Source: a virus
Virus record (IMG/VR): IMGVR_UViG_3300044730_000313
Span: 1-64,000 of that record
Reading direction: 5' to 3' (one strand)
Length of the DNA: 64,000 bases
In this document: positions 1-64,000 of the stretch, one piece after another
How positions within the stretch are numbered: position 1 is the stretch's first letter
How the letters are laid out: every line of letters starts with the position of its first letter
Program-made: the position numbers and the translations under genes
Notes under the pieces: generated by a model
What the model was told of the DNA's origin: nothing
The model's input: only the letters and a program-made list of their open reading frames with translations
Database searches by the model: none

Positions 1-40
1 AAGGGGCTTTCTTATTAAACAAACAACTATAAAACAACAA

Positions 41-178
41 CTATTTTGATAGGCGTTTCACCTTCATAGGCCACATCTTACTCTTTAAACGAAGCTTTGT
101 GTCAGGTTCCTTCATATAATTAGAATTAGGCCTGGGATTGGGCACCTTTGGAGCCTTTTTGGGTCTACCTGATTTCAT
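41..178 (-). CDS. small basic protein (45 aa; not in ORF track)
   Basis: Manual translation MKSGRPKKAPKVPNPRPNSNYMKEPDTKLRLKSKMWPMKVKRLSK*; ATG lies 1 nt after the stop of the 180..587 ORF. Confidence 0.65.
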   Translation of the reverse strand: MKSGRPKKAPKVPNPRPNSNYMKEPDTKLRLKSKMWPMKVKRLSK

Positions 179-179
179 A

Positions 180-587
180 TTAGTAGCAACCTCCTCTGCA
201 TTTACCACCCAATTTCATCATCTTAGCTCCGCCCATAGCTTTTCTTGTATGAGCTGAAGAAAGACGTCTAGATGTAGATGATTTACTAGGAGAAAGTGTA
301 CCACCAACTTTTAGCTTTTTGCTAGAACCAAGGCGCTTAGATACACTAGAAACTGTGGGAGAAAGAGATGCACCACCACGAGCTTTCTTAGGTTTCTTAC
401 CAGCTTTCTTCATAGCAATAGCTGTAGCAGCTTGCTTCTTTAGTTTAACACCACCTTTAGCTTCTTTTTTAGCAGCTACGATGATATCAGCACGTGTTAC
501 ACCAGGATTCTTATCAAACCCAGCTTTTACAGATTTCATACCAAGGGCAGATTTACCACCGTTTTGATATTTTTTCATTGTTCCCAT
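180..587 (-). CDS. Lys-rich basic protein, putative DNA-condensing/internal virion protein
   Basis: 135 aa, very K/G/S-rich, several xxxGG motifs (KKYQNGG, EAKGG, KARGG, KAMGG); tightly packed operon. Confidence 0.65.
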   Translation of the reverse strand: MGTMKKYQNGGKSALGMKSVKAGFDKNPGVTRADIIVAAKKEAKGGVKLKKQAATAIAMKKAGKKPKKARGGASLSPTVSSVSKRLGSSKKLKVGGTLSPSKSSTSRRLSSAHTRKAMGGAKMMKLGGKCRGGCY

Positions 588-608
588 TGTTATATTAGAT
601 TTTAATTG

Positions 609-1088
609 TTAGCAATTCCATTTTCTCAACGATTTGTTGATTCTGCTGTTTGGATCGTTAGCAGTTTTTGCTGATGTAAGACGCTTCTTCATGCCAGACA
701 TACGAGCACAGAAGCTCTTACGTCTGTTAGCAGCTTTGCTTCCAGCCTTTAATTTTGAGGGCTTAGTGGTAACAGCTGTCTTAAGCTTACTTCCAGGATT
801 AGCACGTCTGTACGATGCAACACCCTTAGCATTCAATCCACCAGAAGGATTCTTTCCTTCCTTTCTTTGCCAAGCAGGTGTGCTACCACCACTACGTAAT
901 TTAGGCTGAGCCCATTTAGGAGCTTTACGAGCATCTTGACGCTCTTCACGTCTAGCTTGTCTATCAGCTTGACGGTTTTCTCTAGCAGCCTGACGTTCAT
1001 CCTTGCGTATTTGTTTTTCAATACCACAAGATCTCCCTCCAGATCTACCAACGCGCTCACCAAATTGAGCCTTTTTAATCCTAGCCAT
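609..1088 (-). CDS. basic phage protein, DUF6321-like C-terminal domain
   Basis: AWQRKEGKNPSGGLNAKG...RRKSFCARM...SRINKSLRKWNC resembles a widespread small basic phage family (recognised from memory). Confidence 0.65.
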   Translation of the reverse strand: MARIKKAQFGERVGRSGGRSCGIEKQIRKDERQAARENRQADRQARREERQDARKAPKWAQPKLRSGGSTPAWQRKEGKNPSGGLNAKGVASYRRANPGSKLKTAVTTKPSKLKAGSKAANRRKSFCARMSGMKKRLTSAKTANDPNSRINKSLRKWNC

Positions 1089-1089
1089 G

Positions 1090-1581
1090 TTATTTCTTTT
1101 TGCCCTTGTACTTATAATTAGGATTGTCTCTGTGCCATTTCTTGGTAGCAGCCACTCCCTGTTTAACAGTTTTGGCTTTACCTTTTCTGGTGAGGTTGAT
1201 GGTGTCCCATTTACCCTTGTCTTTAGTGGGATGGTTTACCATTATGTCTCCTTTTGTACCCTTAGTATAATTTTTGGCAGCTTTATAAACTACATGTTTC
1301 TCACCACCAGCCATCACCTTCACCTTACCACCAGTTTTTAGTGTAGATCCCTTTACAGAGACGCCCCTCACAATCCCCTTTCTTTTAATCAAGGGACCGT
1401 TTGGGACGGGACTGATAGAACCTTTTATAGATGTAACACTGTCTCCATTTTTAAGAACCCCCTTTCCTACATAAGCAGAAGCTTTCTGTGGGTTCCTAAC
1501 ACCATTGCCCCTAGTGATGTTCTGGGGCAACGTGTTGCGCATTCTAGGAGCGCTCTTGAGGAGTTTCTTTATAGAGTTCAT
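1090..1581 (-). CDS. basic hypothetical protein
   Basis: 163 aa, K-rich, 1-nt spacing to both neighbours. Confidence 0.65.
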   Translation of the reverse strand: MNSIKKLLKSAPRMRNTLPQNITRGNGVRNPQKASAYVGKGVLKNGDSVTSIKGSISPVPNGPLIKRKGIVRGVSVKGSTLKTGGKVKVMAGGEKHVVYKAAKNYTKGTKGDIMVNHPTKDKGKWDTINLTRKGKAKTVKQGVAATKKWHRDNPNYKYKGKKK

Positions 1582-1582
1582 T

Positions 1583-1936
1583 TTACTTCTTACGCATCTT
1601 CTTCAGAGTCTGAGCAAGACGTGCACGCTGACCAAGCTTTCCTTTTGACTTAGCAGCTTTAGCTAGCTTAGCAGCAGGAATTGGTTTACCAGGTTTAGCA
1701 CCAAGTTGAGCACGCAGAGCTCCAGGCTTTTTGATAGCCTTTTGAATCCACTTGCCACCCTTGGCCATAGATGTAGCACCCTGTTGCTTGTCTTTTGTAA
1801 GACTCACCTTGGTTTTTACATTACGAGGAGGCAGGTTCATTTCCTGCACCTTTGTCCAAGCACCCTTAGGATCAACTGGTCCAACACGTTTATTAGAAGC
1901 ATTTAAGCCAGCTTGGGCTTTCTTCATCTTTCCCAT
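1583..1936 (-). CDS. basic phage protein
   Basis: 117 aa; C-terminal KWIQKAIKKPGALRAQLG...GQRARLAQTLKKM resembles a common phage basic module; start overlaps the upstream stop. Confidence 0.7.
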   Translation of the reverse strand: MGKMKKAQAGLNASNKRVGPVDPKGAWTKVQEMNLPPRNVKTKVSLTKDKQQGATSMAKGGKWIQKAIKKPGALRAQLGAKPGKPIPAAKLAKAAKSKGKLGQRARLAQTLKKMRKK

Positions 1937-2385
1937 TATTTCTTAGATTTAGCTTTGATCTTGCGTTCTTGTTTGAGCATAGCAGCTGTAGGCTTTTTAC
2001 CAGGCTTACCAGCAGCTTTGTTACGCTTTGCAGCAGCACGGATGTTATCCCACAAACCACGTTGTGAAACAGATCCATCAGCACGCTTCATCATTTGCTT
2101 GCCACCTTTAGCTCTACCCACCTTAATACCTCTGCGACCAATGTTTGTTTTGGAAGGAGGCATAGCTCCCTTCTTATTAAGCTCCTTGATCATTTCACTT
2201 TCCAATGCAGGACGTTTAGGAGCTGCTTTCTTGGAAGGAGTTTTTTTGGAAGGATCTAATGACTTAGGAGTTTTTCCAGGATAATTCTTGTTTAAAACAG
2301 AATCACTTTTAGGATCATATTTCCTAAATAAAGTGGTATCAATAACATCACCACCTCTTTGATACTTCTTAATAGTCTTTCTCAT
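1936..2385 (-). CDS. basic phage protein
   Basis: 149 aa; KKYQRGG near the start, C-terminal GLWDNIRAAAKRNKAAGKPGKKPT module. Confidence 0.7.
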   Translation of the reverse strand: MRKTIKKYQRGGDVIDTTLFRKYDPKSDSVLNKNYPGKTPKSLDPSKKTPSKKAAPKRPALESEMIKELNKKGAMPPSKTNIGRRGIKVGRAKGGKQMMKRADGSVSQRGLWDNIRAAAKRNKAAGKPGKKPTAAMLKQERKIKAKSKK

Positions 2386-2387
2386 TT

Positions 2388-2627
2388 TTATAGATTTGCT
2401 TGTTGTGGTGTTTCTGGAGCCTCTTTAACAACATCAGCTTCAACAGCTGCTGCAAGAGCACGCTCTACAGCTTCATTAGCTTGACTAGCTAAGAGTACAC
2501 GTCCAGCTTCTTCTGTTGCAAGAAGAGCACGGAAGGCATTTAGGATTAAGCCAAATTCAGCACCACTGAGTTCAAACTTGTCTGTAGGGGTCCAGGTGTA
2601 ACGTTTGTTAGGATCGTAAGTTGCCAT
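2388..2627 (-). CDS. hypothetical protein
   Basis: 79-aa ORF directly downstream of a consensus promoter. Confidence 0.7.
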   Translation of the reverse strand: MATYDPNKRYTWTPTDKFELSGAEFGLILNAFRALLATEEAGRVLLASQANEAVERALAAAVEADVVKEAPETPQQANL

Positions 2628-2653
2628 AGTTTATAAGTATTTGGTTTAGAGTA

Positions 2654-2686
2654 CAAATATAAGGGGAATTGAATTAATTATCCAAA
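2654..2686 (-). promoter_or_regulatory. Bacteroidota housekeeping-sigma promoter
   Basis: Minus strand TTTG (2686-2683), 21-nt spacer, TATATTTG (2661-2654). Confidence 0.75.
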
Positions 2687-2961
2687 TTTATTTCAAACAC
2701 AATGGTTGCAGAGGCTTTAATAGACTTAGACAGGTTGAGCTTGATTTGGAAGATGTTGTGCAGTTTTAGTATCTCCTCTAAGAGTAATTCATTATATTTA
2801 GGTAGGCTAGCAGCCAGTCTAAAGTGATATGAGTGGGGGTTCTTGGTTATCTCGAGGGTGGATAATTCATCCACTGAGTTAATCACTCCCTCCAGGTGTG
2901 CAAAATAAGCTTGTTCGTTATCTGGCATCACCTCAGAGAAGAACCTCTTACTTACGGTCAT
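2674..2961 (-). CDS. hypothetical protein
   Basis: 95-aa ORF; start overlaps the stop of the upstream Dps-like gene. Confidence 0.65.
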   Translation of the reverse strand: MTVSKRFFSEVMPDNEQAYFAHLEGVINSVDELSTLEITKNPHSYHFRLAASLPKYNELLLEEILKLHNIFQIKLNLSKSIKASATIVFEINLDN

Positions 2962-3374
2962 TACGATAGAGTTAGGAGATATTTGGTCTTTGCAGCTTCA
3001 CCACTTAAGGCATCAGCTAGGTTTGCAATGTCATGAAAGCTGTTGCTCTCAGCAAAACTCTTAAGGCTGGAGGCGAAACTCATAAGCTCGCTCACCACAA
3101 TACTAGCACTTGCTGTATCTGATAGAGGTTCCATCTTGGGTGCTTTGGGACGCTTGCCCATATAGCCCATGAGCTTCTCAATCACCCCATCCTTAAAATC
3201 ATGTACATAGTCATACAATCCACCAAGAGCTTGGTGTTCTGCATAACTAGTTGTAGTCCAATGCAATAGATGTAATTGTTCATGGAAATAGGTGAGCTTC
3301 CCTGCAATATTTTCCAGGGTCATTTCACCAGTCCCACTCTTCAGCATGTCTGAAGGGAATAATGATTTTGCCAT
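2961..3374 (-). CDS. Dps/ferritin-like four-helix protein
   Basis: HLLHW...HQALGGLYD...DGVIE matches the Dps ferroxidase-centre pattern. Confidence 0.75.
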   Translation of the reverse strand: MAKSLFPSDMLKSGTGEMTLENIAGKLTYFHEQLHLLHWTTTSYAEHQALGGLYDYVHDFKDGVIEKLMGYMGKRPKAPKMEPLSDTASASIVVSELMSFASSLKSFAESNSFHDIANLADALSGEAAKTKYLLTLS

Positions 3375-3376
3375 GA

Positions 3377-3622
3377 TTAGATGGTTGTTGTGCTACTAGT
3401 TGTTGTTGTTGTGGTAGGTGCTGCTGTAGTGCTACTAGTAGTGGTAGTAGTTGGAGGAGCTGTAGTGGTAGTGGTGGTTGTAGGAATACAACACTCATTA
3501 GCATCAATCTCTTTCCAGTTACCCACCTTAGGTTTATTGCGCTGAAGAATCAAACTACCAGCGATTACACGTCCTGTTCCATCGAAACGAACGTATGCTT
3601 TTAATTTATTATTAGTTGCCAT
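3377..3622 (-). CDS. small putative virion protein with poly-Thr tail (paralogue A1)
   Basis: KAYVRFDGTGR...PKVGNWKEI..ECC followed by about 35 aa of Thr/Ser/Pro. Confidence 0.75.
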   Translation of the reverse strand: MATNNKLKAYVRFDGTGRVIAGSLILQRNKPKVGNWKEIDANECCIPTTTTTTTAPPTTTTTSSTTAAPTTTTTTSSTTTI

Positions 3623-3634
3623 AGGTTAGGAGTT

Positions 3635-3856
3635 TTATCTAGCAGTTGTACTACTAGTAGTGGTTGTAGTGGTAGGAGGTACCGTTGTTGAAGATGTGGT
3701 TGTAGTGGTAGGTTCACAGCACTCATATGCTGGAATCTCCACCCATTTACCCACCTTGGGCTTCTTTCTCCTGAGGATCAGGCTGCTGGGGACGATTCTC
3801 CCAGTACCATCAAAGCGTACATAGGCTTTGAGCGGGCGTTTGTCAATTGTGGCCAT
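3635..3856 (-). CDS. small putative virion protein with poly-Thr tail (paralogue A2)
   Basis: Same KAYVRFDGTGR...PKVGKWVEI..ECC head followed by a Thr/Ser tail. Confidence 0.75.
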   Translation of the reverse strand: MATIDKRPLKAYVRFDGTGRIVPSSLILRRKKPKVGKWVEIPAYECCEPTTTTTSSTTVPPTTTTTTSSTTAR

Positions 3857-3858
3857 GA

Positions 3859-4875
3859 TTAATAATTAAGATTGTATTTATTAGATAATTTTTTAAGCTC
3901 GTTTGCGTAATACCATGTACAACGTGGTTTACTCTTTTCATCATTTAACACCACATCTAGATGAGGATCTTTTGTGGGATCTCCACCCGTGTGATATTTA
4001 GCTTTGTAAAAGCAGGCATATCCATCCATTTGTGTAGATACTATCCCTGCGTTATGAAAGATGGGGTGGGTTTCTAGTTTGGTGATGGGATCAGGGGCCC
4101 ATGAAAAGCCCATTTCATCTATCACCTTCACCTCTTTTTCTCTCACCCATAGGTTCCAAAGCACAGCCCACATATCAGCGCACCAGCTCTGGAATCCCTT
4201 GTTTTCGTTCTCAAAGAACTCTTTGTTTATTCTCTGAAGGTAGCTTCTAATCAGGATGCAATCGTTCATCACCTTGCTCCAGAAAGCTGCATCTATGTTC
4301 TTCAGAAGGTATTGTGCACCACCTGAATCTTTATCTTTTTGTTCAGCTTCCTCACGACTAATCCCAACTACACTTCCAATCTCAGCTAGGATGTCTCGTG
4401 TTTTGTATTCTTCCAGCTTATCAGGAAGCACATCTCTTACCTTGCTGTCAAAGTAAGCAGCGCCTATATAACTCTGTGTATCAGATAGATAGCACACGTC
4501 ATCATCTATATACTTTTGAACGTCAAACGCTTCTGTAAAGAGCACGTCTGAATCGCAGTAGAAGATTGCCTTATCACTGAGCTCTGGGTGTTCTTTCCAG
4601 TGTCTCCAAAGGGTGTAAGGTCTCAGCACTGGGATGTATATCCCTAATAGTTGACTCACATCATGTTCATCTTTGTAGAAGTGAAACTCAGCTTCTGGAT
4701 AGAGGTCTGTTACCTGTTTCCATTTCTTGTTCACCTCTCTGTCTTTAGGAGTGAAGATGAGCACAACTGCTTTATCTGCCTCTCCTCTGTTCTTTAAACT
4801 TTCCAGCCACATGTGCACTTGCCATGTGTAATACTGATCGTCTGGTTGAACACAGACATACTTAAGATCCTTCAT
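3859..4875 (-). CDS. GT-A glycosyltransferase, similar to peptide O-glycosyltransferases (GT95 HPAT / GT96 SERGT-like)
   Basis: Motifs YYTWQ, YIPVLRPY, YCDSD (DxD) and SWCADMWA occur in the order of the plant HPAT/SERGT motifs (YxxWQ, YxxxNxP, DxD, W.xEMY). Confidence 0.6.
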   Translation of the reverse strand: MKDLKYVCVQPDDQYYTWQVHMWLESLKNRGEADKAVVLIFTPKDREVNKKWKQVTDLYPEAEFHFYKDEHDVSQLLGIYIPVLRPYTLWRHWKEHPELSDKAIFYCDSDVLFTEAFDVQKYIDDDVCYLSDTQSYIGAAYFDSKVRDVLPDKLEEYKTRDILAEIGSVVGISREEAEQKDKDSGGAQYLLKNIDAAFWSKVMNDCILIRSYLQRINKEFFENENKGFQSWCADMWAVLWNLWVREKEVKVIDEMGFSWAPDPITKLETHPIFHNAGIVSTQMDGYACFYKAKYHTGGDPTKDPHLDVVLNDEKSKPRCTWYYANELKKLSNKYNLNY

Positions 4876-4901
4876 ATGTAGTTTGTTGGTTTGTTATTGA
4901 A

Positions 4902-5051
4902 CTACGTTGGTTGCGTAGTGGATGTAGTGGTAGTGGTGAAATTGTCATTAAGCTCACAAAGCTGGCAGGATATTCCCTCCAGTTGCTTTGCAATCTGCCA
5001 CAACAAGTTCTCTGTGGTACCCCACCCTATTTGTCTGCTAGGTATTGGCAT
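4902..5051 (-). CDS. 49-aa anchor + poly-Thr protein (paralogue B1; not in ORF track)
   Basis: Manual translation MPIPSRQIGWGTTENLLWQIAKQLEGISCQLCELNDNFTTTTTSTTQPT*; near-identical to the N-terminus of the 5053..6201 protein. Confidence 0.8.
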   Translation of the reverse strand: MPIPSRQIGWGTTENLLWQIAKQLEGISCQLCELNDNFTTTTTSTTQPT

Positions 5052-5052
5052 T

Positions 5053-6201
5053 TTAATAAGTTTTGTTCAGTATGAAAATATCACTATATATACTGTTTCC
5101 TGTGCTAGCAGCACCCCATTGAATAGTGACATCTAATGTATTACTGATTGTTGTATCAAATGTTGTACTATTGACTGTGTTAAACGCAAAACCCTCAACA
5201 ACACCATTCACCGTTTTAGTGTAGTGGAATCCACCTAAAGTGACAATTGATGCTACACCAGCAGCTCCTAGTTGTCTAATGGTGAAATCTATATTCAAAT
5301 TAAACACATTGTTTGTAATATTTGTGATGTTCTGTGCTCCACTGTCAAGTAGGATAACAGATCCTGTTTTCACTCTAACTCTTATAGTTTGGTTATTTGT
5401 AGCAGTTAAAAGTCCACCAAACACAGCTCTAAAGCTATCTCCTACAGAGAACCCATTAGCTGGTACAGATAGTGTACCCACACCACCGTTAATTAAACTG
5501 GTTTCTGTAGTGGTGTTAGTGATTATAGTGCTGTTTGCTGTCTGAGCAAAAAGTCCATAATTCACTGATGTTGGTAGTGTTGCAGAAGTTCCACTGGTAC
5601 CTGAAGTGCCACTAGTACCAGTAGACCCACTAGTGCCTGAGGTACCCGAGGTTCCAGTTGATCCACTTGTACCGCTAGTTGCGCTCGTACCACTAGTACC
5701 AGCAGTACCAGAGGTACCGTTTGTACCATTACCACCAGCAGCTCCATTGAGGTTAACACCCCAAGAGCTATAAGTGCCTGATCCCGTCAATTGAGAAGGT
5801 GTACCAAATACCAAAACCCCTGTAAGGGGATTATATGAAGTGACCGTTGAAACCTGATGATTATTAATATCGTATGCTATCAGTACGTCCTGAGCTGTTG
5901 TATATGCTAGCCCAGTACCTATAGTGATAGTTCCACCAGTTCCTAATGTAAATGTGCTGGATGACGTAGTTTGATATCTATCTCCAGGTTGTCCAGCACT
6001 TCCTGAAGTTCCCGATGTTCCAGCTGTCCCAGATATGCCCGATGTTCCAGAGGTGCCAGAGGTACCGCTTGTACCAGTGATGATTCCAATGTTATCATTG
6101 AGCGTACAGAGCTGACAGCTAGCTTGCTCCATCTGTTTAGCAATCTGCCACAGCAGGTTATCCTGTGTGCTCCAGCCTATCTGTCTTGAGGGTATTGGCA
6201 T
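5053..6201 (-). CDS. putative virion fibre/decoration protein with GTS repeats (paralogue B2)
   Basis: 382 aa: MPIPSRQIGW anchor, two (GTS)n tracts flanking a beta-rich domain, C-terminal beta-sandwich-like domain. Confidence 0.7.
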   Translation of the reverse strand: MPIPSRQIGWSTQDNLLWQIAKQMEQASCQLCTLNDNIGIITGTSGTSGTSGTSGISGTAGTSGTSGSAGQPGDRYQTTSSSTFTLGTGGTITIGTGLAYTTAQDVLIAYDINNHQVSTVTSYNPLTGVLVFGTPSQLTGSGTYSSWGVNLNGAAGGNGTNGTSGTAGTSGTSATSGTSGSTGTSGTSGTSGSTGTSGTSGTSGTSATLPTSVNYGLFAQTANSTIITNTTTETSLINGGVGTLSVPANGFSVGDSFRAVFGGLLTATNNQTIRVRVKTGSVILLDSGAQNITNITNNVFNLNIDFTIRQLGAAGVASIVTLGGFHYTKTVNGVVEGFAFNTVNSTTFDTTISNTLDVTIQWGAASTGNSIYSDIFILNKTY

Positions 6202-6207
6202 AAGTTA

Positions 6208-6237
6208 CAAATCTATGGTGAAATTAACAAAAAACAA
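6208..6237 (-). promoter_or_regulatory. Bacteroidota-type promoter
   Basis: Minus strand TTG, 19-nt spacer, TAGATTTG (6215-6208), only 6 nt before the ATG at 6201. Confidence 0.6.
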
Positions 6238-6256
6238 TGAGCATCAACAAATTACG

Positions 6257-6273
6257 TTAACTAAATTAGTTAA
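6257..6273. promoter_or_regulatory. palindromic operator-like site
   Basis: TTAACTAA-A-TTAGTTAA perfect inverted repeat; related site at 49758-49772. Confidence 0.5.
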
Positions 6274-6279
6274 ACAGCT

Positions 6280-6504
6280 CTAACTAAATTTGTTTAAATA
6301 TTTGGATAGCAAGATATATGACAAGAAAAAGCAGCCTGAGATTCCATAGAAAATAAGATCTGCCACCCAATATGAGCCAGTTGCCTGCATGATAAGCTTG
6401 AAAAGAAAGTCGTATCCAAAGGGCAAAAAGAACATTGCCAGCATTAGAGAGCCATCTCGTAAGCTTCGTAATTGCTTCTTTTTCAATTGTTTGTACATGA
6501 TCAC
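6280..6504 (-). CDS. small two-TM membrane protein
   Basis: Hydrophobic LMLAMFFLPFGYD and LIFYGISGCFFLSYILL segments; true start may be the ATG at 6498. Confidence 0.55.
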   Translation of the reverse strand: MIMYKQLKKKQLRSLRDGSLMLAMFFLPFGYDFLFKLIMQATGSYWVADLIFYGISGCFFLSYILLSKYLNKFS

Positions 6505-6525
6505 CGTCCATACAGGGGGTTTTCG

Positions 6526-6654
6526 TTATCTACCTTGACCTCTGTATTTAGAGGTCTTTCTGTCTTTAGGACCTTTGCTCTTAGCAGCTTTTCCGCCTTT
6601 GCGTTTTCCAAAGGTGATTTTACGGGAATCACCCAGTGCTTTTGATTTTGCCAT
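6526..6654 (-). CDS. 42-aa basic peptide ending YRGQGR (not in ORF track)
   Basis: Manual translation MAKSKALGDSRKITFGKRKGGKAAKSKGPKDRKTSKYRGQGR*; fills the gap between neighbouring genes. Confidence 0.7.
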   Translation of the reverse strand: MAKSKALGDSRKITFGKRKGGKAAKSKGPKDRKTSKYRGQGR

Positions 6655-6659
6655 GGTTT

Positions 6660-7001
6660 TTAGTTTTCAAGAGAATCTACCACTACAGATCCAGAGCTGT
6701 CCACTGTGGTCTTTTTCTTACCCCAGAAGTTCTTCTTCTCTGTAATGTAAATAGTGTCTCTTATGATGGTTTTAGTGTTCTTTGCTTTTGCTATCTCAGC
6801 CTTCAGATTGTCCATCTGGGCATCCATTTTTTCCACTATCGTGTGAACTTGCTCATCTGTCTTAGGAAGTAACACCATCGCTTCTTTTGCAAGGCTGTCA
6901 CTTTTTAGAAAAACAGTGTCAACTTCTTGATTTCTAGTGGTTTGCTGAGCTTCGCTTGTGCATCCGAGCACTAGGATTGAAATTATGATAAACCTTTTCA
7001 T
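6660..7001 (-). CDS. lipoprotein, o-spanin-like
   Basis: Signal peptide with lipobox LVLG-C, coiled coil, in the lysis cassette; ATGA overlap with the upstream gene. Confidence 0.55.
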   Translation of the reverse strand: MKRFIIISILVLGCTSEAQQTTRNQEVDTVFLKSDSLAKEAMVLLPKTDEQVHTIVEKMDAQMDNLKAEIAKAKNTKTIIRDTIYITEKKNFWGKKKTTVDSSGSVVVDSLEN

Positions 7002-7282
7002 TTGATTTGTCCTAATTCTTGAAGAGTGGTTAACTTAGCCAAAGAGGCAGCTAGGAGGCTGTCGGACCTTTTGAGCTTAGAGCTCAGGTCGTCTATTTTA
7101 GCTTCCAGTGACTCAATCTTTTTCCCCTGCATTTCAATTTGCTTATTGTAGTTCATCTTACCATCTACATACAGGTAGCCTACAGCCACCAGACAGATGA
7201 ACATAAGCCCTTTTACAGGCTCTTTTGCAAACTCAGCAAAGCTGATGGGGAGAGCGTTAACTTTCAATTCCTTCTTGCTCAT
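6998..7282 (-). CDS. TM + coiled-coil protein, i-spanin-like
   Basis: One TM segment (GLMFICLVAVGYLYV) followed by a heptad coiled coil; in the lysis cassette. Confidence 0.5.
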   Translation of the reverse strand: MSKKELKVNALPISFAEFAKEPVKGLMFICLVAVGYLYVDGKMNYNKQIEMQGKKIESLEAKIDDLSSKLKRSDSLLAASLAKLTTLQELGQIK

Positions 7283-7523
7283 TGTTGTTTCCTTTTGTTT
7301 TGTTAATAAATTTATCTACAGATGCTATACCGAAGCAAGCAATAGTAAGTATTTTAAAAGAGTCAAATATGAACTCGTTAACCAACAGAGGCTTGTTCAT
7401 AGCTCCTGTAACAATATCTGCCACAGCAAATATTGTCATCATGATAAAGGCAGCAAATCCAATCACTGCTTTCTCGTTGATGGAATTCTCATCATTGAAG
7501 AGATCGCTTAAGAACTTTTTCAT
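7257..7523 (-). CDS. putative holin (two TM)
   Basis: 88 aa, two hydrophobic helices, charged C-terminus, immediately after the endolysin. Confidence 0.6.
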   Translation of the reverse strand: MKKFLSDLFNDENSINEKAVIGFAAFIMMTIFAVADIVTGAMNKPLLVNEFIFDSFKILTIACFGIASVDKFINKTKGNNNEQEGIES

Positions 7524-8119
7524 GCTAGTAGATTATGGTATTCTTTAAAATGTTTGATACGATCAGCCAGACCAATTGTACCACCATTTACACGCTTAGT
7601 CACCTCAGTGACTACAGCGTCTGTAGCACCCTTGTCAGCTATTTTGTGTAATCCATTTTTATGGAAAAACCATGCTGCAGAAAGGAGGGGATATTTGCTA
7701 GCCACCAAGTCTGGGTTAGCTAGGATGTCCTCAGGAACTACAGCATCAAATGCTTTGTAGTTATCCTTTCCTGTAAGCTGGATGTAGCCTCTTCCACGGA
7801 ACTTAAATCCTTCACCAGAGGCTTCAGGACCATTGCCCATTCTTCCTCCATATACCAAATTGGCTATCTTTTCAGGCTTACGCTCGTATTCCTTAGCCTT
7901 GGCTTCTGTAGGGAAGTATTTCTTAAATATACCTAGAAGGCCTTTTGCCCCATAGTTCAGGTTTTCGGTTGTAGCTTTGAACCCACCACTCTCATGCCCT
8001 GTTTGAGCTAAGAAGTGAGCTAGTCGTAAGGGTGTATTGAGCTCAAACTTCTGCATAGTGTCAGGAATCTGAGATATTACGCTGTCTGGGATGTGTCCTT
8101 TTAGTTTATCTAGGTTCAT
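7520..8119 (-). CDS. endolysin, glycoside hydrolase family 19
   Basis: RLAHFLAQTGHESGGF, ENLNY, FRGRGYIQLTGKDNY, TKRVNGG motifs. Confidence 0.92.
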   Translation of the reverse strand: MNLDKLKGHIPDSVISQIPDTMQKFELNTPLRLAHFLAQTGHESGGFKATTENLNYGAKGLLGIFKKYFPTEAKAKEYERKPEKIANLVYGGRMGNGPEASGEGFKFRGRGYIQLTGKDNYKAFDAVVPEDILANPDLVASKYPLLSAAWFFHKNGLHKIADKGATDAVVTEVTKRVNGGTIGLADRIKHFKEYHNLLA

Positions 8120-8727
8120 TTCTTAAGTTTTATCTTCCAATAAGAGTGAATTCCATACTGAACATCGCCATAAGTGTTTATACTTAGTGACCCTCCAAAC
8201 AGTTTTTCATTCCTGGTTTTCAGAAGAGCAGATGCCATTATTCCGTTTGGAGCAGGATCGCCTAAGATAGCCCCCCCTACATACAGCTGGTTGGTCTTTT
8301 TTGCTGGCAGGGTGATGGTTTCCCTAATAATTGGGTAGGAGATTTTACTCTGTACGCTTCTACCTATAACAAGGTTTTTCTGGACAGTGTCAGTGATTTT
8401 AACATATCCCACACTGTCTATAGCCACACTATCTTGCATGATGTTCTTTGCAAGTAGTTGATTCACAACCTCTTGATACTGCAACACAAGCTTTGCATAG
8501 TTAGTATCTGGGATGTATTGCTGGGTGATGATAGTATCATGTGATTCTATCGCTATTGTTTTAACCACCTGGGGCTTGGTAGTTGTAAAGGATTCCTTGA
8601 CAACTAGAACGGTGTCTCTAACAATCCTGGGAGCCTCTATGATGGGCTGTTCGCATCTTTGTAAAAATACTAAGACGAGAAGAATAGAAACAATAATGGC
8701 TATCAGGTTGTCTTTAACGAATTTCAT
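8116..8727 (-). CDS. membrane-anchored lysis-associated protein (spanin-like)
   Basis: N-terminal hydrophobic helix ending LQRC, repeated DT motifs, C-terminal amphipathic beta strands; first gene of the lysis operon. Confidence 0.5.
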   Translation of the reverse strand: MKFVKDNLIAIIVSILLVLVFLQRCEQPIIEAPRIVRDTVLVVKESFTTTKPQVVKTIAIESHDTIITQQYIPDTNYAKLVLQYQEVVNQLLAKNIMQDSVAIDSVGYVKITDTVQKNLVIGRSVQSKISYPIIRETITLPAKKTNQLYVGGAILGDPAPNGIMASALLKTRNEKLFGGSLSINTYGDVQYGIHSYWKIKLKK

Positions 8728-8730
8728 TGG

Positions 8731-8780
8731 TAAATAAAAATAACGTTCCCCGTCTCATCCGAAAAGAGAAAAGGAACGTC
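8731..8780 (-). terminator. long UUCG hairpin + U-tract in the lysis operon leader
   Basis: Minus-strand RNA GACGUUCC-UUU-UCUC-UUUUCGGAU-GAGA-CGG-GGAACGUU followed by AUUUUUAUUUA. Confidence 0.55.
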
Positions 8781-8853
8781 ATGGAGTTTAGTAAAATAGC
8801 GCCCAGGTCAGGGCATAATATAGCAATAACTTGACAGAGTAGGTCTCTAGGCA

Positions 8854-8885
8854 CAAATCTAAGAAATTGTTTTGAAACTACCAAA
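8854..8885 (-). promoter_or_regulatory. Bacteroidota-type promoter facing the lysis operon
   Basis: TTTG (8885-8882), 20-nt spacer, TAGATTTG (8861-8854). Confidence 0.75.
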
Positions 8886-8902
8886 TTTTTTTTCTACCTT
8901 TG
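8871..8902 (+). promoter_or_regulatory. Bacteroidota-type promoter for the multidomain glycosyltransferase
   Basis: TTTG (8871-8874), 20-nt spacer, TACCTTTG (8895-8902); ATG at 8910. Confidence 0.75.
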
Positions 8903-8909
8903 GGCTTAT

Positions 8910-11900
8910 ATGCCAAACAGTTACACATATTTTAAACCTGAAATCAAGCAGTGGTTTCTAGATAATGTTCCCACCAGTAAACGCATCCTAGATGTAGGTC
9001 CTGGACAGGGTACATATTCTGACCTGCTTAGAGATCATGGGTATAGAATAGATGCTGTAGAAATCTGGGCTCCTTACGTAGATCAGTTTGGATTGAGGGC
9101 TAAATATGACAATGTCTACATAGCAGACATCCGTGAGTTTGATATAAGCGATTATGACTTCATCATACTGGGAGATGTCCTAGAACATCTGTCTACAGAG
9201 GATGCCAAGCGTCTAATAGACAAGATATTATTTTCAGAGATGGGGTGTCTTGTGGCCATTCCCTACATGATGCCTCAAGAGGGGGCAGAATATGGAAATG
9301 AACATGAAACCCATTTACAGCCAGACCTCACACCACAGGTGATGATGGATAGATATCCCAGTTTGGTAAAACTGTATGATAATCAGTGGTATGGATATTA
9401 CGTAATGGAGGATAGCAAGTGGGAAAAGGCCTATGTACTCTATGCCACAGAAAGCTACAAGGACACTGTACAAGCCTGTGTGGACAGCATCAAGATGGTG
9501 AGTGAGATTCCCATTATTGTCTACATGCTTAATTCAGATGTTGATATAAAGGGAGCTGTCACCATCAAGTGGGAATGCAATGTTGACAATCCTAAGCAGG
9601 ACAAATACATCAATAGAGCTAGCAGTGACATATATAAGATACTTATACAACGTCCAGCTATTGTAAAAGATGCGCTTAGATATGCTAAGACGGTGGCTTA
9701 TATAGATAGCGATAGTGTAGCTACAAGATATATAGATACCATCTTTGACTATTTCCCAGTTAAGAATACCCATCCCTATTTTGTAGAGGGTATATATGAC
9801 TGGATGGTGCTAAATGGTAGGGGTGGAGCAATGTCTTATGATGACCTATCCACCACCCTAGAACACCCAGCTTGTTACTTGTTCAAGGTGGATCAGTATT
9901 TTAGAACCACCTACAGACAGACAGGCTATTTTGTAACTGGTCAGTGGTGTGAAAACTTTCTAGATGAATGGGTGTGGATGTGTAACCATCCAGCCATCCT
10001 TAAGAACCCACAATATTACGCTCCCTATCACGAGGAAACCATAGCCAATGTGCTTCTGTGGAAGTGGAGGGTGAACAAGGGACTGCCCTATCTATACATA
10101 AACGGTTCACTAGATATGGTGAACAATGTAGAATTCACTGGTTACAAGAAACACACTAGTCATTTTGTAGCCAGCCCTGCTTCTGAGAACCAACTGCTTT
10201 TCTATCACGGAGAGAAAGATGCTGTCACCATGTACAGAATGATAGAACGTATAAACCGTCTAAGAGTGCTGTTTGTAGCTCCTCACCTGTCTACAGGTGG
10301 TATGCCTGCCTTCCTCTTGAGAAGAATACAAGCTCTGCAGGCGCACACAAACGTAGACATCTATGTGGTGGAATATGCCAATCACAGTGATCACTATGTT
10401 GTGCAGAAAGATCAGATAAAACAGCTAGTGAAACACTTCTACACCCTGGGAGAAGATAAGCACGAACTTATAAATATCATACAACAGAACTTTATAGATA
10501 TTGTACACGTAGAGGAGATGGTGGAAGATGGCTGGAACAACTGGCCAGAGAGTTTAAGGGAAGCTCTCTATGCTTCTGATAGGACATGGAGGATGGTGGA
10601 AACCTGTCATAACATTGTGTTCAAGCCAGACATTGAGAAGCGCTTCCATCCAGACAGCTACATGTTCTGCACTCCCCACCACCTGAAGACATTTGTAAAC
10701 ATGCCTTCTCCTAAATACGTGGTGGAATACCCCATAGAAAAGAAGAATGCTGTAAAGCTAGACCTAGGACCAGGAAAGCATGTACTTAATGTAGGACTAT
10801 GGACTCCTGGCAAGAATCAAGGAGAAGCTGTAGAGCTAGCTAGACAAATGCCAGATGTGCACTTCCACTTTGTAGGGAATCAAGCAGGTAACTTCCAGCA
10901 CTACTGGGAACCTCTAATGAAAGATGTTCCTTCTAATGTGCATGTGTGGGGAGAGCGTAATGATGTAGGTAGTTTTATGAAGGGGTGTGATGTCTTCCTT
11001 TTTAACAGTACGTTTGAGTGTAATCCTCTGGTGATTAGAGAAGCCATAGGATTTGGTAAACCCATCATAGCTCGCAACCTCCCACAATATGGAGACATGT
11101 TCACTAAATACATCACTGACCTAGACCCAAAGAGGCTCAAGGAACAGGTGTATGAACAGCTTGACAATCCAAAGAAGTATGATGTTCCTGAGAACGAAGA
11201 GTTAGAGTTTGCCCTGTCTCATCTTGCCATCTATCAGAAGGTGACACATAGTCCCATACAGTCTAATGAAACCATAACCATCGATCACAACTTTGTGTTA
11301 CAACCCTTCCTTGAAATCAAGGGTAGGTCTAAGAGTAAGTTCAGGGTGGAATATCTAGATGAGCAGGGCGTGTGTCATTACAGAAACACAATAGGTGTTA
11401 ACAACTGGGTGAAGCTCAACAGGAGGTGGTATACCAAGTGGACCATTAAGATATGGAAAGACGATGAGCCCTATTATGAATACACCCTAGACTATACAGG
11501 CAAACGCGTGTATATAGCCTTTGATAGTAAATCCTTGGGAGACACAATAGCCTGGATGCCCTACGCTCTTGAGTTTAAGAAGAAGCACAACTGCCATGTG
11601 ATAGTGAGTACATTCAAGAACTTTCTGTTTGATGTCGTTTATCCAGAGCTTGAGTTTATTGAACCAGGACAACCTGCTTCCAACATATATGCTCAGTATT
11701 GTATTGGTTGGTTTTACAATTCAGACAAAGAACCAGCTTTGTGTAACATCGTAAAGCTCCAAGAGGCAGCCACTAACATCTTAGGTCTTGAGTTTCAAGA
11801 GATTAGACCCAGAATAGCCTTCACTCCTGGTGACAATTTATATGGTAAATATGTTACAATAGCCACCAACTCAACAGCAGGCTGTAAGTTCTGGACCAAA

Positions 11901-12326
11901 GAAGGCTGGCAGCAAGTGATTAACTTCCTGCACGAGAAAGGATATAAGGTAGTAAATGTGTCCAAAGAAAAGAATCCTTTTGACAACTGTGAGCAGATAG
12001 AGGATGTGTCCATGGAAAACACTATGAATGTCATCCATCATAGCCATCTATTTATTGGACTATCTAGTGGACTTAGTTGGTTAGCCTGGGCTATGAATAA
12101 GAAGGTGGTGATGATATCCAACTTTACAGACTCAGATCATGAGTTTAGCTGCATCAGAATTACCAAGACAGATGTGTGTCATGGCTGTTGGAATAAGGCT
12201 GAATACAGATTTGATGCAGGAGATTGGGACTGGTGCCCAGAGCACAAAGGTACAGACAGACAGTTTGAATGTCACCAGAAGATATCTGCTAGTCAGGTTG
12301 TTTTTGCTCTTTTAAACCATATTTAA
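8910..12326 (+). CDS. four-domain enzyme: SAM methyltransferase + GT-A glycosyltransferase + GT4 glycosyltransferase + Aah/TibC-type O-heptosyltransferase
   Basis: ILDVGPGQG (SAM motif); YIDSDS (DxD); PHLSTGGMP / PGKNQ / FECNPLVIREA (GT4); SLGDTIAWMPY, FIGLSSGLSWLAWA and CHGCWN..WCPEH..FEC (TibC iron-finger). Confidence 0.82.
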   Translation: MPNSYTYFKPEIKQWFLDNVPTSKRILDVGPGQGTYSDLLRDHGYRIDAVEIWAPYVDQFGLRAKYDNVYIADIREFDISDYDFIILGDVLEHLSTEDAKRLIDKILFSEMGCLVAIPYMMPQEGAEYGNEHETHLQPDLTPQVMMDRYPSLVKLYDNQWYGYYVMEDSKWEKAYVLYATESYKDTVQACVDSIKMVSEIPIIVYMLNSDVDIKGAVTIKWECNVDNPKQDKYINRASSDIYKILIQRPAIVKDALRYAKTVAYIDSDSVATRYIDTIFDYFPVKNTHPYFVEGIYDWMVLNGRGGAMSYDDLSTTLEHPACYLFKVDQYFRTTYRQTGYFVTGQWCENFLDEWVWMCNHPAILKNPQYYAPYHEETIANVLLWKWRVNKGLPYLYINGSLDMVNNVEFTGYKKHTSHFVASPASENQLLFYHGEKDAVTMYRMIERINRLRVLFVAPHLSTGGMPAFLLRRIQALQAHTNVDIYVVEYANHSDHYVVQKDQIKQLVKHFYTLGEDKHELINIIQQNFIDIVHVEEMVEDGWNNWPESLREALYASDRTWRMVETCHNIVFKPDIEKRFHPDSYMFCTPHHLKTFVNMPSPKYVVEYPIEKKNAVKLDLGPGKHVLNVGLWTPGKNQGEAVELARQMPDVHFHFVGNQAGNFQHYWEPLMKDVPSNVHVWGERNDVGSFMKGCDVFLFNSTFECNPLVIREAIGFGKPIIARNLPQYGDMFTKYITDLDPKRLKEQVYEQLDNPKKYDVPENEELEFALSHLAIYQKVTHSPIQSNETITIDHNFVLQPFLEIKGRSKSKFRVEYLDEQGVCHYRNTIGVNNWVKLNRRWYTKWTIKIWKDDEPYYEYTLDYTGKRVYIAFDSKSLGDTIAWMPYALEFKKKHNCHVIVSTFKNFLFDVVYPELEFIEPGQPASNIYAQYCIGWFYNSDKEPALCNIVKLQEAATNILGLEFQEIRPRIAFTPGDNLYGKYVTIATNSTAGCKFWTKEGWQQVINFLHEKGYKVVNVSKEKNPFDNCEQIEDVSMENTMNVIHHSHLFIGLSSGLSWLAWAMNKKVVMISNFTDSDHEFSCIRITKTDVCHGCWNKAEYRFDAGDWDWCPEHKGTDRQFECHQKISASQVVFALLNHI

Positions 12327-12513
12327 TCCACCTATACCAGATGCGTTCGTGGAAGTAGTATTGTACAGGCTTCCATAGGAGCTCAGCAATACCAAAGGCA
12401 GCACCTGCTTTTAAAGATCCTGTCACTACAAGCATTGTAGCAAACCCAATCAGTGTGCTTATCAGACGGTAGCTAATAGTCTTAGCTATATGTCGTTTCT
12501 TTAATACAGTCAC
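12289..12513 (-). CDS. DUF2061-like small membrane protein
   Basis: RHIAKTISYR...YYFHERIW signature; a family often found next to cysC. Confidence 0.75.
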   Translation of the reverse strand: MTVLKKRHIAKTISYRLISTLIGFATMLVVTGSLKAGAAFGIAELLWKPVQYYFHERIWYRWIKYGLKEQKQPD

Positions 12514-12896
12514 AGCTTACCCTCCGCTTTCATTTGCTCACGTATTTTTGTGGCAGATATGTCATGTATATCTGCAGGAGGAATGTGCTCAATAACATCA
12601 TAGCCCACACCTCTACCAATGTTGATGGACTCAATATTAGGAATCTTTATGATGCTCAGCCTACCAGTCTCAAGTAGTTCTTTAAGTTCACTAGATAGAT
12701 TCATCAGTATTTCCTGTGCGGTCCAGGGATTCTTTTCATCCACAGGCACATCTCTTATGCAGAGAAGCACCTTCTTATCCTCGTTCAGAGCTTGATCAAT
12801 AAGCCATCTGTGTCCTGCATGCCAGGGTTGCCATCTTCCAATAAACATTGCCCACTCTCCTGATTTGTGAGCAGCTTTTGCCAGTACGTTTTGCAT
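12510..12896 (-). CDS. HIGH-superfamily nucleotidyltransferase (cytidylyltransferase-like; possible minimal ATP sulfurylase)
   Basis: FIGRWQPWHAGH and ISATKIR motifs; ATG at 12896 preferred over the track start at 12935. Confidence 0.7.
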   Translation of the reverse strand: MQNVLAKAAHKSGEWAMFIGRWQPWHAGHRWLIDQALNEDKKVLLCIRDVPVDEKNPWTAQEILMNLSSELKELLETGRLSIIKIPNIESINIGRGVGYDVIEHIPPADIHDISATKIREQMKAEGKL

Positions 12897-13639
12897 AATG
12901 TTAATCCTTCGTTTAATGAATATCGTGGTGCCCAACCAGGCATCCAGTATCTAGGATTGCTACATGTGTAGAACTGGTATCCTTCTGGTATAGCTAATTG
13001 GTCATGATAGGTGTATGGTATATCCAATACGTCTGCAATATACTCAAAGCTGTGTGCCTCTCCAAGTCCTACATCATATTTCTTTCCTGATAGCACATCG
13101 TAATGTGCTAGAGCACGTAGATTAGCTAGTATTACATCATCCACATATATAAAGTCACGCTTGGGCTCACCAGGAAACAGCTTTGTGCTTCCAGCTTTTA
13201 ACATCTGGAAAGCCATAGAAGCCATCTTACCCTTATGTTCTTCTCCTGGTCCATAGACATTGTAATATCTAAGCGCTATTCCTCCTCTACTAAGAACATA
13301 CTGCTCACCCACATATTTGGACCACCCGTAGAGGTTTGATGGACATACACCATTGTTCCCATAACATGCTGCTGAGGAGGAGTAAATGAGGGGAACGTTG
13401 TTATTGTGACACCAGTCTGAAATAATTCTTGTTGATTCATAGTTAGTAAGCATTATGTAATTAACGTCTGTCTCCAGGGTGTTAGAACAAGCTCCTACAT
13501 GAAACACAGCCTCTGGCTTGTTCTCATCTAACCACTCTGTAGTGACAGGTGTGTCTTCATTAAGCTCAAGAGGGCTGTCAAAATACTTCTTTAAATTGCC
13601 CCCTATAAACCCTTTAGTCCCTGTGATTAATACCTTCAT
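12785..13639 (-). CDS. hldD: ADP-L-glycero-D-manno-heptose 6-epimerase
   Basis: ITGTKGFIG, YSSSAACYG, YGWSK and LRYYNVYGPGEEHKGKMAS (HldD-typical) motifs. Confidence 0.85.
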   Translation of the reverse strand: MKVLITGTKGFIGGNLKKYFDSPLELNEDTPVTTEWLDENKPEAVFHVGACSNTLETDVNYIMLTNYESTRIISDWCHNNNVPLIYSSSAACYGNNGVCPSNLYGWSKYVGEQYVLSRGGIALRYYNVYGPGEEHKGKMASMAFQMLKAGSTKLFPGEPKRDFIYVDDVILANLRALAHYDVLSGKKYDVGLGEAHSFEYIADVLDIPYTYHDQLAIPEGYQFYTCSNPRYWMPGWAPRYSLNEGLTLCKTYWQKLLTNQESGQCLLEDGNPGMQDTDGLLIKL

Positions 13640-14382
13640 GGTGTATTCACCCCTCTTTTAGATACAACAATAGAGCTCATCTTATTAGCAAAGGTAATAG
13701 AAACATCAACATCTTGCACCTGTAAATACTTGATAGCAAAAGCAGCCAGGAATGTATCACCAGCCCCTGACACATCTATTGTTTCTTTGGGTTCTGTAGG
13801 ATAGAGAGTGCCCATATATTTAGCTCCCTTACCACCTAGTGTAATAATCATCCTGAGGAGCAGTTGTCTGTCATCTGTTCTATTGTATTCCCACTCTAAC
13901 TCATTGAGTTTTACAAAGTTGTAGAGCAAGATGGTATCTGGATGCAGCTTCTTCTTAGTATCAAGAAATGAAAGTTTTGCAAGTTCTGCTATTTCTTGGA
14001 GCATCTCTTCTGTTAGAAAGCCCTTATTGTAATCACTTACAATTACAGCATCTGCTTCTTTAATCTTTTGTATAACATCCTCTGTAAACCTGAAGGGCAC
14101 CATAGCTCCATTCTCACCCTCATCCACTCTGAGGAACATGTGGTTGGTTTTCCTGTCAATATATCTGCACTTAACAATCACCTCAGACTGACAGATGCAT
14201 TCGATTTGATATTCATCCGTGAGCGCTTCTAGGTTCTTTCTAACATTCCCAGCCATCCCATGGTTTAATGTTCTGGTGATGTTAGACAACACAGGGACAG
14301 GAGCTTCTGGAGATAGTCTTTTAACATCTCCATAAGTGAATACATCTATACAACTCTCACCTATTACTAGTATCTTTTTCAT
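13636..14382 (-). CDS. heptose-7-phosphate kinase (HldE/RfaE domain I, PfkB family)
   Basis: RLSPEAPVPV, GMAGNV, VSDYNKG, DVSGAGDTF motifs. Confidence 0.9.
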   Translation of the reverse strand: MKKILVIGESCIDVFTYGDVKRLSPEAPVPVLSNITRTLNHGMAGNVRKNLEALTDEYQIECICQSEVIVKCRYIDRKTNHMFLRVDEGENGAMVPFRFTEDVIQKIKEADAVIVSDYNKGFLTEEMLQEIAELAKLSFLDTKKKLHPDTILLYNFVKLNELEWEYNRTDDRQLLLRMIITLGGKGAKYMGTLYPTEPKETIDVSGAGDTFLAAFAIKYLQVQDVDVSITFANKMSSIVVSKRGVNTP

Positions 14383-14758
14383 AGCTCAGTATTGTAGTTG
14401 TTGAAATTTCCGCTATCCTCTCAAAGTACCTAACATTCTTAGAATGTTCTGCTCCAATTACACGTTTATCCCTATAGTCAGAACCCACTATCATTATGTC
14501 TGGTTGATAGAGTTTGATCTGATCAATAAGCTCCTGCTCACTACCAAACCCCACCACTTCATCTACAAAGCGTAGAGACTCTAGCATTTCCTTTCTGTCT
14601 TTAAAACAATTAAAGGGCCTTGTGGGACCCTTTAGCTCTTTTATTCTATCATCTGTGTCTATTCCCACTCTCAAATAGCCCATAGCTGCTGCATATTTTA
14701 AGAGCTTTATGTGTCCTATATGTAGGATGTCAAAAGCTCCGTTCACCCATATTCTCAT
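14357..14758 (-). CDS. heptose-1-phosphate adenylyltransferase (HldE/RfaE domain II)
   Basis: NGAFDILHIGH, LKGPTRP, VGSDY, ISTT motifs. Confidence 0.88.
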   Translation of the reverse strand: MRIWVNGAFDILHIGHIKLLKYAAAMGYLRVGIDTDDRIKELKGPTRPFNCFKDRKEMLESLRFVDEVVGFGSEQELIDQIKLYQPDIMIVGSDYRDKRVIGAEHSKNVRYFERIAEISTTTILSYEKDTSNR

Positions 14759-15057
14759 ATCTCTTCTATACGTTTAGTTTTATCACATATCATTAGGTCG
14801 TATGCAGGCTTGTGGTTCATAATCAGATGGGTGTATTTACAGTTCCAATCATGTAACTGTTTGATTGTCAGCATTTTATAATCATGTCTAGACTGTTGAC
14901 CTCTAGCTGTGTAATACACTATCTCGTGTCCCTCATCATAGAGCTTGTTTATCTTGGCTATGTGTTCAGGAATAGGAACACAGTTTTCATAGTCAGATCC
15001 TTGTGTTTGACAAATAGTGTTGTCAATGTCTACATATATTTTTAGTCTCCTTTCCAT
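14755..15057 (-). CDS. short HAD-family phosphatase
   Basis: YVDIDNT, YTARG, KP..DL.ICD motifs; possible functional equivalent of GmhB. Confidence 0.75.
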   Translation of the reverse strand: MERRLKIYVDIDNTICQTQGSDYENCVPIPEHIAKINKLYDEGHEIVYYTARGQQSRHDYKMLTIKQLHDWNCKYTHLIMNHKPAYDLMICDKTKRIEEI

Positions 15058-15413
15058 ATTCTGTAGCTGTCTGTATCAAAGTGCTGTGTACTCACCTCAA
15101 ATATCTCACCATCCTCTAGAGCCTCAAGCTGATGTGGCTGTCCTGGGTATTGTGTCACCACATCTCCAGGCTTTAATTGTGTAGAATGTTCTATTCCTTC
15201 TGTTGTATCTATCCAGCGGTAGATGAATGTCCCTTTGTTTACATACCATGTTTCCTGTTTTATCAGATGGTAATGCATAGAGAACTTACATCCAGCTTTA
15301 AACACCAGTATCTTCCCACAATACTTCTCAGAGTTGTGGATGATGAGCTCATGTCCCCAACCCTTAGCTATTTTACATTCAGAACATTCGTGAACGTTGG
15401 TTAACATAGTCAT
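15042..15413 (-). CDS. cupin-fold sugar-phosphate isomerase-like protein
   Basis: KGWG.E, SMHYH..KQETWYV, PGQPHQL, EVST cupin motifs. Confidence 0.75.
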   Translation of the reverse strand: MTMLTNVHECSECKIAKGWGHELIIHNSEKYCGKILVFKAGCKFSMHYHLIKQETWYVNKGTFIYRWIDTTEGIEHSTQLKPGDVVTQYPGQPHQLEALEDGEIFEVSTQHFDTDSYRIWKGD

Positions 15414-15831
15414 TGATTAAGGATAGACATCTTTTTATTGAAAGATCCGTTGTACTTAGGCTCAGCACCTTCTCATCATTTGTAGGCATTTCAAAATCAG
15501 GAACATGAAATGACTCTCTTCCTCTCTCATCTGTGTAATGTAAATACACCCACACCACATTATTGGTGAGGTTATTGAGATAGTCTCTAGCTTCTTTGTA
15601 GGGATAGACCAATGATACAACAACATTGCTTCTTGTAGAGTTGAGGAAGTGAGCTATGTCACTAGCCCTATTCAGGTTCTTAATCCTACCCTCCTTAGAA
15701 TAGTCCTTGTTTGCAAACAGCTCTCTAAGCTTGTCCCCATCTATGTTTACAAATGTGGATGTCTGCTTTATTATCTCATTAGCGATGGTGGACTTACCAC
15801 TGTGAGGCTGTCCAAAGAGTACGATTATCAT
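15379..15831 (-). CDS. cysC: adenylylsulfate (APS) kinase-like
   Basis: P-loop GQPHSGKST, IDGDKLR, DYSKEGRIKNL, FEMP motifs. Confidence 0.8.
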   Translation of the reverse strand: MIIVLFGQPHSGKSTIANEIIKQTSTFVNIDGDKLRELFANKDYSKEGRIKNLNRASDIAHFLNSTRSNVVVSLVYPYKEARDYLNNLTNNVVWVYLHYTDERGRESFHVPDFEMPTNDEKVLSLSTTDLSIKRCLSLINDYVNQRSRMF

Positions 15832-16646
15832 TTGCTATATCTGAATTGATCAAAGAACCATTTGTAGTTTGTGTAAATCCAATCTGTCACATCCTTACCA
15901 AGGAGCTGTTTAGCCTTAGACTGTACAGGCTCAAGCTTCTTTCTAATCACATGGTCACCAAACTGACCATACACCTCATCATCCTCCTTAGTTACCTGCT
16001 CAATGTTATCAAAGTCATGATCATAATAGGGTATGTCAAGGTATTGGTATATCCTAATCATCTCTGATTTAGGATAGAGACAGAGGTCTTCAAACTTGAC
16101 AAATAGCATCTTGTCTGCATATCCTAGTCTAAAGAGTTCACTCAACCTTTCGATAGCAAGACCAACAGGTTGACTCTGTGCCCAGATGTCTATACGTTTA
16201 GGAACTGTTGTACCAGTCATCTGTGCCCAGTTGAGAATAGCATTTGCTTTGTCAGGATGCTTTCTATAATTGTTCTCCATAGAAGCAAACACATCACGCA
16301 GGTCTCTCACCATGCATATAATCTTTGGATCAGGCTGTATGAAATTCAAAAAGTCATAGTGTATACCCCATCCTCTAGACTTGTCAACAACATATTTCTT
16401 GTCTGTAATAGCATTGTAATACGCATCCATACCGTGTTTACAGAAAGCTTGGAAGGCTTTCTTCATCACCTCAGGGTCTTGAGCCTGGAACTCAGGGCTG
16501 TCTGTATAATTAGTCCTGGCTGCAAACACAAGTTCTAACACACCACTAGTAGGAGTGGCATAGATGTCTGGGTTCTGGGCTAGGATGTTTTGTAACAGTG
16601 TAGATCCTGCTCTTGGCAGGGAGGATTGATAGAATATCTTCTCCAT
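15828..16646 (-). CDS. PAPS-dependent sulfotransferase
   Basis: 5'-PSB motif SLPRAGSTLL, DKSRGW, 3'-PB motif VRDLRDVFAS, FEDL. Confidence 0.88.
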   Translation of the reverse strand: MEKIFYQSSLPRAGSTLLQNILAQNPDIYATPTSGVLELVFAARTNYTDSPEFQAQDPEVMKKAFQAFCKHGMDAYYNAITDKKYVVDKSRGWGIHYDFLNFIQPDPKIICMVRDLRDVFASMENNYRKHPDKANAILNWAQMTGTTVPKRIDIWAQSQPVGLAIERLSELFRLGYADKMLFVKFEDLCLYPKSEMIRIYQYLDIPYYDHDFDNIEQVTKEDDEVYGQFGDHVIRKKLEPVQSKAKQLLGKDVTDWIYTNYKWFFDQFRYSK

Positions 16647-16652
16647 GTTGGT

Positions 16653-17522
16653 TTATTTCAGAGAATCAATAATCTGTTGAATGTTAAATATCTCAGTTTC
16701 GTTATTGTAAGGAAACTCTAATAGGTTTCCTGCTATGTCAAACTTCTGTAGATATGCATTTCTAAGCTCAGGTTTCTTAGTGAATGGGTTGGACACAATG
16801 TTATTGTGCACCTCATGACCAAACACTACAGGAGTGTTTGCTATCCACAGCACTGTAGAAGGCTTGTTTAAAGCTGCTGCAGCATGGTGTCCAAAGCTAT
16901 CCATGAGTAGACGTTTCTCACTAAGAGATATAAGAACACACAGAGCTCTAAAGTTATCTGTTACAGACGTGGTGCCATTATATGCTATTTGATCCTCACG
17001 TCTTATGTGCACAATGTTGTATTCACTTTCATAAGCTCGTATAACATCAGACACAACAACAGAAGGAATGTCTCTAGCCCAAGAGTATTTAAGATCTTGG
17101 TTAGGAGCTCCTCCGTTTGTTTGAAGTAGTAGGATGGGTTTGTCAGAACTAAACTTGCTAGCAAAGAATGTATTTTCTCTTTCTGTAAGGAATATTTCAG
17201 GTTCTGTGCCATCATGCTCTATTCCAAACATTCTGCACCATGTCTTAGATAGGTGTTCATCTTGCTTTAGATAGTCTGTTTCCACGTAGGGATCATGCAC
17301 AAATACCCTGAAGGCTTTGTCCTCAATAAAATCCTGATAGAAATAGCTCATATTGCCAAAGGCAAACGCTCTATCTACATAAGGATTGTTGAGAAAAACC
17401 TCAGGGTATCCACTTACAACAATGAGTTGATCCTCAGGATGTTGTTTCTTAATAGCTCTACATACAGCTGTAGCTATAACACACTTACCTATACCACCGT
17501 TAATTGAGAATATTATGTTCAT
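16653..17522 (-). CDS. GT9-like (heptosyltransferase-fold, GT-B) protein
   Basis: GGIGK..ATAV.RAIK, FLNNPYV, DSFGHHAAAALNKPSTVLW motifs. Confidence 0.7.
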   Translation of the reverse strand: MNIIFSINGGIGKCVIATAVCRAIKKQHPEDQLIVVSGYPEVFLNNPYVDRAFAFGNMSYFYQDFIEDKAFRVFVHDPYVETDYLKQDEHLSKTWCRMFGIEHDGTEPEIFLTERENTFFASKFSSDKPILLLQTNGGAPNQDLKYSWARDIPSVVVSDVIRAYESEYNIVHIRREDQIAYNGTTSVTDNFRALCVLISLSEKRLLMDSFGHHAAAALNKPSTVLWIANTPVVFGHEVHNNIVSNPFTKKPELRNAYLQKFDIAGNLLEFPYNNETEIFNIQQIIDSLK

Positions 17523-17536
17523 ACGTAGGTTTTCTA

Positions 17537-17568
17537 CAAAGATAGTTCCTACCTATGATAATTCCAAA
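17537..17568 (-). promoter_or_regulatory. Bacteroidota-type promoter for the sugar/sulfate operon
   Basis: TTTG (17568-17565), 20-nt spacer, TATCTTTG (17544-17537). Confidence 0.75.
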
Positions 17569-17913
17569 TTATTCTTCAGTGGTGGTGGTGGTAGTGGTAG
17601 TTGGACTATAAGCCAACACTGCCTCAGCAAGATCGTTCAACAACTCCTGATCCAGATCTTCTGCTTGCACTCTGAAGGATTCAGCATTAGGTTGGTTAGG
17701 TAACCAGTCTGAGAAAAGGGTGTTAAAGTTGTTGATCGCATGGAAGCTTTTAGGACCTGCATATCCTTCAGGTCTGTTAGCCCATACATCATCCACTACA
17801 GCATCCACCTGAGCCTGAAAAGCTGATATGGGAGCCTGTACATTCTGTGTGTCAGAGATTGCTTGTACAGTTCCAAATCCAAAGATGTGGAGGGTGTTCC
17901 AAGTTTGCGCCAT
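17569..17913 (-). CDS. fibre-associated small protein with poly-Thr tail
   Basis: 114 aa ending SPTTTTTTTTEE; lies downstream of the fibre genes. Confidence 0.65.
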   Translation of the reverse strand: MAQTWNTLHIFGFGTVQAISDTQNVQAPISAFQAQVDAVVDDVWANRPEGYAGPKSFHAINNFNTLFSDWLPNQPNAESFRVQAEDLDQELLNDLAEAVLAYSPTTTTTTTTEE

Positions 17914-17927
17914 GTTACTAGTTTTTA

Positions 17928-17959
17928 CAAAATTAATAAATATTTATGATTATTCCAAA
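17928..17959 (-). promoter_or_regulatory. Bacteroidota-type promoter
   Basis: TTTG (17959-17956), 20-nt spacer, TAATTTTG (17935-17928); shares the tatgat.attccaaa context with the 17537 promoter. Confidence 0.7.
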
Positions 17960-17965
17960 GTTATC

Positions 17966-18493
17966 TTAGCAAGTTACAGGGAAGCTAACTACATACCAAT
18001 CAGTTCCATTATATCCCACCTCAACAGCATTATTAGGTGAATACCAGTACCAAGAAGTTGTTGTGCTCAATTGATAGAAACCATTGATTGTCAAGATGGT
18101 ATTTGTTGTAAGAGTTCCTGTATAAGAGTACACTGCTGTAGCTGCTGTTGCTCCATTATTACAAGCATCAGTGGAAGAGGTCCAGCCGTTTGTAATAGCT
18201 TTATTTCTTCCACTACCATGTAATGTAATACTTGTTGGTGCAGATGTGGTAGTAGTGGTAGTTGTCGTACCAGAAGCAACTAGATCAGATTTAACAACCA
18301 ACTGATTAGAAGCCTTTGCTGCATAAGGAGCATAAGAAGTGTCAATACTCACATAAGTGCTTGCGTCTGACTTAGTTATCTGTTCACTGCTAACAGGAAT
18401 AGTGGTAAGGGCTGTGAAAACACCAGTGTTTACAGCGTTCTGAAGGTTGTTAAATGATACAGTTTGGTTATTTGCTAAACCTGCCCAACTCAT
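17966..18493 (-). CDS. putative distal fibre/receptor-binding accessory protein
   Basis: 175 aa, two domains joined by a poly-Thr linker; ATGA overlap with the stop of the giant fibre. Confidence 0.65.
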   Translation of the reverse strand: MSWAGLANNQTVSFNNLQNAVNTGVFTALTTIPVSSEQITKSDASTYVSIDTSYAPYAAKASNQLVVKSDLVASGTTTTTTTTSAPTSITLHGSGRNKAITNGWTSSTDACNNGATAATAVYSYTGTLTTNTILTINGFYQLSTTTSWYWYSPNNAVEVGYNGTDWYVVSFPVTC

Positions 18494-21400
18494 GGTGTAA
18501 GCTTTTTAATAATATCTTCAAGTTGAGCAATCCTTTCTTCAAGTTTAGTCATCTTATAGATGTGAACTTGGTGATAATCAACATTATAGTAGCCACGTTC
18601 GTCTGTTTTTACAGCATTTGGTAGCACCTCTTTGATATTTTGTGCAGAGTAGCCTATGTTGATAACACTAGGATCACCCTCTTTCCAGTTGTAATAAATA
18701 GGACTTACACAGTCAGAAGAAGAAACACGACAATGTACATTTTTGAGGCGTTCATCAGAGGTTTCAAAATAGGCTACTGCCCACATACAGGATGTAGCAC
18801 AGAAGTTATTCCAATAGAAGGTGCATCCGCAAGAGCCTGATATGTTGCAGCCTCCACCACCTCCCGCTGTTCCTGATATAGTGTTTCCACATCCACCAAG
18901 GACTGAAGAACATCCACCTGAAGCTGTGTTTGCGCATCCACTAAATACACCTGATGCTATTGCTGAGGCAGTGTTATAAGAGCCTCCGCCCACTGTAGAG
19001 CAATAACTTGAAGTGGTATTTAAGGCACCCCCTGATATTGTACTTCCGAGTCCTGAAGCTGTGTTTGCAGCACCACCGCCAATAACTGATTGTATTCCTG
19101 AGCCGAGATTCAGAATACCACCTCCAATTGTTGAACAAGCCCCTGTGGCTCTGTTTTGACAGCCGCCTCCTATAAATGAAAGACATCCTGCTGCGACAAA
19201 ACAAGTTGCTGCAACACTATATGTTCCTCCCGCTGCATTCCAAGTCCCCCCAACTGTGTTGTTTCCAACCCCGCCTGCCACTGTCGCTCCCGCTGTGCAA
19301 AGAGAACAAACAGTAGAGCAAAGGATATTACATATACCTCCACCTATTGTTGCATTATTACCTTGCACGACATTTCTGTAACCCCCACTAATTGATGATG
19401 CATAGCCTATTGCAGAGTTTACATATCCTCCTGCTACAGTTGCATAATAGTTTGAGGCTGTGTTTGTTGTTCCTCCCCCAACAGTGGCTCTTCTAACTGT
19501 GGCGCAGTTGTTTATACCTCCTGCAACAGTTGTTTGGTCTGCACTTGCACAGTTTGCACTACCTCCTCCGACAAATGAATCGCTTCCTAATGATTTGTTG
19601 AATTTACCACCTGAAACTGTTGAGCAAGCACCTGAAGCAACATTCTGTTGTCCACCCCCAACAGTTGACCTCGCTGCTGTTGAGCAGTTAAGTATTCCTC
19701 CCCCAACCGTGGAGCCATTGTTTCCTGTGGCTTCGTTCCTATACCCACCTGATATTGTTCCGTAACCTCCTGAAGCTATGTTTTGATAACCACCTCCTAT
19801 AAATGCGTAGGCTCCCGATGCTGTGCTATTATAACCTCCTGCTACGACACTTCTTCCGCTGTTAGATGTGTTACTATCACCACCTCCTATAAAAGTATAA
19901 ACCCCCGAAGAAACATTCGATGCACCGCCTCCAACAACAGTTGCATAATTACCGCTTGCAGTGTTTCCCGTTCCTCCACCTACGAATGAACGAGAACCTG
20001 AAGATAAATTACTTTCACCACCACCTATAAATGAACAGCCTCCTGATGAAGTGTTATTAATACCACCCACAACAGAAGCCCTTGAACTTGATGCAGTGTT
20101 ACTTTGTCCGCCTCCAACAAAAGACCATCCGCCTGACGCTGTGTTACTTCTACCGCCCACTACAGCAGCACATATACTTGAAGCTGTGTTAGATTGACCA
20201 CCAACTACCACCGAGTAGTTACCACTAACAGTATTAGCACCACCTGTTAAAATGCCTCCTTCTGTAGCTGATGATATTTGGTTACTATAACCACCTGCTA
20301 TGACATGATAAGAACCACCTACGATTCTATTGTTATAACCACCACCAATTGAGTTTACGAATCCTGTGGTAATACAGTTTTGAAATCCACCACCAATGAC
20401 ATTACATCCTGAGGATGTTCCACAAATTCTATTTTGTTGCCCTCCACCAATTACATTTCTTACACCTGCTGTAGAATAGTTATTACTACCACTACCTATA
20501 AATTCATATCCTCCTGTTGCAGTATTAGTTTGACCACCTGCAATTACAGCAAAATTATTTGAAACAGTGTTTGATTCCCCTCCTGCGACAGTAGATGAAG
20601 TTCCACTTGCAGTGTTTGCTACACCACCTCCAACAGTAGAACCATATCCACTACTTGTGTGGTTTCTACCACCTCCCACAAATGAATACGCACCTAAGGC
20701 TTTATTATTATCACCACCTACTACAGCACCTACATATCCTGGAGCACAGTTGTAATAACCACCCCCTACAAAAGAATATCCATTACTTGCCTGATTTCCT
20801 GTTCCACCAACAACAGTTGAAACATAACTTCCACTAGCAGTATTAAGACAACCACCACCTACAAATGAACAAGCACCTGAAGCAATGTTTGCTCTTCCTC
20901 CTGAAACTACCGAAGTAGCACCTGAAGCGGTATTTTGATAACCACCTGAAATAGTTGAGTTTGTTCCTGATGCTGTACTATTATATCCACCACCAATAGT
21001 TGCATAATAACCTCCACTTGCTACGTTATCTCCACCTCCACCTATTGCACTTGTTACTCCTGAGGCTACGTTACTATTACCACCTGCTACTGTTGAAAAT
21101 AATCCTGATGCTACATTACTATTACCACCTGTTACTGTAGAGCGATCACCTGCTGCTCTATTCTGAAAACCTCCACCTATTGTACTATAAATACCTGCTG
21201 TACAGACCGTTGGGTTCACAGTTGGCACTCCATAAGCATTCCATGTTCCACCCGTAGTGTTATTACCAATACCACCTGCTATTGTCGCTCCTGTTACGCA
21301 ACAAGTTGCTGTTGGGCTACATATCTTATTCCATGAACCACCACCAACAACAGACATATCCCCACTTGCGTTGTTGCATAAACCTGCACCCACAAATGAG

Positions 21401-24400
21401 TATCTACCACTAGCTGTGTTTTGCTGACCCCCAGCCACTGCTGAGTATCCACAGGTAGCTGCGTTATAATAACCACCACCAACAAATGTTCCCGAAGCAG
21501 TAGAGCAGATTCCTACACCTCCAACAATTGCAGCATATCCTGAAGAAGAAAGATTGCTATATCCACCAACGACAATTGAACAGTTACCTGATGCTGTATT
21601 TGATTGACCACCAAGCACAGCAGCACGATAACCCGATGATGTATTGCTATCACCACCACCCACTATTGACCTTCCACCTGAAGCTGTGTTTGAGGCACCA
21701 CCTGCTACAGTTGGGAAATAACCTCCACTTGCTGTGTTACTTGAACCACCACCAACAAAACTCCATCCTGAACTTGAAGCTGTGTTTCCAGAACCGCCAA
21801 CTACTGCCGCTCTAAATCCTGATGCACAATTGTTATAACCACCACCAACAAATGAAAAACATCCTACGGCTCTACTATTATAACCACCTGAGACGGTTGA
21901 ATATCCATGAGTAGCGCAGTTAAGAAGACCACCTCCAACTGTTGCGTAACAACAAGTTGTTTGGTTTGCATTACCACCTGAAATAGTGGAAATATACCCT
22001 GAGGCTGTGCTATTAACACCAAATACTGTAGTAAAACTTGCACTACCTGTATTACTTCTTCCTCCTACTGTTGCGTAATTTCCTGATGCAGTATTAGCTT
22101 GTCCTCCTGTGACTGTTGCTCTTGACCCTGATGCTGTATTAGAACACCCACCGCTTACAGTTGTGATGTAACCTGATGCTGTATTAGTCAAACCACCTGC
22201 TACAGTAGAATAAGTGCTTGAAGCTGTGTTAGTTCTACCTCCCCCCACCGCAGATGCACCTCCTGATGCTACGTTACCAAATCCACCTACAACAGCCGCA
22301 CAACCTCCTGAAACACTATTTCCTTGACCTGCTCCTATAAAGTTAGCCCAAGCTGATGTAGTATTTGATACACCACCTACTATAGTTCCATAGTAATTGC
22401 ATGATACAGTGTTATTATATCCACCACCAATAAATGCAAGACCTGAGCCTGCTATGCAGTTTGCACTACCCCCAACAATTGAAGAACGACCTGTAGAAGC
22501 TACAATGATATTACCATAGCCGCCACTTATACTATTGCAAGCAGTTGATGTAGAGTTGCCTCTTCCTCCTAAAACAGTTGATGTATTTCCTGATGCTGTA
22601 TTATTACAACCACCAACAACGCTTGAATTTGCACCCGAAGCTGTGTTCGTGCATCCACCACCTACAAATGATATATTACCACTTGCTGCGTTTGCTTTTC
22701 CACCTACTAATGCAGCACAGTTACCTGCCACTCCATTGATACTACCTGCTCCTAAGAATGCATAAGTACCACTTACTGTGTTAAAATATCCACCTCCTGC
22801 TACTGAATATACTCCTGATGCTGTATTGTTTTGTCCACCTGCTACAACTGAAAAATTATTTGTGGCAAGATTTGATTCACCACCTGCTATCGTTCCTCTT
22901 GTGCCTGACGCTGTATTACTTTGTCCACCCCCAACTGATGAAAAATTCCCCGTAGCTCTATTCTGAAATCCTCCTCCTATGAAAGAGTATTGACCTGCGT
23001 TACATACAGTAGGAGCAACAGTGAACGCACATGAAGCCAAAGACCAAGAACCACCTGTTGTATTATTTCCTACTCCACCTACTACAACTGCACCAAAAGC
23101 TAAACATCCTGATGTAGAATTAATTGCACGATTGCAATTACCACCACCTATAAATCCATTTATTGCATTTACTCTATTTGCGCAACCTCCAACCATGGCT
23201 GCGCCTGTTCCATCTACTAAATTAAGATATCCACCTGAAACAGTAGAACCTCCGTTAGCAGTTGCACAATTCAATAACCCACCACCTACAAATGAATATC
23301 CTCCTGATGAACTATTTGCTCTACCTCCACTGACTGTTGAAACAAAGCAAGAAGCAATATTACAGCATCCACCACCAATTGTTGAATGTCCTCCTGATGC
23401 TGTATTACCTTGACCACCTCCTACAAACGAACAGTTACCTGATGCTGTATTACTAATTCCTCCTGCAACTGTTGAAGCAGTTCCTGAAGCACCTCCTGCA
23501 TTACCTCCTGCCACTGTCGCAAATGCTCCACTCGCTGTGTTAACGATACCACCACCTACAAAAGCATATCCTGCTGAGGCTGTGTTTGCTTGACCACCAC
23601 CTATAAAGCTACAATTTCCTGAAGCAGTATTACATTGACCACTTCCTACTCCTGACCTAAGACCTGATGCACCATTAGCAAAACCTGCTCCAATAAAAGC
23701 CATACATCCTGAAGCAGAGTTAGCATTACCCCCACCAACATGAGATTCATTACCTCCTGCTGTGTTGTTATAACCACCACTTATTGACGACCAACTACCG
23801 CTTGATAGGTTACCCCTACCACTTAAAACACCTGCTGTTGTTCCTGAGGCCAAGTTGTTGCACCCAGCTCCAACAAAGCTAAATGCTCCGCTAGCAGTGT
23901 TAGTTCTACCGCCTGCTAATGAAGCGCATTTTCCAGAGACTACGTTATTACTACCTGCAAGGATGGCTGAGTACGAGTTGCTCACACTGTTGTTTCCTCC
24001 CACCACAATCGCGGATTCTGAGGCACTTGTGATCAAACAGTTTCTATATCCACCACCGATGAAATTGTATCCTCCTGATGTAATGCAGTTGCAGATACCA
24101 CCTACTAGTGTTTGCCAAACACCTGTTGAGATGTAGTTAAAACACCCTCCACCTATAAATGATTCAGCAGAAGAAGTTGCTCGGTTATAACATCCACCTA
24201 CAACAACATCGTGTGGACCTGATGCAACGTTTACAACACCACCGCCTATAACAGAGCGGTAGCCTGATGCAGTGTTGGTTTGACCTGCTCCAATAAAAGA
24301 TTGTCCACCTGAGGCTGTATTTACATTACCTCCTCCAAGTACAGATATAGAACCTGAAGCAGTGTTTCCATATCCACCTCCAATGAAAGAAATATATCCA

Positions 24401-27400
24401 CTTGCAGATTGCAGGCTTCCGCCAACTATTGCTGAAAAGTTTCCACAAGCACTTAAATATTGACCACCTCCTGCAAATGAACCTTGTCCACCTGCTAAGT
24501 TAGTAAAACCACCAACTGCTGTACTTCTATATCCGCTTGCACTATTACTTTGCCCTCCTAAAGCTGCACTGTAACTACCTGCTGAAGCATTACCTACACC
24601 ACACCTAACCGAAGAACATGTTCCTCCACCAAGAATAATAACAGCAGAAGAACCTACATTTATACCACTAGTGCCACTGGTACCTGACGTTCCAGATGTA
24701 CCACTTGATCCACTAGTGCCTGATGTACCTGAAGATCCAGCTGTACCAGAGGTACCTGTTGTACCACTAGTCCCTGTTGTTCCTGAGGTGCCTGATGTAC
24801 CGTTTACACCACTGGTCCCAGATGTACCTGATGACCCAGAGGTGCCACTAGACCCACTAGTGCCACTAGTTCCTGGAGATCCGTTAGTACCACTTGAACC
24901 TGCTGTTCCACTTGTTCCACTGCTACCAGCTGTGCCTGAGCTACCGCTAGTTCCTGATGATCCAGAAGTGCCTGACGTACCATTAGTACCGTTTATACCA
25001 CTTGTACCACTGCTACCAGAGGTGCCACTAGTTCCAGACGTACCTGTTGTACCGCTGGTGCCACTAGTTCCTGTTGTACCACTACTTCCTGCTGTACCGC
25101 TAGACCCAGAGGTTCCAGATGTACCTGGACTACCTGCTGTACCACTAGTGCCAGAAGATCCTGAAGATCCAGAACTTCCACTTGAGCCACTTGTACCACC
25201 ACTACCGTCTGTACCTGATGTGCCAGACGTGCCTGATGAACCAGAGCTACCACTGGTGCCTGAGCTTCCAGAGGTTGCACTTGTACCAGAGGTACCAGAC
25301 GTACCTGTGGTTCCAGAGGTACCTGTAGTTCCACTAGTTCCTGCAGTGCCACTTGTACCACTTGATCCACTAACACCAGAGGTTCCAGATGAACCTGATG
25401 TACCTGTCGTACCAGATGTACCTGATGTAGAAGATGATCCAGAGGACCCTGAACTACCACTAGTTCCTGATGTACCTGAAGGAGGGGTGAATGTGGTTTG
25501 TGCGTATGAGTAGTTACTTGTTCCTTCTGTATAGAATGTAATGTTTTGACTTCCGCCTCCTGTGTGCTCAGCATAGATTTGGCAATAGAGCCTGTCTGTA
25601 GTGAGCATTGCTGTTTGAGGTAGGAACAGGTCTGTAAAGAACTCCTTGATGGTATTGGTGGTCATCACCTCAGTGTCAAGGTTGGTGGTTCCTAAGGAAA
25701 CCACGCTTCCACCTGTGGAGTCACATTTGTAAAGCTCCACATCCACCTTCATGCTAACATTAGCATTTATTGAGAAGTGTGTAACCCATGCCCAAAGTCC
25801 TGAAGGTAAACTTATTACGCCTGGAACATTTGAGTCAGTGGCAAATGTAGCAATTAGTGTTCTGGTGCTACCAGCAACACTTGTCACCACTGTTTGTTCT
25901 GCACCACCTGTAGGTGTACCAGACCATTGCTTATATGTAGGAGTGCCTATTGCACTACTAGTGTTTAATGATTGGTTTAGATAGTATACAAGTCCTCCAG
26001 ATACACCGTTTTGACCTGAGGAGCCCGATGTTCCAGATGTGCCTGAAGTACCAGTTGTTCCTGAAGAACCACTAGTTCCACTGGACCCAGAACTTCCAGA
26101 GCTTCCAGAGCTTCCGCTAGTACCACTTGTTCCAGATGTACCACTGGTTCCTCCAGAACCATCCGTACCACTAGAACCAGAGGTTCCACTTGTTCCAGAA
26201 GATCCTGAGCTTCCAGACGATCCACTTGTTGCACTTGTTCCACTTGTGCCTGATGTTCCTCCAGATCCATCAGTACCGCTTGAGCCTGATGTACCTGAAG
26301 TGGCAGAAGTACCTGATGTTCCACTCGTTCCCCCTGTTCCATCTGTACCAGATGTTCCAGAAGTGCCTGAGGTTCCACTAGTTGCAGAGGTTCCTGAGGT
26401 ACCTGTTGTACCTGAAGTTCCTGACGTTGCACTAGTTCCACTACTTCCTGACGTTCCAGATGTACCGCTTGTACCTCCAGATCCATCAGTTCCAGAGCTA
26501 CCAGATGTTCCACTGGTTCCACTAGACCCACTGGTCCCTGTAGTGCCACTTGTTCCACTAGTTGCTGACGTACCAGAAGTACCAGATGTACCTCCTGTTC
26601 CGTCTGTAGCGCTAGTACCTGATGTACCACTTGTAGCTGATGTACCCGATGTACCTGATGTTCCACCAGTACCATCAGTGGCTGATGTTCCAGACGTACC
26701 ACTGGTGCCAGAAGTGCCTGTAGAACCTGAGGTACCAGATGTGCCCGTAGTACCGCTAGTCCCAGATGTTGCACTGGTTCCTGAAGTTCCCGTAGTACCA
26801 CTGGTGGCAGAGGTTCCTGACGTACCTGATGTTCCTGTTGTGCCTGATGTGCCAGAAGTTCCACTTGTACCACCAGTACCATCTGTTGCAGATGTACCAG
26901 AAGTACCCGTAGTGCCTGATGTGCCACTTGTTCCTGCTGTCCCACTTGATCCAGAAGAACCACTTGTTCCTGTTGTACCAGAGGTTCCCGTAGTTCCAGA
27001 GGTTCCACTTGTACCTGTAGTTCCAGACGTACCAGAGGTCCCACTAGTACCGCTGGTTCCTGATGTACCCCCTGAACCATCTGTTCCTGATGTTCCAGAT
27101 GTCCCCGTGGTACCTGAAGTTCCAGTGGTGCCTGACGTGCCTGACGTACCACTAGTTCCAGAGGTACCAGTAGTGCCAGAAGTACCTGTGGTACCTGATG
27201 TTCCTGTGGTTCCACTGGTCCCGCTGGTACCACTTGTACCAGAGGTTCCAGAGCTACCTGATAGGTCACCAGCAAGGGCTGCCTCTATCTTCTCAAGAGC
27301 TATCTGAAGGTTGTCATTTGTATTAATCTTTGTGTAGACCAGGTTGGGTCCTTCATAGAACACACAGGTGGCGTTCAATATAATAGGACAAGGATTGGCT

Positions 27401-27750
27401 CCACAAATAACAGGAGAATTACAGTTCCCTAGGAAATTACTAATTTGACTGTTATTAGAAACAAGTTTCTGCACAAAGGGAATTCCTTCATTAGAAGTTC
27501 CTGAGGACTCAGTCATAATCACTCTAGGAGCCATTGTAAATGTAGAAGGGGTTTCTGAACCCTTGGCAGACATTAGCTTCTTTAAAAACGGTACCTTTTC
27601 TGTACTAGGTTCTTCTGAAGACTTAGGGGCAGGTGCTGTCACCCTAGGTGCACTCTTAGGATTATGAATGAATATAGCAGGCGTAGATTGCCCTGAAGTT
27701 CCAGAGGAACCAGAGCTTCCATAACCTAGTATAGAAGGTAGTACGTTCAT
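18490..27750 (-). CDS. giant tail fibre/spike: Cys-motif anchor, (GTS)n tracts, YadA-head-like beta-solenoid repeats, C-terminal peptidase S74 chaperone
   Basis: 3086 aa; well over 100 repeats of about 14-15 aa of type N.ASG..S.VGGG; C-terminal TSDERLKN...IGYSAQ...LPNAV...VDY plus coiled coil. Confidence 0.85.
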   Translation of the reverse strand: MNVLPSILGYGSSGSSGTSGQSTPAIFIHNPKSAPRVTAPAPKSSEEPSTEKVPFLKKLMSAKGSETPSTFTMAPRVIMTESSGTSNEGIPFVQKLVSNNSQISNFLGNCNSPVICGANPCPIILNATCVFYEGPNLVYTKINTNDNLQIALEKIEAALAGDLSGSSGTSGTSGTSGTSGTTGTSGTTGTSGTTGTSGTSGTSGTSGTTGTSGTTGTSGTSGTDGSGGTSGTSGTSGTSGTSGTTGTSGTSGTTGTSGTTGTSGSSGSSGTAGTSGTSGTTGTSGTSATDGTGGTSGTSGTSGTTGTSGTSGTSATSGTTGTSGTSATSGTSGTTGTSGTSGSTGTSGTSGTSGTSATDGTGGTSGTSGTSATSGTSGTSATDGTGGTSGTSGTSATSGTSGTTGTSGSSGTSGTSGSSGTDGSGGTSGTSGTSGSSGTSATSGTSGTTGTSGTSATSGTSGTSGTSGTDGTGGTSGTSGTSATSGTSGSSGTDGSGGTSGTSGTSATSGSSGSSGSSGTSGTSGSSGTDGSGGTSGTSGTSGTSGSSGSSGSSGSSGTSGSSGTTGTSGTSGTSGSSGQNGVSGGLVYYLNQSLNTSSAIGTPTYKQWSGTPTGGAEQTVVTSVAGSTRTLIATFATDSNVPGVISLPSGLWAWVTHFSINANVSMKVDVELYKCDSTGGSVVSLGTTNLDTEVMTTNTIKEFFTDLFLPQTAMLTTDRLYCQIYAEHTGGGSQNITFYTEGTSNYSYAQTTFTPPSGTSGTSGSSGSSGSSSTSGTSGTTGTSGSSGTSGVSGSSGTSGTAGTSGTTGTSGTTGTSGTSGTSATSGSSGTSGSSGSSGTSGTSGTDGSGGTSGSSGSSGSSGSSGTSGTAGSPGTSGTSGSSGTAGSSGTTGTSGTSGTTGTSGTSGTSGSSGTSGINGTNGTSGTSGSSGTSGSSGTAGSSGTSGTAGSSGTNGSPGTSGTSGSSGTSGSSGTSGTSGVNGTSGTSGTTGTSGTTGTSGTAGSSGTSGTSGSSGTSGTSGTSGTSGINVGSSAVIILGGGTCSSVRCGVGNASAGSYSAALGGQSNSASGYRSTAVGGFTNLAGGQGSFAGGGQYLSACGNFSAIVGGSLQSASGYISFIGGGYGNTASGSISVLGGGNVNTASGGQSFIGAGQTNTASGYRSVIGGGVVNVASGPHDVVVGGCYNRATSSAESFIGGGCFNYISTGVWQTLVGGICNCITSGGYNFIGGGYRNCLITSASESAIVVGGNNSVSNSYSAILAGSNNVVSGKCASLAGGRTNTASGAFSFVGAGCNNLASGTTAGVLSGRGNLSSGSWSSISGGYNNTAGGNESHVGGGNANSASGCMAFIGAGFANGASGLRSGVGSGQCNTASGNCSFIGGGQANTASAGYAFVGGGIVNTASGAFATVAGGNAGGASGTASTVAGGISNTASGNCSFVGGGQGNTASGGHSTIGGGCCNIASCFVSTVSGGRANSSSGGYSFVGGGLLNCATANGGSTVSGGYLNLVDGTGAAMVGGCANRVNAINGFIGGGNCNRAINSTSGCLAFGAVVVGGVGNNTTGGSWSLASCAFTVAPTVCNAGQYSFIGGGFQNRATGNFSSVGGGQSNTASGTRGTIAGGESNLATNNFSVVAGGQNNTASGVYSVAGGGYFNTVSGTYAFLGAGSINGVAGNCAALVGGKANAASGNISFVGGGCTNTASGANSSVVGGCNNTASGNTSTVLGGRGNSTSTACNSISGGYGNIIVASTGRSSIVGGSANCIAGSGLAFIGGGYNNTVSCNYYGTIVGGVSNTTSAWANFIGAGQGNSVSGGCAAVVGGFGNVASGGASAVGGGRTNTASSTYSTVAGGLTNTASGYITTVSGGCSNTASGSRATVTGGQANTASGNYATVGGRSNTGSASFTTVFGVNSTASGYISTISGGNANQTTCCYATVGGGLLNCATHGYSTVSGGYNSRAVGCFSFVGGGYNNCASGFRAAVVGGSGNTASSSGWSFVGGGSSNTASGGYFPTVAGGASNTASGGRSIVGGGDSNTSSGYRAAVLGGQSNTASGNCSIVVGGYSNLSSSGYAAIVGGVGICSTASGTFVGGGYYNAATCGYSAVAGGQQNTASGRYSFVGAGLCNNASGDMSVVGGGSWNKICSPTATCCVTGATIAGGIGNNTTGGTWNAYGVPTVNPTVCTAGIYSTIGGGFQNRAAGDRSTVTGGNSNVASGLFSTVAGGNSNVASGVTSAIGGGGDNVASGGYYATIGGGYNSTASGTNSTISGGYQNTASGATSVVSGGRANIASGACSFVGGGCLNTASGSYVSTVVGGTGNQASNGYSFVGGGYYNCAPGYVGAVVGGDNNKALGAYSFVGGGRNHTSSGYGSTVGGGVANTASGTSSTVAGGESNTVSNNFAVIAGGQTNTATGGYEFIGSGSNNYSTAGVRNVIGGGQQNRICGTSSGCNVIGGGFQNCITTGFVNSIGGGYNNRIVGGSYHVIAGGYSNQISSATEGGILTGGANTVSGNYSVVVGGQSNTASSICAAVVGGRSNTASGGWSFVGGGQSNTASSSRASVVGGINNTSSGGCSFIGGGESNLSSGSRSFVGGGTGNTASGNYATVVGGGASNVSSGVYTFIGGGDSNTSNSGRSVVAGGYNSTASGAYAFIGGGYQNIASGGYGTISGGYRNEATGNNGSTVGGGILNCSTAARSTVGGGQQNVASGACSTVSGGKFNKSLGSDSFVGGGSANCASADQTTVAGGINNCATVRRATVGGGTTNTASNYYATVAGGYVNSAIGYASSISGGYRNVVQGNNATIGGGICNILCSTVCSLCTAGATVAGGVGNNTVGGTWNAAGGTYSVAATCFVAAGCLSFIGGGCQNRATGACSTIGGGILNLGSGIQSVIGGGAANTASGLGSTISGGALNTTSSYCSTVGGGSYNTASAIASGVFSGCANTASGGCSSVLGGCGNTISGTAGGGGGCNISGSCGCTFYWNNFCATSCMWAVAYFETSDERLKNVHCRVSSSDCVSPIYYNWKEGDPSVINIGYSAQNIKEVLPNAVKTDERGYYNVDYHQVHIYKMTKLEERIAQLEDIIKKLTP
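24660..25480 (-). repeat. coding (Gly-Thr/Ser-Ser)n tandem repeat, tract 2
   Basis: Degenerate 9-nt period, about 270 aa of GTS/GSS/GTT. Confidence 0.9.
26010..27262 (-). repeat. coding (Gly-Thr/Ser-Ser)n tandem repeat, tract 1
   Basis: Degenerate 9-nt period, about 415 aa, with recurring TDGTGG/TDGSGG punctuation. Confidence 0.9.
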
Positions 27751-27758
27751 GTCTTAAA

Positions 27759-28154
27759 TTAATGTACGATTTTCAGAACATCTCCTGTGCGGTAAACCTG
27801 ACCAGCAAGCAAACCACCAGCAATAGCAGCAGCATTATCAGTGTATTGGGGGGCTCCTGTATAAGGAACAGAAAGCACAATCCTCCAATCCAGAGCACCT
27901 GTGCCTGTTGTTTGGGCATAATAAAGGGTTCTGGGTGCAGTGGTTCTTACAAAAAGCTGTCCTAAATAGATGGCAGCAGCTGTGGGAGCCCCACTTCCTG
28001 TTACAGGAACGAGGTTGTCATTCACCTTACCTAACGCAACCTCCAGAGAATCAAGGGGATTGACGTCAATATTGGTAAGATAGGGGCCATTATAGAGCAC
28101 GCACAAAGCGTTCTCAAATGTGGCACAGGTTGGGCAAATTGCAGCGGTTCTCAT
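27759..28154 (-). CDS. small virion protein sharing the fibre N-terminal anchor motif
   Basis: NALCVLYNGPYL...DSLEVALGKV matches NATCVFYEGPNL...DNLQIALEKI in the 3086-aa fibre. Confidence 0.7.
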   Translation of the reverse strand: MRTAAICPTCATFENALCVLYNGPYLTNIDVNPLDSLEVALGKVNDNLVPVTGSGAPTAAAIYLGQLFVRTTAPRTLYYAQTTGTGALDWRIVLSVPYTGAPQYTDNAAAIAGGLLAGQVYRTGDVLKIVH

Positions 28155-28160
28155 AGCGAG

Positions 28161-28190
28161 CGAAATTAGTTATTAGTTATTAATATTCAA
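28161..28190 (-). promoter_or_regulatory. variant Bacteroidota-type promoter
   Basis: TTG, 19-nt spacer, TAATTTCG (28168-28161). Confidence 0.45.
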
Positions 28191-28230
28191 TGAGTTAAAA
28201 TAAAAATACAGCATAATATAGCAATCACAT

Positions 28231-31200
28231 CTATCTTATTCCTGACTGGGAAGGCATTCTAATACCAAGGTCCTTAGCTAGGTCAGGAGATCCAAGAGGA
28301 AGAAGCTGTGCTCCCTGGCTGGTGATAGGAAAAGACTTCATCAAATACTTGATTACGTAGTTCTCTTCTACTAGTTCCTCATCTCCTATACTCATTCCAT
28401 ACATCTCCTTTGAGAAGTTGAACAGGGTTTTCTTGTAGTTGTCTAATAGGCTTATAGATGGGAATACACCCTGACCTACCAGGTCAAGTATGTTAGTGGG
28501 ATTATAGAAGTAGGCAATCTCATCAGAAAGTTTGTCAGTTATTCTGAGCATATACTTCCATCTGTTTCTTACGAGTGGATCTTCGTCTTCATCAGGCATG
28601 TTTGCCTTAAGTCCAAAGTAGATGGACAGTAGTCCTATGAATATAAGTACGTCTAAAAGCTGGTTCTTTACATTCATCCTCACTAAGTCAACAAATTGAT
28701 CCTCAGTCATTTCCAGCTCTTTGCCAGTGTCCTGCTCATAATCTCTCTTCTTTGCTTCATAAAGCTTACGTATCTGTTGAACAAACTTATCATCGTTTCC
28801 AAGAAGAGCGCTTTTTAAGCTGTCTACAGCACCAAGAAAATCTGTAGTTATGAATCTAAACAGCATTCTCATTCTACCCCATTCATAAGCATCTGAGGCA
28901 GAGTTGTATTTAAGGTTACCAAAACGCACATCCACCAGACGGGGAATCCAGTTCTTAAACACCATCACTGAGTTACCGTATATGTTTAAGTTGATGAGAC
29001 GTTTATTAGCTTCAGACATATTACCTAAAGCATCAGCTGTAACCTGTTGCACTTTTCTTCTAAACTCTACAACGCTCTCAGACTTTTGGTCTACACCAGG
29101 AATTACAAATTGCTCTCCTTCAATTTTACCAAGCTTCATTACCCCCTTCTCTTTAACAAGCTTTTTTACATCCTGCTCAAACTTATCAGCTCTAGCTTTT
29201 CTCTCCTCTCTGGTTCCCTCGTACATCTTGTTAAGGTATTCAGGCTGTTGTCTGAGGTATTCTCTAACGTTAACTATCTGATTATCAACCACTATGCTAT
29301 TATTAAGGAAGGCATAGAAGTTAACAGCTTGTACAGCACGATCAGATTGTCTCATTAATATCATAAGCCAGTCCTGTATACTCTCCTGACTTATTCTACT
29401 CATAGACAAACTCTTGGCCAAATCTCTGTTGTAGTTTTCTATGAAAGGCATAAAGAAATTCTTAGCTGCTATAAACTTCTTAGCATCCTCTCCCCCTAGC
29501 TTATTCCATAGTAAGCTAGCTTCAGCTTTTACAAAGTCTGTTTTGGTAAAATACCTACCTGAATTAATCAAAGACTGGGTGGTACCACCAAATAAGTTGG
29601 ACATGGAGGATGTAAAGTTGAAGCCCAACGCTTGTAGTTGGAAGTTGGTATTCAAGGTGTCAATAGCCTTGTTCATACTAAACTGTCTTCCAATAAGTCC
29701 TTCTCCAGGTATAAGCTTGAAACCTAATGTTTTATTTATCTTTTCTACCACCGTACCAACGTTACCAAGAACAGCATCAAATGTATCACTTTGAATATAC
29801 TTCTGTTGATAGATGATTGCCTTGGTCATGCTTTCTATGATTTGAGCATTCTCATTGTTGTTGGGGTTATATTGGATTTCTCCATTCTTGTATTCTGTCT
29901 TTCCCCAGTAGGTAGTAGCAATAGATCTCTTGTTTTTTTCAAGTCTGTTTAACGCAGCCACCTGATCTTCAATCTGAGATAGGTATTTATATCTAAGAGC
30001 AAACTCATTGTACAAAGCCATTGTACGGAACAAGTCTGTACTAATATCATCTTCTAGCTCCTTAGTAAAGTAAATGGGCACCTTGTCTATCAGTTCACCA
30101 CTAATAGGGTCACGCTGTCCATATCCCACATCACCCTCATCAATGGATATATCTCTAAGGAACTGTTGTCCTATACTTATTTTACCCCCCAAGACCAGTT
30201 GTTCTGTGAGTCCTTTTCTCACCCAGGGTAGAAACACCCTAGACTGTTTTGCATTAATGTACCCAAGGTCTCTGTACAATTCGTTTCTCTCACGGATGTA
30301 GTTGTAGAAATCAATAGCTGGCTGGTTGATAAACTTACCAGAAGCATCCTTTTTTGTAAGCTCTTTCCATTCTTTGGATTCCCAGTTTTCTCTTTTTGGG
30401 AACAGCTTTACATCATCGTACAACAACCATCCTACAGACTGCTCTGTGCTAACGTTATAAAGTTCTTTTGCTTTCTTCAGTTCATTTTTAATCTGATTAG
30501 CAATCTCTTCCTCCGTACCAATACGAGGCTTATCAAATATGCGTGTCTCTTCCTCACTTAGTTTATTGCGTAAGTGTTCAGCGTAAGCAGCCTTATCTAC
30601 ATTATCTCTAATCCAAGCATAGTTCTTTTCATCTACAGCTCGTCTAAGTTTAGAATAAAACTGAGGATCAAACTCATCAATTAGTTCGTTCTTATCCTTG
30701 ATAGCACGTTGATAACGTTCCTCAATCTTAGCCACCTCCTGTTTGTATGACTCTTCACTAAGCTCAGGTTTCATTTTGTTGAGCTCATCCATCTCAATCT
30801 TCTTACGAGCATCAGCTTCCTTCTGATATGAATCAGCTTTCTTTCTAATGATGTCAAAGTAGTTCTTGGAGGTGAGTCCTTTTCCTTTAGCCCAAGCATC
30901 ATATCTTCTTTTTATCTCAAAAAGCTTTCTGCTTTCTGCAGCTGTGTCCTGACCTGCATAAGTAAATGCACGGTCAGCTTTTCTAAATAGAACACTAGCA
31001 GATTTAAGCTGTAGGGTGGCTGTAGTACCAAACCATTTACTTAGTAATGTTACAGGCTTTTCTCCTTCTTTAATTCCCTTCACCTTTTCAGACACTGCAA
31101 TAAAGTCATTGGTAAAGTTTTTATCAAGACGCAACAATTGAGCTCTTAATTTAGCAGCCTCAGCACTAACCTTAGAAATTTCGTCTCTAGTGTTTTCAGC

Positions 31201-34200
31201 ATCCTTACTAAGCTCACCTGTAAACAAGAAGTCAAGATCTGTGGATAAATCAGCATACGTGTCTAATGCTTCTAGTCCATCTCCTATTTCTTTTGTAAAT
31301 TCACTACGATCGTCTTCTGTAAAACTCATTGGGTCTTTACCCTTGAACTTCTCATCAAACTTAGTGAATAGATCTTTAATCTGTTTATTGATTACACGAG
31401 CCTGATACACAAGAGACTTAGCATCTCTTCTCATTTGCAAGTGACGTATAGCCTTAAACAGAGAGTTAAGCTGTTCAGCCTTGGTGAGTTTCTCACCAGG
31501 GGTCACCTGTTTTTCAGATATCTTTTTGTATATCTTATTAAGCTTTACTAACAGTTCGTCTAGTTCTTCTTGTCCTGTGGCTTCTTCCTCTAGACCAACA
31601 GGCAATAGGTAGTCTTCCTGAATATTCTTTATATCCACATCTCCAATTCTAATACTAGAAAGACGTGGTAAGATTTCCTTTTTATAGTCAGCCTCTGTAT
31701 ATATAGCCTGAATAGGAATCATCCTAGTTTGGTCAAACTGCTCTTCTTTAATATTATATGCTGACTTTAGGATTAACTTGTACTGGTTCATTTGCGTACG
31801 CCACGCGTTCACCTTATACCAAGGAACATCCTCATACTTGTTTGTATTGAGGTTGATAAACTTCCAGTCAAGTATGTTCACTTTGCCATCTTCTGTAATA
31901 GCCATAAAGTCCACTGTACCAGCAATACCACCTCCCTGTCTTTTAGCATCATATATAACAGTTTCAGCAAGGAACATTGTGTTGGGACCAAACGAATCTA
32001 GACGCTTCTTTAGATTGTCTCTAAGGATGGTGTAATACTTACGATCTTTATCATTTAACTGAGATACATAAGCACTGTCATCCAAAGGCACACGTCTCAT
32101 TAACCCTGTCTTAGGATCAACATACACCTTGAATGCTTCTTCTAAATCAATGTGTCCAGCTGTACCCTTGTCAGCTTTCATAGAATCAATAGCCTTCTGG
32201 AACTCTGAGTCTGTCAGCTTCTTCTCTGTAAACCTGCGCTGATACCAATCATTCACTAGGTCTGTTACACGTTTTGGAACCTTCTTACCATTTACATAAT
32301 ATCCGTCTCCACGTTTTTCAACAGCCATGGAGCCCCTCTTAATGGTGTCAAATATCTGCTGCTGTTTAGATTGCTGCAAGAACACCTCGTTCTCATTAGC
32401 ACGAATGTCATCAGCTGTACCAATATCTTTACCAGAGATGATGTCCATAGCTGCCTGGTCAAACCCACTTCTTGAGAACAGCCCTTTGAGCCATTCCAAT
32501 ATCTGGGCCCACCAGCTTTGCACCTTAGCTAGCTTCTCAGCGCTTTCTTTATTATTTTCATTCTGGTAGATGATAGTTTCAGAAAGCACCTTACCAATAG
32601 CCTCGTCCTTGATTTTCAATACGTTAGGCTTACCATCTTTGGTTTGATAGAGAGGATTGTTGCTATACTCAGCAAATGTATCCTTCAATATCTGATAGCT
32701 ATTAATCTCGCTAAGTAGTTTTTGGTAGAGCTTGGGATTGGTTTGCTTGATGATTTCTACAACAAAGTGCATAGCCTCCTCAGGAAGAGCTCTAGCCTCC
32801 ATACCGTTCACCACCTGGATGAGCTTCTGTGTTACAATGGCTGCAGCGTTAGCATCCATCTGAACACCATTAACAATGATGCTGTCAACATTCTGTGTGC
32901 TAACACCAATGCGCTTAAGGAAGTCCTTAATCATTGCAATGGTTCTAGGGGATGCTGTTGATAGTTCTGTTCCTTTCTTCTGCAAAAGAATAGGCTGTTG
33001 TTCTCTTTCAGGAACTATATCTATCTCGTTCCACTTATTCCCATATTCATCTGTAATCTCTTTTACATTCTGGGCACCATAAATCTTTTTAAGAGTGTTG
33101 GTTACAGTGTTCTCATAGAAGTTGAAGATGGGTTTAAGAGCTCCAAATCCTTCTCTCTCAACTCTTTCAAGTTCTTGTTTTAAAACAGCTATTTCTTTTT
33201 TAGGAAGTTCTTTATTTATTGCAACATTAGCACTTTCTAGAGTTCTATAAGAACCACGCATTTGTTCTTTTGTATCTTTAGTTTGAAGTCTATAATACTT
33301 TCCAGTAGAGTCTTCAACTTCAACCGCTTCAAGATTATCGTTTATTTTGATTTGATCCTCAAGTTCTTTGATCCTCTCTTCTTTCTGTCTTTTAAATTCT
33401 TCTAATGTTGAATGTCCTTCCACCTTACTAGCTGTATTTCCTTTAGGAAATAGTACCTTCTCATATCCTTTTTTAGCTGAGTCTTGAACAATAGATCTGA
33501 TGAAGAAGCTTACCCAATTGTTTCCTTTGTTTAAGAGTTGGAGGAATTGGTTTTCTTTATTTCCTTGTTGTAATCCTTCTACAACACGTCCTTGAGAATG
33601 GTCAAATTGTCTTTTTCCTGCTAATACATCTTTATCTCTACCCTTCTGAAACAAATCAGATTGTACTTCTAGTATTCTACGAGTTTTAGGTGTGGCATAT
33701 TTAGCTTTTCTATATTCTTCTTCTGATATGATTTCTCCATTCTTTTTATGTATAAATCCTTTGCTTAGAGAATACTCTTGTGTATATTTATTACCTGCAT
33801 ATTCAAAATCTTTTTCTTTATTTTGAACACTCATAGCTTGTTTAATAAAAGAAGCATCATCACTTCTAAACCATCCTATACCCTGATCTGTAGCAAACTG
33901 AGCATGTCCTCTGATAGCAGGTGTGATGGCTGGTGTAGCTATCTCATTCTCTGTATAGTTAGTACCACCTGGTACTGTTAGATTGGAATAGTATCGACTA
34001 GGTATGTATATTCTTTCTAAATTAGGAAATGCTCCAGGAGTAACTCTTGCTCCTCCTATGTCAGGTATCATTTCTTCCTCAGAAATATTAATCTCAATAG
34101 CAAAGCTATAATCAGCTAACATATTGGTAACCAATTCCTCACGATCTGTGGTGTTGTATTGCTTGAGAATATCAATCTGCTCTTTAGGTATCTGCAGATC

Positions 34201-34449
34201 AGCTTGCACCTTATTCCAGAAAGCATCCCCTGTCACCTTGTTTCTCTCAAGAGTGGAGAAAAGCTGAACAGCTTTTGGAGACTGAAGAATGTTTGTAGCC
34301 TTTATTCCAGATTTTACAACAGACTGTCTGCTCTCACTATCAGGAACATTTCCATCAAATTTATCCCATAGATAGTAAGCAACATCCTCGCCTCTAGCAG
34401 CTACAAGATTTTTCCAGGAGTCAAGATTGATATTTGGACAAGTTGCCAT
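28231..34449 (-). CDS. large polyvalent cargo/ejection protein with a PD-(D/E)XK nuclease-like domain
   Basis: 2072 aa; RILEVQSD domain, degenerate zincin ALPEEAMH, GTVDFMAI..DGKVNILDWK; follows the vRNAP gene. Confidence 0.7.
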   Translation of the reverse strand: MATCPNINLDSWKNLVAARGEDVAYYLWDKFDGNVPDSESRQSVVKSGIKATNILQSPKAVQLFSTLERNKVTGDAFWNKVQADLQIPKEQIDILKQYNTTDREELVTNMLADYSFAIEINISEEEMIPDIGGARVTPGAFPNLERIYIPSRYYSNLTVPGGTNYTENEIATPAITPAIRGHAQFATDQGIGWFRSDDASFIKQAMSVQNKEKDFEYAGNKYTQEYSLSKGFIHKKNGEIISEEEYRKAKYATPKTRRILEVQSDLFQKGRDKDVLAGKRQFDHSQGRVVEGLQQGNKENQFLQLLNKGNNWVSFFIRSIVQDSAKKGYEKVLFPKGNTASKVEGHSTLEEFKRQKEERIKELEDQIKINDNLEAVEVEDSTGKYYRLQTKDTKEQMRGSYRTLESANVAINKELPKKEIAVLKQELERVEREGFGALKPIFNFYENTVTNTLKKIYGAQNVKEITDEYGNKWNEIDIVPEREQQPILLQKKGTELSTASPRTIAMIKDFLKRIGVSTQNVDSIIVNGVQMDANAAAIVTQKLIQVVNGMEARALPEEAMHFVVEIIKQTNPKLYQKLLSEINSYQILKDTFAEYSNNPLYQTKDGKPNVLKIKDEAIGKVLSETIIYQNENNKESAEKLAKVQSWWAQILEWLKGLFSRSGFDQAAMDIISGKDIGTADDIRANENEVFLQQSKQQQIFDTIKRGSMAVEKRGDGYYVNGKKVPKRVTDLVNDWYQRRFTEKKLTDSEFQKAIDSMKADKGTAGHIDLEEAFKVYVDPKTGLMRRVPLDDSAYVSQLNDKDRKYYTILRDNLKKRLDSFGPNTMFLAETVIYDAKRQGGGIAGTVDFMAITEDGKVNILDWKFINLNTNKYEDVPWYKVNAWRTQMNQYKLILKSAYNIKEEQFDQTRMIPIQAIYTEADYKKEILPRLSSIRIGDVDIKNIQEDYLLPVGLEEEATGQEELDELLVKLNKIYKKISEKQVTPGEKLTKAEQLNSLFKAIRHLQMRRDAKSLVYQARVINKQIKDLFTKFDEKFKGKDPMSFTEDDRSEFTKEIGDGLEALDTYADLSTDLDFLFTGELSKDAENTRDEISKVSAEAAKLRAQLLRLDKNFTNDFIAVSEKVKGIKEGEKPVTLLSKWFGTTATLQLKSASVLFRKADRAFTYAGQDTAAESRKLFEIKRRYDAWAKGKGLTSKNYFDIIRKKADSYQKEADARKKIEMDELNKMKPELSEESYKQEVAKIEERYQRAIKDKNELIDEFDPQFYSKLRRAVDEKNYAWIRDNVDKAAYAEHLRNKLSEEETRIFDKPRIGTEEEIANQIKNELKKAKELYNVSTEQSVGWLLYDDVKLFPKRENWESKEWKELTKKDASGKFINQPAIDFYNYIRERNELYRDLGYINAKQSRVFLPWVRKGLTEQLVLGGKISIGQQFLRDISIDEGDVGYGQRDPISGELIDKVPIYFTKELEDDISTDLFRTMALYNEFALRYKYLSQIEDQVAALNRLEKNKRSIATTYWGKTEYKNGEIQYNPNNNENAQIIESMTKAIIYQQKYIQSDTFDAVLGNVGTVVEKINKTLGFKLIPGEGLIGRQFSMNKAIDTLNTNFQLQALGFNFTSSMSNLFGGTTQSLINSGRYFTKTDFVKAEASLLWNKLGGEDAKKFIAAKNFFMPFIENYNRDLAKSLSMSRISQESIQDWLMILMRQSDRAVQAVNFYAFLNNSIVVDNQIVNVREYLRQQPEYLNKMYEGTREERKARADKFEQDVKKLVKEKGVMKLGKIEGEQFVIPGVDQKSESVVEFRRKVQQVTADALGNMSEANKRLINLNIYGNSVMVFKNWIPRLVDVRFGNLKYNSASDAYEWGRMRMLFRFITTDFLGAVDSLKSALLGNDDKFVQQIRKLYEAKKRDYEQDTGKELEMTEDQFVDLVRMNVKNQLLDVLIFIGLLSIYFGLKANMPDEDEDPLVRNRWKYMLRITDKLSDEIAYFYNPTNILDLVGQGVFPSISLLDNYKKTLFNFSKEMYGMSIGDEELVEENYVIKYLMKSFPITSQGAQLLPLGSPDLAKDLGIRMPSQSGIR

Positions 34450-37400
34450 TAACAGATTGATTTTAATAGTTTACCGATTTCTTTTGGTTTATATCCTATC
34501 TTCTCAAGAAGATCAGCATTGATATCGCTTATTAGATATTCTTTACCATCTTTAAGTTTCAGTTTACCAGAAGGTGTGGTAATTTTAGTGGCTGTTGTAG
34601 GTGTAGGAGACTGTTGTACAATATCATCCACCTTAATGTTCTGAGACAGAGCAGCAATGATGTCAGCATTAGGAATCTCGTTCTTGATTCTGAGCGTGTT
34701 ATTATCCACCACAGAAGGCTTGAAGTCTGTGTAGTATTCTGATCCAAAGGCTCCCTCACCATACAGGTTGATGAGCTTGTATACATACTTGTTCTCTATC
34801 TCGTTCTTGTAGTTCTTTACGCCAATTGTTACAGGTGTGCCATCTGGATAGGTAACCTTCTGGTAACCAAGGACTTGTGTAAGTATGGGATTACCAGCTT
34901 TTTTCATAAAGGCATATGCTTTACCAGAAACACCCACACCCTTTAGAACATCCACAAGTTCTCCTCCATTTTTGTTAGCCACTATCCTTCTTATTTTTAC
35001 GTAGTCACCACTATTGATAGCCTCATTGTCGTAGTTCTCGTCCAAATATAAGATTTTTCTGTCGCTTGACTTAATCTTAAGTGCTTCATTATTAGGGAAA
35101 ACAGGGGAGTAATATTCATACACTTCCTCACCAGCAATGTCTGAGAAGGTAGGTCTATCTGCAGTGGTTTTAAAGAACACCTCTCTTACGGGATAGAATA
35201 CATTATTATCATCCCAGTTGTTACGCTGGAACATTCCATCAGCAAATGCATCCATATCTTCTGTCACTTGTAGGCCTCCTATTACAGGAGCTACAATAGC
35301 ACTGTAGTCTTCAATAGGAATGATGTTCTTAATAGACACCCCTGTCTGGTATGTACCCTGAAGGATGGAGAGTGTAATCAGATCTTTGTAAAGCTGATTG
35401 GTCTTAGGGTTGTTTCTAAGTTCTCTCATCATACCAATGTACATGTTCTCACTAGCAGCATCCTTTACGTTAGCCATTAGCATCACTGTATGAATACCAT
35501 TGTCTCTATTAAACCTCACCTCAAGTTGTCTGAGGATTGGTAACTCATTGGCATACAACGTTTTAGCTTCAGCCAGACGTGTAGCTACAGATGTGTTAGC
35601 ATCAATAAGCAAAGGTTTGATTGCAGCGTTCAGACCTGTTTTGGTTTGAATGATGTAGTCTAAGAAGGATGCTCTTATTTTATTAGCTGTACGAGCATAG
35701 TCATCCTCAGACATATACTCTTTTCTCTTGTACTGATCAAGAATCTTGTCTGTAATACCTCTGAACCTATCTTGGTCTAATACAAAGATGGAACCAACAG
35801 CATCGTCAGACATATCAAGGATTCTCTTCTGTAGTCCGATGTGGGAGTTGTTGAGCACCTCTTCAGGAGATGTAAAGATGTTAGTCTCCTTAGCGATGTC
35901 ACTCTTCATAATCTTTCTACCCAAAGCATCAGAACTCTTGAACTTAGTAGTGTCAAAGTTGATGGCCTGTGTAAAGCTGAAATTATACTTGGCCATCATA
36001 GCCAGTCTCAAGAACTGGTCAAATATCAACTGCTGCTCAGCATTCTTCTTAAGGGTGCTAAGCTTACCGTTGTTTGCAAACTCACGAATGTTTTCTGCAA
36101 GTGCTTCTGTATCAATGGTTTTAGCCACCTCTACAGTTTGTTGATCTTTATCTTTAACAGGGAATCTGTTTCTGATGTTCTTCATGTTAGCAGCACGGAA
36201 CAATCCACGAGATCCTGTTCCTTCTACTAGCTCTAGGTATTGCTTAATAATGGGCTGGTTCATGAACAGAGCTGCTGTACGAATAGGAACACCAATTCTT
36301 TGCATGAGCATGAACGTACCTACAGCCTTATCACTTCTGATAATCTTCATGATGTAGGGGTCCTTAGCCACGTCCACAAAGGATGTGATGTATCCAGATA
36401 GACCATCAGAGATGTAGAGCTTGTTGTCTGCATCCATTACACCAGACATAGATATGTACTCTTTTCCATTGATAGTCACCTTGTTATGAGGTAACAGAAG
36501 AGTACCATCACCCAGAAACTTCTGGTCAAATGCAGGAGAGTCTTTTATTCTCTCAGGGTCCATGATCACTGTAACCTTCTGTGACAAAGACTGATTGGTG
36601 ATATTTACAGCACCAATACCCACCCAGCGCTTAGCAGTTAAGAACGCATGTCTAAGAGTGGCCATGTAGTTAGGATCAAGAATCTTATTCTTTACATCTG
36701 CTTCTCTATCATTAGTAAGATCTTCAATCTCTAAAGCAATTTCTTTCAGACCACCATCTCCTACAGGAGACAGCAAACGCTGGCGGTTCTCAGGAAGTGT
36801 AAGCAGCTCCTCAAAAGAGTCATAGTATTCATTCTCAAGGGAACGCTTGTACATATCCTCTACAAACTCTGTCTTAAGTTTATCGTTAAGGATTTTCTTT
36901 GTAAGCTTAGTTTTCTTATCTGCCAGATTCTCAACCTGTTGTGCAACGTATTCACTAGCATCCACATTAGCATCAGCAGCCTGTTTTACAATTTCTTTAA
37001 ACAGGTTTTTATGATTACGGAAGAAATCAATTTCTTGCTCATCCAACACTGCAGTGATACTTTCTGAAGAGTAGTCTTGTAAACCTTCCATCTTAAACAA
37101 CACATCATAGAGCTTGTCTCTAAACTCTTCAAATTTTTCTATTCTGTCAATTTCAGTTTGGATGGTATCCTCATACACCTTTGTAAAGAACTCTTTTGTA
37201 GCTTCCTCAGACCCTTTGTATTTAACCAGTCTAAGGTTACCTGTAGCATCTACATATACGTTTCTCAGGTAGGTGTTGAGTTTATCTATGTCAAAGTCAG
37301 ATCCTGCCTTGGTAACCAGCTCTGTTGGTACAATCACTGTATCACCCATGTATTGAGGGAGGAACCCTACCACCTTGAATGAGTCTATGGAAGACAAAGA

Positions 37401-40400
37401 CTGTGTAGGAATACGGAATCCAATACCTCTAAGTATCTTGGCACCATCAGGACTGTTATTAATGTAGTTAAGGAGTTCCTCTTCAGTTTTGAACTTCTTA
37501 GCAGCCAGCTTATCTTTAAACCAGTGAGGAAGTAACACCTCCATGTAAGGCTGATCCTTTGTATAGAACTTGAGGGTGTCACTTGTCATACGCACCTTCT
37601 TCTTCTTACTATCATCTAGTGCCTCATACGCTTCTCTAGATATCTTCTTCCACCCTTCATCAGTCTTTTGAACCAGGCTTCTTCCTTTCTCAGCATTCTC
37701 CCACATAGTTACAGGAGCCTGAACCAAAGGTTTACCACCCATTGATGGAGAAAGAATAGCCTTGTTAATCATCGAGTAGATGATATTTCTAATCTGTACG
37801 TAAGAAGGAGAAGCTTCAAAAGGAATGTTAAATTCATCTTCCTCATTAAGTCTCACTGTATCTTTGGCATTCTCAGAGAGCTCTCTACGGAACATCTCAT
37901 ATACCAACAGTTCAGATAGAGCTTGTTTATCTTCAAGAGTGAATCCCTGACCGTTATCTATAATACCCAGCTTCTTAAGCAAACGATTGTAGGCATTCAC
38001 ATGCATTCTATCTAGGTCTCTAACATTGCGTTTGTAGAGCTCCTTGATATATTCAGCACGCTGACCTGTAGCTGCAAACACCTGACCGTTAGCAAACAAG
38101 TCAATGCTAACAAGCTTAGTGGGCTGAGAACCACGGGTTTGTTCTTTACCCTCATCATAGATGTTCTCCACCTGAATACCATAAGCTTTCCAAGGAACAT
38201 CAACAAAGTTGTTAAATACTTCCTCGTTAAATGTACCATTAGGATTGTATAGATTGTGCAAGCCTTCAGCTCCGACCTTTCTTCCTGATTCTACGATAGC
38301 ATATCCATATCCTTGCTCCAACATTTGTATGTAGAACTTCTCCAAACTCTTTCCTTCCACCATACTATAGTAGATGGGCATCTGAGAGAACTTGTCCAAT
38401 ACCAGATTGATATTGTTTGCGTTGTATTTAACACCAGATACAATAGGCTTCAGCACCTCTAGTGTATATTTAGGAGAAGGTGTAGATGTAAGCTTCTCAT
38501 CGTAAGCCTTTAGTTCAGGACTACGATATGTATACTTACCCTTGGCAGCTAGCTTCTTTCTAGTGTAAGCCATTTGCCACTGGTGGAAGTTCTCAGCCTC
38601 ATCAGACCACTGACCATTCTTCAGCTTAATCTCTCTGAAGGTGTTATCCATTAACCAAGAGGCAGCATCAGCTTCCTTAATACCTACATACGCAGGAATA
38701 GTGTTAGCTAATACGCTAGCTATCTTAGGATCTACAAGAGTAACAGTTCTTGTATAAGCTTTGTGATTATAGTAACCAGGATCACCAGGCTGGAGCATAA
38801 TACCAGCCACCTCGTTCATATTGTCATTCAAGAAGTTATCAAACTCAGCCATGTCAAACGTAGTCTTACGTGGAGACAGGAAGCTCTTGATACGCTTAGT
38901 TTCGTCAAATTTACCATCCTCTGTAGAGAACTGTAGGGGATCACCAAAGAGCATCTTGTGATACTCAATGTTACTAATAGTGTAATTGGCAGTTCTGAAC
39001 AACAGAATTTGCTTTGCTACATCCTCTATAATAGGTTTGTTTTTATCAATCTTATTCTCGCGAGCAAACCCATTATCTAAACTCTCCCAAAACACACCAC
39101 CTTCAACATATGAAATCTGACTGTTACTTCTTAACAGGTTCATTGTTTTTGTAGCTATACCATCTATAAATGCAGCTACATCTTGATTGATTGATTCTTG
39201 GTTCTCGTTTACATACTTTGTAATCTCATCCATAGAAACTGACTTATCAGCTATCATGCTGTTTAGTTCGTTCAGTGTTTTAGGACGGAGGATGTCATTA
39301 AAAAAGCGCAGTTCTTTAGCTCTTTCTTTAACATTTTTCAGCTTGCCACGGTTCTTGAAGTCACGGGCTAGAGCAATGTCATCCATCAGATAACCCTTGT
39401 AGATTTTGTAGATCTTGTTCCAAGCCTTACCGTCTACAAACTCTTGATAACTAACTTGGTTACCCACATTCATCATCCATTCTGTAGAGCTATCTGCAGG
39501 GATGAGGATATAATAGTTACCATTTAGGTTCTGGTTTATTTCAAGAGACAGTCCCTCTCCAAGTCCAAGTTTGGAAATAGATTTACTATCACCAGCATCA
39601 CTATCATCTACCCCTTGGATGGTCATCACCTTGATCTCTCTGATTCTATTACCCTCTTTGTCAAAGTAGAGTCCACCCTTTTTCAGTATTTGAGAATTGG
39701 TAGAGAAGATATCTTTTAGCTCAGGACGTTTTTCAAGAAGTTCATCAAGTGTAGCAGACTCATTGAATTCATTTTCAAACACTGATGAAGTGTTGTTATC
39801 AATGTAAGCCTGCATTCTCTTTCTCTCAATACCAAAATAGGTGATGTCCTGGTTGGGATTGTTTGCATTTACATACAACCTACCCAGGGTGTTGAGTTGT
39901 GTGGTGATACCTAGTGTCTGGCCACTTATGCTAACCAGATCGTTTGCTTTCTGTAGGAAGGCACGAATGTCTTTTACAGCATTAGCAAACTGACTTTTCT
40001 GACTCTTGTCACCGCCATAAGTTTTTAGTTTCTTGTAGGTGTCCATATCAAAGGTGACACCAATCTGATTTAGAAACTCTATCATCTTTTTAGGAGACTC
40101 AATGGTCATCTCCTTAATCTTATCAACACTTGCTTTATATGTCTCAGTCTTAGCATTATAGAAAACAGCACCTTTATCTGTTCTAGCCAACACCTTCATG
40201 TTGGTCACCCATGTGTCAACTTGTTGTCTAGCAGCAGTTTGTATGTTTGCAGAGGTGGTGAAGGTTTGACCTCCAGCAACACGCTGCACCATAGCATCAG
40301 GTCTCTGTCTAGTGAAGGTTTGTATGAAGTTGATGAAGAATCTCCAATCTTCAGCTTTGAAGTTACCGTATGGAACAGACTTATCTTTCTTACCACCTAG

Positions 40401-43400
40401 ACGTGTGAACATGCGAACATAATCACTATCATTAGCAGCAAGCTCTATAAGCTTATCCATTGTATTATTCACCCCACTGGTGTTAGACAATCTCTCAAGA
40501 AGGGTGGCAAATGCTGTACTGAAGTTGAGTAGCTTATATCCCAGTACCTCTGGATCAATCTGAGCCTCAGGCATTTCTAGGGTGAGAGAGTTGCTCTGGT
40601 CCATAGCCTTAGCTTTGAACAGAGTGGCAAGAGTGAACTTAACATCAAATGAAGAGCTCTTTTTAACATCCACAGTGAATGGTTCTGGAGCGTAGTCATT
40701 CTTATTAGTTTCCTCGTTATTAAGACTCGGTCTATCTTCTATATCAAAGTTCACACCCATGGTGCGAAGCTTCTCTTTTGTTCTTTGTACAAGCGCGTTC
40801 CAACGAGCATCTCCAAGCTTGGTGCGTTTGTTTACACCAGTCCATCCTGGAGTTTCACCTTCCCTCAGATACATCTCTTCTACCTCTCCAAAGATTTGTT
40901 TACCAGTGAGTTTCTGTGGGCTATACAAAAACTTCTTTGCCTTGAGGAAGACTAGACCAGCAACCCTGGCTGTCATATCCTCAACAAACTTCTGGGCCTG
41001 TTGCTCAGACAGTCCTTCAATCTCCTTATACTCAGCAGCCTCATTCTTTACAGTGTCAGGGAGAACACTCTCCTTGAACTTACCCATATCAATTGCCTCA
41101 AACAATTGTTGCTTGAGTGTAGGCTTAGCGTTGAAGTTCTTAAAGAAGTTCATGATGGACCTAAAGAATCTGAGCATTAGTTCCTTAAGACTTCTAGCAG
41201 GAAGCTTACCCAGTCTGAAATCAGCAAAGTCATCAGCTATTCTTTCCTTAGCTTCTTTATCTGTAGCAGCAGCATACTCAATATCACGTCCACTAGCTCT
41301 ATCTCTAAAGGTGCCAGACTGACCCTTAAATTCATTTAGAAGATCTTGTCTTTCACCAGGAGACAGGAATCCTTTCCATATACCCTCAAAGATTTCATGG
41401 TATTCTGTACCGCGTGTAGCACTTCTGTAGAACTTAGCCACACCATTCTCGAACACACCCCAAGCTGTAATGTCTGGGTTTCTGCGGATGATGTTTTCTA
41501 ATATCTCAAAAGGAATACCAGGAACATTAGCAGCATGCCATTTCCTAAACTCAGCTAAGTCTAGGTTGTCTATCTTATCTTCTTTCTTCTCACCCTTAGC
41601 AATTACACGGAAGTCTGTGCTAGGCCCTGTTGTACCCTTATTGTTATAAGGTTGACCAGGTTTAGCTCCTTCTAAAGCAGCTAGTTCTGCATCATATTTA
41701 GCTTCTATTATCTCTTGAGGAGTAAATCTTGCATAGTGACTTCCACCCATTATTCCAACAGTAGATCCTTCAGGTAAATTTACTTCTAATCCATTTATAT
41801 CAAGCTCTGTTCTATTTCTTTCTTTTGAAACATATATACTATATCCTCTATTTCCTTCAAACTTCCATCCAAAATTATTTACAAAAAACTTACCTATTGC
41901 TTGTAATAAATCATTAGTAGATGAATGTCCTGAAAAAGCATCTCCTATTTCTTTTTTTAATGTATCAAGTTTAGCTAAATCTTGTTTTTTTCTTTCTTCT
42001 ATTTCAGCTTTCTTATCAGAAACAGGAGCTGCTGGAGATTTGTAGTTTATTTTAGTTACATCATTTCCCAAATGTGTGCTTCTATATTTTTCTCCATCTT
42101 TTTCAAACCTTCTTTGGTCAAATGTATTATAACCAATTTTTGGTTCTGTAGAGGCATCGATAGCAGCAAGTACTTTATCGTCTTTTATAATTGCAAGCTT
42201 TACATTTTTTCCTGCAACTTCAGAGTTTTTATTATAGATATTACCTTCAGCATCAATAACATATAGTTTCATTCCTCCTTGTCTATTCTGAGCAGATAAA
42301 AAGTCTTCCTCTTGATCAGAATTATCAAATTTAACAAAGACGATTAGTTCAGCAGGCTCATGTTTTTCATTTGCAGCTGTTTTAAATCTTTCAACTTTTC
42401 CATCAGGTAACACTGTATAAACACTTCCTTTAGAAGTTTCAAAGCTTTCTATATTAGAAAGATCTGTATTAGAAACAGGAGCTGCTGTTGGAGCTACAGG
42501 AGCTGCAGCAGGCTTTTCCTTTAGCTTCTGCCCTAATGATGTAGCAGCAACAAGGGAAACATAATCACCAGCAATCTCCTCATCTGTTTTTTCAACATCT
42601 CTTACAGGATCGTATATACCAAGTTCCTTAAGCTGTGGAACTATTTGATTATTGATGAGGTCTTTATTCTTTGCAATCCTGGCTAGTGTATCTTTAGTGA
42701 GTTGACTATCAACCAGTTCCACTGTTACAGAACCATTAGGTTCAACGCTTGCTGTAAATTCAACATCTCCAAACTCTTTTCTGAGAGAATATATACCAGT
42801 GGTTTTACCGTCTAGTACATAACCATCCACTGTAGGAACACCCTGAGCAGCAGCTTGTTGAGCAGGAGCTGTGTATTGTACATCCAACTCTAGTCCTTCC
42901 AACACAGCATATTTCTGCATGTAGGAATAAGGAATAGATGCTGTGGGTTTAGATACAGATGTGAATAGGGGAGTCTCTTTTACAGAACGTTTACTACCAT
43001 CAGGATAGCTAGCAGACAACAGATATGAGTTGTAGCTAGGCCATTCTCTGGAAGCAATTTGATCGTTCTGATCTATGAAGTATTCAGTGAACGCATAGTC
43101 ACTGAAGATAGTCTTGTTGTTTACATTAGAGAAGGTCTTTTGGAGTTCTTCCATTATCTCTGCTTCTCTATCAGCCACCTCAGATAGGGGTATATCCTTA
43201 CCTGCGATGCGGAGTTCCATGGTGTCAGGGTTGATGTACACCTGATTCTTGGAAGGACTCTTTCCTTGTTTCCAGTGCAGAACGTTCTGTAGGAAGTTTA
43301 CGTAAGACTCTTCTAGATTACTGTTTAATGCAAATCCTTTGGATAGCTCACTGAGTAGACGGAAGATTGTTTTAGCCTCAGCTTTGTTGAACGCCCTATT

Positions 43401-46400
43401 GTTTAGTACCTGTAGGGTGTCACCATATTGCAGGACAGGTGTACCTCTTAACACATTGACAGGCAACCCGTTATGTATAATCTCACCAGTGATTGATATT
43501 AAAATCAAACCCTTGTTACCCACCTTATCTTCAGGAACTAACACCTCACCTACATGGTTTCTCTCAAAGGTTAATATAGGTTTACCCTCAGCATTACGAA
43601 CAGGACTACCGTTCTCATCTAGGAGAGGAACATCATTTACAATTGGAATACCACGAGATATACGGAAGTCATAGATGGTGAATGCTGTAGCAGGAGCACC
43701 CATAAGTTGCTCTCTGTATTTAGCCCAAGCTTCTGAATAAGCCTTAGCCTCAGCCTCTTGACCAGCTCTGTAACGAGGGTTGCCCTTGCTATCATTGAGC
43801 TCAGGAGTGGGCATTGTTTGGAACACCACCTTGTTCAGGTCCACTTGTGTTCCCACCTCGTTCATAGGATTACCAGCCTCATCTGCAAAGAATAGCTTGT
43901 TGCCCTTTTGGACAACAAACACTTGGGCTATAAATCCTGTGTCAGGCTTTCTAATTGTTGCATTGAACTCTTTCAGTTCAGCCTCAGTCATCTTGGTGGT
44001 GTCCACCTTGTATGACAGAGCAGCCAGTCCTGTAAGTCCTAGACCAGCTTCCTGATTAGGTGTAACAAGGATGGCTTTAACATTAGCCCTGTTCTTGTTA
44101 TTCTTCACATTGTTCAGGAACCTTCTAGAACGTATAACATGGGGAGCTGACTTAGCAGGATCGTTATAAGTTTCTGATTCTGTAATACCACCAGTGAATA
44201 GAATAGACACCTCTCTTTTAGCAGGTTCTCTTTCACCAAACTCTTGAGAGGAGTCAATAGTGGTGACACCACCAGAGTTTTTCTCAATCTCATCTTGCTG
44301 ACGTGTAAGTTCTTCTTTCTTCTCAATCAGTTTCTCCTGAGCAGTTTGGATTCTTTCATACCCAGCCATTTGTGTAGGCTTGATATTTTGTATGTTACCA
44401 GCAAGGTCTTCCACCTTTATTGTACCATCCTCATTGATAGCCAACACCTTAACCTTCTGTAGGTCTTGGATGTTCTCATTCATATCCTCTGCAGCTTGAT
44501 CAGCATCCTCTTTATTACCATAGAATGTGCTCTCACCGAGTGGGGACACCACCTCATAGCGATCATCTGCAATCTTTGTCACCTTGGCCAGTTTGAGACC
44601 GTCCAACTGATATTCTCTATCTGTTTGAGGAATCTCTTTAAGACCTGCTTTATTTACAAACTCTAAAGGTTTTTCCTCAACTGCTTCTTCTTCCTCTTTC
44701 ACTTCTTGTTCTTCTACAGCAGCCTCTTGTTCTTCACTCATCTTTTCAGCCTGCTCAAAGAATTTGTTAAACCCTCCCTCGGTGGACAAAGCATCAACAG
44801 ACGCTTGAGCATCTTTCTTATGCTGTAAGAGTCCATTTATATCAGCCCCTAGTTTGTATATTTGTTCAATCTTATCTGAAGGAACTTGTTGATCCTCAAT
44901 ACTTTGCTGTCCACTTAGCTCAAAGTTAAGCAGTGTTCCAAAGGTTTTGAGGTCAAGATTGTTGTTATTAAGGGCAAGGTTGATACGCTCAGAAAGTGTG
45001 CGTAGAGTTTTAATTTGATTCCTAATAGACTTTTTATCTGCAGGGCTTGTGAACTCAGTAATGGTTTCTCCTAACATTTTAGCCTTCTGTTCGTATATGG
45101 AAGAAAGTTCCTTCAGGCCAGTTCTATTAGTGAGGGAAGATGCTGTGTTATTATTAAGGAGGGGATTGATTGCCACTAAGTCTTGCTCAATGTTTTTCAA
45201 TCTACCATCAACATCAGAAGCTACAGTGGAATAGTAGGCTAGGTTAGTCTTCCATTCATTTACAGTGTCATGCTTGAAGTTCTCAATAGCTTCCTCTTCA
45301 GTTTTAGGATCGTCGTAAGATACAAATGGATTTCTAAATGACTCGTTAATAGAGGTGATTGTACTGTTCATTTCGTTAGCCTTCTCAATCAGGCTATCTA
45401 CATAACTTGAAACAGTCTTCTTATTTGTCTCACTGAAGTCCATTCCAAAGGTCTTGGTGAACTCAGCCTCATTCAAATCTTTTAACATCTTTAGCTGCTC
45501 AACGGTTACATCATGCATCCCGTTTCTTGAGCGAGAGTTAACAAGATTGAAGAACATGTCGTGCTTCAGATTCTTGTATTTGAATACATTACCAGAATCT
45601 ACAGCATCTTGCATCTCTTGAGCAATACCCTTAGCATTGAGTGTATCAGAGTATTGATCTTGCAACATTCCTGTTATACCATATCTATTCAACAGATTAA
45701 CAGCACTTTGTAAACGCTCGTTATCTGTAGGAACACCCATAGCACGTTGAACTCTATTTGACATGCCACCCATGATAACAGAAGAGATACCCCCAATCAC
45801 CATGTTCTTCAAGCCTTCTGAACTAGTGAATTGTTCTGACAGTCCCTCTATTGTAGCAGCCATAACCTCATTAGTGGTTCTCCAGTTGTCTAGATTCCCT
45901 TCATCTTTGAGGTTCTTATACTTTCTTGTGTAGTAGTCAAATGTACCCTTCTCAGCAGCAAACTGTCCACCCTCTTCATATACACCCTCTGTAAGAACAT
46001 TCTTTAGGGTGGGTTTTACATAGTCCCAAACTTTACCTGTAGCGGTCTTTGCCACTTGTCTTTCAAACACATCCAGTGATCCTTCAGCAAGTCTTACACC
46101 ACCAGGTCCAACAGCTATGCCTCTTGCAGCAGCTCTTGCAGCAGCAGGAGCAGTGAATGCTCTAAGTAGGCTTCCATACTGAACAGCGTTTGAAACTGTC
46201 AGAAGCGCCATGTTAATTCCAAATCTTACATTCCTAGCATCAGCTGCTGTTTGTTTTATTTCTTCCAGATCAGCTCCTCCTGGAGACTCACCGTTATTTT
46301 TAGCTTTATAATCGTTAATTAAAGCTTCTGTAATTGTATGTTCTCCATCAGCAGCTTCAATAGCAGCTTCTGTTCTAGCAGAATTAAATAAACCTAATCC

Positions 46401-47321
46401 CCACTTAGCACCACTTGTCACCTTAGCTCCTTGGGCAGCATAGGCCAATCCTTGTAGTGTAATTAGTTGATTAGGGTTGGCACCAGCCAGTCTAGCTGCA
46501 TTAAGGGCATCATCTATTTTAGATGTACCTGTAGCAAGTTTGCTAAGGTAGACAGAAGTTTTACCAAGAGCACTGGTTACACCAGCTCCAAGTCTAGCAA
46601 GCTGAGCTCCTATCACTGGAAGTGTTGCAGCTCCTCCAGTGGCTGCTGTAATAGCAAGATCTGTTACAATAGCATTACCAATTGCACCCACTCCAAAGAA
46701 TAAGTTCTTGATTACACCATCTCCCCAGAAGTTTGCAGAACCTCTCGTGAATGGTATAACACCAGCCATTGGATTCTCACGTTCATACTTATCAATATAG
46801 TTTGGAAGAAGATCCTCAAATTGTCTTAGGTTCTCACTGATGTCTTTTTCCCATCCGTATTGTTTGGAAACCTCATCATATGATCCTTTTCTAATTGCAT
46901 CTATTCCATGAGGAATGCTAGCAAAACCTTGCAAGAAGGTTCCGCCCATTGTTCCAAGTCCTTTTACAACACCATTTGTAAGTTTATCAAGAGGACCTTG
47001 GTTCTGTGCATGTAAATCCTCCAGATCAATACCTCTGTCATACACATTGTATCGTCTGGAAGCATCGTTCAGTTCTGATTGAAAAACAAATTGACTAGGA
47101 GATCCAAATCCAAAGTCACGCTTTGGAATACTAGATAGCTGTTTAATCTCTTCTAAAGATATCCCACCTCTTGCAGGATTAGGATCAGCATACCCACCAA
47201 ATTTAGATGGACCTGGTATGTTAATATCCGAAGAGTAGGGAGAACTTAAATAGGAATTTATCCTAGGAAGATTTCCAGGTTGACGGAGATCACGCAATAA
47301 TTCTTCATCAAAAAGAGGCAT
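34449..47321 (-). CDS. virion-packaged DNA-dependent RNA polymerase polyprotein (crAss-like)
   Basis: 4290 aa; GFRIPTQ...KAGSDFDIDKL catalytic two-barrel motif at about 37278-37304; Gly/Ala-rich hydrophobic N-terminal region; degenerate zincin YHEIFE. Confidence 0.88.
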   Translation of the reverse strand: MPLFDEELLRDLRQPGNLPRINSYLSSPYSSDINIPGPSKFGGYADPNPARGGISLEEIKQLSSIPKRDFGFGSPSQFVFQSELNDASRRYNVYDRGIDLEDLHAQNQGPLDKLTNGVVKGLGTMGGTFLQGFASIPHGIDAIRKGSYDEVSKQYGWEKDISENLRQFEDLLPNYIDKYERENPMAGVIPFTRGSANFWGDGVIKNLFFGVGAIGNAIVTDLAITAATGGAATLPVIGAQLARLGAGVTSALGKTSVYLSKLATGTSKIDDALNAARLAGANPNQLITLQGLAYAAQGAKVTSGAKWGLGLFNSARTEAAIEAADGEHTITEALINDYKAKNNGESPGGADLEEIKQTAADARNVRFGINMALLTVSNAVQYGSLLRAFTAPAAARAAARGIAVGPGGVRLAEGSLDVFERQVAKTATGKVWDYVKPTLKNVLTEGVYEEGGQFAAEKGTFDYYTRKYKNLKDEGNLDNWRTTNEVMAATIEGLSEQFTSSEGLKNMVIGGISSVIMGGMSNRVQRAMGVPTDNERLQSAVNLLNRYGITGMLQDQYSDTLNAKGIAQEMQDAVDSGNVFKYKNLKHDMFFNLVNSRSRNGMHDVTVEQLKMLKDLNEAEFTKTFGMDFSETNKKTVSSYVDSLIEKANEMNSTITSINESFRNPFVSYDDPKTEEEAIENFKHDTVNEWKTNLAYYSTVASDVDGRLKNIEQDLVAINPLLNNNTASSLTNRTGLKELSSIYEQKAKMLGETITEFTSPADKKSIRNQIKTLRTLSERINLALNNNNLDLKTFGTLLNFELSGQQSIEDQQVPSDKIEQIYKLGADINGLLQHKKDAQASVDALSTEGGFNKFFEQAEKMSEEQEAAVEEQEVKEEEEAVEEKPLEFVNKAGLKEIPQTDREYQLDGLKLAKVTKIADDRYEVVSPLGESTFYGNKEDADQAAEDMNENIQDLQKVKVLAINEDGTIKVEDLAGNIQNIKPTQMAGYERIQTAQEKLIEKKEELTRQQDEIEKNSGGVTTIDSSQEFGEREPAKREVSILFTGGITESETYNDPAKSAPHVIRSRRFLNNVKNNKNRANVKAILVTPNQEAGLGLTGLAALSYKVDTTKMTEAELKEFNATIRKPDTGFIAQVFVVQKGNKLFFADEAGNPMNEVGTQVDLNKVVFQTMPTPELNDSKGNPRYRAGQEAEAKAYSEAWAKYREQLMGAPATAFTIYDFRISRGIPIVNDVPLLDENGSPVRNAEGKPILTFERNHVGEVLVPEDKVGNKGLILISITGEIIHNGLPVNVLRGTPVLQYGDTLQVLNNRAFNKAEAKTIFRLLSELSKGFALNSNLEESYVNFLQNVLHWKQGKSPSKNQVYINPDTMELRIAGKDIPLSEVADREAEIMEELQKTFSNVNNKTIFSDYAFTEYFIDQNDQIASREWPSYNSYLLSASYPDGSKRSVKETPLFTSVSKPTASIPYSYMQKYAVLEGLELDVQYTAPAQQAAAQGVPTVDGYVLDGKTTGIYSLRKEFGDVEFTASVEPNGSVTVELVDSQLTKDTLARIAKNKDLINNQIVPQLKELGIYDPVRDVEKTDEEIAGDYVSLVAATSLGQKLKEKPAAAPVAPTAAPVSNTDLSNIESFETSKGSVYTVLPDGKVERFKTAANEKHEPAELIVFVKFDNSDQEEDFLSAQNRQGGMKLYVIDAEGNIYNKNSEVAGKNVKLAIIKDDKVLAAIDASTEPKIGYNTFDQRRFEKDGEKYRSTHLGNDVTKINYKSPAAPVSDKKAEIEERKKQDLAKLDTLKKEIGDAFSGHSSTNDLLQAIGKFFVNNFGWKFEGNRGYSIYVSKERNRTELDINGLEVNLPEGSTVGIMGGSHYARFTPQEIIEAKYDAELAALEGAKPGQPYNNKGTTGPSTDFRVIAKGEKKEDKIDNLDLAEFRKWHAANVPGIPFEILENIIRRNPDITAWGVFENGVAKFYRSATRGTEYHEIFEGIWKGFLSPGERQDLLNEFKGQSGTFRDRASGRDIEYAAATDKEAKERIADDFADFRLGKLPARSLKELMLRFFRSIMNFFKNFNAKPTLKQQLFEAIDMGKFKESVLPDTVKNEAAEYKEIEGLSEQQAQKFVEDMTARVAGLVFLKAKKFLYSPQKLTGKQIFGEVEEMYLREGETPGWTGVNKRTKLGDARWNALVQRTKEKLRTMGVNFDIEDRPSLNNEETNKNDYAPEPFTVDVKKSSSFDVKFTLATLFKAKAMDQSNSLTLEMPEAQIDPEVLGYKLLNFSTAFATLLERLSNTSGVNNTMDKLIELAANDSDYVRMFTRLGGKKDKSVPYGNFKAEDWRFFINFIQTFTRQRPDAMVQRVAGGQTFTTSANIQTAARQQVDTWVTNMKVLARTDKGAVFYNAKTETYKASVDKIKEMTIESPKKMIEFLNQIGVTFDMDTYKKLKTYGGDKSQKSQFANAVKDIRAFLQKANDLVSISGQTLGITTQLNTLGRLYVNANNPNQDITYFGIERKRMQAYIDNNTSSVFENEFNESATLDELLEKRPELKDIFSTNSQILKKGGLYFDKEGNRIREIKVMTIQGVDDSDAGDSKSISKLGLGEGLSLEINQNLNGNYYILIPADSSTEWMMNVGNQVSYQEFVDGKAWNKIYKIYKGYLMDDIALARDFKNRGKLKNVKERAKELRFFNDILRPKTLNELNSMIADKSVSMDEITKYVNENQESINQDVAAFIDGIATKTMNLLRSNSQISYVEGGVFWESLDNGFARENKIDKNKPIIEDVAKQILLFRTANYTISNIEYHKMLFGDPLQFSTEDGKFDETKRIKSFLSPRKTTFDMAEFDNFLNDNMNEVAGIMLQPGDPGYYNHKAYTRTVTLVDPKIASVLANTIPAYVGIKEADAASWLMDNTFREIKLKNGQWSDEAENFHQWQMAYTRKKLAAKGKYTYRSPELKAYDEKLTSTPSPKYTLEVLKPIVSGVKYNANNINLVLDKFSQMPIYYSMVEGKSLEKFYIQMLEQGYGYAIVESGRKVGAEGLHNLYNPNGTFNEEVFNNFVDVPWKAYGIQVENIYDEGKEQTRGSQPTKLVSIDLFANGQVFAATGQRAEYIKELYKRNVRDLDRMHVNAYNRLLKKLGIIDNGQGFTLEDKQALSELLVYEMFRRELSENAKDTVRLNEEDEFNIPFEASPSYVQIRNIIYSMINKAILSPSMGGKPLVQAPVTMWENAEKGRSLVQKTDEGWKKISREAYEALDDSKKKKVRMTSDTLKFYTKDQPYMEVLLPHWFKDKLAAKKFKTEEELLNYINNSPDGAKILRGIGFRIPTQSLSSIDSFKVVGFLPQYMGDTVIVPTELVTKAGSDFDIDKLNTYLRNVYVDATGNLRLVKYKGSEEATKEFFTKVYEDTIQTEIDRIEKFEEFRDKLYDVLFKMEGLQDYSSESITAVLDEQEIDFFRNHKNLFKEIVKQAADANVDASEYVAQQVENLADKKTKLTKKILNDKLKTEFVEDMYKRSLENEYYDSFEELLTLPENRQRLLSPVGDGGLKEIALEIEDLTNDREADVKNKILDPNYMATLRHAFLTAKRWVGIGAVNITNQSLSQKVTVIMDPERIKDSPAFDQKFLGDGTLLLPHNKVTINGKEYISMSGVMDADNKLYISDGLSGYITSFVDVAKDPYIMKIIRSDKAVGTFMLMQRIGVPIRTAALFMNQPIIKQYLELVEGTGSRGLFRAANMKNIRNRFPVKDKDQQTVEVAKTIDTEALAENIREFANNGKLSTLKKNAEQQLIFDQFLRLAMMAKYNFSFTQAINFDTTKFKSSDALGRKIMKSDIAKETNIFTSPEEVLNNSHIGLQKRILDMSDDAVGSIFVLDQDRFRGITDKILDQYKRKEYMSEDDYARTANKIRASFLDYIIQTKTGLNAAIKPLLIDANTSVATRLAEAKTLYANELPILRQLEVRFNRDNGIHTVMLMANVKDAASENMYIGMMRELRNNPKTNQLYKDLITLSILQGTYQTGVSIKNIIPIEDYSAIVAPVIGGLQVTEDMDAFADGMFQRNNWDDNNVFYPVREVFFKTTADRPTFSDIAGEEVYEYYSPVFPNNEALKIKSSDRKILYLDENYDNEAINSGDYVKIRRIVANKNGGELVDVLKGVGVSGKAYAFMKKAGNPILTQVLGYQKVTYPDGTPVTIGVKNYKNEIENKYVYKLINLYGEGAFGSEYYTDFKPSVVDNNTLRIKNEIPNADIIAALSQNIKVDDIVQQSPTPTTATKITTPSGKLKLKDGKEYLISDINADLLEKIGYKPKEIGKLLKSIC

Positions 47322-47324
47322 GTC

Positions 47325-49682
47325 TTAGTTGTTTTTCTGATTAAAAGCCTGTACAGTTCTAGGACCGATTTGTTGTAGAACGGTGCCTAAAACATCCTCA
47401 TTAACATAGTCAGAAAGTTCTCCTTTCTTCCAGTTACCATTTTGCAAACTGTACATTATCACCTTGAATCTATCAAAGGGTCCACCGTTATTATCTTTAG
47501 ATCCTTCTATATCAATCCTTGTTGTAACATCAAAACCTGTTCCTACAAGACCTGGGATTTCAAATCCAAACATTCTAGCTCCTGCAGGGTTTCTATCTCC
47601 AAAGGAATTTGTTGTTTTTGTATCTGATTGAAGAACTTCTCTTTTTATCTCACCAATAGGGTTGGTGTAAGAAAACCTAGGGAAGTGCATCATCATCTCT
47701 TGGGCAGATAAAGGAAGTACTTGTTTTGTTACTGTTTTCTTAGACCCTTCACCACTAACAACATTTACAGTGAGCACTCCAGAACCGTCAGCATTCTTTT
47801 GTAATACAGGTACAGTTTTCTTAACATCCTCTGCTGCTACTGTTAAAGCGGCCTCGCTAGCTGTAGCATCTGTTCCCAAAGTTCCCAATCTCAACTGTTG
47901 AAGTTTATTAGATAGTATATTCCTAAGCGCTTTTTCTGTGGCTTTTCCTTCTGGGTTTAAGCCAGCATACTGACCACCACGTTGTACAGCAAGTCTTTGT
48001 GCAATATAGTCAGCCTCAAAATTCACTTGTTTTTCTGCAGCTTCAGCAGCACTAAGAGGTCCAAGTTTTTCAACTTCTCTTTGAGCCCAAGTTGTAGCTG
48101 AGTTTCCAAGATTACTTATGTTATCGTATTGACTTTCAATGTTTTTTCTAGCTTTGATGTAGTTGAGAGCGTCACTGTTTTTAAGCTGTGTTGGGTTTGC
48201 TAGATAGTCCATGTATAATACATCTAAGGCATCCTTCCTAGCATTACCTTTTAAGTTGGGGAATATTCTAGCTCCATAATCATTATTTAATGATCCAACA
48301 CCTAAGAGCATTTGTTGCCTAGCGTCTGTCTTAATCTCATCAGATGTAAACCTAACATCTTTAGGATCTAAAGGAAGCGGATAGGTTGCAGGATTATCTT
48401 TCTCTGCCTCATCTAAAAGCTCTTGTTTCTTTTCAGTGAGTTCAACAGCCCATTTTTGTTCTGCAAGATTTTGTGCTCTTTGTGCAAGACCTAGTCTTGC
48501 TTGTTGCATACTAGCACTAAACTCAAACTTCTTCTTATCAAAAAGGGCTCTCCAAATAGGATTGCTTACAATTTGTTCCTCACGATTAACTATCTGTAAG
48601 TCTTGAGATAGGTTGGTAAGGGTTTTCTCTGTATACACTTTATACTTATAGTCATTTAGGTCTGCTACATTTTCTATTGCTGTAGCACCCTGTGTATACA
48701 TCTTTTCAAATGACCCATCTGTTAGCTTAGCATTTCCCGTTGCTATGGCAGCCTCGTATTGTGCCACTTGATCAGCAGTGAGCTTGTCATTCTTTTCAAG
48801 CTCAACAGACATGTCTACAACATTGTCATGAAGCAGTTTCTTCTGACTGCTAACAGTGGTATACAAATCATTTATAAGGCTTTGTTTTGTAACACCCTTA
48901 TAATGATATCTTGCATCAATCATTAGTTGACGCTTGTCATTCTCTGTAAGGCTGCTCATGAAGTTGTTCAAAATCCTCTGGGCTGTAATGCCAGAGGTTT
49001 TGATACGTTGCATGGTTAGATCAAGTTCTTTCTGTCCACCACCAGATGGGTCAGTGGAAGCACTTATCACTCTACCTTGAGCATCCTTCTTGAAGAATAA
49101 GACATTACCTTTATCATCTGTCTTCCAGGGAATATCGGCAGAACTCTTTTCCTCTTTAAGCTTTTCATAAACCTTTCTTAACTTCTCATCCATGTTTGTA
49201 TAGGAAACATACTCACCTGTAAATAGGCTATTAACGTTCCCATCATTCAACCAACTGTTTTTCTGTTCTAGATAATAGTCTTCGTTTTGAACAGATGACT
49301 TACCTTCTTGTTTAGCCTTGTCTAGGATAGCATCTTGATTCTTAATCCTTTGTGTAGAAAGTACAGCGTTCTGGATGGTGGGGTCCTTGATAATTTGGTT
49401 CACCATTCCACCAACAGAGTTGACTAATTGGAAGTTAGAGAAGTCCCCAGCAGCTACAGTTTTGAGGTTGTTTCCAAGCTCATTGAGTTTAGACTGCAAA
49501 TACATCTTATGTAGGGGCTTAGAAATATCCAGTCCAGCAACAGTATCTATCTGAGACTGAATCTTTTGGATGCCCTCATCATAGCGCTTCTGTTTCTCCA
49601 TGCCCACCTGCACCATTGCCTCTACGGGCAATTGTTGCACATACGGGTTAAACTGGGGTATTATATCGGTAAATGAAGCCAT
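47325..49682 (-). CDS. cargo/ejection protein
   Basis: 785 aa, predicted helical; immediately upstream of the vRNAP, as in crAss-like genomes. Confidence 0.6.
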   Translation of the reverse strand: MASFTDIIPQFNPYVQQLPVEAMVQVGMEKQKRYDEGIQKIQSQIDTVAGLDISKPLHKMYLQSKLNELGNNLKTVAAGDFSNFQLVNSVGGMVNQIIKDPTIQNAVLSTQRIKNQDAILDKAKQEGKSSVQNEDYYLEQKNSWLNDGNVNSLFTGEYVSYTNMDEKLRKVYEKLKEEKSSADIPWKTDDKGNVLFFKKDAQGRVISASTDPSGGGQKELDLTMQRIKTSGITAQRILNNFMSSLTENDKRQLMIDARYHYKGVTKQSLINDLYTTVSSQKKLLHDNVVDMSVELEKNDKLTADQVAQYEAAIATGNAKLTDGSFEKMYTQGATAIENVADLNDYKYKVYTEKTLTNLSQDLQIVNREEQIVSNPIWRALFDKKKFEFSASMQQARLGLAQRAQNLAEQKWAVELTEKKQELLDEAEKDNPATYPLPLDPKDVRFTSDEIKTDARQQMLLGVGSLNNDYGARIFPNLKGNARKDALDVLYMDYLANPTQLKNSDALNYIKARKNIESQYDNISNLGNSATTWAQREVEKLGPLSAAEAAEKQVNFEADYIAQRLAVQRGGQYAGLNPEGKATEKALRNILSNKLQQLRLGTLGTDATASEAALTVAAEDVKKTVPVLQKNADGSGVLTVNVVSGEGSKKTVTKQVLPLSAQEMMMHFPRFSYTNPIGEIKREVLQSDTKTTNSFGDRNPAGARMFGFEIPGLVGTGFDVTTRIDIEGSKDNNGGPFDRFKVIMYSLQNGNWKKGELSDYVNEDVLGTVLQQIGPRTVQAFNQKNN

Positions 49683-49697
49683 GACACATTAAGTTAG

Positions 49698-49729
49698 CAA
49701 ATGTAATATGAATAATTATAATTTCCAAG
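49698..49729 (-). promoter_or_regulatory. Bacteroidota-type promoter for the vRNAP operon
   Basis: CTTG, 20-nt spacer, TACATTTG (49705-49698). Confidence 0.6.
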
Positions 49730-49757
49730 AGCTATAACGAGTTTTGGTAAATCGCTA

Positions 49758-49772
49758 TAACTGAATCAGTTA
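49758..49772. promoter_or_regulatory. palindromic operator-like site
   Basis: TAACTGA-A-TCAGTTA perfect inverted repeat. Confidence 0.5.
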
Positions 49773-52700
49773 GAGATTTTTGAAAGCTTTGACCACTGAG
49801 CTATTTAGGCTCTTCTTTTTGCTCACACTTATTCCTTTTCTCCCACCTCTTTTGTATTGTTCTTCTATCTCCTCCGCTGTAAACATTTGATCATCAAGCT
49901 CTTGTTCAGTGATTGGGGCAGGGGCTTGAACTGCAGGTGCTGAAGGAGCTGCTGCTGGAACTTTTCCTTGTGAAACAATTGGAGGTGTGGCAGTAGTACC
50001 AGGAGCCATTACTTGGTACTGCTTTCCATCAGGACCAACATACACTGTAGGTATCTGAGGTTGGAAAGGAGCGTTCATATTGATGGTTCTGAAGCGTGGG
50101 TCATAGCGGAAGTTGTACAGATTCTCGTATGTGGCTAACTTCCTGTTTTCCAATTGGTTACGCATGAACTTATCTCCAATAGAACTCAAGGCAGACTGTG
50201 TAATAGCTTTAGTCTTAGACTTGGCAGTTTCTTGTCTTACGTACTGTCTGTCTAGTATTTCTAGGTTTTTCAGACCGAACTCATTCAAGAGGTTTCTATT
50301 CTCTCTGTATACAGCATCCTTCATAGCCTGATTAGCTCTGAACTGCTCACCTAGCACCTTTTGGTTAGCTGCATACTTTTGAGCGTTTAGCATAGACTGA
50401 GCAGCAGGGTTATATCCCAGCATCCTTTGTTGTGATCTGAAGGCAGCTTCGTTCTCATTCAAAATATCCTGATAGGATATATCATAAGGAACAGACAGCT
50501 GAGGTTGGAGTGTTTGAGCCTGTACAGGTTCTAACTGGTTATTAGCCAAGGCATACATCTCACCAATCAATTGTCTTGGATCAAGTTCTTCTGTATCTGT
50601 AGGTCTAACGTAAGGAAGCACCTGACCGATTATATCCAATAAGGGATTTCTCTTATAAGGAGTGATGGGAATGACAGATGGACGTGCGGTTGTTTTATCA
50701 TCTGTAGTGGTAGCAGTGGTCTTCTTCTCAACATTAAGCTCACCTGAAGCAATACTAGTTGGAGTTTTCTTTGGTAGAGCAGCAATGTATTGTTCAGTGC
50801 GAGGACCAAAGAACATATCTAAGTTGGTGTCAAGAATCTCATCTGTTGAAAGCTTCTTTAGGTCATCTAAAGAATTGATACCCTTTGCTTTAGCTCTTGC
50901 TGTTACAGTGCCAGCATCCAAGATTATTTTCTTAGCAATGTCAGGGAAATACGCATGGTATCTCTTTTGAAGCTCTAATATATATGGATTTTTCTTTCCT
51001 GGATTCTGAGCATTTGCTGCTTTAGCTTTTTCATACAGCTCCATTATTTGTCTCACCTTTGCCTCTTCAGTGGTGGCAATTGGATAGTCTGATGCATCAG
51101 CTACATCTGCAGCAATAGTATTTACAACAGGTGCTGCAGCAGCTCTTGTAGACAATGGAACTACCGCTGGAGTTATCACTTCTTCTTCTGTATCAGGAAA
51201 ATCTATAGGTGCTGCAACAGGAGCGAACGGAACAGTAGCTTTTGCAGGAGCTGCTGCAGGAGCTGTTTGTTGCATTTGTTGAGCTGTTGCTTTTGGAAGC
51301 GATGGTACTGACATAGGAATTCCTAAAGGACCAGTTGCTCCTGAGGGAAGCATCATCTTCATTGCGGGAGCCACTTGTCGTGCAGTTCTTGAAACTCCAA
51401 GAACAGGTGACAATATAGGTCCAAATAATCCTCCAAATTGAGCGTTTTGTTTTATAGCCTTCTTGTCCATCTTCACTTTACCTCTAGCCAAATCATCAGC
51501 AACCAATCCCATTTCTTCAGCTGTATCATTGATGGCATTCTGCAAGGATGCAGCAGTCATCTTCTTATCTGCAAGCTCTTTGAGTTTTTGATTAGCTCCT
51601 AACATAGTGTATTGCAAGGAGTTGAGTGTCATTTTATCTATAGGCGTGCTCACCTCAAAGTCTTCTAACATCTGCGTTGCTTTATCAAGCTTTTTGTTCT
51701 GCTTGTTCTCTTTCTTAGATAGATCAGCCACATAGGTTTTGAACTTCTTACCCTTAGCCTCTTCTCCAAGCATTGGAATATAAGACTTAGGTATCTTGAG
51801 ATTACCAAACACTACAAGGTTAGAATCACCACTTGTGCCATCTTGTAGCTTTACAGCAGGTTCACCTCTTTCCACCTCTACAGGGTTCTCACCATAGGTG
51901 ATACCAATACCAGTGTTTCCTCTTCCATCAGACTCATCGTGGGATTGACCTCTGAACATGATAGTTTCACCACCATCTGGTAGATAGGGATTCTGAGACA
52001 TTGTTTCTGCATATCCACCCCAGTGTGTCTGGAGCTCTCCACCCATTTGCATAGCTGGTCTTTCTGTAGACATAGCTCGTGCACTAGGAGGAGTGTAGGC
52101 TTTCAGGTGACCACCAGCTCTGAGCATATCTGCATCATGAGGAGGCTTTAGAAGGTCTTTTACATTGTGCCCTCCAAAGGATACAATCTTCTGTGGTTGC
52201 CATGTATGACTTACCCATTTGTATGGAGATGTCATTCCACCATCTTCCATGTTAGCACCAAACTGTTGCTGAACACCTATTCCAAAGTTTTGTCCTACAA
52301 TTTTGTTTATGTTTTGTCTAGACAAATCTTGTTGATTCTCAATCTTTTTCTCTTGTAGTCTATCAATTGCAGACCCTATGAACCTAGTTGCAAAACCGAT
52401 GGGTCCACCAAACAAACTACCAACACTACCAAGCACCTCACTATATCCACCAGTTGTACCTCCTCCAGCAATGTTAGCAAGTTGTTGACCTTGTGAACTT
52501 CCCAAAGCATCCATAAATGCTCCACCACCAGCAGCCTTATGCAGCTTACCACCATGATAGAATTGCTTGTAACGCTCACTATCATTCAAGGGTTCATATC
52601 CAAGATTGTCATAAAGTGTACCAGGAGCATAGGTGTTCATGATTTCTCCACCCCCTACAGATGCTCCAAACTCAGCAAGCACATTTGTACCTACGCCATA

Positions 52701-53423
52701 AGATGGGAACATTTGTTCTGGTTGAAATGCCATATCTTCTGGTCTAAGATATTGTCTTCTAGGCTCTTGTACAGGTCTACTAGCAGCAGCCTGACCCATT
52801 ACATCCGTTAAAGCAGTTTGCTGTTTTGCTGCTCTATATGCTTCTCTTTGAGCCTTAATGTTTTGAATACCACCAATCACCTGACCAATAACAGGGATAC
52901 CTTTTGCTAAGTTAGGCTTCTTTTTAGGGGACGGCATAGCTGGAACATTATAATCAGTTCCCCAGTTAAACTGTTGTTGCTGAAGGTTTTGTGCACTAGG
53001 TGTAAGTTGAGGGCCAGTAGGACCTAGTCCAGGAATCTCATTTCCTACCTGAGATTTTGCAACTTTCTTTCCTTTCTTGGCACCAGCCATTTCTGCAAAC
53101 TGTGCCACCTGGCCCATGTCCATTCCACCACCTTGACCACCACCACTCTGAGCTATTTGAGCTGCAGCTTGTTGAATAGCTTCCATTTTAGCACGGTCAG
53201 CACTGGTCATACCTGTAAACTGGTAATCAAGCTCATCATACATACCACGAACATCAGCAGGCTGATACATAGTGGAGGGTGCTTCACTGGTCATATACGT
53301 ACCTATCTGAGCCTTCTTAAGCTCTTTACCATGCTTGGCCATGAATGCTTCTTCTGTAGGAAACTTCTTGTAGAATTCCTTTTCAGACTTAACACCAGCG
53401 ATCTTTAGAATGTTCTTTTTCAT
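49770..53423 (-). CDS. internal virion/cargo protein with repeated xxxGG motifs
   Basis: 1217 aa, Q/A/G/M-rich, GQSHDES..G...VEVERGE module, many [AYMLF]xxGG motifs. Confidence 0.65.
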   Translation of the reverse strand: MKKNILKIAGVKSEKEFYKKFPTEEAFMAKHGKELKKAQIGTYMTSEAPSTMYQPADVRGMYDELDYQFTGMTSADRAKMEAIQQAAAQIAQSGGGQGGGMDMGQVAQFAEMAGAKKGKKVAKSQVGNEIPGLGPTGPQLTPSAQNLQQQQFNWGTDYNVPAMPSPKKKPNLAKGIPVIGQVIGGIQNIKAQREAYRAAKQQTALTDVMGQAAASRPVQEPRRQYLRPEDMAFQPEQMFPSYGVGTNVLAEFGASVGGGEIMNTYAPGTLYDNLGYEPLNDSERYKQFYHGGKLHKAAGGGAFMDALGSSQGQQLANIAGGGTTGGYSEVLGSVGSLFGGPIGFATRFIGSAIDRLQEKKIENQQDLSRQNINKIVGQNFGIGVQQQFGANMEDGGMTSPYKWVSHTWQPQKIVSFGGHNVKDLLKPPHDADMLRAGGHLKAYTPPSARAMSTERPAMQMGGELQTHWGGYAETMSQNPYLPDGGETIMFRGQSHDESDGRGNTGIGITYGENPVEVERGEPAVKLQDGTSGDSNLVVFGNLKIPKSYIPMLGEEAKGKKFKTYVADLSKKENKQNKKLDKATQMLEDFEVSTPIDKMTLNSLQYTMLGANQKLKELADKKMTAASLQNAINDTAEEMGLVADDLARGKVKMDKKAIKQNAQFGGLFGPILSPVLGVSRTARQVAPAMKMMLPSGATGPLGIPMSVPSLPKATAQQMQQTAPAAAPAKATVPFAPVAAPIDFPDTEEEVITPAVVPLSTRAAAAPVVNTIAADVADASDYPIATTEEAKVRQIMELYEKAKAANAQNPGKKNPYILELQKRYHAYFPDIAKKIILDAGTVTARAKAKGINSLDDLKKLSTDEILDTNLDMFFGPRTEQYIAALPKKTPTSIASGELNVEKKTTATTTDDKTTARPSVIPITPYKRNPLLDIIGQVLPYVRPTDTEELDPRQLIGEMYALANNQLEPVQAQTLQPQLSVPYDISYQDILNENEAAFRSQQRMLGYNPAAQSMLNAQKYAANQKVLGEQFRANQAMKDAVYRENRNLLNEFGLKNLEILDRQYVRQETAKSKTKAITQSALSSIGDKFMRNQLENRKLATYENLYNFRYDPRFRTINMNAPFQPQIPTVYVGPDGKQYQVMAPGTTATPPIVSQGKVPAAAPSAPAVQAPAPITEQELDDQMFTAEEIEEQYKRGGRKGISVSKKKSLNSSVVKAFKNL

Positions 53424-53424
53424 G

Positions 53425-54966
53425 TTAGTTATATTTATCTAACCATCCACCCTTGGTTGGTTTGTTATAGTTTGTAAAGTTAAGCAATTGATCTAACTTC
53501 TTAAGTGGTTGAGCATCAGCATTGTTTACACTCACACCACCTTTAGCCACAGGATATTCTGTTACATATTCTCCATCAAACTCATAGTCTTCTCCTGGTT
53601 CCATGTATTGGACATCTCCTGTGTCAGATATTCCGAGGAGGGGTTGATCTACACCCTCCATAGTGATTACATTTGAAGGGATGATGACAGGCCCACCCAC
53701 GTTCTCAGGGTTCCAATATCCCATAGGATCTACAGGTATGTCCCCTCCATCTTGTAGGGTGCCTGTAGCAGATGCATAGTCAGCACCCTCCTGGTATGTA
53801 GCATCTCTAATACCTCCTACAAAAGACTTGAGAGCAGCTTTGCTAGGGAAGTACATAGTCTTCTGCTCATTGTATTTGCCTGTAGGATAGGTAAAGGTGT
53901 ATTTAGTTGGCTTGTTTTCAAACTGACTAGCTTTGAGAGGACTAGGCGCATTTGGTACAGGAAGCTCATATCCTAAGTCTATTGCTTCTCTAGGAATAGG
54001 GATAGGTTTTGCTAGTTTCTTACTTTCAGGAAGAGGAAAAGGTCCAATTGTTCTTGAAGTTTGTTGCTTCTTTACAGGTGGTTGTTTCTTTACAGGTGGT
54101 TGATACTTAAGACTTTTTCTTACAGGAGGATGATATATTTCTACAGCAGCACTATAAGGAAGAACATTTGTTTCTGTTAAATTTTTATTTTCCTCTAACG
54201 CTTCTGTTAACCCTTTAATTTTTCTAGATGTATCAAAACCAGGATCTCCAACCACTATAACATCTTTAGGCACCTGAGGATATTGGGATGGACCCCAATA
54301 CTGTCTAGGAAGAGATTGCTCTGTGTATTTAGGAAGAAATCTTCTTTTTCCTTGATAGTCTCCATGTATAAGATTACTGAATGCACCAACTAGACCAGAG
54401 CTGCTCATTAAAGAAAAGTTACTAAGGTTCTTTTTTACATCAGCTCTAGCTTTAGCAAGATCTTTCTGTCCTCTTATGTAGTTTCTAACGCTATCCTGCC
54501 AACGTCTGTAATCATTTATATCTGTTGTAATAGCGCTACCATTCTGACTAATAGTCTTAGGTTTGAAGTCTAGTCCAGCTTGGTAGTATTTCATCTCCTG
54601 TCCATTCTGTGCACTAGCCTTTGTCTTCTTAGCATAGGGACCGTTAGAAGGAGCAGGACTCTGTGTACGTGCGTAGGTGAATCCTACAGCACCAGGGAGA
54701 ACACCACCCATTTGCATTGTTCCACCCCATGCTCCGTTGTAGTTGAATCCAACATCCGTTAGACCTCCCATAGTTCCTTCTATGCCATTCTGTGCTTGGG
54801 GAGCGTCATACTTATCTAACCATCCTCCAGATTCAGCTTTGTAGGGCTTAGCGCCACCAGCAATAGCTCCAAAGAACTTACGTTGTTGTTCTGTCAGGGG
54901 ATGCCCATGCACCTCCTTATCGTGAAGGATTTTCCTTGCTTTTGTGGATGTGAGTTTCTTTGCCAT
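53425..54966 (-). CDS. internal virion/cargo protein
   Basis: 513 aa; GGWLDKY near both termini; ITMEGV...MEPGEDYEFDGEYVTEYP module. Confidence 0.65.
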   Translation of the reverse strand: MAKKLTSTKARKILHDKEVHGHPLTEQQRKFFGAIAGGAKPYKAESGGWLDKYDAPQAQNGIEGTMGGLTDVGFNYNGAWGGTMQMGGVLPGAVGFTYARTQSPAPSNGPYAKKTKASAQNGQEMKYYQAGLDFKPKTISQNGSAITTDINDYRRWQDSVRNYIRGQKDLAKARADVKKNLSNFSLMSSSGLVGAFSNLIHGDYQGKRRFLPKYTEQSLPRQYWGPSQYPQVPKDVIVVGDPGFDTSRKIKGLTEALEENKNLTETNVLPYSAAVEIYHPPVRKSLKYQPPVKKQPPVKKQQTSRTIGPFPLPESKKLAKPIPIPREAIDLGYELPVPNAPSPLKASQFENKPTKYTFTYPTGKYNEQKTMYFPSKAALKSFVGGIRDATYQEGADYASATGTLQDGGDIPVDPMGYWNPENVGGPVIIPSNVITMEGVDQPLLGISDTGDVQYMEPGEDYEFDGEYVTEYPVAKGGVSVNNADAQPLKKLDQLLNFTNYNKPTKGGWLDKYN

Positions 54967-55832
54967 TACTTGTAAGAGATTTGAGATGGTGTAATGATAA
55001 ACTGGCTAACTAGATGAGCATCATAGCGGTTGTCCAATATGTGTCTCACCTTCAACTCTTTAGCACGCAGAGGTTCTTTCTTGAAGGATCTCTTGCCATA
55101 GTCCATATTAGCCTGGTTTACCACCTTATCCAAAGATAGGGATTCACATGTACGTATGAATAATGGTTCCTGCTTATGCTTAACCAATGACCAGAATGTG
55201 TTATACTGGTAGAAGTTGTCACTCTTGGTGAATGTAATTGTCTTACTATCAGTGTTATATATTGGATACTTCAAGTAGTCCTTCAGGTTATTGATTGGTT
55301 TGGGAACCAGCTCAAGCACACCAGAAGACTGCTGACCGTTATACAAAACAGCTTTATTGAACCAAGCATCATCAGTTTCCACCTTACGGTTGTCATCAGA
55401 CACACCATCTGGATCAGAGAAGTATCTATATGCCTTAGTGTAATCTTGCACACTCTGAAGGATTTCATCTCTGTATTGGTAAGCAAAAGGATACTCAATG
55501 ATGTAAGGCTCAATGTTTCCGTAGAAGTAATTGTACACCACTGGGTTCTTCAGGTGCCTCCAGATACAAGCACTATAGGATTGCGTGTAGGTGGCTGCCA
55601 CCTGTTCATTAGGTGTCACTTGAGAAATAGGGAAGTTAATAGACTTTTTGCAGCCACCTGTGGATGTAATAGTAATTACACTAGCAGCACTATTCACGCT
55701 ATACACCACTCCATCAATCAGTTGACTCTTGGGTACATCTGTAGCTATTACATTTCCGAGGTTATCAGAAATGGTAAAAGGCCCGCTCCTGGGAGAGGCT
55801 TTCACTAGCTTTATGAATACGTTTTGAGGCAT
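54966..55832 (-). CDS. virion structural protein, probable C-terminal part of the muzzle/stabilisation protein
   Basis: N-terminal small beta domain, then IWRH..YNYFYG..PYIIE..FNKAVLYNGQQSSG, which continues the beta-propeller-like pattern of the upstream gene. Confidence 0.55.
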   Translation of the reverse strand: MPQNVFIKLVKASPRSGPFTISDNLGNVIATDVPKSQLIDGVVYSVNSAASVITITSTGGCKKSINFPISQVTPNEQVAATYTQSYSACIWRHLKNPVVYNYFYGNIEPYIIEYPFAYQYRDEILQSVQDYTKAYRYFSDPDGVSDDNRKVETDDAWFNKAVLYNGQQSSGVLELVPKPINNLKDYLKYPIYNTDSKTITFTKSDNFYQYNTFWSLVKHKQEPLFIRTCESLSLDKVVNQANMDYGKRSFKKEPLRAKELKVRHILDNRYDAHLVSQFIITPSQISYK

Positions 55833-55842
55833 TTATATCTTT

Positions 55843-58800
55843 TTATAATGGAGCTGTTGTAGTGGTAGTGGTAGTGGATGAACTGCTGGTAGTGGTTGTA
55901 GTTGTTGTACACTCTAAACAATCATCCTCACTTGTACAAGATGTGCCGCACAAAGCAATAATTACTCCTGGATCAGAATAGGGCACTGCTTCAGTGCTAA
56001 AGCACAAGTTTACAGTGGATGCTGGATTTACAGGAATGAATGATATGCTCTTGCTTCCACATACATACCCAGCTACATTATGAACCTCCTCTGTTGGGTT
56101 ATGAATAACATAACACTCACAAGGATATGCAGTTGTAGTGGTTGTGGTGGTGCTAGTGCTAGTTGTTGTTGTAGTGGTGATTTCACAAGCCACTCCCTCC
56201 AGATCACAGCCTGTATAATCTGTTGTTGTACTAGTTGTTGTGGATGTAGATGTACTTGTTGTGCTGGTACTAGTAGTAGTTGTAGTGTTTGGAATAGGAT
56301 TAGCTACAATAGCATCAAAGTCACCACAGCAATCATTTAGTCCTGAATAGAAGAAGTTGTTCTCACCAATATACCAGTTAGGGATGTAGCTATGAAAGCT
56401 TATCCAGCTCTTGGTATTGAAGTTAAAAGACACTGTCCAGCTCTTGTTACAGAAGTAGTCTGTGTCTGTAAGGAACACTTCTGTCTTGGTTAACTTCTCT
56501 GCACCACAGCAGTCTACAGGTTTCTCTAAGTAGAACTTCTTATCTACATCATCATATATGATACCTTCCACCTTTGGAACATAGTCAAGCTTGGTGATAA
56601 TCACCCTGTCATACTTGCTATCATATACACCATGCAGTCCTACACCATTAAAGTGATTATCCACATCCACCTTAGGGAAGTAACGTAATATCTCAAATGC
56701 CAGATGGTCTGTAAAGAACCTATTCATTCCTGAACCAAATCCTGATAAATCAACAGCTTCTGTACCAGTGATGAGGAACACTTGACCACGCTTAGCATCT
56801 ATAGTCACTTGTCCTTGTGGTATCTTGAGGAGCATCTTGTTCTGGGTTCCTACATATCCCAAGTCAGTTTCAGCAAAATCAATTGGAGGGGCTCCTCTAA
56901 ACAGCGATGGGTTACCAACATATGCTGCCTGAGGGTTGCTAGTATCAATGGTTAACAAGTTGTTGTACATCAACGTCTTGTTCTCAAATCTAGCCAGAAT
57001 AGCTCTGTTCTGAATTCCATCTAAAGAGATAAGGTCTCCAAAGTTTTGAGGGAAGTCAAAGTAAGATATGGCTCTGTAAACCAACCAGTTATTCACCCTA
57101 TTATCAGCATCTATGTTTTGAGGATCTGAGTAGATGGTTCTAAACGGATACTGTGTATAACATATTGTCTTCCAATCAAAAGGTAAGTGAGTGAATGTAT
57201 TCTCTCTGTTTTGCTTAGAGAAAGTTACATTATAGTAGTAGGTGTTGTCCTGAGCAATAGGGACATAGCTTTCTTGTACCCAGTCATCAGGAATACTTGT
57301 ACTTACATGTGGCCAGAAGTCACCCTCTCTGTTGTTAAAAGCTTGACGTAGATCTACGTTATAAGAACTCTCACAGTAGAAATAAGGAATACCATAAGCA
57401 AACTGATACATCTTACCATCGTAGAATGTTCTACCAGCACTTGTAATTGGAGTTTGCTCATTAGGACAATCAAGATTATTTGCCTTAATTGAGAAGAAGT
57501 TTGTTAATACAGCTGTCTCAATTGACGCATCTACAAGGATGGAACGTGCTGAGTGCCAGTATTCTGGGTAGGCCACATTACCAATCTCATCATAGAATAT
57601 ATCACTATCATCAGGAGCATTCACCCTGTTATCAATAAAGAAGGGCAGTTTGGTCTTGAAAGCAAACTTGCTGATGAACGTATCACCACCAAAGAACGTA
57701 GCTGTAGTAGTTGTTGCAGGAGTGATATCCACTTGAAATCCTGTATCCACTGTATCATAAGAGTATATCTGTCCATACTGATTGACAAATATGTTCTTAA
57801 GAGATCCGTAATAAGAGACAACACTTATGTATTCATCCTTAGCAGGAACAGGACAATTGTCTAGACTTCCATCAACACCCGCCTCACTAAGAGTCATTCT
57901 AGACCTATCGTTTACAGTGCCTGATATAGTGGGGGTTTGATTAGGGAATGGTAGAGGAGATCTAGGACCACCTGTATATGTTTCTTTAGTCTTTAGATAT
58001 ACAGAACTCTCTCTGTTCCAGTTGTTTATATCCTTGTTATCATTAACACCCTGTACACCAGGAATCAGGTATTGTTTGAGATCAAGCTCACGTTGCTTTA
58101 TTCCCAATCCATTAGCAATTGAATTACTATAGTCATAGCTAGCAATTGAGTTGTAGGAATAAGCGTAGTTTTGTCTGGTGATACCATTTATATAGATGGT
58201 GAGGTAGGCTTGATAGGCAGCAAACAGAGCGCTAGCGTTGTATGCACCAGTGGTGATGAGTGCTATTTGATTAGCGCTATCTAATGCATCCTGTTGAGCC
58301 TCAAGACTTACTAGTCTATACATGGCGTTATCTCTCACTTGTGTAAAGTGAGCTCTACCAGCACCAAATATTACATTCTCTAGTTTTAGTACACCACCTA
58401 AGAACGGTTGTCCAAAGGATGTTTCAGGAGAGTTAAATACATGTCTGTACTTTGCACCCTCCTCATCAAACGCATTTAGTTGAGCTGGAGCACACAGATC
58501 ATATCCAATTTCGTCTACTAATTCAATACTATAACCACCATCACCACTTGCATAAGTGGGAGGACTAAGAGAGGGTATAGTTCTAACACCACCAAACGTA
58601 GATCCATCTACTGTCCAGGTGCTTTGTTCTAAAGCTGCTTGAGGAGCATTACAACATCCGTTGCTCGGATTCTGAGCACAATATTCTGCCCAGTTAGCAT
58701 ATCCTACAGGAGGAAGTAATATAGATCCCGTAAGTGCATCTATTCCACAAGATATTCCTCCAGGAACAGGTGGATAATAATTAAATGTGGCAAGATCACC

Positions 58801-60897
58801 AGGTGCCACTGTAATTTTATACCAACTGTACGTGTTAGATATAATTGATCCTTGCGCTCCTCCACCAAATATAGGAGAGGGAAAACTTAACGCGCAAAGA
58901 TTAAATGATGTATTCAGAGGAAAATCACCACTAACACCAATTGTTTTTGTAACAGCTTCTCCTGAATAACAATCAATATACTTTATAGTGCCAGGCTGTG
59001 TTGCATATACAGTGAACTGTCTACATACAGAGGACGTACTTCTAGAAGCAAGAGGAATTGTGAAAGCATTGCTTTTCTCTAACAAGAACGGGTCTTGTCT
59101 TAAATCGTTGTAAGGATAGTTGGGGAAGTAATACTCTTGACCTTCGCGCTCATACTTACCCACATTTCTAAGTATACCCTTAGCTACAATGGATTTGTTT
59201 GTGCTTCTGTCACCACGGATAATCTTGAATCCAGCTATCTGACTCTTTTGTTCAGCTGTAAGATTGGAAGAGTTGATAAGAGACTGTACCTGTTGTACGT
59301 CTATTTTAACACCTAGTGGGAATATAGCGTCCTTTTGGATAGCCATAGAGTCTTGGCCTGCGAAGATGGCAGACTCAAATATGGGACTCACCAGGACATC
59401 TGGAAACTTATGGTGTCTAATGGGTTGACCAGCCAAGTCTCCCCATAGTTCTTCATTGCAAGGATATTCTTCTGTGGACTCCCAATAAGAAAACTCACCA
59501 AACTGGTAGGGTCCTTTGTACTCTGTTGCTGGAGAATAGCCAGGAGAGAACCCTGTCACTACAGCTGTATTATATATCTTCCAATAGGGGCTAGTTCCTG
59601 TTACAGGATCTGGATCACCTATAAAGTCATCATTTGTAGGAGAAACAGGAGATAGGTCTAACACATTTGCAATTCTACCAGGAATGTGGAAACCGTCAGT
59701 TTGCTTACCGTTAGTGAGCAAGAACACTATCTCAAAAGCATACACCTCATCCCTTAGATATCCTCTAAGGTTGGTGGCATTGAATGCATCAGCATAGGTT
59801 TCTGTATTAGGGATACGATAGGTTTCCCACTGCAGAGCGATACCGTTAGCTATCTTCTGGTAATTAATTCTTTCTACAGAAGTGAGTTGGTCCCACACCA
59901 GAATATCACGTACAGCTGTTATATCTTGAGCAATCTCGTAATATGGAAACTTCTCAAGTATGTCATTAATTGTCAGACGAACATTGGTTTTGTTCTGACC
60001 TGTGTAAGTAATCACCTGACTAGGACCATCAATAAAATAGGTGCCTATCAACTCAACGGAGGTAATGGCATTTACAGTTTTAATAACTGCTACATTAAAA
60101 TAATCGTACAGTCCTGTATTATCTAAGTTGCTGACAGTGAGCTCAATAGATTTACCCACCTGATAATTAAAATTAACAGTGGTGATACTGGGGTCAGCAA
60201 TAGGAGTGGGATTGGTAACAGAGTAGTAGGAAGTGAAAGGGTTTCCAGCAGGATCGGAATACTGAATAGCAAACTGATATGTACCTGCTTGAAGGTCACC
60301 CCCTGTGGTTATTCTAGTGACATCCAGCTGAGGAATAACAAAATCAGGCTGGACATTTAACCCGTTGCAATCTATCTCATTGCTGTACACAGGGTCGCAC
60401 GCAGGTGTACCTCCTATGAGAACATAGGGTAGGTTTTCTGGGTTGAGATCAATATATCTACGAGGATTGATTCCATCTGTCCAGTACACCTCTGTTGTGC
60501 ACTCTGTAATTCTGTGGACAGCCTTATGGATGGGATGATTAATGTTGAAATTGAGACAAGGAGCACTTACATAGGTGCGATAGATACAGTCGTTATTATC
60601 CATGTAGCCAATCTCAGAAGCACCTGTTTCTGGGTTGGTGATAAAGAATACATGTTTACTTCTCTCTTGGATGAAATGGGTACCTATTAATACAAAGCCA
60701 GGAGGGAACGTAACACAAAGTTCGTTCCCTGGCTCATTCTGATAGTTTACAGAATTAGCATCAAAGTTTTCTACAGCAGCATTCAGCGCATACGTTAGCT
60801 TACCCTTAGGAATCTGGTTGAGGGTCTGATCGAGGTTTAAGCCAGTGGTAGCGTTATTATACTCCTGTCTGATATTGCCTTGTTCTTGCTCAGCCAT
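55843..60897 (-). CDS. tail muzzle/stabilisation protein (crAss-like, P22 gp10-like) with a Thr-rich C-terminal extension
   Basis: 1684 aa; YWTDGINPRRYID, G.YQFAIQY, GYLRDEVYAF, IRHHKFPD, DAKRGQVF, GVYDSKYDRVIITK, WISFHSY motifs. Confidence 0.75.
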   Translation of the reverse strand: MAEQEQGNIRQEYNNATTGLNLDQTLNQIPKGKLTYALNAAVENFDANSVNYQNEPGNELCVTFPPGFVLIGTHFIQERSKHVFFITNPETGASEIGYMDNNDCIYRTYVSAPCLNFNINHPIHKAVHRITECTTEVYWTDGINPRRYIDLNPENLPYVLIGGTPACDPVYSNEIDCNGLNVQPDFVIPQLDVTRITTGGDLQAGTYQFAIQYSDPAGNPFTSYYSVTNPTPIADPSITTVNFNYQVGKSIELTVSNLDNTGLYDYFNVAVIKTVNAITSVELIGTYFIDGPSQVITYTGQNKTNVRLTINDILEKFPYYEIAQDITAVRDILVWDQLTSVERINYQKIANGIALQWETYRIPNTETYADAFNATNLRGYLRDEVYAFEIVFLLTNGKQTDGFHIPGRIANVLDLSPVSPTNDDFIGDPDPVTGTSPYWKIYNTAVVTGFSPGYSPATEYKGPYQFGEFSYWESTEEYPCNEELWGDLAGQPIRHHKFPDVLVSPIFESAIFAGQDSMAIQKDAIFPLGVKIDVQQVQSLINSSNLTAEQKSQIAGFKIIRGDRSTNKSIVAKGILRNVGKYEREGQEYYFPNYPYNDLRQDPFLLEKSNAFTIPLASRSTSSVCRQFTVYATQPGTIKYIDCYSGEAVTKTIGVSGDFPLNTSFNLCALSFPSPIFGGGAQGSIISNTYSWYKITVAPGDLATFNYYPPVPGGISCGIDALTGSILLPPVGYANWAEYCAQNPSNGCCNAPQAALEQSTWTVDGSTFGGVRTIPSLSPPTYASGDGGYSIELVDEIGYDLCAPAQLNAFDEEGAKYRHVFNSPETSFGQPFLGGVLKLENVIFGAGRAHFTQVRDNAMYRLVSLEAQQDALDSANQIALITTGAYNASALFAAYQAYLTIYINGITRQNYAYSYNSIASYDYSNSIANGLGIKQRELDLKQYLIPGVQGVNDNKDINNWNRESSVYLKTKETYTGGPRSPLPFPNQTPTISGTVNDRSRMTLSEAGVDGSLDNCPVPAKDEYISVVSYYGSLKNIFVNQYGQIYSYDTVDTGFQVDITPATTTTATFFGGDTFISKFAFKTKLPFFIDNRVNAPDDSDIFYDEIGNVAYPEYWHSARSILVDASIETAVLTNFFSIKANNLDCPNEQTPITSAGRTFYDGKMYQFAYGIPYFYCESSYNVDLRQAFNNREGDFWPHVSTSIPDDWVQESYVPIAQDNTYYYNVTFSKQNRENTFTHLPFDWKTICYTQYPFRTIYSDPQNIDADNRVNNWLVYRAISYFDFPQNFGDLISLDGIQNRAILARFENKTLMYNNLLTIDTSNPQAAYVGNPSLFRGAPPIDFAETDLGYVGTQNKMLLKIPQGQVTIDAKRGQVFLITGTEAVDLSGFGSGMNRFFTDHLAFEILRYFPKVDVDNHFNGVGLHGVYDSKYDRVIITKLDYVPKVEGIIYDDVDKKFYLEKPVDCCGAEKLTKTEVFLTDTDYFCNKSWTVSFNFNTKSWISFHSYIPNWYIGENNFFYSGLNDCCGDFDAIVANPIPNTTTTTSTSTTSTSTSTTTSTTTDYTGCDLEGVACEITTTTTTSTSTTTTTTTAYPCECYVIHNPTEEVHNVAGYVCGSKSISFIPVNPASTVNLCFSTEAVPYSDPGVIIALCGTSCTSEDDCLECTTTTTTTSSSSTTTTTTTAPL

Positions 60898-60902
60898 TGG
60901 TA

Positions 60903-61877
60903 TTAGTTATTGCGTCTCCAACCATACATTCCACCAACACGATTGGGTAGTTCGTACATATTAAATCTATTCAAGTCATTTTTAATCCTACGCTGCTTAG
61001 CCCAAGGATCTTGCTTCTTAATCTCAATATCAGCCATGATAAATGCTTCTTCAGATTGCTGCTTGTAATATGCGAGCTTCTGTTGGAGCTGGTTAAAGGT
61101 TTCATCATTGGTCTGGTTGGTGAGGGTTTCCATCATTTTAAACTTGATGAAAGCCTCAATATATTCCCTGATACGGAAGTTGTTGGGAATCAGTTGATTA
61201 CCACCAGCGTCATACTCTGTGGCATAGAAAATCAGGTGTACAATACCATTACGGAAGTTGGTGACAAACTTGTTATCCCTAATGTCAAATGAATCATACC
61301 CAGCAGAACCAGGGGTAAACTCACGAAGAGGGGGTGCCTCTTGATAGAACTCCCAGTTGTTTGTGTATTCCACACCGCAGTTCTTTTGTGCAGAGATGTT
61401 ACCAGGCTTGAGTAGATATTCCCTACGATATAGCACAGGAGCTTGGTTGTTTGTTTTGTATACTGTCTGAATAATCTCAGGCATACAAGACCCATCACAT
61501 CCTACATTACCACAACAAGGACTGGGAATAGGACAGTCTGTAACAATTGGACTCACCTGTATAGTGGTGGCTGTAGCAGCCTGGGAATAGAATGAGTTGG
61601 CTGTCTGATAGGGAAAGCCATTAATAGCTGTACAAAGCCACGCTTCACGAACAGCATAAAAGTTATCTGGGAGCCTAGCTTCATAGTCACAGATGTTTAA
61701 CACTTCCTCTTGAATAACATACGTTGCTCTACCCAACTTCAATAGACACTTGTCTAGGTAAGTGGGGAACATGAGGTCATCGATAGCCCCTGTATCGAAA
61801 TAGCTTTTAAACTCTTCCTTTACAGTGGAATAGATAATCTCAGGAGAGATGAAGTTATATTTGTAGTAGTATGACAT
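60903..61877 (-). CDS. tail ring/tubular (head-tail connector)-like protein
   Basis: 324 aa; position upstream of the muzzle; EARLPDNF and LIPNN..IREYIEAFIK pattern. Confidence 0.55.
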   Translation of the reverse strand: MSYYYKYNFISPEIIYSTVKEEFKSYFDTGAIDDLMFPTYLDKCLLKLGRATYVIQEEVLNICDYEARLPDNFYAVREAWLCTAINGFPYQTANSFYSQAATATTIQVSPIVTDCPIPSPCCGNVGCDGSCMPEIIQTVYKTNNQAPVLYRREYLLKPGNISAQKNCGVEYTNNWEFYQEAPPLREFTPGSAGYDSFDIRDNKFVTNFRNGIVHLIFYATEYDAGGNQLIPNNFRIREYIEAFIKFKMMETLTNQTNDETFNQLQQKLAYYKQQSEEAFIMADIEIKKQDPWAKQRRIKNDLNRFNMYELPNRVGGMYGWRRNN

Positions 61878-61882
61878 CTAGT

Positions 61883-62359
61883 TTACTTTTTCCATTCGTG
61901 ATAAATATGTTGATATCTGTTGTCGGTTTTTATGTAGTGAGACAACAATCTGGATGTTGTTCTGGAGGGTTTGAAATACCACAGTGCTGAGTGTCTGAAT
62001 CTAGCTGTATCTTTGAACCACACCCACCCAAAGAAATAACCCTCTGTATGGAAGTTGAAATTGTAGATACGCTTGCCCTTCTCTTTGGTCTTTTTCCAGT
62101 CTATAGGGAGATTGACAAACTCTTTACCATCCACCCCCTTCATCTTTCTACGCTTCTTTTTGTTTATGGAGAATTCACCAAACCCATAAGGAAGTCTTGC
62201 TCTCTCACCTGTCTCTAGGATGTACTCTTTGAAAGCATCGTTATAGGTGTAAACGATGTTTCTCCACTCGTCAAATGTTAATTTAACCGATGGATTTTTC
62301 TTACAGAAATGATTGTAGTTTTCTTTACTGGCGCTTCTCCAGTCTATTTTTACTCGCAT
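61883..62359 (-). CDS. IHF/HU-like protein (crAss-like structural module)
   Basis: ILETGERARLPYGFGEFSINKKK (HU-like arm) and IDWKKTK..G..IY motif. Confidence 0.6.
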   Translation of the reverse strand: MRVKIDWRSASKENYNHFCKKNPSVKLTFDEWRNIVYTYNDAFKEYILETGERARLPYGFGEFSINKKKRRKMKGVDGKEFVNLPIDWKKTKEKGKRIYNFNFHTEGYFFGWVWFKDTARFRHSALWYFKPSRTTSRLLSHYIKTDNRYQHIYHEWKK

Positions 62360-63087
62360 TATCTAGTGTTTGGAACGTTGGGCGCTTGACCATCAACTCC
62401 ATCACTTGTAATGTCTGTCTTCAATTTGAAGTAGGTGGATAGTAACTTCTGGGAAGTTAACTCTAGCACTTGCTTCTCTAGGTAACCAGGAACAGGGGAC
62501 TCTTTGTCAAGAGGATTCTTGCAGAGCTCTTCTGTTGTATATTCTGGGCTACCACAGCCACACTCTGGGAACATAATGGAATTAGGAACATCCTCCTCGA
62601 ACAAAGCAACAAGTCTGATGGCTTTCAGAAGGGGGTTATTCACATACAGATATCCATTAGTAATCCAGTAGTATTCTTCCTTCTTGATGATAGGAAGCTT
62701 AAGCAAGTTAATATATCTATTGATGGTTATTTCTTTTAGCTTCTTTCCCTGACCACTCATTGCATTAATTGAGTATACACCCTGGATAACATACTGATAG
62801 TTACCCTCTGTGATGCGGGGAAGCTTGAACTTAGTTCTAGCTACAGAACAAGGATCAGAATATTCACAACATTCAGAAATAGGAACTTCCACCATCTCCA
62901 AACAGGGAATGGTCGTGAACACTGTATCAGTAGCCCAAAGCTTCCTCAGATTAGTCTCACGTTTGATAAGGAGGAAGGCATTGTTCTTAATCTCAGACAT
63001 GACAGCCCTATCCGTGATCAAGTTGTCTGTAGACAGCAACTTATGCATAGAGCGCACATCTGAAACTAATTTCCTAAAAGTTGACAT
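62359..63087 (-). CDS. tail ring/tubular-like protein
   Basis: 242 aa; CLEMVEV..C..RTK.KLP, YYWITNGYLY, ALFE motifs, in the crAss-like ring-IHF-ring-muzzle order. Confidence 0.6.
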   Translation of the reverse strand: MSTFRKLVSDVRSMHKLLSTDNLITDRAVMSEIKNNAFLLIKRETNLRKLWATDTVFTTIPCLEMVEVPISECCEYSDPCSVARTKFKLPRITEGNYQYVIQGVYSINAMSGQGKKLKEITINRYINLLKLPIIKKEEYYWITNGYLYVNNPLLKAIRLVALFEEDVPNSIMFPECGCGSPEYTTEELCKNPLDKESPVPGYLEKQVLELTSQKLLSTYFKLKTDITSDGVDGQAPNVPNTR

Positions 63088-64000
63088 TATAAATACTGTT
63101 TGAATATGTTTGTTATTCCATAATCAAAGTCTATGAGGAATCCAGTCACTTCACCTTTAGCTATTGTGTAGCCATTCTTATCATCCCAACCACTCTTGGC
63201 TGTAGAGAAAGCAGGAAGCTGGAAGAACTTAATACCGTTAAAATCCAAGCTCACCTCGTGGTGTTTATCTCCTGTGAAGATGTAGAAGTTATCATGGTCA
63301 GACCATGCTTCTTTATATTCCATAGGAAATAGACCAGCTAGTTTGGCAGGTTTCAAAGCATCCCCATGATTGAACATCATGGCTGAGCTTCCGTAGCTAA
63401 CATACTTCCTATATCTAGGAGAGATGTCAAAGGACACACGGTTTTCATTTCTGAAATAGATTTCTAACCAGCTAGCCAAGTGCCATCCTACAAACTCATC
63501 GTGGTTACCAGCTACAAATATCACCTCCACATCACCACCTCTTTGAAGAAGTAGGTTTATTACATTCACCTCATGATCACATATTGCCTGAAAAGCAGTG
63601 TGATAGGAAAGGATGTTCTGCTGAGGTGTACCCTTTGTAGTGGTGTTTGTGAACTCACTGTTGAATTCGTCAGACCCAATTATGTATTTAATTTCTGTAA
63701 CGTTGTTAGAAAGAATGGCTTGGTTAAGAATTGTTTCCACTTTTTGAATATAGGTGGCAAATCTTTCCAAAATATCATTGTTTCCTTCTATATCTAGCTT
63801 GTTCAGGTGGGAGTCCTGTTTATTAATTACCAAACAAGCATTTGCTTTAGACAGCTCAAATCTAGGACCAATTATCTCAGGAGATACTGGTTGGTAGGTC
63901 TCTAAAAACGAAATGAACGAGTCTTGGAAAACTTGTTCATTCTTCTTCTTACCCAACCAGGCTTTCACCTGGTAATAAGGGTGTTCAACATTTCCCCAGT
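63087..64000 (-). CDS. calcineurin-like metallophosphoesterase (5' truncated by the window edge)
   Basis: DSH, GSD, AGNHD, HGD, GDKHH motifs; the frame stays open past the track start (WGNVEHPYYQVKAWL) to the window end. Confidence 0.75.
   Translation of the reverse strand, partial: WGNVEHPYYQVKAWLGKKKNEQVFQDSFISFLETYQPVSPEIIGPRFELSKANACLVINKQDSHLNKLDIEGNNDILERFATYIQKVETILNQAILSNNVTEIKYIIGSDEFNSEFTNTTTKGTPQQNILSYHTAFQAICDHEVNVINLLLQRGGDVEVIFVAGNHDEFVGWHLASWLEIYFRNENRVSFDISPRYRKYVSYGSSAMMFNHGDALKPAKLAGLFPMEYKEAWSDHDNFYIFTGDKHHEVSLDFNGIKFFQLPAFSTAKSGWDDKNGYTIAKGEVTGFLIDFDYGITNIFKQYL

Follow-up and report, generated by a model that had tools for sequence, protein, structure and literature searches.

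Why does a phage keep a block of enzymes for sugar activation and sugar transfer among the genes for its own fibers? The question arises from the genome of an uncultured lake phage (IMG/VR record IMGVR_UViG_3300044730_000313, 98% complete), of which positions 1-64,000, here called the window, were analyzed. An initial annotation, made from the letters alone, had suggested that the phage produces its own donors and coats its virion with O-glycans. Our best reading, which draws on comparison with hundreds of other phages, related or not, and has a probability of roughly 0.6, is indeed a phage-encoded cytoplasmic system that O-glycosylates the phage's own fiber and decoration proteins, although several parts of the original proposal had to be revised.

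Results

Sugar enzymes among structural genes

The enzyme block was said to lie between a giant fiber and the lysis genes, and its flanks are a GH19 endolysin (7520-8119) and a 3086-aa fiber (18490-27750). The enzymes listed for it are all present: a split HldE, HldD, a HAD phosphatase, a cupin, an APS kinase, a HIGH nucleotidyltransferase, a sulfotransferase and an Aah/TibC-type fusion. None of the glycosylation and donor enzymes has a membrane segment, and no lipid-carrier enzyme was detected among the proteins scanned, which cover the replication arm in part. As proposed, soluble, protein-directed glycosyltransferases lie among the genes for the predicted acceptors. The ten ORFs with tracts all map to the structural arm, which leaves the replication arm without any (Fisher p=0.0024). 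The genome end encodes a GT11 and a GT2-methyltransferase.

Poly-threonine proteins and GTx

At least eight predicted virion proteins had been credited with Ser/Thr tracts. True poly-Thr is present in those starting at 3377, 3635, 4902, 17569 and 17966 and in the C-terminus of the one at 55843, whereas those at 5053 and 18490 have collagen repeats instead. Except for one gene discussed below, all window genes given with both coordinates from here on are encoded on the minus strand. The 81-aa protein pT1 (3377..3622) consists of a conserved N-domain of about 47 residues that ends in ECC and a poly-Thr tail; its homologues in about 30 related loci have the same N-domain, followed either by poly-Thr alone or by poly-Thr and globular domains. 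Its 73-aa paralogue pT2 (3635..3856) also has a poly-Thr tail, and in the 49-aa pT3 (4902..5051) such a tail follows an N-domain that is shared with the collagen fiber at 5053-6201. pT4 (17569..17913, 114 aa) has a C-terminal T8 tail, and its gene always follows the GT9-like gene in relatives. In pT5 (17966..18493, 175 aa), a T8 linker joins a conserved N-domain to a variable C-domain. Finally, the last 150 or so residues of a 1684-aa virion structural protein (55843..60897; phrog_37948, 1.4e-107) contain three poly-Thr/Ser runs around a Cys-rich domain. Three more poly-Thr proteins are encoded beyond the window, at genome positions 64516, 65112 and 67851. Because the Thr codons of the tracts are mixed, the tracts are not DNA microsatellites. 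The C-terminal Ser/Thr tail is kept in 20 relatives.

GTx (3859..4875, 338 aa) is a soluble, GT8-like glycosyltransferase of GT-A fold (AlphaFold2 pLDDT 95) with an invariant D107xD109 motif. Its best structural matches (Z 12.6-14) are glycogenin (14), Skp1 GalT, LgtC (13.9), UGGT and GlyE (12.6). The earlier assignment to GT95/96 is not established: the fold is that of a GT8-like GT-A enzyme, no HMM supports the label, and the Pfam family PF23452 (HPAT) matched 0/26 sequences (GTx and 25 homologues) at E up to 5. The pointer to HPAT comes from a language-model look-up alone, in which HPAT-bearing clusters were nearest (0.96-0.97) and 22 of the 30 nearest named clusters had Pfam HPAT. Plant GT95 (HPAT) and GT96 enzymes share with GTx the GT-A fold with DxD and, if our proposal is right, a peptide hydroxyl as substrate, but the best solved-structure matches of GTx belong to GT8, GT6 and GT24, and the phage has no hydroxyproline system. 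GTx, whose family comprises 939 cluster representatives, is a candidate O-glycosyltransferase for poly-Thr.

The fusion protein and the collagen-like fibers

The two large acceptors that had been called mucin-like, those at 5053 and 18490, turned out to be built of proline-free collagen triple-helix repeats, (Gly-Thr-Ser)n. The smaller fiber (5053..6201, 382 aa; Pfam Collagen 1.4e-11) combines a (G-T-S)n region, with GXY runs of Ser and Thr only, with a globular C-terminus. The giant fiber (18490..27750; Pfam Collagen 3.2e-68) has, in this order, about 200 proline-free G-(S/T)-(S/T) triplets, a 15-aa repeat, GGxxNTASG, that recurs about 100 times, and an end resembling an S74 chaperone. In both fibers, the G-X-Y runs are long and uninterrupted, X and Y are nearly all Ser or Thr, and Pro is absent.

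The sole plus-strand gene of the otherwise minus-strand arm (8910..12326) encodes a fusion of 1138 residues, with a SAM methyltransferase (18-106), a probable GT-A domain (about 190-450), a GT4 domain (623-757) and a BAHT domain (808-1132). The expectation of a four-domain enzyme ending in an Aah/TibC-type heptosyltransferase was correct, since residues 808-1132 reach 275.7 bits on the model TIGR04414 hepto_Aah_TibC (cut-off 200); they align to TibC (4RAP) with an E-value of 5.6e-51. The catalytic base Asp-110 and the phosphate and heptose contacts Thr-226, Lys-230 and Trp-305 correspond to D878, T989, K993 and W1057 of the fusion; the first three are invariant in 82/82 phage copies and Trp305 is present in 81/82. 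The iron finger (Cys-339, 342, 358 and 370; here C1090, C1093, C1109 and C1121) is complete in 82/82 copies. TibC Arg-286, which contacts N1 of adenine and contributes to ADP specificity, is not kept: 77 of the 82 copies have Thr here, two Val, two Ala and one Ile. Mutation of this residue in TibC abolishes or largely diminishes activity. As it is Thr in 77/82 copies, the donor of the phage enzyme may differ. Position 300, the stereoselectivity position, is Ser or Gly in the phage copies, as it is in the L,D-heptose-accepting AAH; both L,D-heptose as the sugar and the presence of an HldD gene agree with this. That the phage enzyme moves heptose is what we infer from these likenesses. Enzymes of the BAHT family assemble into a dodecameric ring, on which the N-terminal fusion might have an effect. 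The substrates of BAHT enzymes known to us are beta-helical autotransporters rather than collagen or mucin-like tracts, which counts against the virion reading, and no autotransporter acceptor was found in the phage. BAHT is present in all three clade records with a completeness of 90% or more and is thus a core gene of the clade.

Linkage of enzymes and tracts across phages

Homologues of GTx, with 28-38% identity, were collected from 35 loci that fall into 16 clusters of diverged phage lineages. Within 2.5 kb of GTx lie 36 of the 40 Ser/Thr-tract ORFs in these loci; such ORFs make up 15.5% of near ORFs, as opposed to 0.8% of far ORFs (p=1.8e-15, without phylogenetic correction). In nine clusters, a poly-Thr gene directly adjoins GTx on the same strand, and the partners at the side of GTx belong to 11 families that are unrelated outside their tracts. 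Looked at from the other side, 10/95 randomly retrieved viral poly-Thr loci have a GTx gene 0.2-1.8 kb away.

Fibers of the Ser/Thr type lie within 10 kb of BAHT in 12 of the 13 BAHT clusters, their X and Y positions being 84% Ser or Thr and 0% Pro. BAHT and such fibers are likewise paired in Mel-JY01, an unrelated Microcystis phage, and in the 735-kb phage LR756501, but for the BAHT gene of one huge phage no collagen-like gene lies within 20 kb, which counts against the virion reading. Ser/Thr collagen fibers are found at 0/35 GTx-only loci, and poly-Thr ORFs are absent from full-length BAHT loci that lack GTx. There is, then, a double dissociation, with poly-Thr accompanying GTx and Ser/Thr collagen accompanying BAHT. 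A random association of enzymes and tracts would have spoken against the initial annotation; across diverged phages, poly-Thr instead tracks GTx and Ser/Thr collagen the BAHT fusion. Lbo-JY46, a cultured, syntenic but distant relative, has none of these enzymes and neither kind of tract. Within the clade, adjacency of the genes is partly inherited synteny.

Donor and accessory genes

The accessory cassette begins with a small DUF2061 membrane protein (12289..12513; Pfam 6.4e-15), whose gene travels with the sulfation genes among relatives. Next to it is a minimal, NMNAT-like nucleotidyltransferase with a HIGH motif (GRWQPWHAGH; 12510..12935) that probably starts at Met30, at about 12848, and occurs together with the APS kinase in 17/17 loci. 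The heptose genes encode an HldD-like ADP-heptose 6-epimerase (12785..13639; TIGR02197 4.9e-49, 167 bits against a cut-off of 274.6), a PfkB-type heptose-7-phosphate kinase like HldE domain I (13636..14382; TIGR02198 8e-38, 130 bits against 345), a heptose-1-phosphate adenylyltransferase like HldE domain II (14357..14758; TIGR02199 1.3e-26, 93 bits against 181.5) and a 100-aa HAD-IIIA-like phosphatase with DxDxT, a candidate GmhB analogue (14755..15057; 29.6 bits against the GmhB cut-off of 162). Each has the right family as its best match, and all stay below the equivalog cut-offs. GmhA (SIS_2) had no match in the phage genome or in four relatives. A 123-aa cupin with weak similarity to mannose-6-phosphate and lyxose isomerases (15042..15413), seen at related loci only alongside heptose genes, is a candidate substitute. 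For the claim that the phage makes its own ADP-heptose, contiguous candidate genes exist for the kinase, adenylyltransferase, HAD and epimerase steps, but none for GmhA.

Sulfation is represented by an APS kinase for PAPS supply (15379..15831; Pfam APS_kinase, 48 bits against a cut-off of 21.1) and a weakly NoeE-like (6e-8), PAPS-dependent sulfotransferase (15828..16646; Sulfotransfer_3 2.1e-19, 71.1 against 27 bits); the ATP sulfurylase family had no match among the window proteins scanned. The 289-aa protein at 16653..17522 had been described as GT9-like. It has no Pfam or NCBIfam match, but its AlphaFold2 model (pLDDT 88), a GT-B protein with the GT9 (heptosyltransferase) fold, is closest to GT9 structures; the top Foldseek matches are 3tov (2.9e-11), WaaF (2.7e-10), WaaC and TibC, with E-values up to 1e-6.

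The heptose cassette is rare and accessory: it occurs in 4/80 related loci and is missing from two complete relatives that keep BAHT. Most relatives have no heptose gene at all and would rely on a host donor. Donors, transferases and candidate acceptors are thus united in one module in this genome, as had been pointed out, but the arrangement is peculiar to few.

Discussion

A model for virion glycosylation

The gene content, folds, catalytic residues and cross-phage linkage reported above lead us to a model whose acceptors are putative without exception, as are its sugars and its effects on the virion. The system would consist of two separable enzyme-acceptor pairs and optional donor cassettes. 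GTx would start or build glycans on poly-Thr stalks, which form the tails and linkers of modular proteins whose conserved N-domains probably dock onto the virion. The BAHT fusion would place a heptose-type sugar on Ser or Thr of the proline-free (Gly-Thr-Ser)n fiber region, after which it would lengthen the glycan and add methyl groups to it. Such glycans may stabilize the collagen triple helix, as glycosylated Thr does in other hydroxyproline-free collagens, on which the analogy is based. In this phage, the accessory cassette would add a GT9-fold transferase, a five-step ADP-L,D-heptose pathway with the cupin in the place of GmhA and, for sulfation, the APS kinase and the sulfotransferase, to which the small nucleotidyltransferase may belong as well. 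We hold more tentatively, at somewhat less than even odds, the fully specified version: two widespread, separable modules, one of GT8/HPAT-like GT-A enzymes for poly-Thr stalks, including mini-proteins made of an anchor and a glycan brush, the other of BAHT fusions for proline-free collagen whose helix depends on O-glycans, with some lake phages adding a self-sufficient ADP-heptose pathway (cupin for GmhA) and glycan sulfation.

Alternative explanations

The tracts could instead be unmodified Ser/Thr spacers and the collagen an ordinary fiber shaft, with the glycosyltransferases acting elsewhere, for instance on host proteins or small molecules, and the linkage reflecting co-inheritance of the tail module. 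Poly-Thr does serve as a linker between domains in relatives, 85/95 viral poly-Thr loci have no GTx in the short stretch around them, and collagen-like fibers are common in phages without known glycosylation. However, adjacency holds for partners that share only the tract, the double dissociation is not accounted for, and in mini-proteins made of an anchor domain and a Thr tail, only a modified tail could provide a functional distal part. We consider this explanation unlikely, and about equally so, if anything slightly more, the idea that the enzymes remodel the host envelope. At the cytoplasmic face, they would then act on precursors of LPS core, capsule or exopolysaccharide, as auxiliary metabolism or for superinfection exclusion, and the fibers would be mere neighbors in a hypervariable, tail-proximal island. 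The GT9 fold, GT4, GT2 and GT11 are typical of polysaccharide enzymes, the 289-aa family goes by the name of LPS heptosyltransferase in some database sources, relatives show the cassette to be accessory and mobile, and phage glycosyltransferases that sequester LPS sugars have been discussed (Pyle et al.). Yet the BAHT family is protein-directed, its equivalog cut-off is passed and the gene is core to the clade (3/3 records at least 90% complete). Moreover, the proteins scanned include no lipid-carrier transferase, flippase or ligase, the enzymes lack membrane segments, and envelope remodeling explains neither GTx beside unrelated poly-Thr proteins in many lineages nor BAHT beside Ser/Thr collagen in three.

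Far less probable is hypermodification of DNA, that is, the transfer of heptose or other sugars to hydroxymethylated phage bases, as in the clusters of Pyle et al. Heptose on 5hmC is documented, by way of phage HAD/kinase, cytidylyltransferase and GT-B enzymes, and such clusters can sit near structural genes. Against it, a Tet/JBP dioxygenase, a C5 DNA methyltransferase and a thymidylate-synthase-family hydroxymethylase are all missing from the 98%-complete genome (no Tet_JBP, DNA_methylase or Thymidylat_synt match, hence no enzyme found for making hydroxymethylpyrimidines), and the GT-B enzyme here is BAHT with its protein-binding iron finger intact.

Relation to known systems

The proposed virion system has relatives at several levels. 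The C-terminal 330 residues of the fusion pass the model of the Aah/TibC family (BAHT, TIGR04414), a cytoplasmic family that acts on proteins, and share with it the catalytic Asp, the phosphate and heptose contacts, the four iron-binding Cys and an AAH-type stereoselectivity residue that fits L,D-heptose. Unlike these enzymes, the phage version is phage-encoded, fused behind a methyltransferase, a GT-A and a GT4 domain, has Thr for Arg-286 and comes without an autotransporter, its candidate acceptor being the neighboring collagen-like (Gly-Ser/Thr-Ser/Thr)n fiber. Hydroxyproline-free collagens with O-glycans include the GPT repeats of Bacillus BclA, Riftia cuticle collagen and Mimivirus collagen. 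They have Thr in the triplet, the sugars stabilize the helix or form a surface nap, and one precedent involves a virus-encoded modifying enzyme. The phage repeats differ by having no proline at all, and the enzyme proposed for them is a heptosyltransferase. The ADP-L-glycero-beta-D-manno-heptose pathway (GmhA, HldE, GmhB, HldD) is mirrored by contiguous kinase, adenylyltransferase, HAD phosphatase and epimerase genes, but the phage has a split HldE, none of its scores reaches the equivalog cut-off, and in place of GmhA, which is missing, a small cupin accompanies the cassette.

Gram-positive serine-rich-repeat adhesins are modified by soluble GT4 and GT8-like enzymes (GtfA/B, GlyE) that act one after another in the cytoplasm on long Ser/Thr-rich repeats. 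The likeness is at the level of folds only: the phage has no accessory Sec system, and its candidate acceptors are Thr-rich and phage-borne. In mycobacteriophages, capsid and tail-tube C-termini carry glycans (Freeman et al., 2023, cited in PMC12619734). Glycosyltransferases of these phages presumably act in the cytoplasm on structural proteins of the same phage, and C-terminal extensions, to which the lake phage tracts may be likened, are the acceptor sites. Host group and enzyme families differ, and the lake phage, known from its genes alone, has in addition genes for the supply of nucleotide sugars and PAPS, a BAHT, mini-proteins with poly-Thr and candidate acceptors of the collagen-like type.

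If the model is true, the cassette with cupin for GmhA and split HldE would represent a novel version of a thoroughly studied pathway, and BAHT enzymes would gain their first role outside autotransporters and pathogens. O-glycans would explain how proline-free collagen-like phage fibers fold, with a bearing on virion stability, host recognition and evasion of grazing or immunity. For glyco-engineering, the phage might offer small soluble enzymes that come genetically paired with their acceptor tags (poly-Thr, Gly-Thr-Ser). To our knowledge, glycosylated phage particles have been shown for mycobacteriophages only; these would be joined by a highly abundant lake phage clade, for whose capsid gene IMG/VR contains over 598 relatives.

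Glycosyltransferases and candidate acceptors

The data lend partial support to a reading in which the phage enzymes O-glycosylate the phage's own fibres and decoration proteins, a reading that we recast, on the basis of gene linkage, as two putative enzyme-acceptor pairs with optional donor cassettes. The initial annotation was largely right in what it observed, apart from its GT95/96 label, which is unconfirmed, and its mucin-like fibres. Its enzyme inventory is confirmed by Pfam and NCBIfam, gene by gene and coordinate by coordinate: a split HldE kinase and adenylyltransferase, HldD, a small HAD protein with DxDxT, a cupin, APS kinase, a sulfotransferase and a minimal HIGH nucleotidyltransferase. 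For each of the heptose-pathway proteins, the right NCBIfam family ranks first, with all scores below the equivalog cut-offs. The 289-aa protein (16653-17522, minus strand) has a predicted GT-B fold, closest to GT9 heptosyltransferases.

The 1138-aa protein encoded at 8910-12326 (plus strand) consists of a SAM methyltransferase, a GT-A-like region that a language-model search grouped with viral GT-A proteins, a GT4 domain, and a C-terminal Aah/TibC-type heptosyltransferase domain (BAHT), which passes TIGR04414 with 275.7 bits versus a cut-off of 200. The functional residues of TibC, our reference, have been defined (PMC4358343). In TibC numbering, the catalytic Asp, Thr-226, Lys-230 and the four iron-finger Cys residues are invariant across 82 phage copies, Trp-305 is present in 81 of them, and Ser or Gly occupies position 300, matching AAH, an enzyme that takes L,D-heptose (PMC4358343). 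Because the catalytic and contact residues and the iron-finger Cys are kept, assignment to the BAHT family is sound. The nucleotide of the donor may differ, since Arg-286, which contacts adenine N1 in TibC, is Thr in 77 of the 82 copies.

The second enzyme of interest, a 338-aa protein that we call GTx (3859-4875, minus strand), has a predicted GT-A fold (pLDDT 95) and an invariant DxD. Its best matches among solved structures are glycogenin, Skp1 galactosyltransferase, LgtC, UGGT and the serine-rich-repeat glycosyltransferase GlyE. The proposed kinship with GT95/96 is backed by a language-model look-up and by no HMM; Pfam HPAT matched none of 26 GTx members. Searches of PDB sequences by phmmer with GTx, the GT9-like protein and residues 131-500 of the fusion returned nothing useful. 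Two further glycosyltransferase genes, for a GT11 (4.9e-28) and for a GT2-methyltransferase fusion, were found where the plus-strand arm ends (genome 111390-113456; L084:8390-10456, a locus beyond the window). On a circular map they would adjoin the beginning of the window, with its poly-Thr/GTx cluster.

On the acceptor side, Ser/Thr tracts had been reported for at least eight predicted virion proteins. True poly-Thr runs are found in five small proteins (3377, 3635, 4902, 17569 and 17966), at the C-terminus of a 1684-aa virion structural protein (55843-60897) and in three proteins just past the window. The two others of the eight listed, the 382-aa fibre (5053-6201) and the 3086-aa giant fibre (18490-27750), have collagen G-X-Y repeats in place of such runs; X and Y are nearly always Ser or Thr, and proline is absent. 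Every ORF with a tract belongs to the structural arm (p=0.0024), and codon use within the tracts is mixed. In relatives, the small tract proteins form three families, each with a conserved N-terminal domain (45-70 residues) and a variable remainder, which is poly-Thr only, poly-Thr with a globular domain, or collagen with a globular domain. As judged from sequence, this looks like the pattern of modular fibre proteins that share a virion-docking end. A 396-aa protein (genome 67851-69041; L082:3851-5041), encoded downstream of the head protein gene (1.9 kb away, past two small genes), has the C-terminal tail C-ITTTSTTTT-VWP-STTTTST-LIP, kept in 20 close relatives. By analogy, this tail is reminiscent of the C-termini that are glycosylated in mycobacteriophage capsid proteins.

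Linkage of GTx to poly-Thr proteins

Within the clade, the adjacency of the enzymes and their candidate acceptors is inherited, at least in part. A GTx profile search found 939 cluster representatives, often fused to other glycosyltransferase or methyltransferase domains, and we read 35 viral loci with homologues just 28-38% identical (16 clusters, one with BAHT nearby). Of the 40 S/T-tract ORFs in these loci, 36 are no more than 2.5 kb from GTx, and such ORFs make up 15.5% of near ORFs versus 0.8% of far ORFs, in statistics that take loci as independent and in which clustering corrects for kinship only in part. In nine of the 16 clusters a poly-Thr gene is the immediate same-strand neighbor of GTx, and the partners fall into 11 families without similarity outside the tracts. 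For the reverse comparison, an in-frame run of at least 10 Thr codons was the only criterion by which 95 viral loci were picked; ten of them have a GTx-family gene 0.2-1.8 kb away. Among BAHT loci, 77 of 844 ORFs are poly-Thr ORFs where GTx is present versus 13 of 657 where it is absent, and full-length BAHT loci without GTx contain none. In the co-occurrence check across phages that had been proposed, poly-Thr follows GTx and S/T collagen follows BAHT.

Linkage of BAHT to S/T collagen

The recurrent neighbor of BAHT is a giant S/T-type collagen protein, present in 12 of 13 BAHT clusters (for example, 3087 aa with 892 triplets, or 2733 aa with 705) and in none of the 35 GTx-only loci. In the cultured T4-like Microcystis phage Mel-JY01 (PP395634.1, our L168), a plus-strand ORF (L168:2-3052) runs off the record start and encodes 1016 aa or more, with about 200 GTS/GSS collagen triplets and a globular end; a GT4-BAHT fusion follows 1.7 kb downstream. 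In place of this long ORF, the record annotates two antisense low-complexity CDSs (1-651 and 739-2298) and a short CDS (2519-3052). In a 735-kb uncultured phage, 3.7 kb separate BAHT from a G-S/T collagen-like ORF; in a second huge phage, whose BAHT is a stand-alone protein, no such ORF lies within 20 kb. Leptolyngbya phage Lbo-JY46, syntenic in its structural genes, lacks all of the enzymes and contains no S/T tract, no run of four or more Thr and no G-X-Y run. In three more distant BAHT loci, large proteins with 19-29% Thr and no long Thr runs are encoded upstream of the fusion (L055:2873-6274, L061:2924-6118, L076:1659-5987 and 19305-20888).

After its collagen part, the giant fibre contains a 15-residue repeat, GGxxNTASGxxSxV, in about 100 copies (region 21700-27400, minus strand; dominant spacing 15), followed by a weak C-terminal match to endosialidase chaperones (S74). 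We had considered these beta-roll repeats as a BAHT substrate, by analogy to the TibA beta-helix. The idea was downgraded because they occur in only five of the 44 BAHT loci without a GTx match, the only loci tallied, whereas S/T collagen is the recurrent neighbor.

Donor genes

In IMG/VR, 179 relatives of the BAHT domain were found; we read 80 loci, and the domain is present in all three records that are at least 90% complete. The conserved core of the clade loci comprises DUF5856, the poly-Thr genes at 3377 and 3635, GTx, the poly-Thr gene at 4902, the collagen fibre, the lysis genes and the BAHT fusion. As BAHT belongs to this core, a presence/absence test of it within the clade is impossible. 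Downstream, the fusion is followed by a variable cassette and the giant fibre, and many loci pass directly from BAHT to the giant fibre. Heptose genes were found in only four of the 80 loci, the sulfation unit with the GT9-like gene in about 16-20, and an HldE kinase in neither of two complete relatives; the donor genes are therefore an accessory addition and not a defining part of the system. Having donors, transferases and acceptors in one module is, by these counts, a trait of few genomes. A GmhA/SIS gene was looked for and not found in this genome or in the four relatives checked.

The cupin (15042-15413, minus strand, 123 aa) accompanies the heptose genes in all four loci and was seen in relatives only with them. 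It shows weak similarity to cupins that isomerize mannose-6-P or lyxose, and on this ground may act as a non-orthologous sedoheptulose-7-P isomerase. The NMNAT-like HIGH nucleotidyltransferase (12510-12935, minus strand; motif GRWQPWHAGH) is found alongside APS kinase in 17 of 17 loci and does not follow the heptose genes; it may be part of the sulfation unit, with APS as a possible product.

Alternative explanations

Literature searches on phage TibC-like enzymes, phage ADP-heptose genes and poly-threonine virion proteins found nothing relevant. The Ser/Thr tracts could serve as spacers and carry no modification. Against this speak mainly the mini-proteins, which consist of just an anchor and a Thr tail, and an adjacency to GTx that is independent of the partner family. 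The GT9-like, GT4, GT2 and GT11 activities may remodel the host envelope; however, no lipid-carrier machinery was found among the proteins scanned, none of the enzymes has a membrane segment, and such remodelling leaves the GTx/poly-Thr and BAHT/collagen linkages unexplained. That the sugars go onto phage DNA we regard as very improbable: glycosylation of DNA with heptose is documented in other phages, but this genome is without a Tet/JBP dioxygenase, a C5 methyltransferase or a thymidylate-synthase-type hydroxymethylase.

Genome context

The full IMG/VR record has 113,703 bp and is rated 98% complete; the window is its first 64 kb. From 1 to 81 kb the genes are on the minus strand and structural or lytic, with a GH19 endolysin at 7520-8119 and terminase, portal and major head protein at genome 70.9-79 kb. 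The BAHT fusion is the sole plus-strand gene within this structural arm, and its 3' end overlaps a convergent DUF2061 gene (12289-12513, minus strand) by 38 nt. Two giant minus-strand ORFs encode 2072 aa (28231-34449, no Pfam match) and 4290 aa (34449-47321, with a weak relative in Lbo-JY46, 26% over 615 aa). A promoter/terminator scan gave signals no better than in shuffles.

By structural genes, the nearest cultured relatives are Lbo-JY46 and Cellulophaga and Flavobacterium phages; a megablast search with 12 kb found no match among cultured phages. In lake-water metagenomes, 15 runs contain the exact sequence of the BAHT gene; a small share of its words also occurs in three RNA runs, which we do not count as expression. 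The head protein (L082:6937-8487) is 96-99% identical in the best 80 of more than 598 IMG/VR relatives, whereas the BAHT domain (11307-12323) is just 58-88% identical among clade members, so evolution or recombination is much faster in the tail-proximal region.

Follow-up and report, generated by a model that had tools for sequence, protein, structure and literature searches.

A candidate threonine-tail O-glycosyltransferase and its putative carrier mini-proteins in a crAss-like-looking phage

The closest described system to the one considered here is the glycosylation of mycobacteriophage virions, reported for phages Che8, Corndog and Myrna (Freeman et al. 2023, as described in the citing papers PMC12619734 and PMC12363180). 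In these phages, capsid and tail tube subunits bear C-terminal acceptor regions that are matched by phage-encoded glycosyltransferases (GTs), the sugars are added in the cytoplasm before assembly, as we propose here, and glycosylation of the virion changes its recognition by antibodies. Beyond the mycobacteriophages, we found no experimentally shown case of phage-encoded virion glycosylation in the literature searched. Two further enzyme groups resemble the proposed system in what they do. Plant HPAT (GT95) and SGT1/SERGT1 (GT96) enzymes act on peptides, and their acceptors are repetitive, unstructured and rich in Pro and hydroxyl residues (extensins), as suggested for the GT described below. 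Aah/TibC enzymes (TIGR04414) O-glycosylate Ser/Thr residues in the cytoplasm on proteins that are later displayed, again as proposed for this GT.

The locus examined here lies in a 64-kb window (the whole stretch of DNA analyzed), which is the first part of a 113.7-kb (~114-kb) viral record of an uncultured phage, with a CheckV completeness of 98%. A Megablast search of phage records gave no match to the first 12.5 kb of the window, and tblastn gave no match to a 1217-aa structural protein of the phage. The sole tblastn match of a 2072-aa protein is a weak one to the crAss-like phage cr108_1. This match would fit a distant crAss-like lineage.

The features of the window that are discussed here are collected in Table 1. 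The GT gene is flanked by three mini-ORFs on the same strand, each ending in Thr/Ser/Pro runs, which bears out the gene arrangement described in the first-pass annotation. This glycosylation cassette is bracketed by a DUF5856 gene on one side and a GH19-type endolysin gene on the other. Five basic proteins encoded in tandem near the start of the window may be internal or DNA-binding virion proteins. The gene for a 3086-aa protein overlaps a GC-rich stretch (0.47–0.49 at 24–28 kb) and shows strong negative GC skew; Thr residues in the repeats of this protein could be further glycosylation sites.

Table 1. Features of the 64-kb window, in order of position
Feature	Coordinates	Strand	Matches and remarks
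Five small Lys/Gly/Ala-rich basic proteins, 117–163 aa, in tandem on one strand	180..2385	(-)	
DUF5856 protein	2961..3374	(-)	Also matches a PHROG annotated 'starvation-inducible transcriptional regulator'
'D' mini-protein 2, 81 aa; three Thr blocks; candidate acceptor	3377..3622	(-)	Paralogue of 3635-3856 (N-domain 70% identical)
'D' mini-protein 1, 73 aa; ~47-aa conserved beta domain with a terminal Cys-Cys, followed by Thr blocks; candidate acceptor	3635..3856	(-)	Directly downstream of GT
GT-A glycosyltransferase, predicted soluble, 338 aa; candidate Thr-tail O-glycosyltransferase	3859..4875	(-)	PHROG 4417
'U' mini-protein, 49 aa; fiber-type N-terminal anchor and Thr tail; candidate acceptor	4902..5051	(-)	Directly upstream of GT
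Tail fiber, 382 aa; collagen-like Gly-Thr-Ser repeat	5053..6201	(-)	Pfam Collagen E 1.4e-11; PHROG tail fiber families
GH19-type endolysin	7520..8119	(-)	
Multi-domain enzyme, 1138 aa; methyltransferase, middle region with DSD motif, GT4, C-terminal Aah/TibC-type O-heptosyltransferase domain	8910..12326	(+)	Pfam Methyltransf, Glycos_transf_1, Glyco_transf_9
Supply block: NAD epimerase, PfkB kinase, cytidylyltransferase-like nucleotidyltransferase, cupin, APS kinase, sulfotransferase	12785..16646	(-)	Pfam; phrog_540 nucleotide-sugar epimerase
Two small Thr-run proteins, 114 aa (C-terminal run) and 175 aa (internal run); candidate acceptors	17569..18493	(-)	
3086-aa protein; very long collagen-like Gly-Thr-Ser / Gly-Ser-Ser repeats	18490..27750	(-)	
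Large protein, 1684 aa; several Thr/Ser runs near the C-terminus; candidate acceptor	55843..60897	(-)	

The glycosyltransferase, its family and its fold

The central gene of the cassette is a real GT gene, with an ORF that is open from its ATG start and a product that carries catalytic-type motifs. The four sequences singled out in the first-pass annotation (YYTWQ, YIPVLRPY, YCDSD and SWCADMWA) are all present in the protein and lie on conserved columns. Five positions (Y80, D108, D110, H274 and K291) do not vary in an alignment of 70 sequences with 31–49% identity, and R85, Y106, Q229 and D234 hardly vary. In GT8-type enzymes, a DxD motif together with a later His forms the metal site. The protein matches PHROG 4417 nearly end to end (E 1.1e-55, residues 4–330 against positions 1–291 of a 293-position profile), a family that carries no functional name ('unknown function'). 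It has no Pfam match at E up to 0.1 and no NCBIfam match, and searches of the PDB by sequence or profile returned nothing meaningful.

The GT family has 2,662 matches in a database clustered at 90% and 762 representative clusters at 50% identity. It is carried by phages of Enterococcus, Staphylococcus, Lactobacillus, Lactococcus and Clostridium and by abundant crAss-like phages of Bacteroidota. Isolated phages that carry it include Enterococcus phage phiFL1A, Lactobacillus phages LP65 and Semele, Lactococcus phage 1706 and Chryseobacterium phage MA9V-3. In other genomes, the GT domain is found fused to GT2, GT6 or DXD-type GT domains, to methyltransferases or to a radical SAM/SPASM domain.

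An AlphaFold (AF2) model based on the 70-sequence alignment has a pLDDT of 97.6 and a pTM of 0.94 and shows the hallmarks of a GT-A fold: a Rossmann-like nucleotide-binding core with a DxD motif after the central strand. The N-terminus is the first strand of the fold itself (MKDLKYVCVQPDD...) and the model is globular from residue 4; neither a signal peptide nor a membrane segment is present in the sequence. GT8-type retaining GT-A enzymes are the best structural matches, and a Foldseek search of the PDB is concordant. The structural neighbors include glycogenin, LgtC, WbbM, the Skp1 alpha-galactosyltransferase, GlyE, XXYLT1 and the related catalytic domain of UGGT. When predicted viral structures are searched with Foldseek, the nearest are uncharacterised phage proteins, among them Orf49 of Lactobacillus phage LP65, and GT8-annotated proteins of giant viruses rank after these. 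The capsid glycosyltransferase A64R of chlorovirus PBCV-1, a eukaryotic-virus enzyme, is less similar to the GT than GT8 enzymes are; the A64R glycans are N-linked to Asn and are not on Thr. We conclude from the sequence and the model that the GT is a predicted soluble, probably retaining, metal-dependent GT-A transferase that would constitute a family of its own.

Although GT8-type enzymes share its three-dimensional fold, the GT has no Pfam Glyco_transf_8 match, and its identity to its GT8-type structural neighbors is only 8–14%. Two motifs, the N-terminal QP..Y..WQ and QSWCADMWA, are particular to the GT family in comparison with GT8. Glyco_transf_8 is also absent from the Pfam families listed for two sets of GT relatives, of 70 and 64 proteins.

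The first-pass annotation had likened the GT to the GT95 (HPAT) and GT96 (SERGT) enzymes. Family membership is not established by the present data, and the GT protein has no match to Pfam HPAT (PF23452). A six-frame search of the phage genome for PF23452 at E up to 10 found no match. Searches with the HPAT and DUF7164 models against the phage genome gave 0 matches, with no positive control matched either; the same limit applies to the 0 matches of the HPAT model in 5 homolog-carrying and 401 Bacillota genomes, where again no positive control matched. Sub-threshold HPAT matches do occur among the GT relatives, in 1 of 70 (E 0.012) and 3 of 64 (best E 3.4e-4), or 4 of 134 in all, and HPAT is found in 21 of the 30 nearest named Atlas clusters when neighbors of the GT are sought with a language model. 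A protein search with a divergent sub-alignment for HPAT-annotated bridging members recovered unannotated family members only. No PDB entry with a GT95 or GT96 title came up in searches with the GT, and none of the Pfam or PDB results bore the name GT96 or SGT1. In a published fold survey, GT95 is predicted to have a GT-A-like fold and GT96 a novel one (PMC8476585). The plant enzymes also differ from the GT in that HPAT has a type II membrane anchor and resides in the Golgi lumen, whereas the GT lacks a hydrophobic N-terminal segment, and in their acceptor residue, which is Hyp or Ser for the GT95/GT96 enzymes and would be Thr for the phage GT. Kinship of the GT to GT95 at the superfamily level seems to us evenly poised between true and false.

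Threonine tails beside the glycosyltransferase gene

Each of the mini-proteins joins a small conserved N-terminal domain to its Thr-rich tail. Over its first 37 residues, the U mini-protein shares 81% identity with the N-terminus of the neighboring collagen-like fiber, and from its sequence this protein looks like a fiber anchor in which a Thr stalk replaces the fiber. Because the U anchor is a copy of the fiber N-terminus, the Thr stalks are probably mounted on the virion. A model of D mini-protein 1 shows a small three-strand unit (pLDDT ~83) followed by a disordered tail, with the N-domain spanning ~35 residues in the model. Elsewhere in the phage genome, further Thr runs are encoded, for a total of 12 tracts in 9 ORFs as compared with 0–1 in shuffled genomes (n = 40). 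The runs are specified by mixed ACT/ACA/ACC/ACG codons, a pattern that points to selection on the protein sequence and sets the tracts apart from simple DNA repeats. The 114-aa and 175-aa Thr-run proteins have no family matches.

The association was examined in 80 viral loci related at 64–90% identity. Thr-tailed mini-proteins of two conserved families lie beside the GT in 79 of these 80 loci, and a Thr tract is present in 96 of 150 GT-flanking 1.5-kb windows but in only 10 of 404 control windows from the same loci. Fourteen loci initially scored as tract-less were mostly threshold misses, with short terminal tails of Thr7–8 in 13 of them. The upstream (U) family is defined by a ~35-aa, helical-looking N-terminus (MAIPSRQIGW...LLWQISKQLE) and the downstream (D) family, present in one or two copies per locus, by a ~47-aa N-domain (LKAYVRFDGSGR...KPKVGKW..ECCN). 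The tails range from one 7-Thr block to ~45 residues among the relatives. That the N-terminal domains are conserved over 80 related phage loci while tail length varies indicates that the mini-ORFs are real genes. The self-contained cassette of enzyme and acceptors put forward in the first-pass annotation is strongly supported by comparative genomics, including the gene-neighborhood check that it had called for.

Longer members of the D family, 128–147 aa in length, were observed at three loci (L014:11020–11406, L028:5044–5469 and L041:11036–11446), where an extra C-terminal domain follows the N-domain. In the L014 protein, a short Thr linker lies between the two. The joining of the N-domain to another C-terminal domain points to an anchor that can be reused as a mounting module.

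Thr-rich proteins also accompany GT homologs in distant lineages. In Enterococcus phage phiFL1A, Thr runs form the ends of both the major head protein, gp45, and the major tail protein, gp50 (L003:1884–1946 and 3918–3986), and the GT homolog gp51 comes after gp50. A 115-aa protein composed mostly of Thr repeats (gp075) directly precedes the homolog in Lactobacillus phage Semele, and the gene upstream of the homolog in a Chryseobacterium phage encodes a Thr linker. In ~12 Bacillota prophages, the GT lies 0–15 bp beyond the gene for a Phage_TTP_1 tail tube protein with the C-terminus ...YP-T(7-15)-G/A. The GT gene is found in late structural operons, where it lies beside fiber genes or separates the tail tube gene from the tail chaperone gene. 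Its carriers are lytic and temperate phages of different phyla and include lytic Herelleviridae.

The coupling was also examined in the reciprocal direction, using orthologous tail tube genes gathered independently of the GT. The GT follows all 19 of the Thr-tailed tail tube orthologs and is absent from 33 of the 35 without a detected tail (Fisher p 1.1e-12). In one of the two exceptions, a separate Thr-rich mini-gene precedes the GT (L223 / L152); in the other (L196), the frame of the tube protein was misread and the state of its tail is not assessable. On a tree of the tail tube core, there are at least 11 changes of state for the Thr tail and at least 12 for the GT. Independent tail/GT pairs on this tree agree in 11 of 11 cases and, on well-supported branches, in 4 of 4 (sign test p 0.125); with four pairs only on the strongly supported branches, the tree-corrected test is suggestive and not formally significant. 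A natural pair is provided by Staphylococcus aureus, with both tail and GT, and S. cohnii, with neither, whose tube cores are near-identical. Co-transfer of the Thr tail and the GT gene as one DNA block is conceivable, since the two lie side by side. Overall, the genomic coupling of the GT to Thr tails is tight and repeated. The first-pass annotation held that its reading would fall if the best structural match were a GT8-type enzyme and homologs were not linked to Thr-tail genes; the GT8-like match is indeed what we find, and the lack of linkage is clearly contradicted.

A different context is seen for homologs in the chromosomes of Chitinophaga, Pedobacter, Sphingobacterium and Mucilaginibacter. 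Here, the GT domain forms the N-terminus of 500–770-aa fusions of two GTs (L097:10001–11749, L096:10001–12136, L114:8919–11716, L124:8864–9994 and similar), with Glyco_transf_7C or GT2 as the C-terminal half. The fusions adjoin genes for SPASM maturase-like, AhpC/TSA thioredoxin lipoprotein and TPR proteins, and these loci may be peptide-modification clusters. For most of them, no Thr tract is present within ~10 kb on each side, which implies that the GT family is not restricted to Thr-tailed virion proteins. Just upstream of two of the chromosomal fusions are 82-aa Cys-rich ORFs with a short Thr run (L105:9596–9844 and L158:9609–9857), which are candidate precursor peptides.

Proposed mechanism and alternative readings

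We think it probable that the GT glycosylates Thr residues of unstructured poly-Thr tails with a nucleotide sugar and that the products coat the virion as a mucin-like brush. Late in infection, the soluble GT would O-glycosylate Thr in the disordered tails within the cytoplasm. The nearest acceptors would be the three mini-proteins, each consisting of a small conserved anchor and a Thr stalk, and the Thr runs of other structural proteins are likely acceptors too. The carriers would then join the particle through their conserved anchors and so form the sugar brush. We infer Thr as the acceptor residue, an initiating role for the GT and a virion location for the mini-proteins, and likewise the sugar used and the purpose of the coat.

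Other genes in the window may contribute to the glycan. The gene for the 1138-aa enzyme is 4 kb from the GT, and its heptosyltransferase-type domain and the sugar-supply genes are within 12 kb. The C-terminal 325 residues of this enzyme match TIGR04414, the Aah/TibC autotransporter O-heptosyltransferase equivalog, with E 5.6e-82 and 275.7 bits against a cut-off of 200. TIGR04414 matches only this neighbor and not the GT, which models as GT-A. The 1138-aa enzyme probably belongs to the same glycosylation toolkit as the GT. The NAD epimerase, PfkB kinase and nucleotidyltransferase of the supply block correspond in activity to HldD and to the two halves of HldE, the enzymes that produce ADP-heptose. 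Judged from the encoded domains, the block looks like an ADP-heptose-type sugar supply combined with a PAPS/sulfation pair, an unusual feature in a phage. Taken together, the heptosyltransferase domain and the supply and sulfation genes suggest a complete set of protein-glycosylation genes in this phage, among which the GT is the one whose occurrence follows that of Thr tails across phages. The heptosyltransferase-domain enzyme, the methyltransferase and perhaps the sulfotransferase would probably extend, methylate and sulfate the glycan.

The presence of a protein O-heptosyltransferase-type domain, scoring above a curated equivalog cut-off only 4 kb away, raises the alternative that the GT extends a glycan whose first sugar is added by the Aah/TibC-type domain in this phage and by a host enzyme in others. 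Indeed, the top structural neighbors GlyE, Skp1 alpha-galactosyltransferase and XXYLT1 extend existing protein-linked glycans. In the Bacillota prophages, however, the sole GT-type gene identified beside the Thr-tailed tube gene encodes a single-domain member of the GT family, and this single-domain GT co-varies perfectly with the tail. In addition, Aah/TibC enzymes are known to recognize folded beta-helix repeats rather than disordered Thr runs. We consider a purely extending role unlikely. It could also be that the acceptor is not a protein at all but a host cell-wall polysaccharide or teichoic acid, lipopolysaccharide or phage DNA, with the adjacency to Thr tails resulting from co-transfer as a mobile block. 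GT8-like folds include LgtC and WbbM, which use lipo- and polysaccharide acceptors, and the acceptor therefore cannot be read from the fold; the chromosomal Bacteroidota homologs mostly lack nearby Thr tracts, and adjoining DNA may be co-inherited. Such an acceptor is nevertheless quite improbable given that the GT lies inside late structural operons of lytic and temperate phages of different phyla, that none of the 19 tails is without a GT and that, of the two GTs without a detected tailed tube protein, one adjoins a Thr-rich mini-gene and the other is not assessable. Lysogenic-conversion transferases, moreover, commonly have a membrane segment, and the GT has none of this kind.

Apart from the genomic linkage, we see no support for the idea that the GT is catalytically inactive and binds Thr tails as a chaperone or assembly factor. 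The DxD aspartates and the His/Lys set are invariant down to ~31% identity to the GT, as expected of an active metal-dependent GT-A enzyme, and we regard this possibility as very remote. Two other roles were set aside. A DNA-modifying function is at odds with the location of the gene in structural rather than replication modules and with its co-variation with a protein feature, and a role in lysogenic conversion is at odds with a soluble protein encoded in a late operon and found also in lytic Herelleviridae.

A broader and more speculative picture can also be drawn, which we hold to be doubtful at present. PHROG 4417 might be a prokaryotic-viral sister of the plant extensin GT95/GT96 enzymes that founds a widespread, hitherto unrecognized mucin-like O-glycosylation of phage particles, with the mini-proteins serving as swappable glycan carriers whose glycans, in this phage, would be further built with heptose, methyl and sulfate groups.

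Significance and comparison with known systems

No published description of the GT family or of Thr-tailed tail tube proteins was found in the searchable literature, which covered few subscription journals. If the GT family does sugar-coat phage particles, glycosylated virions would be common, with relevance to phage therapy (immunogenicity, clearance and mucus adherence) and to the ecology of dairy and gut phages. A large family of 'hypothetical proteins', together with the poly-Thr tags, would gain a function. Natural presence/absence pairs with perfect agreement, such as the tail tube proteins of S. aureus and S. cohnii, offer directly testable material, and a poly-Thr tag with its GT might provide a simple handle for glyco-engineering.

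What the mycobacteriophage system and the GT family have in common is a phage GT that is genetically coupled to C-terminal tails on virion proteins. The enzyme family differs, as no Mycobacterium phage is among the 77 records matched by the GT in a tblastn search (E 1e-5) of 50,697 phage records. The candidate acceptors described here, unlike those of the mycobacteriophages, are near-pure Thr and are in part carried on dedicated mini-proteins. By analogy with the mycobacteriophages, in which phage virion glycosylation is already known, what would be new here is its execution by a different enzyme family, on poly-Thr tags and with dedicated mini-carriers.
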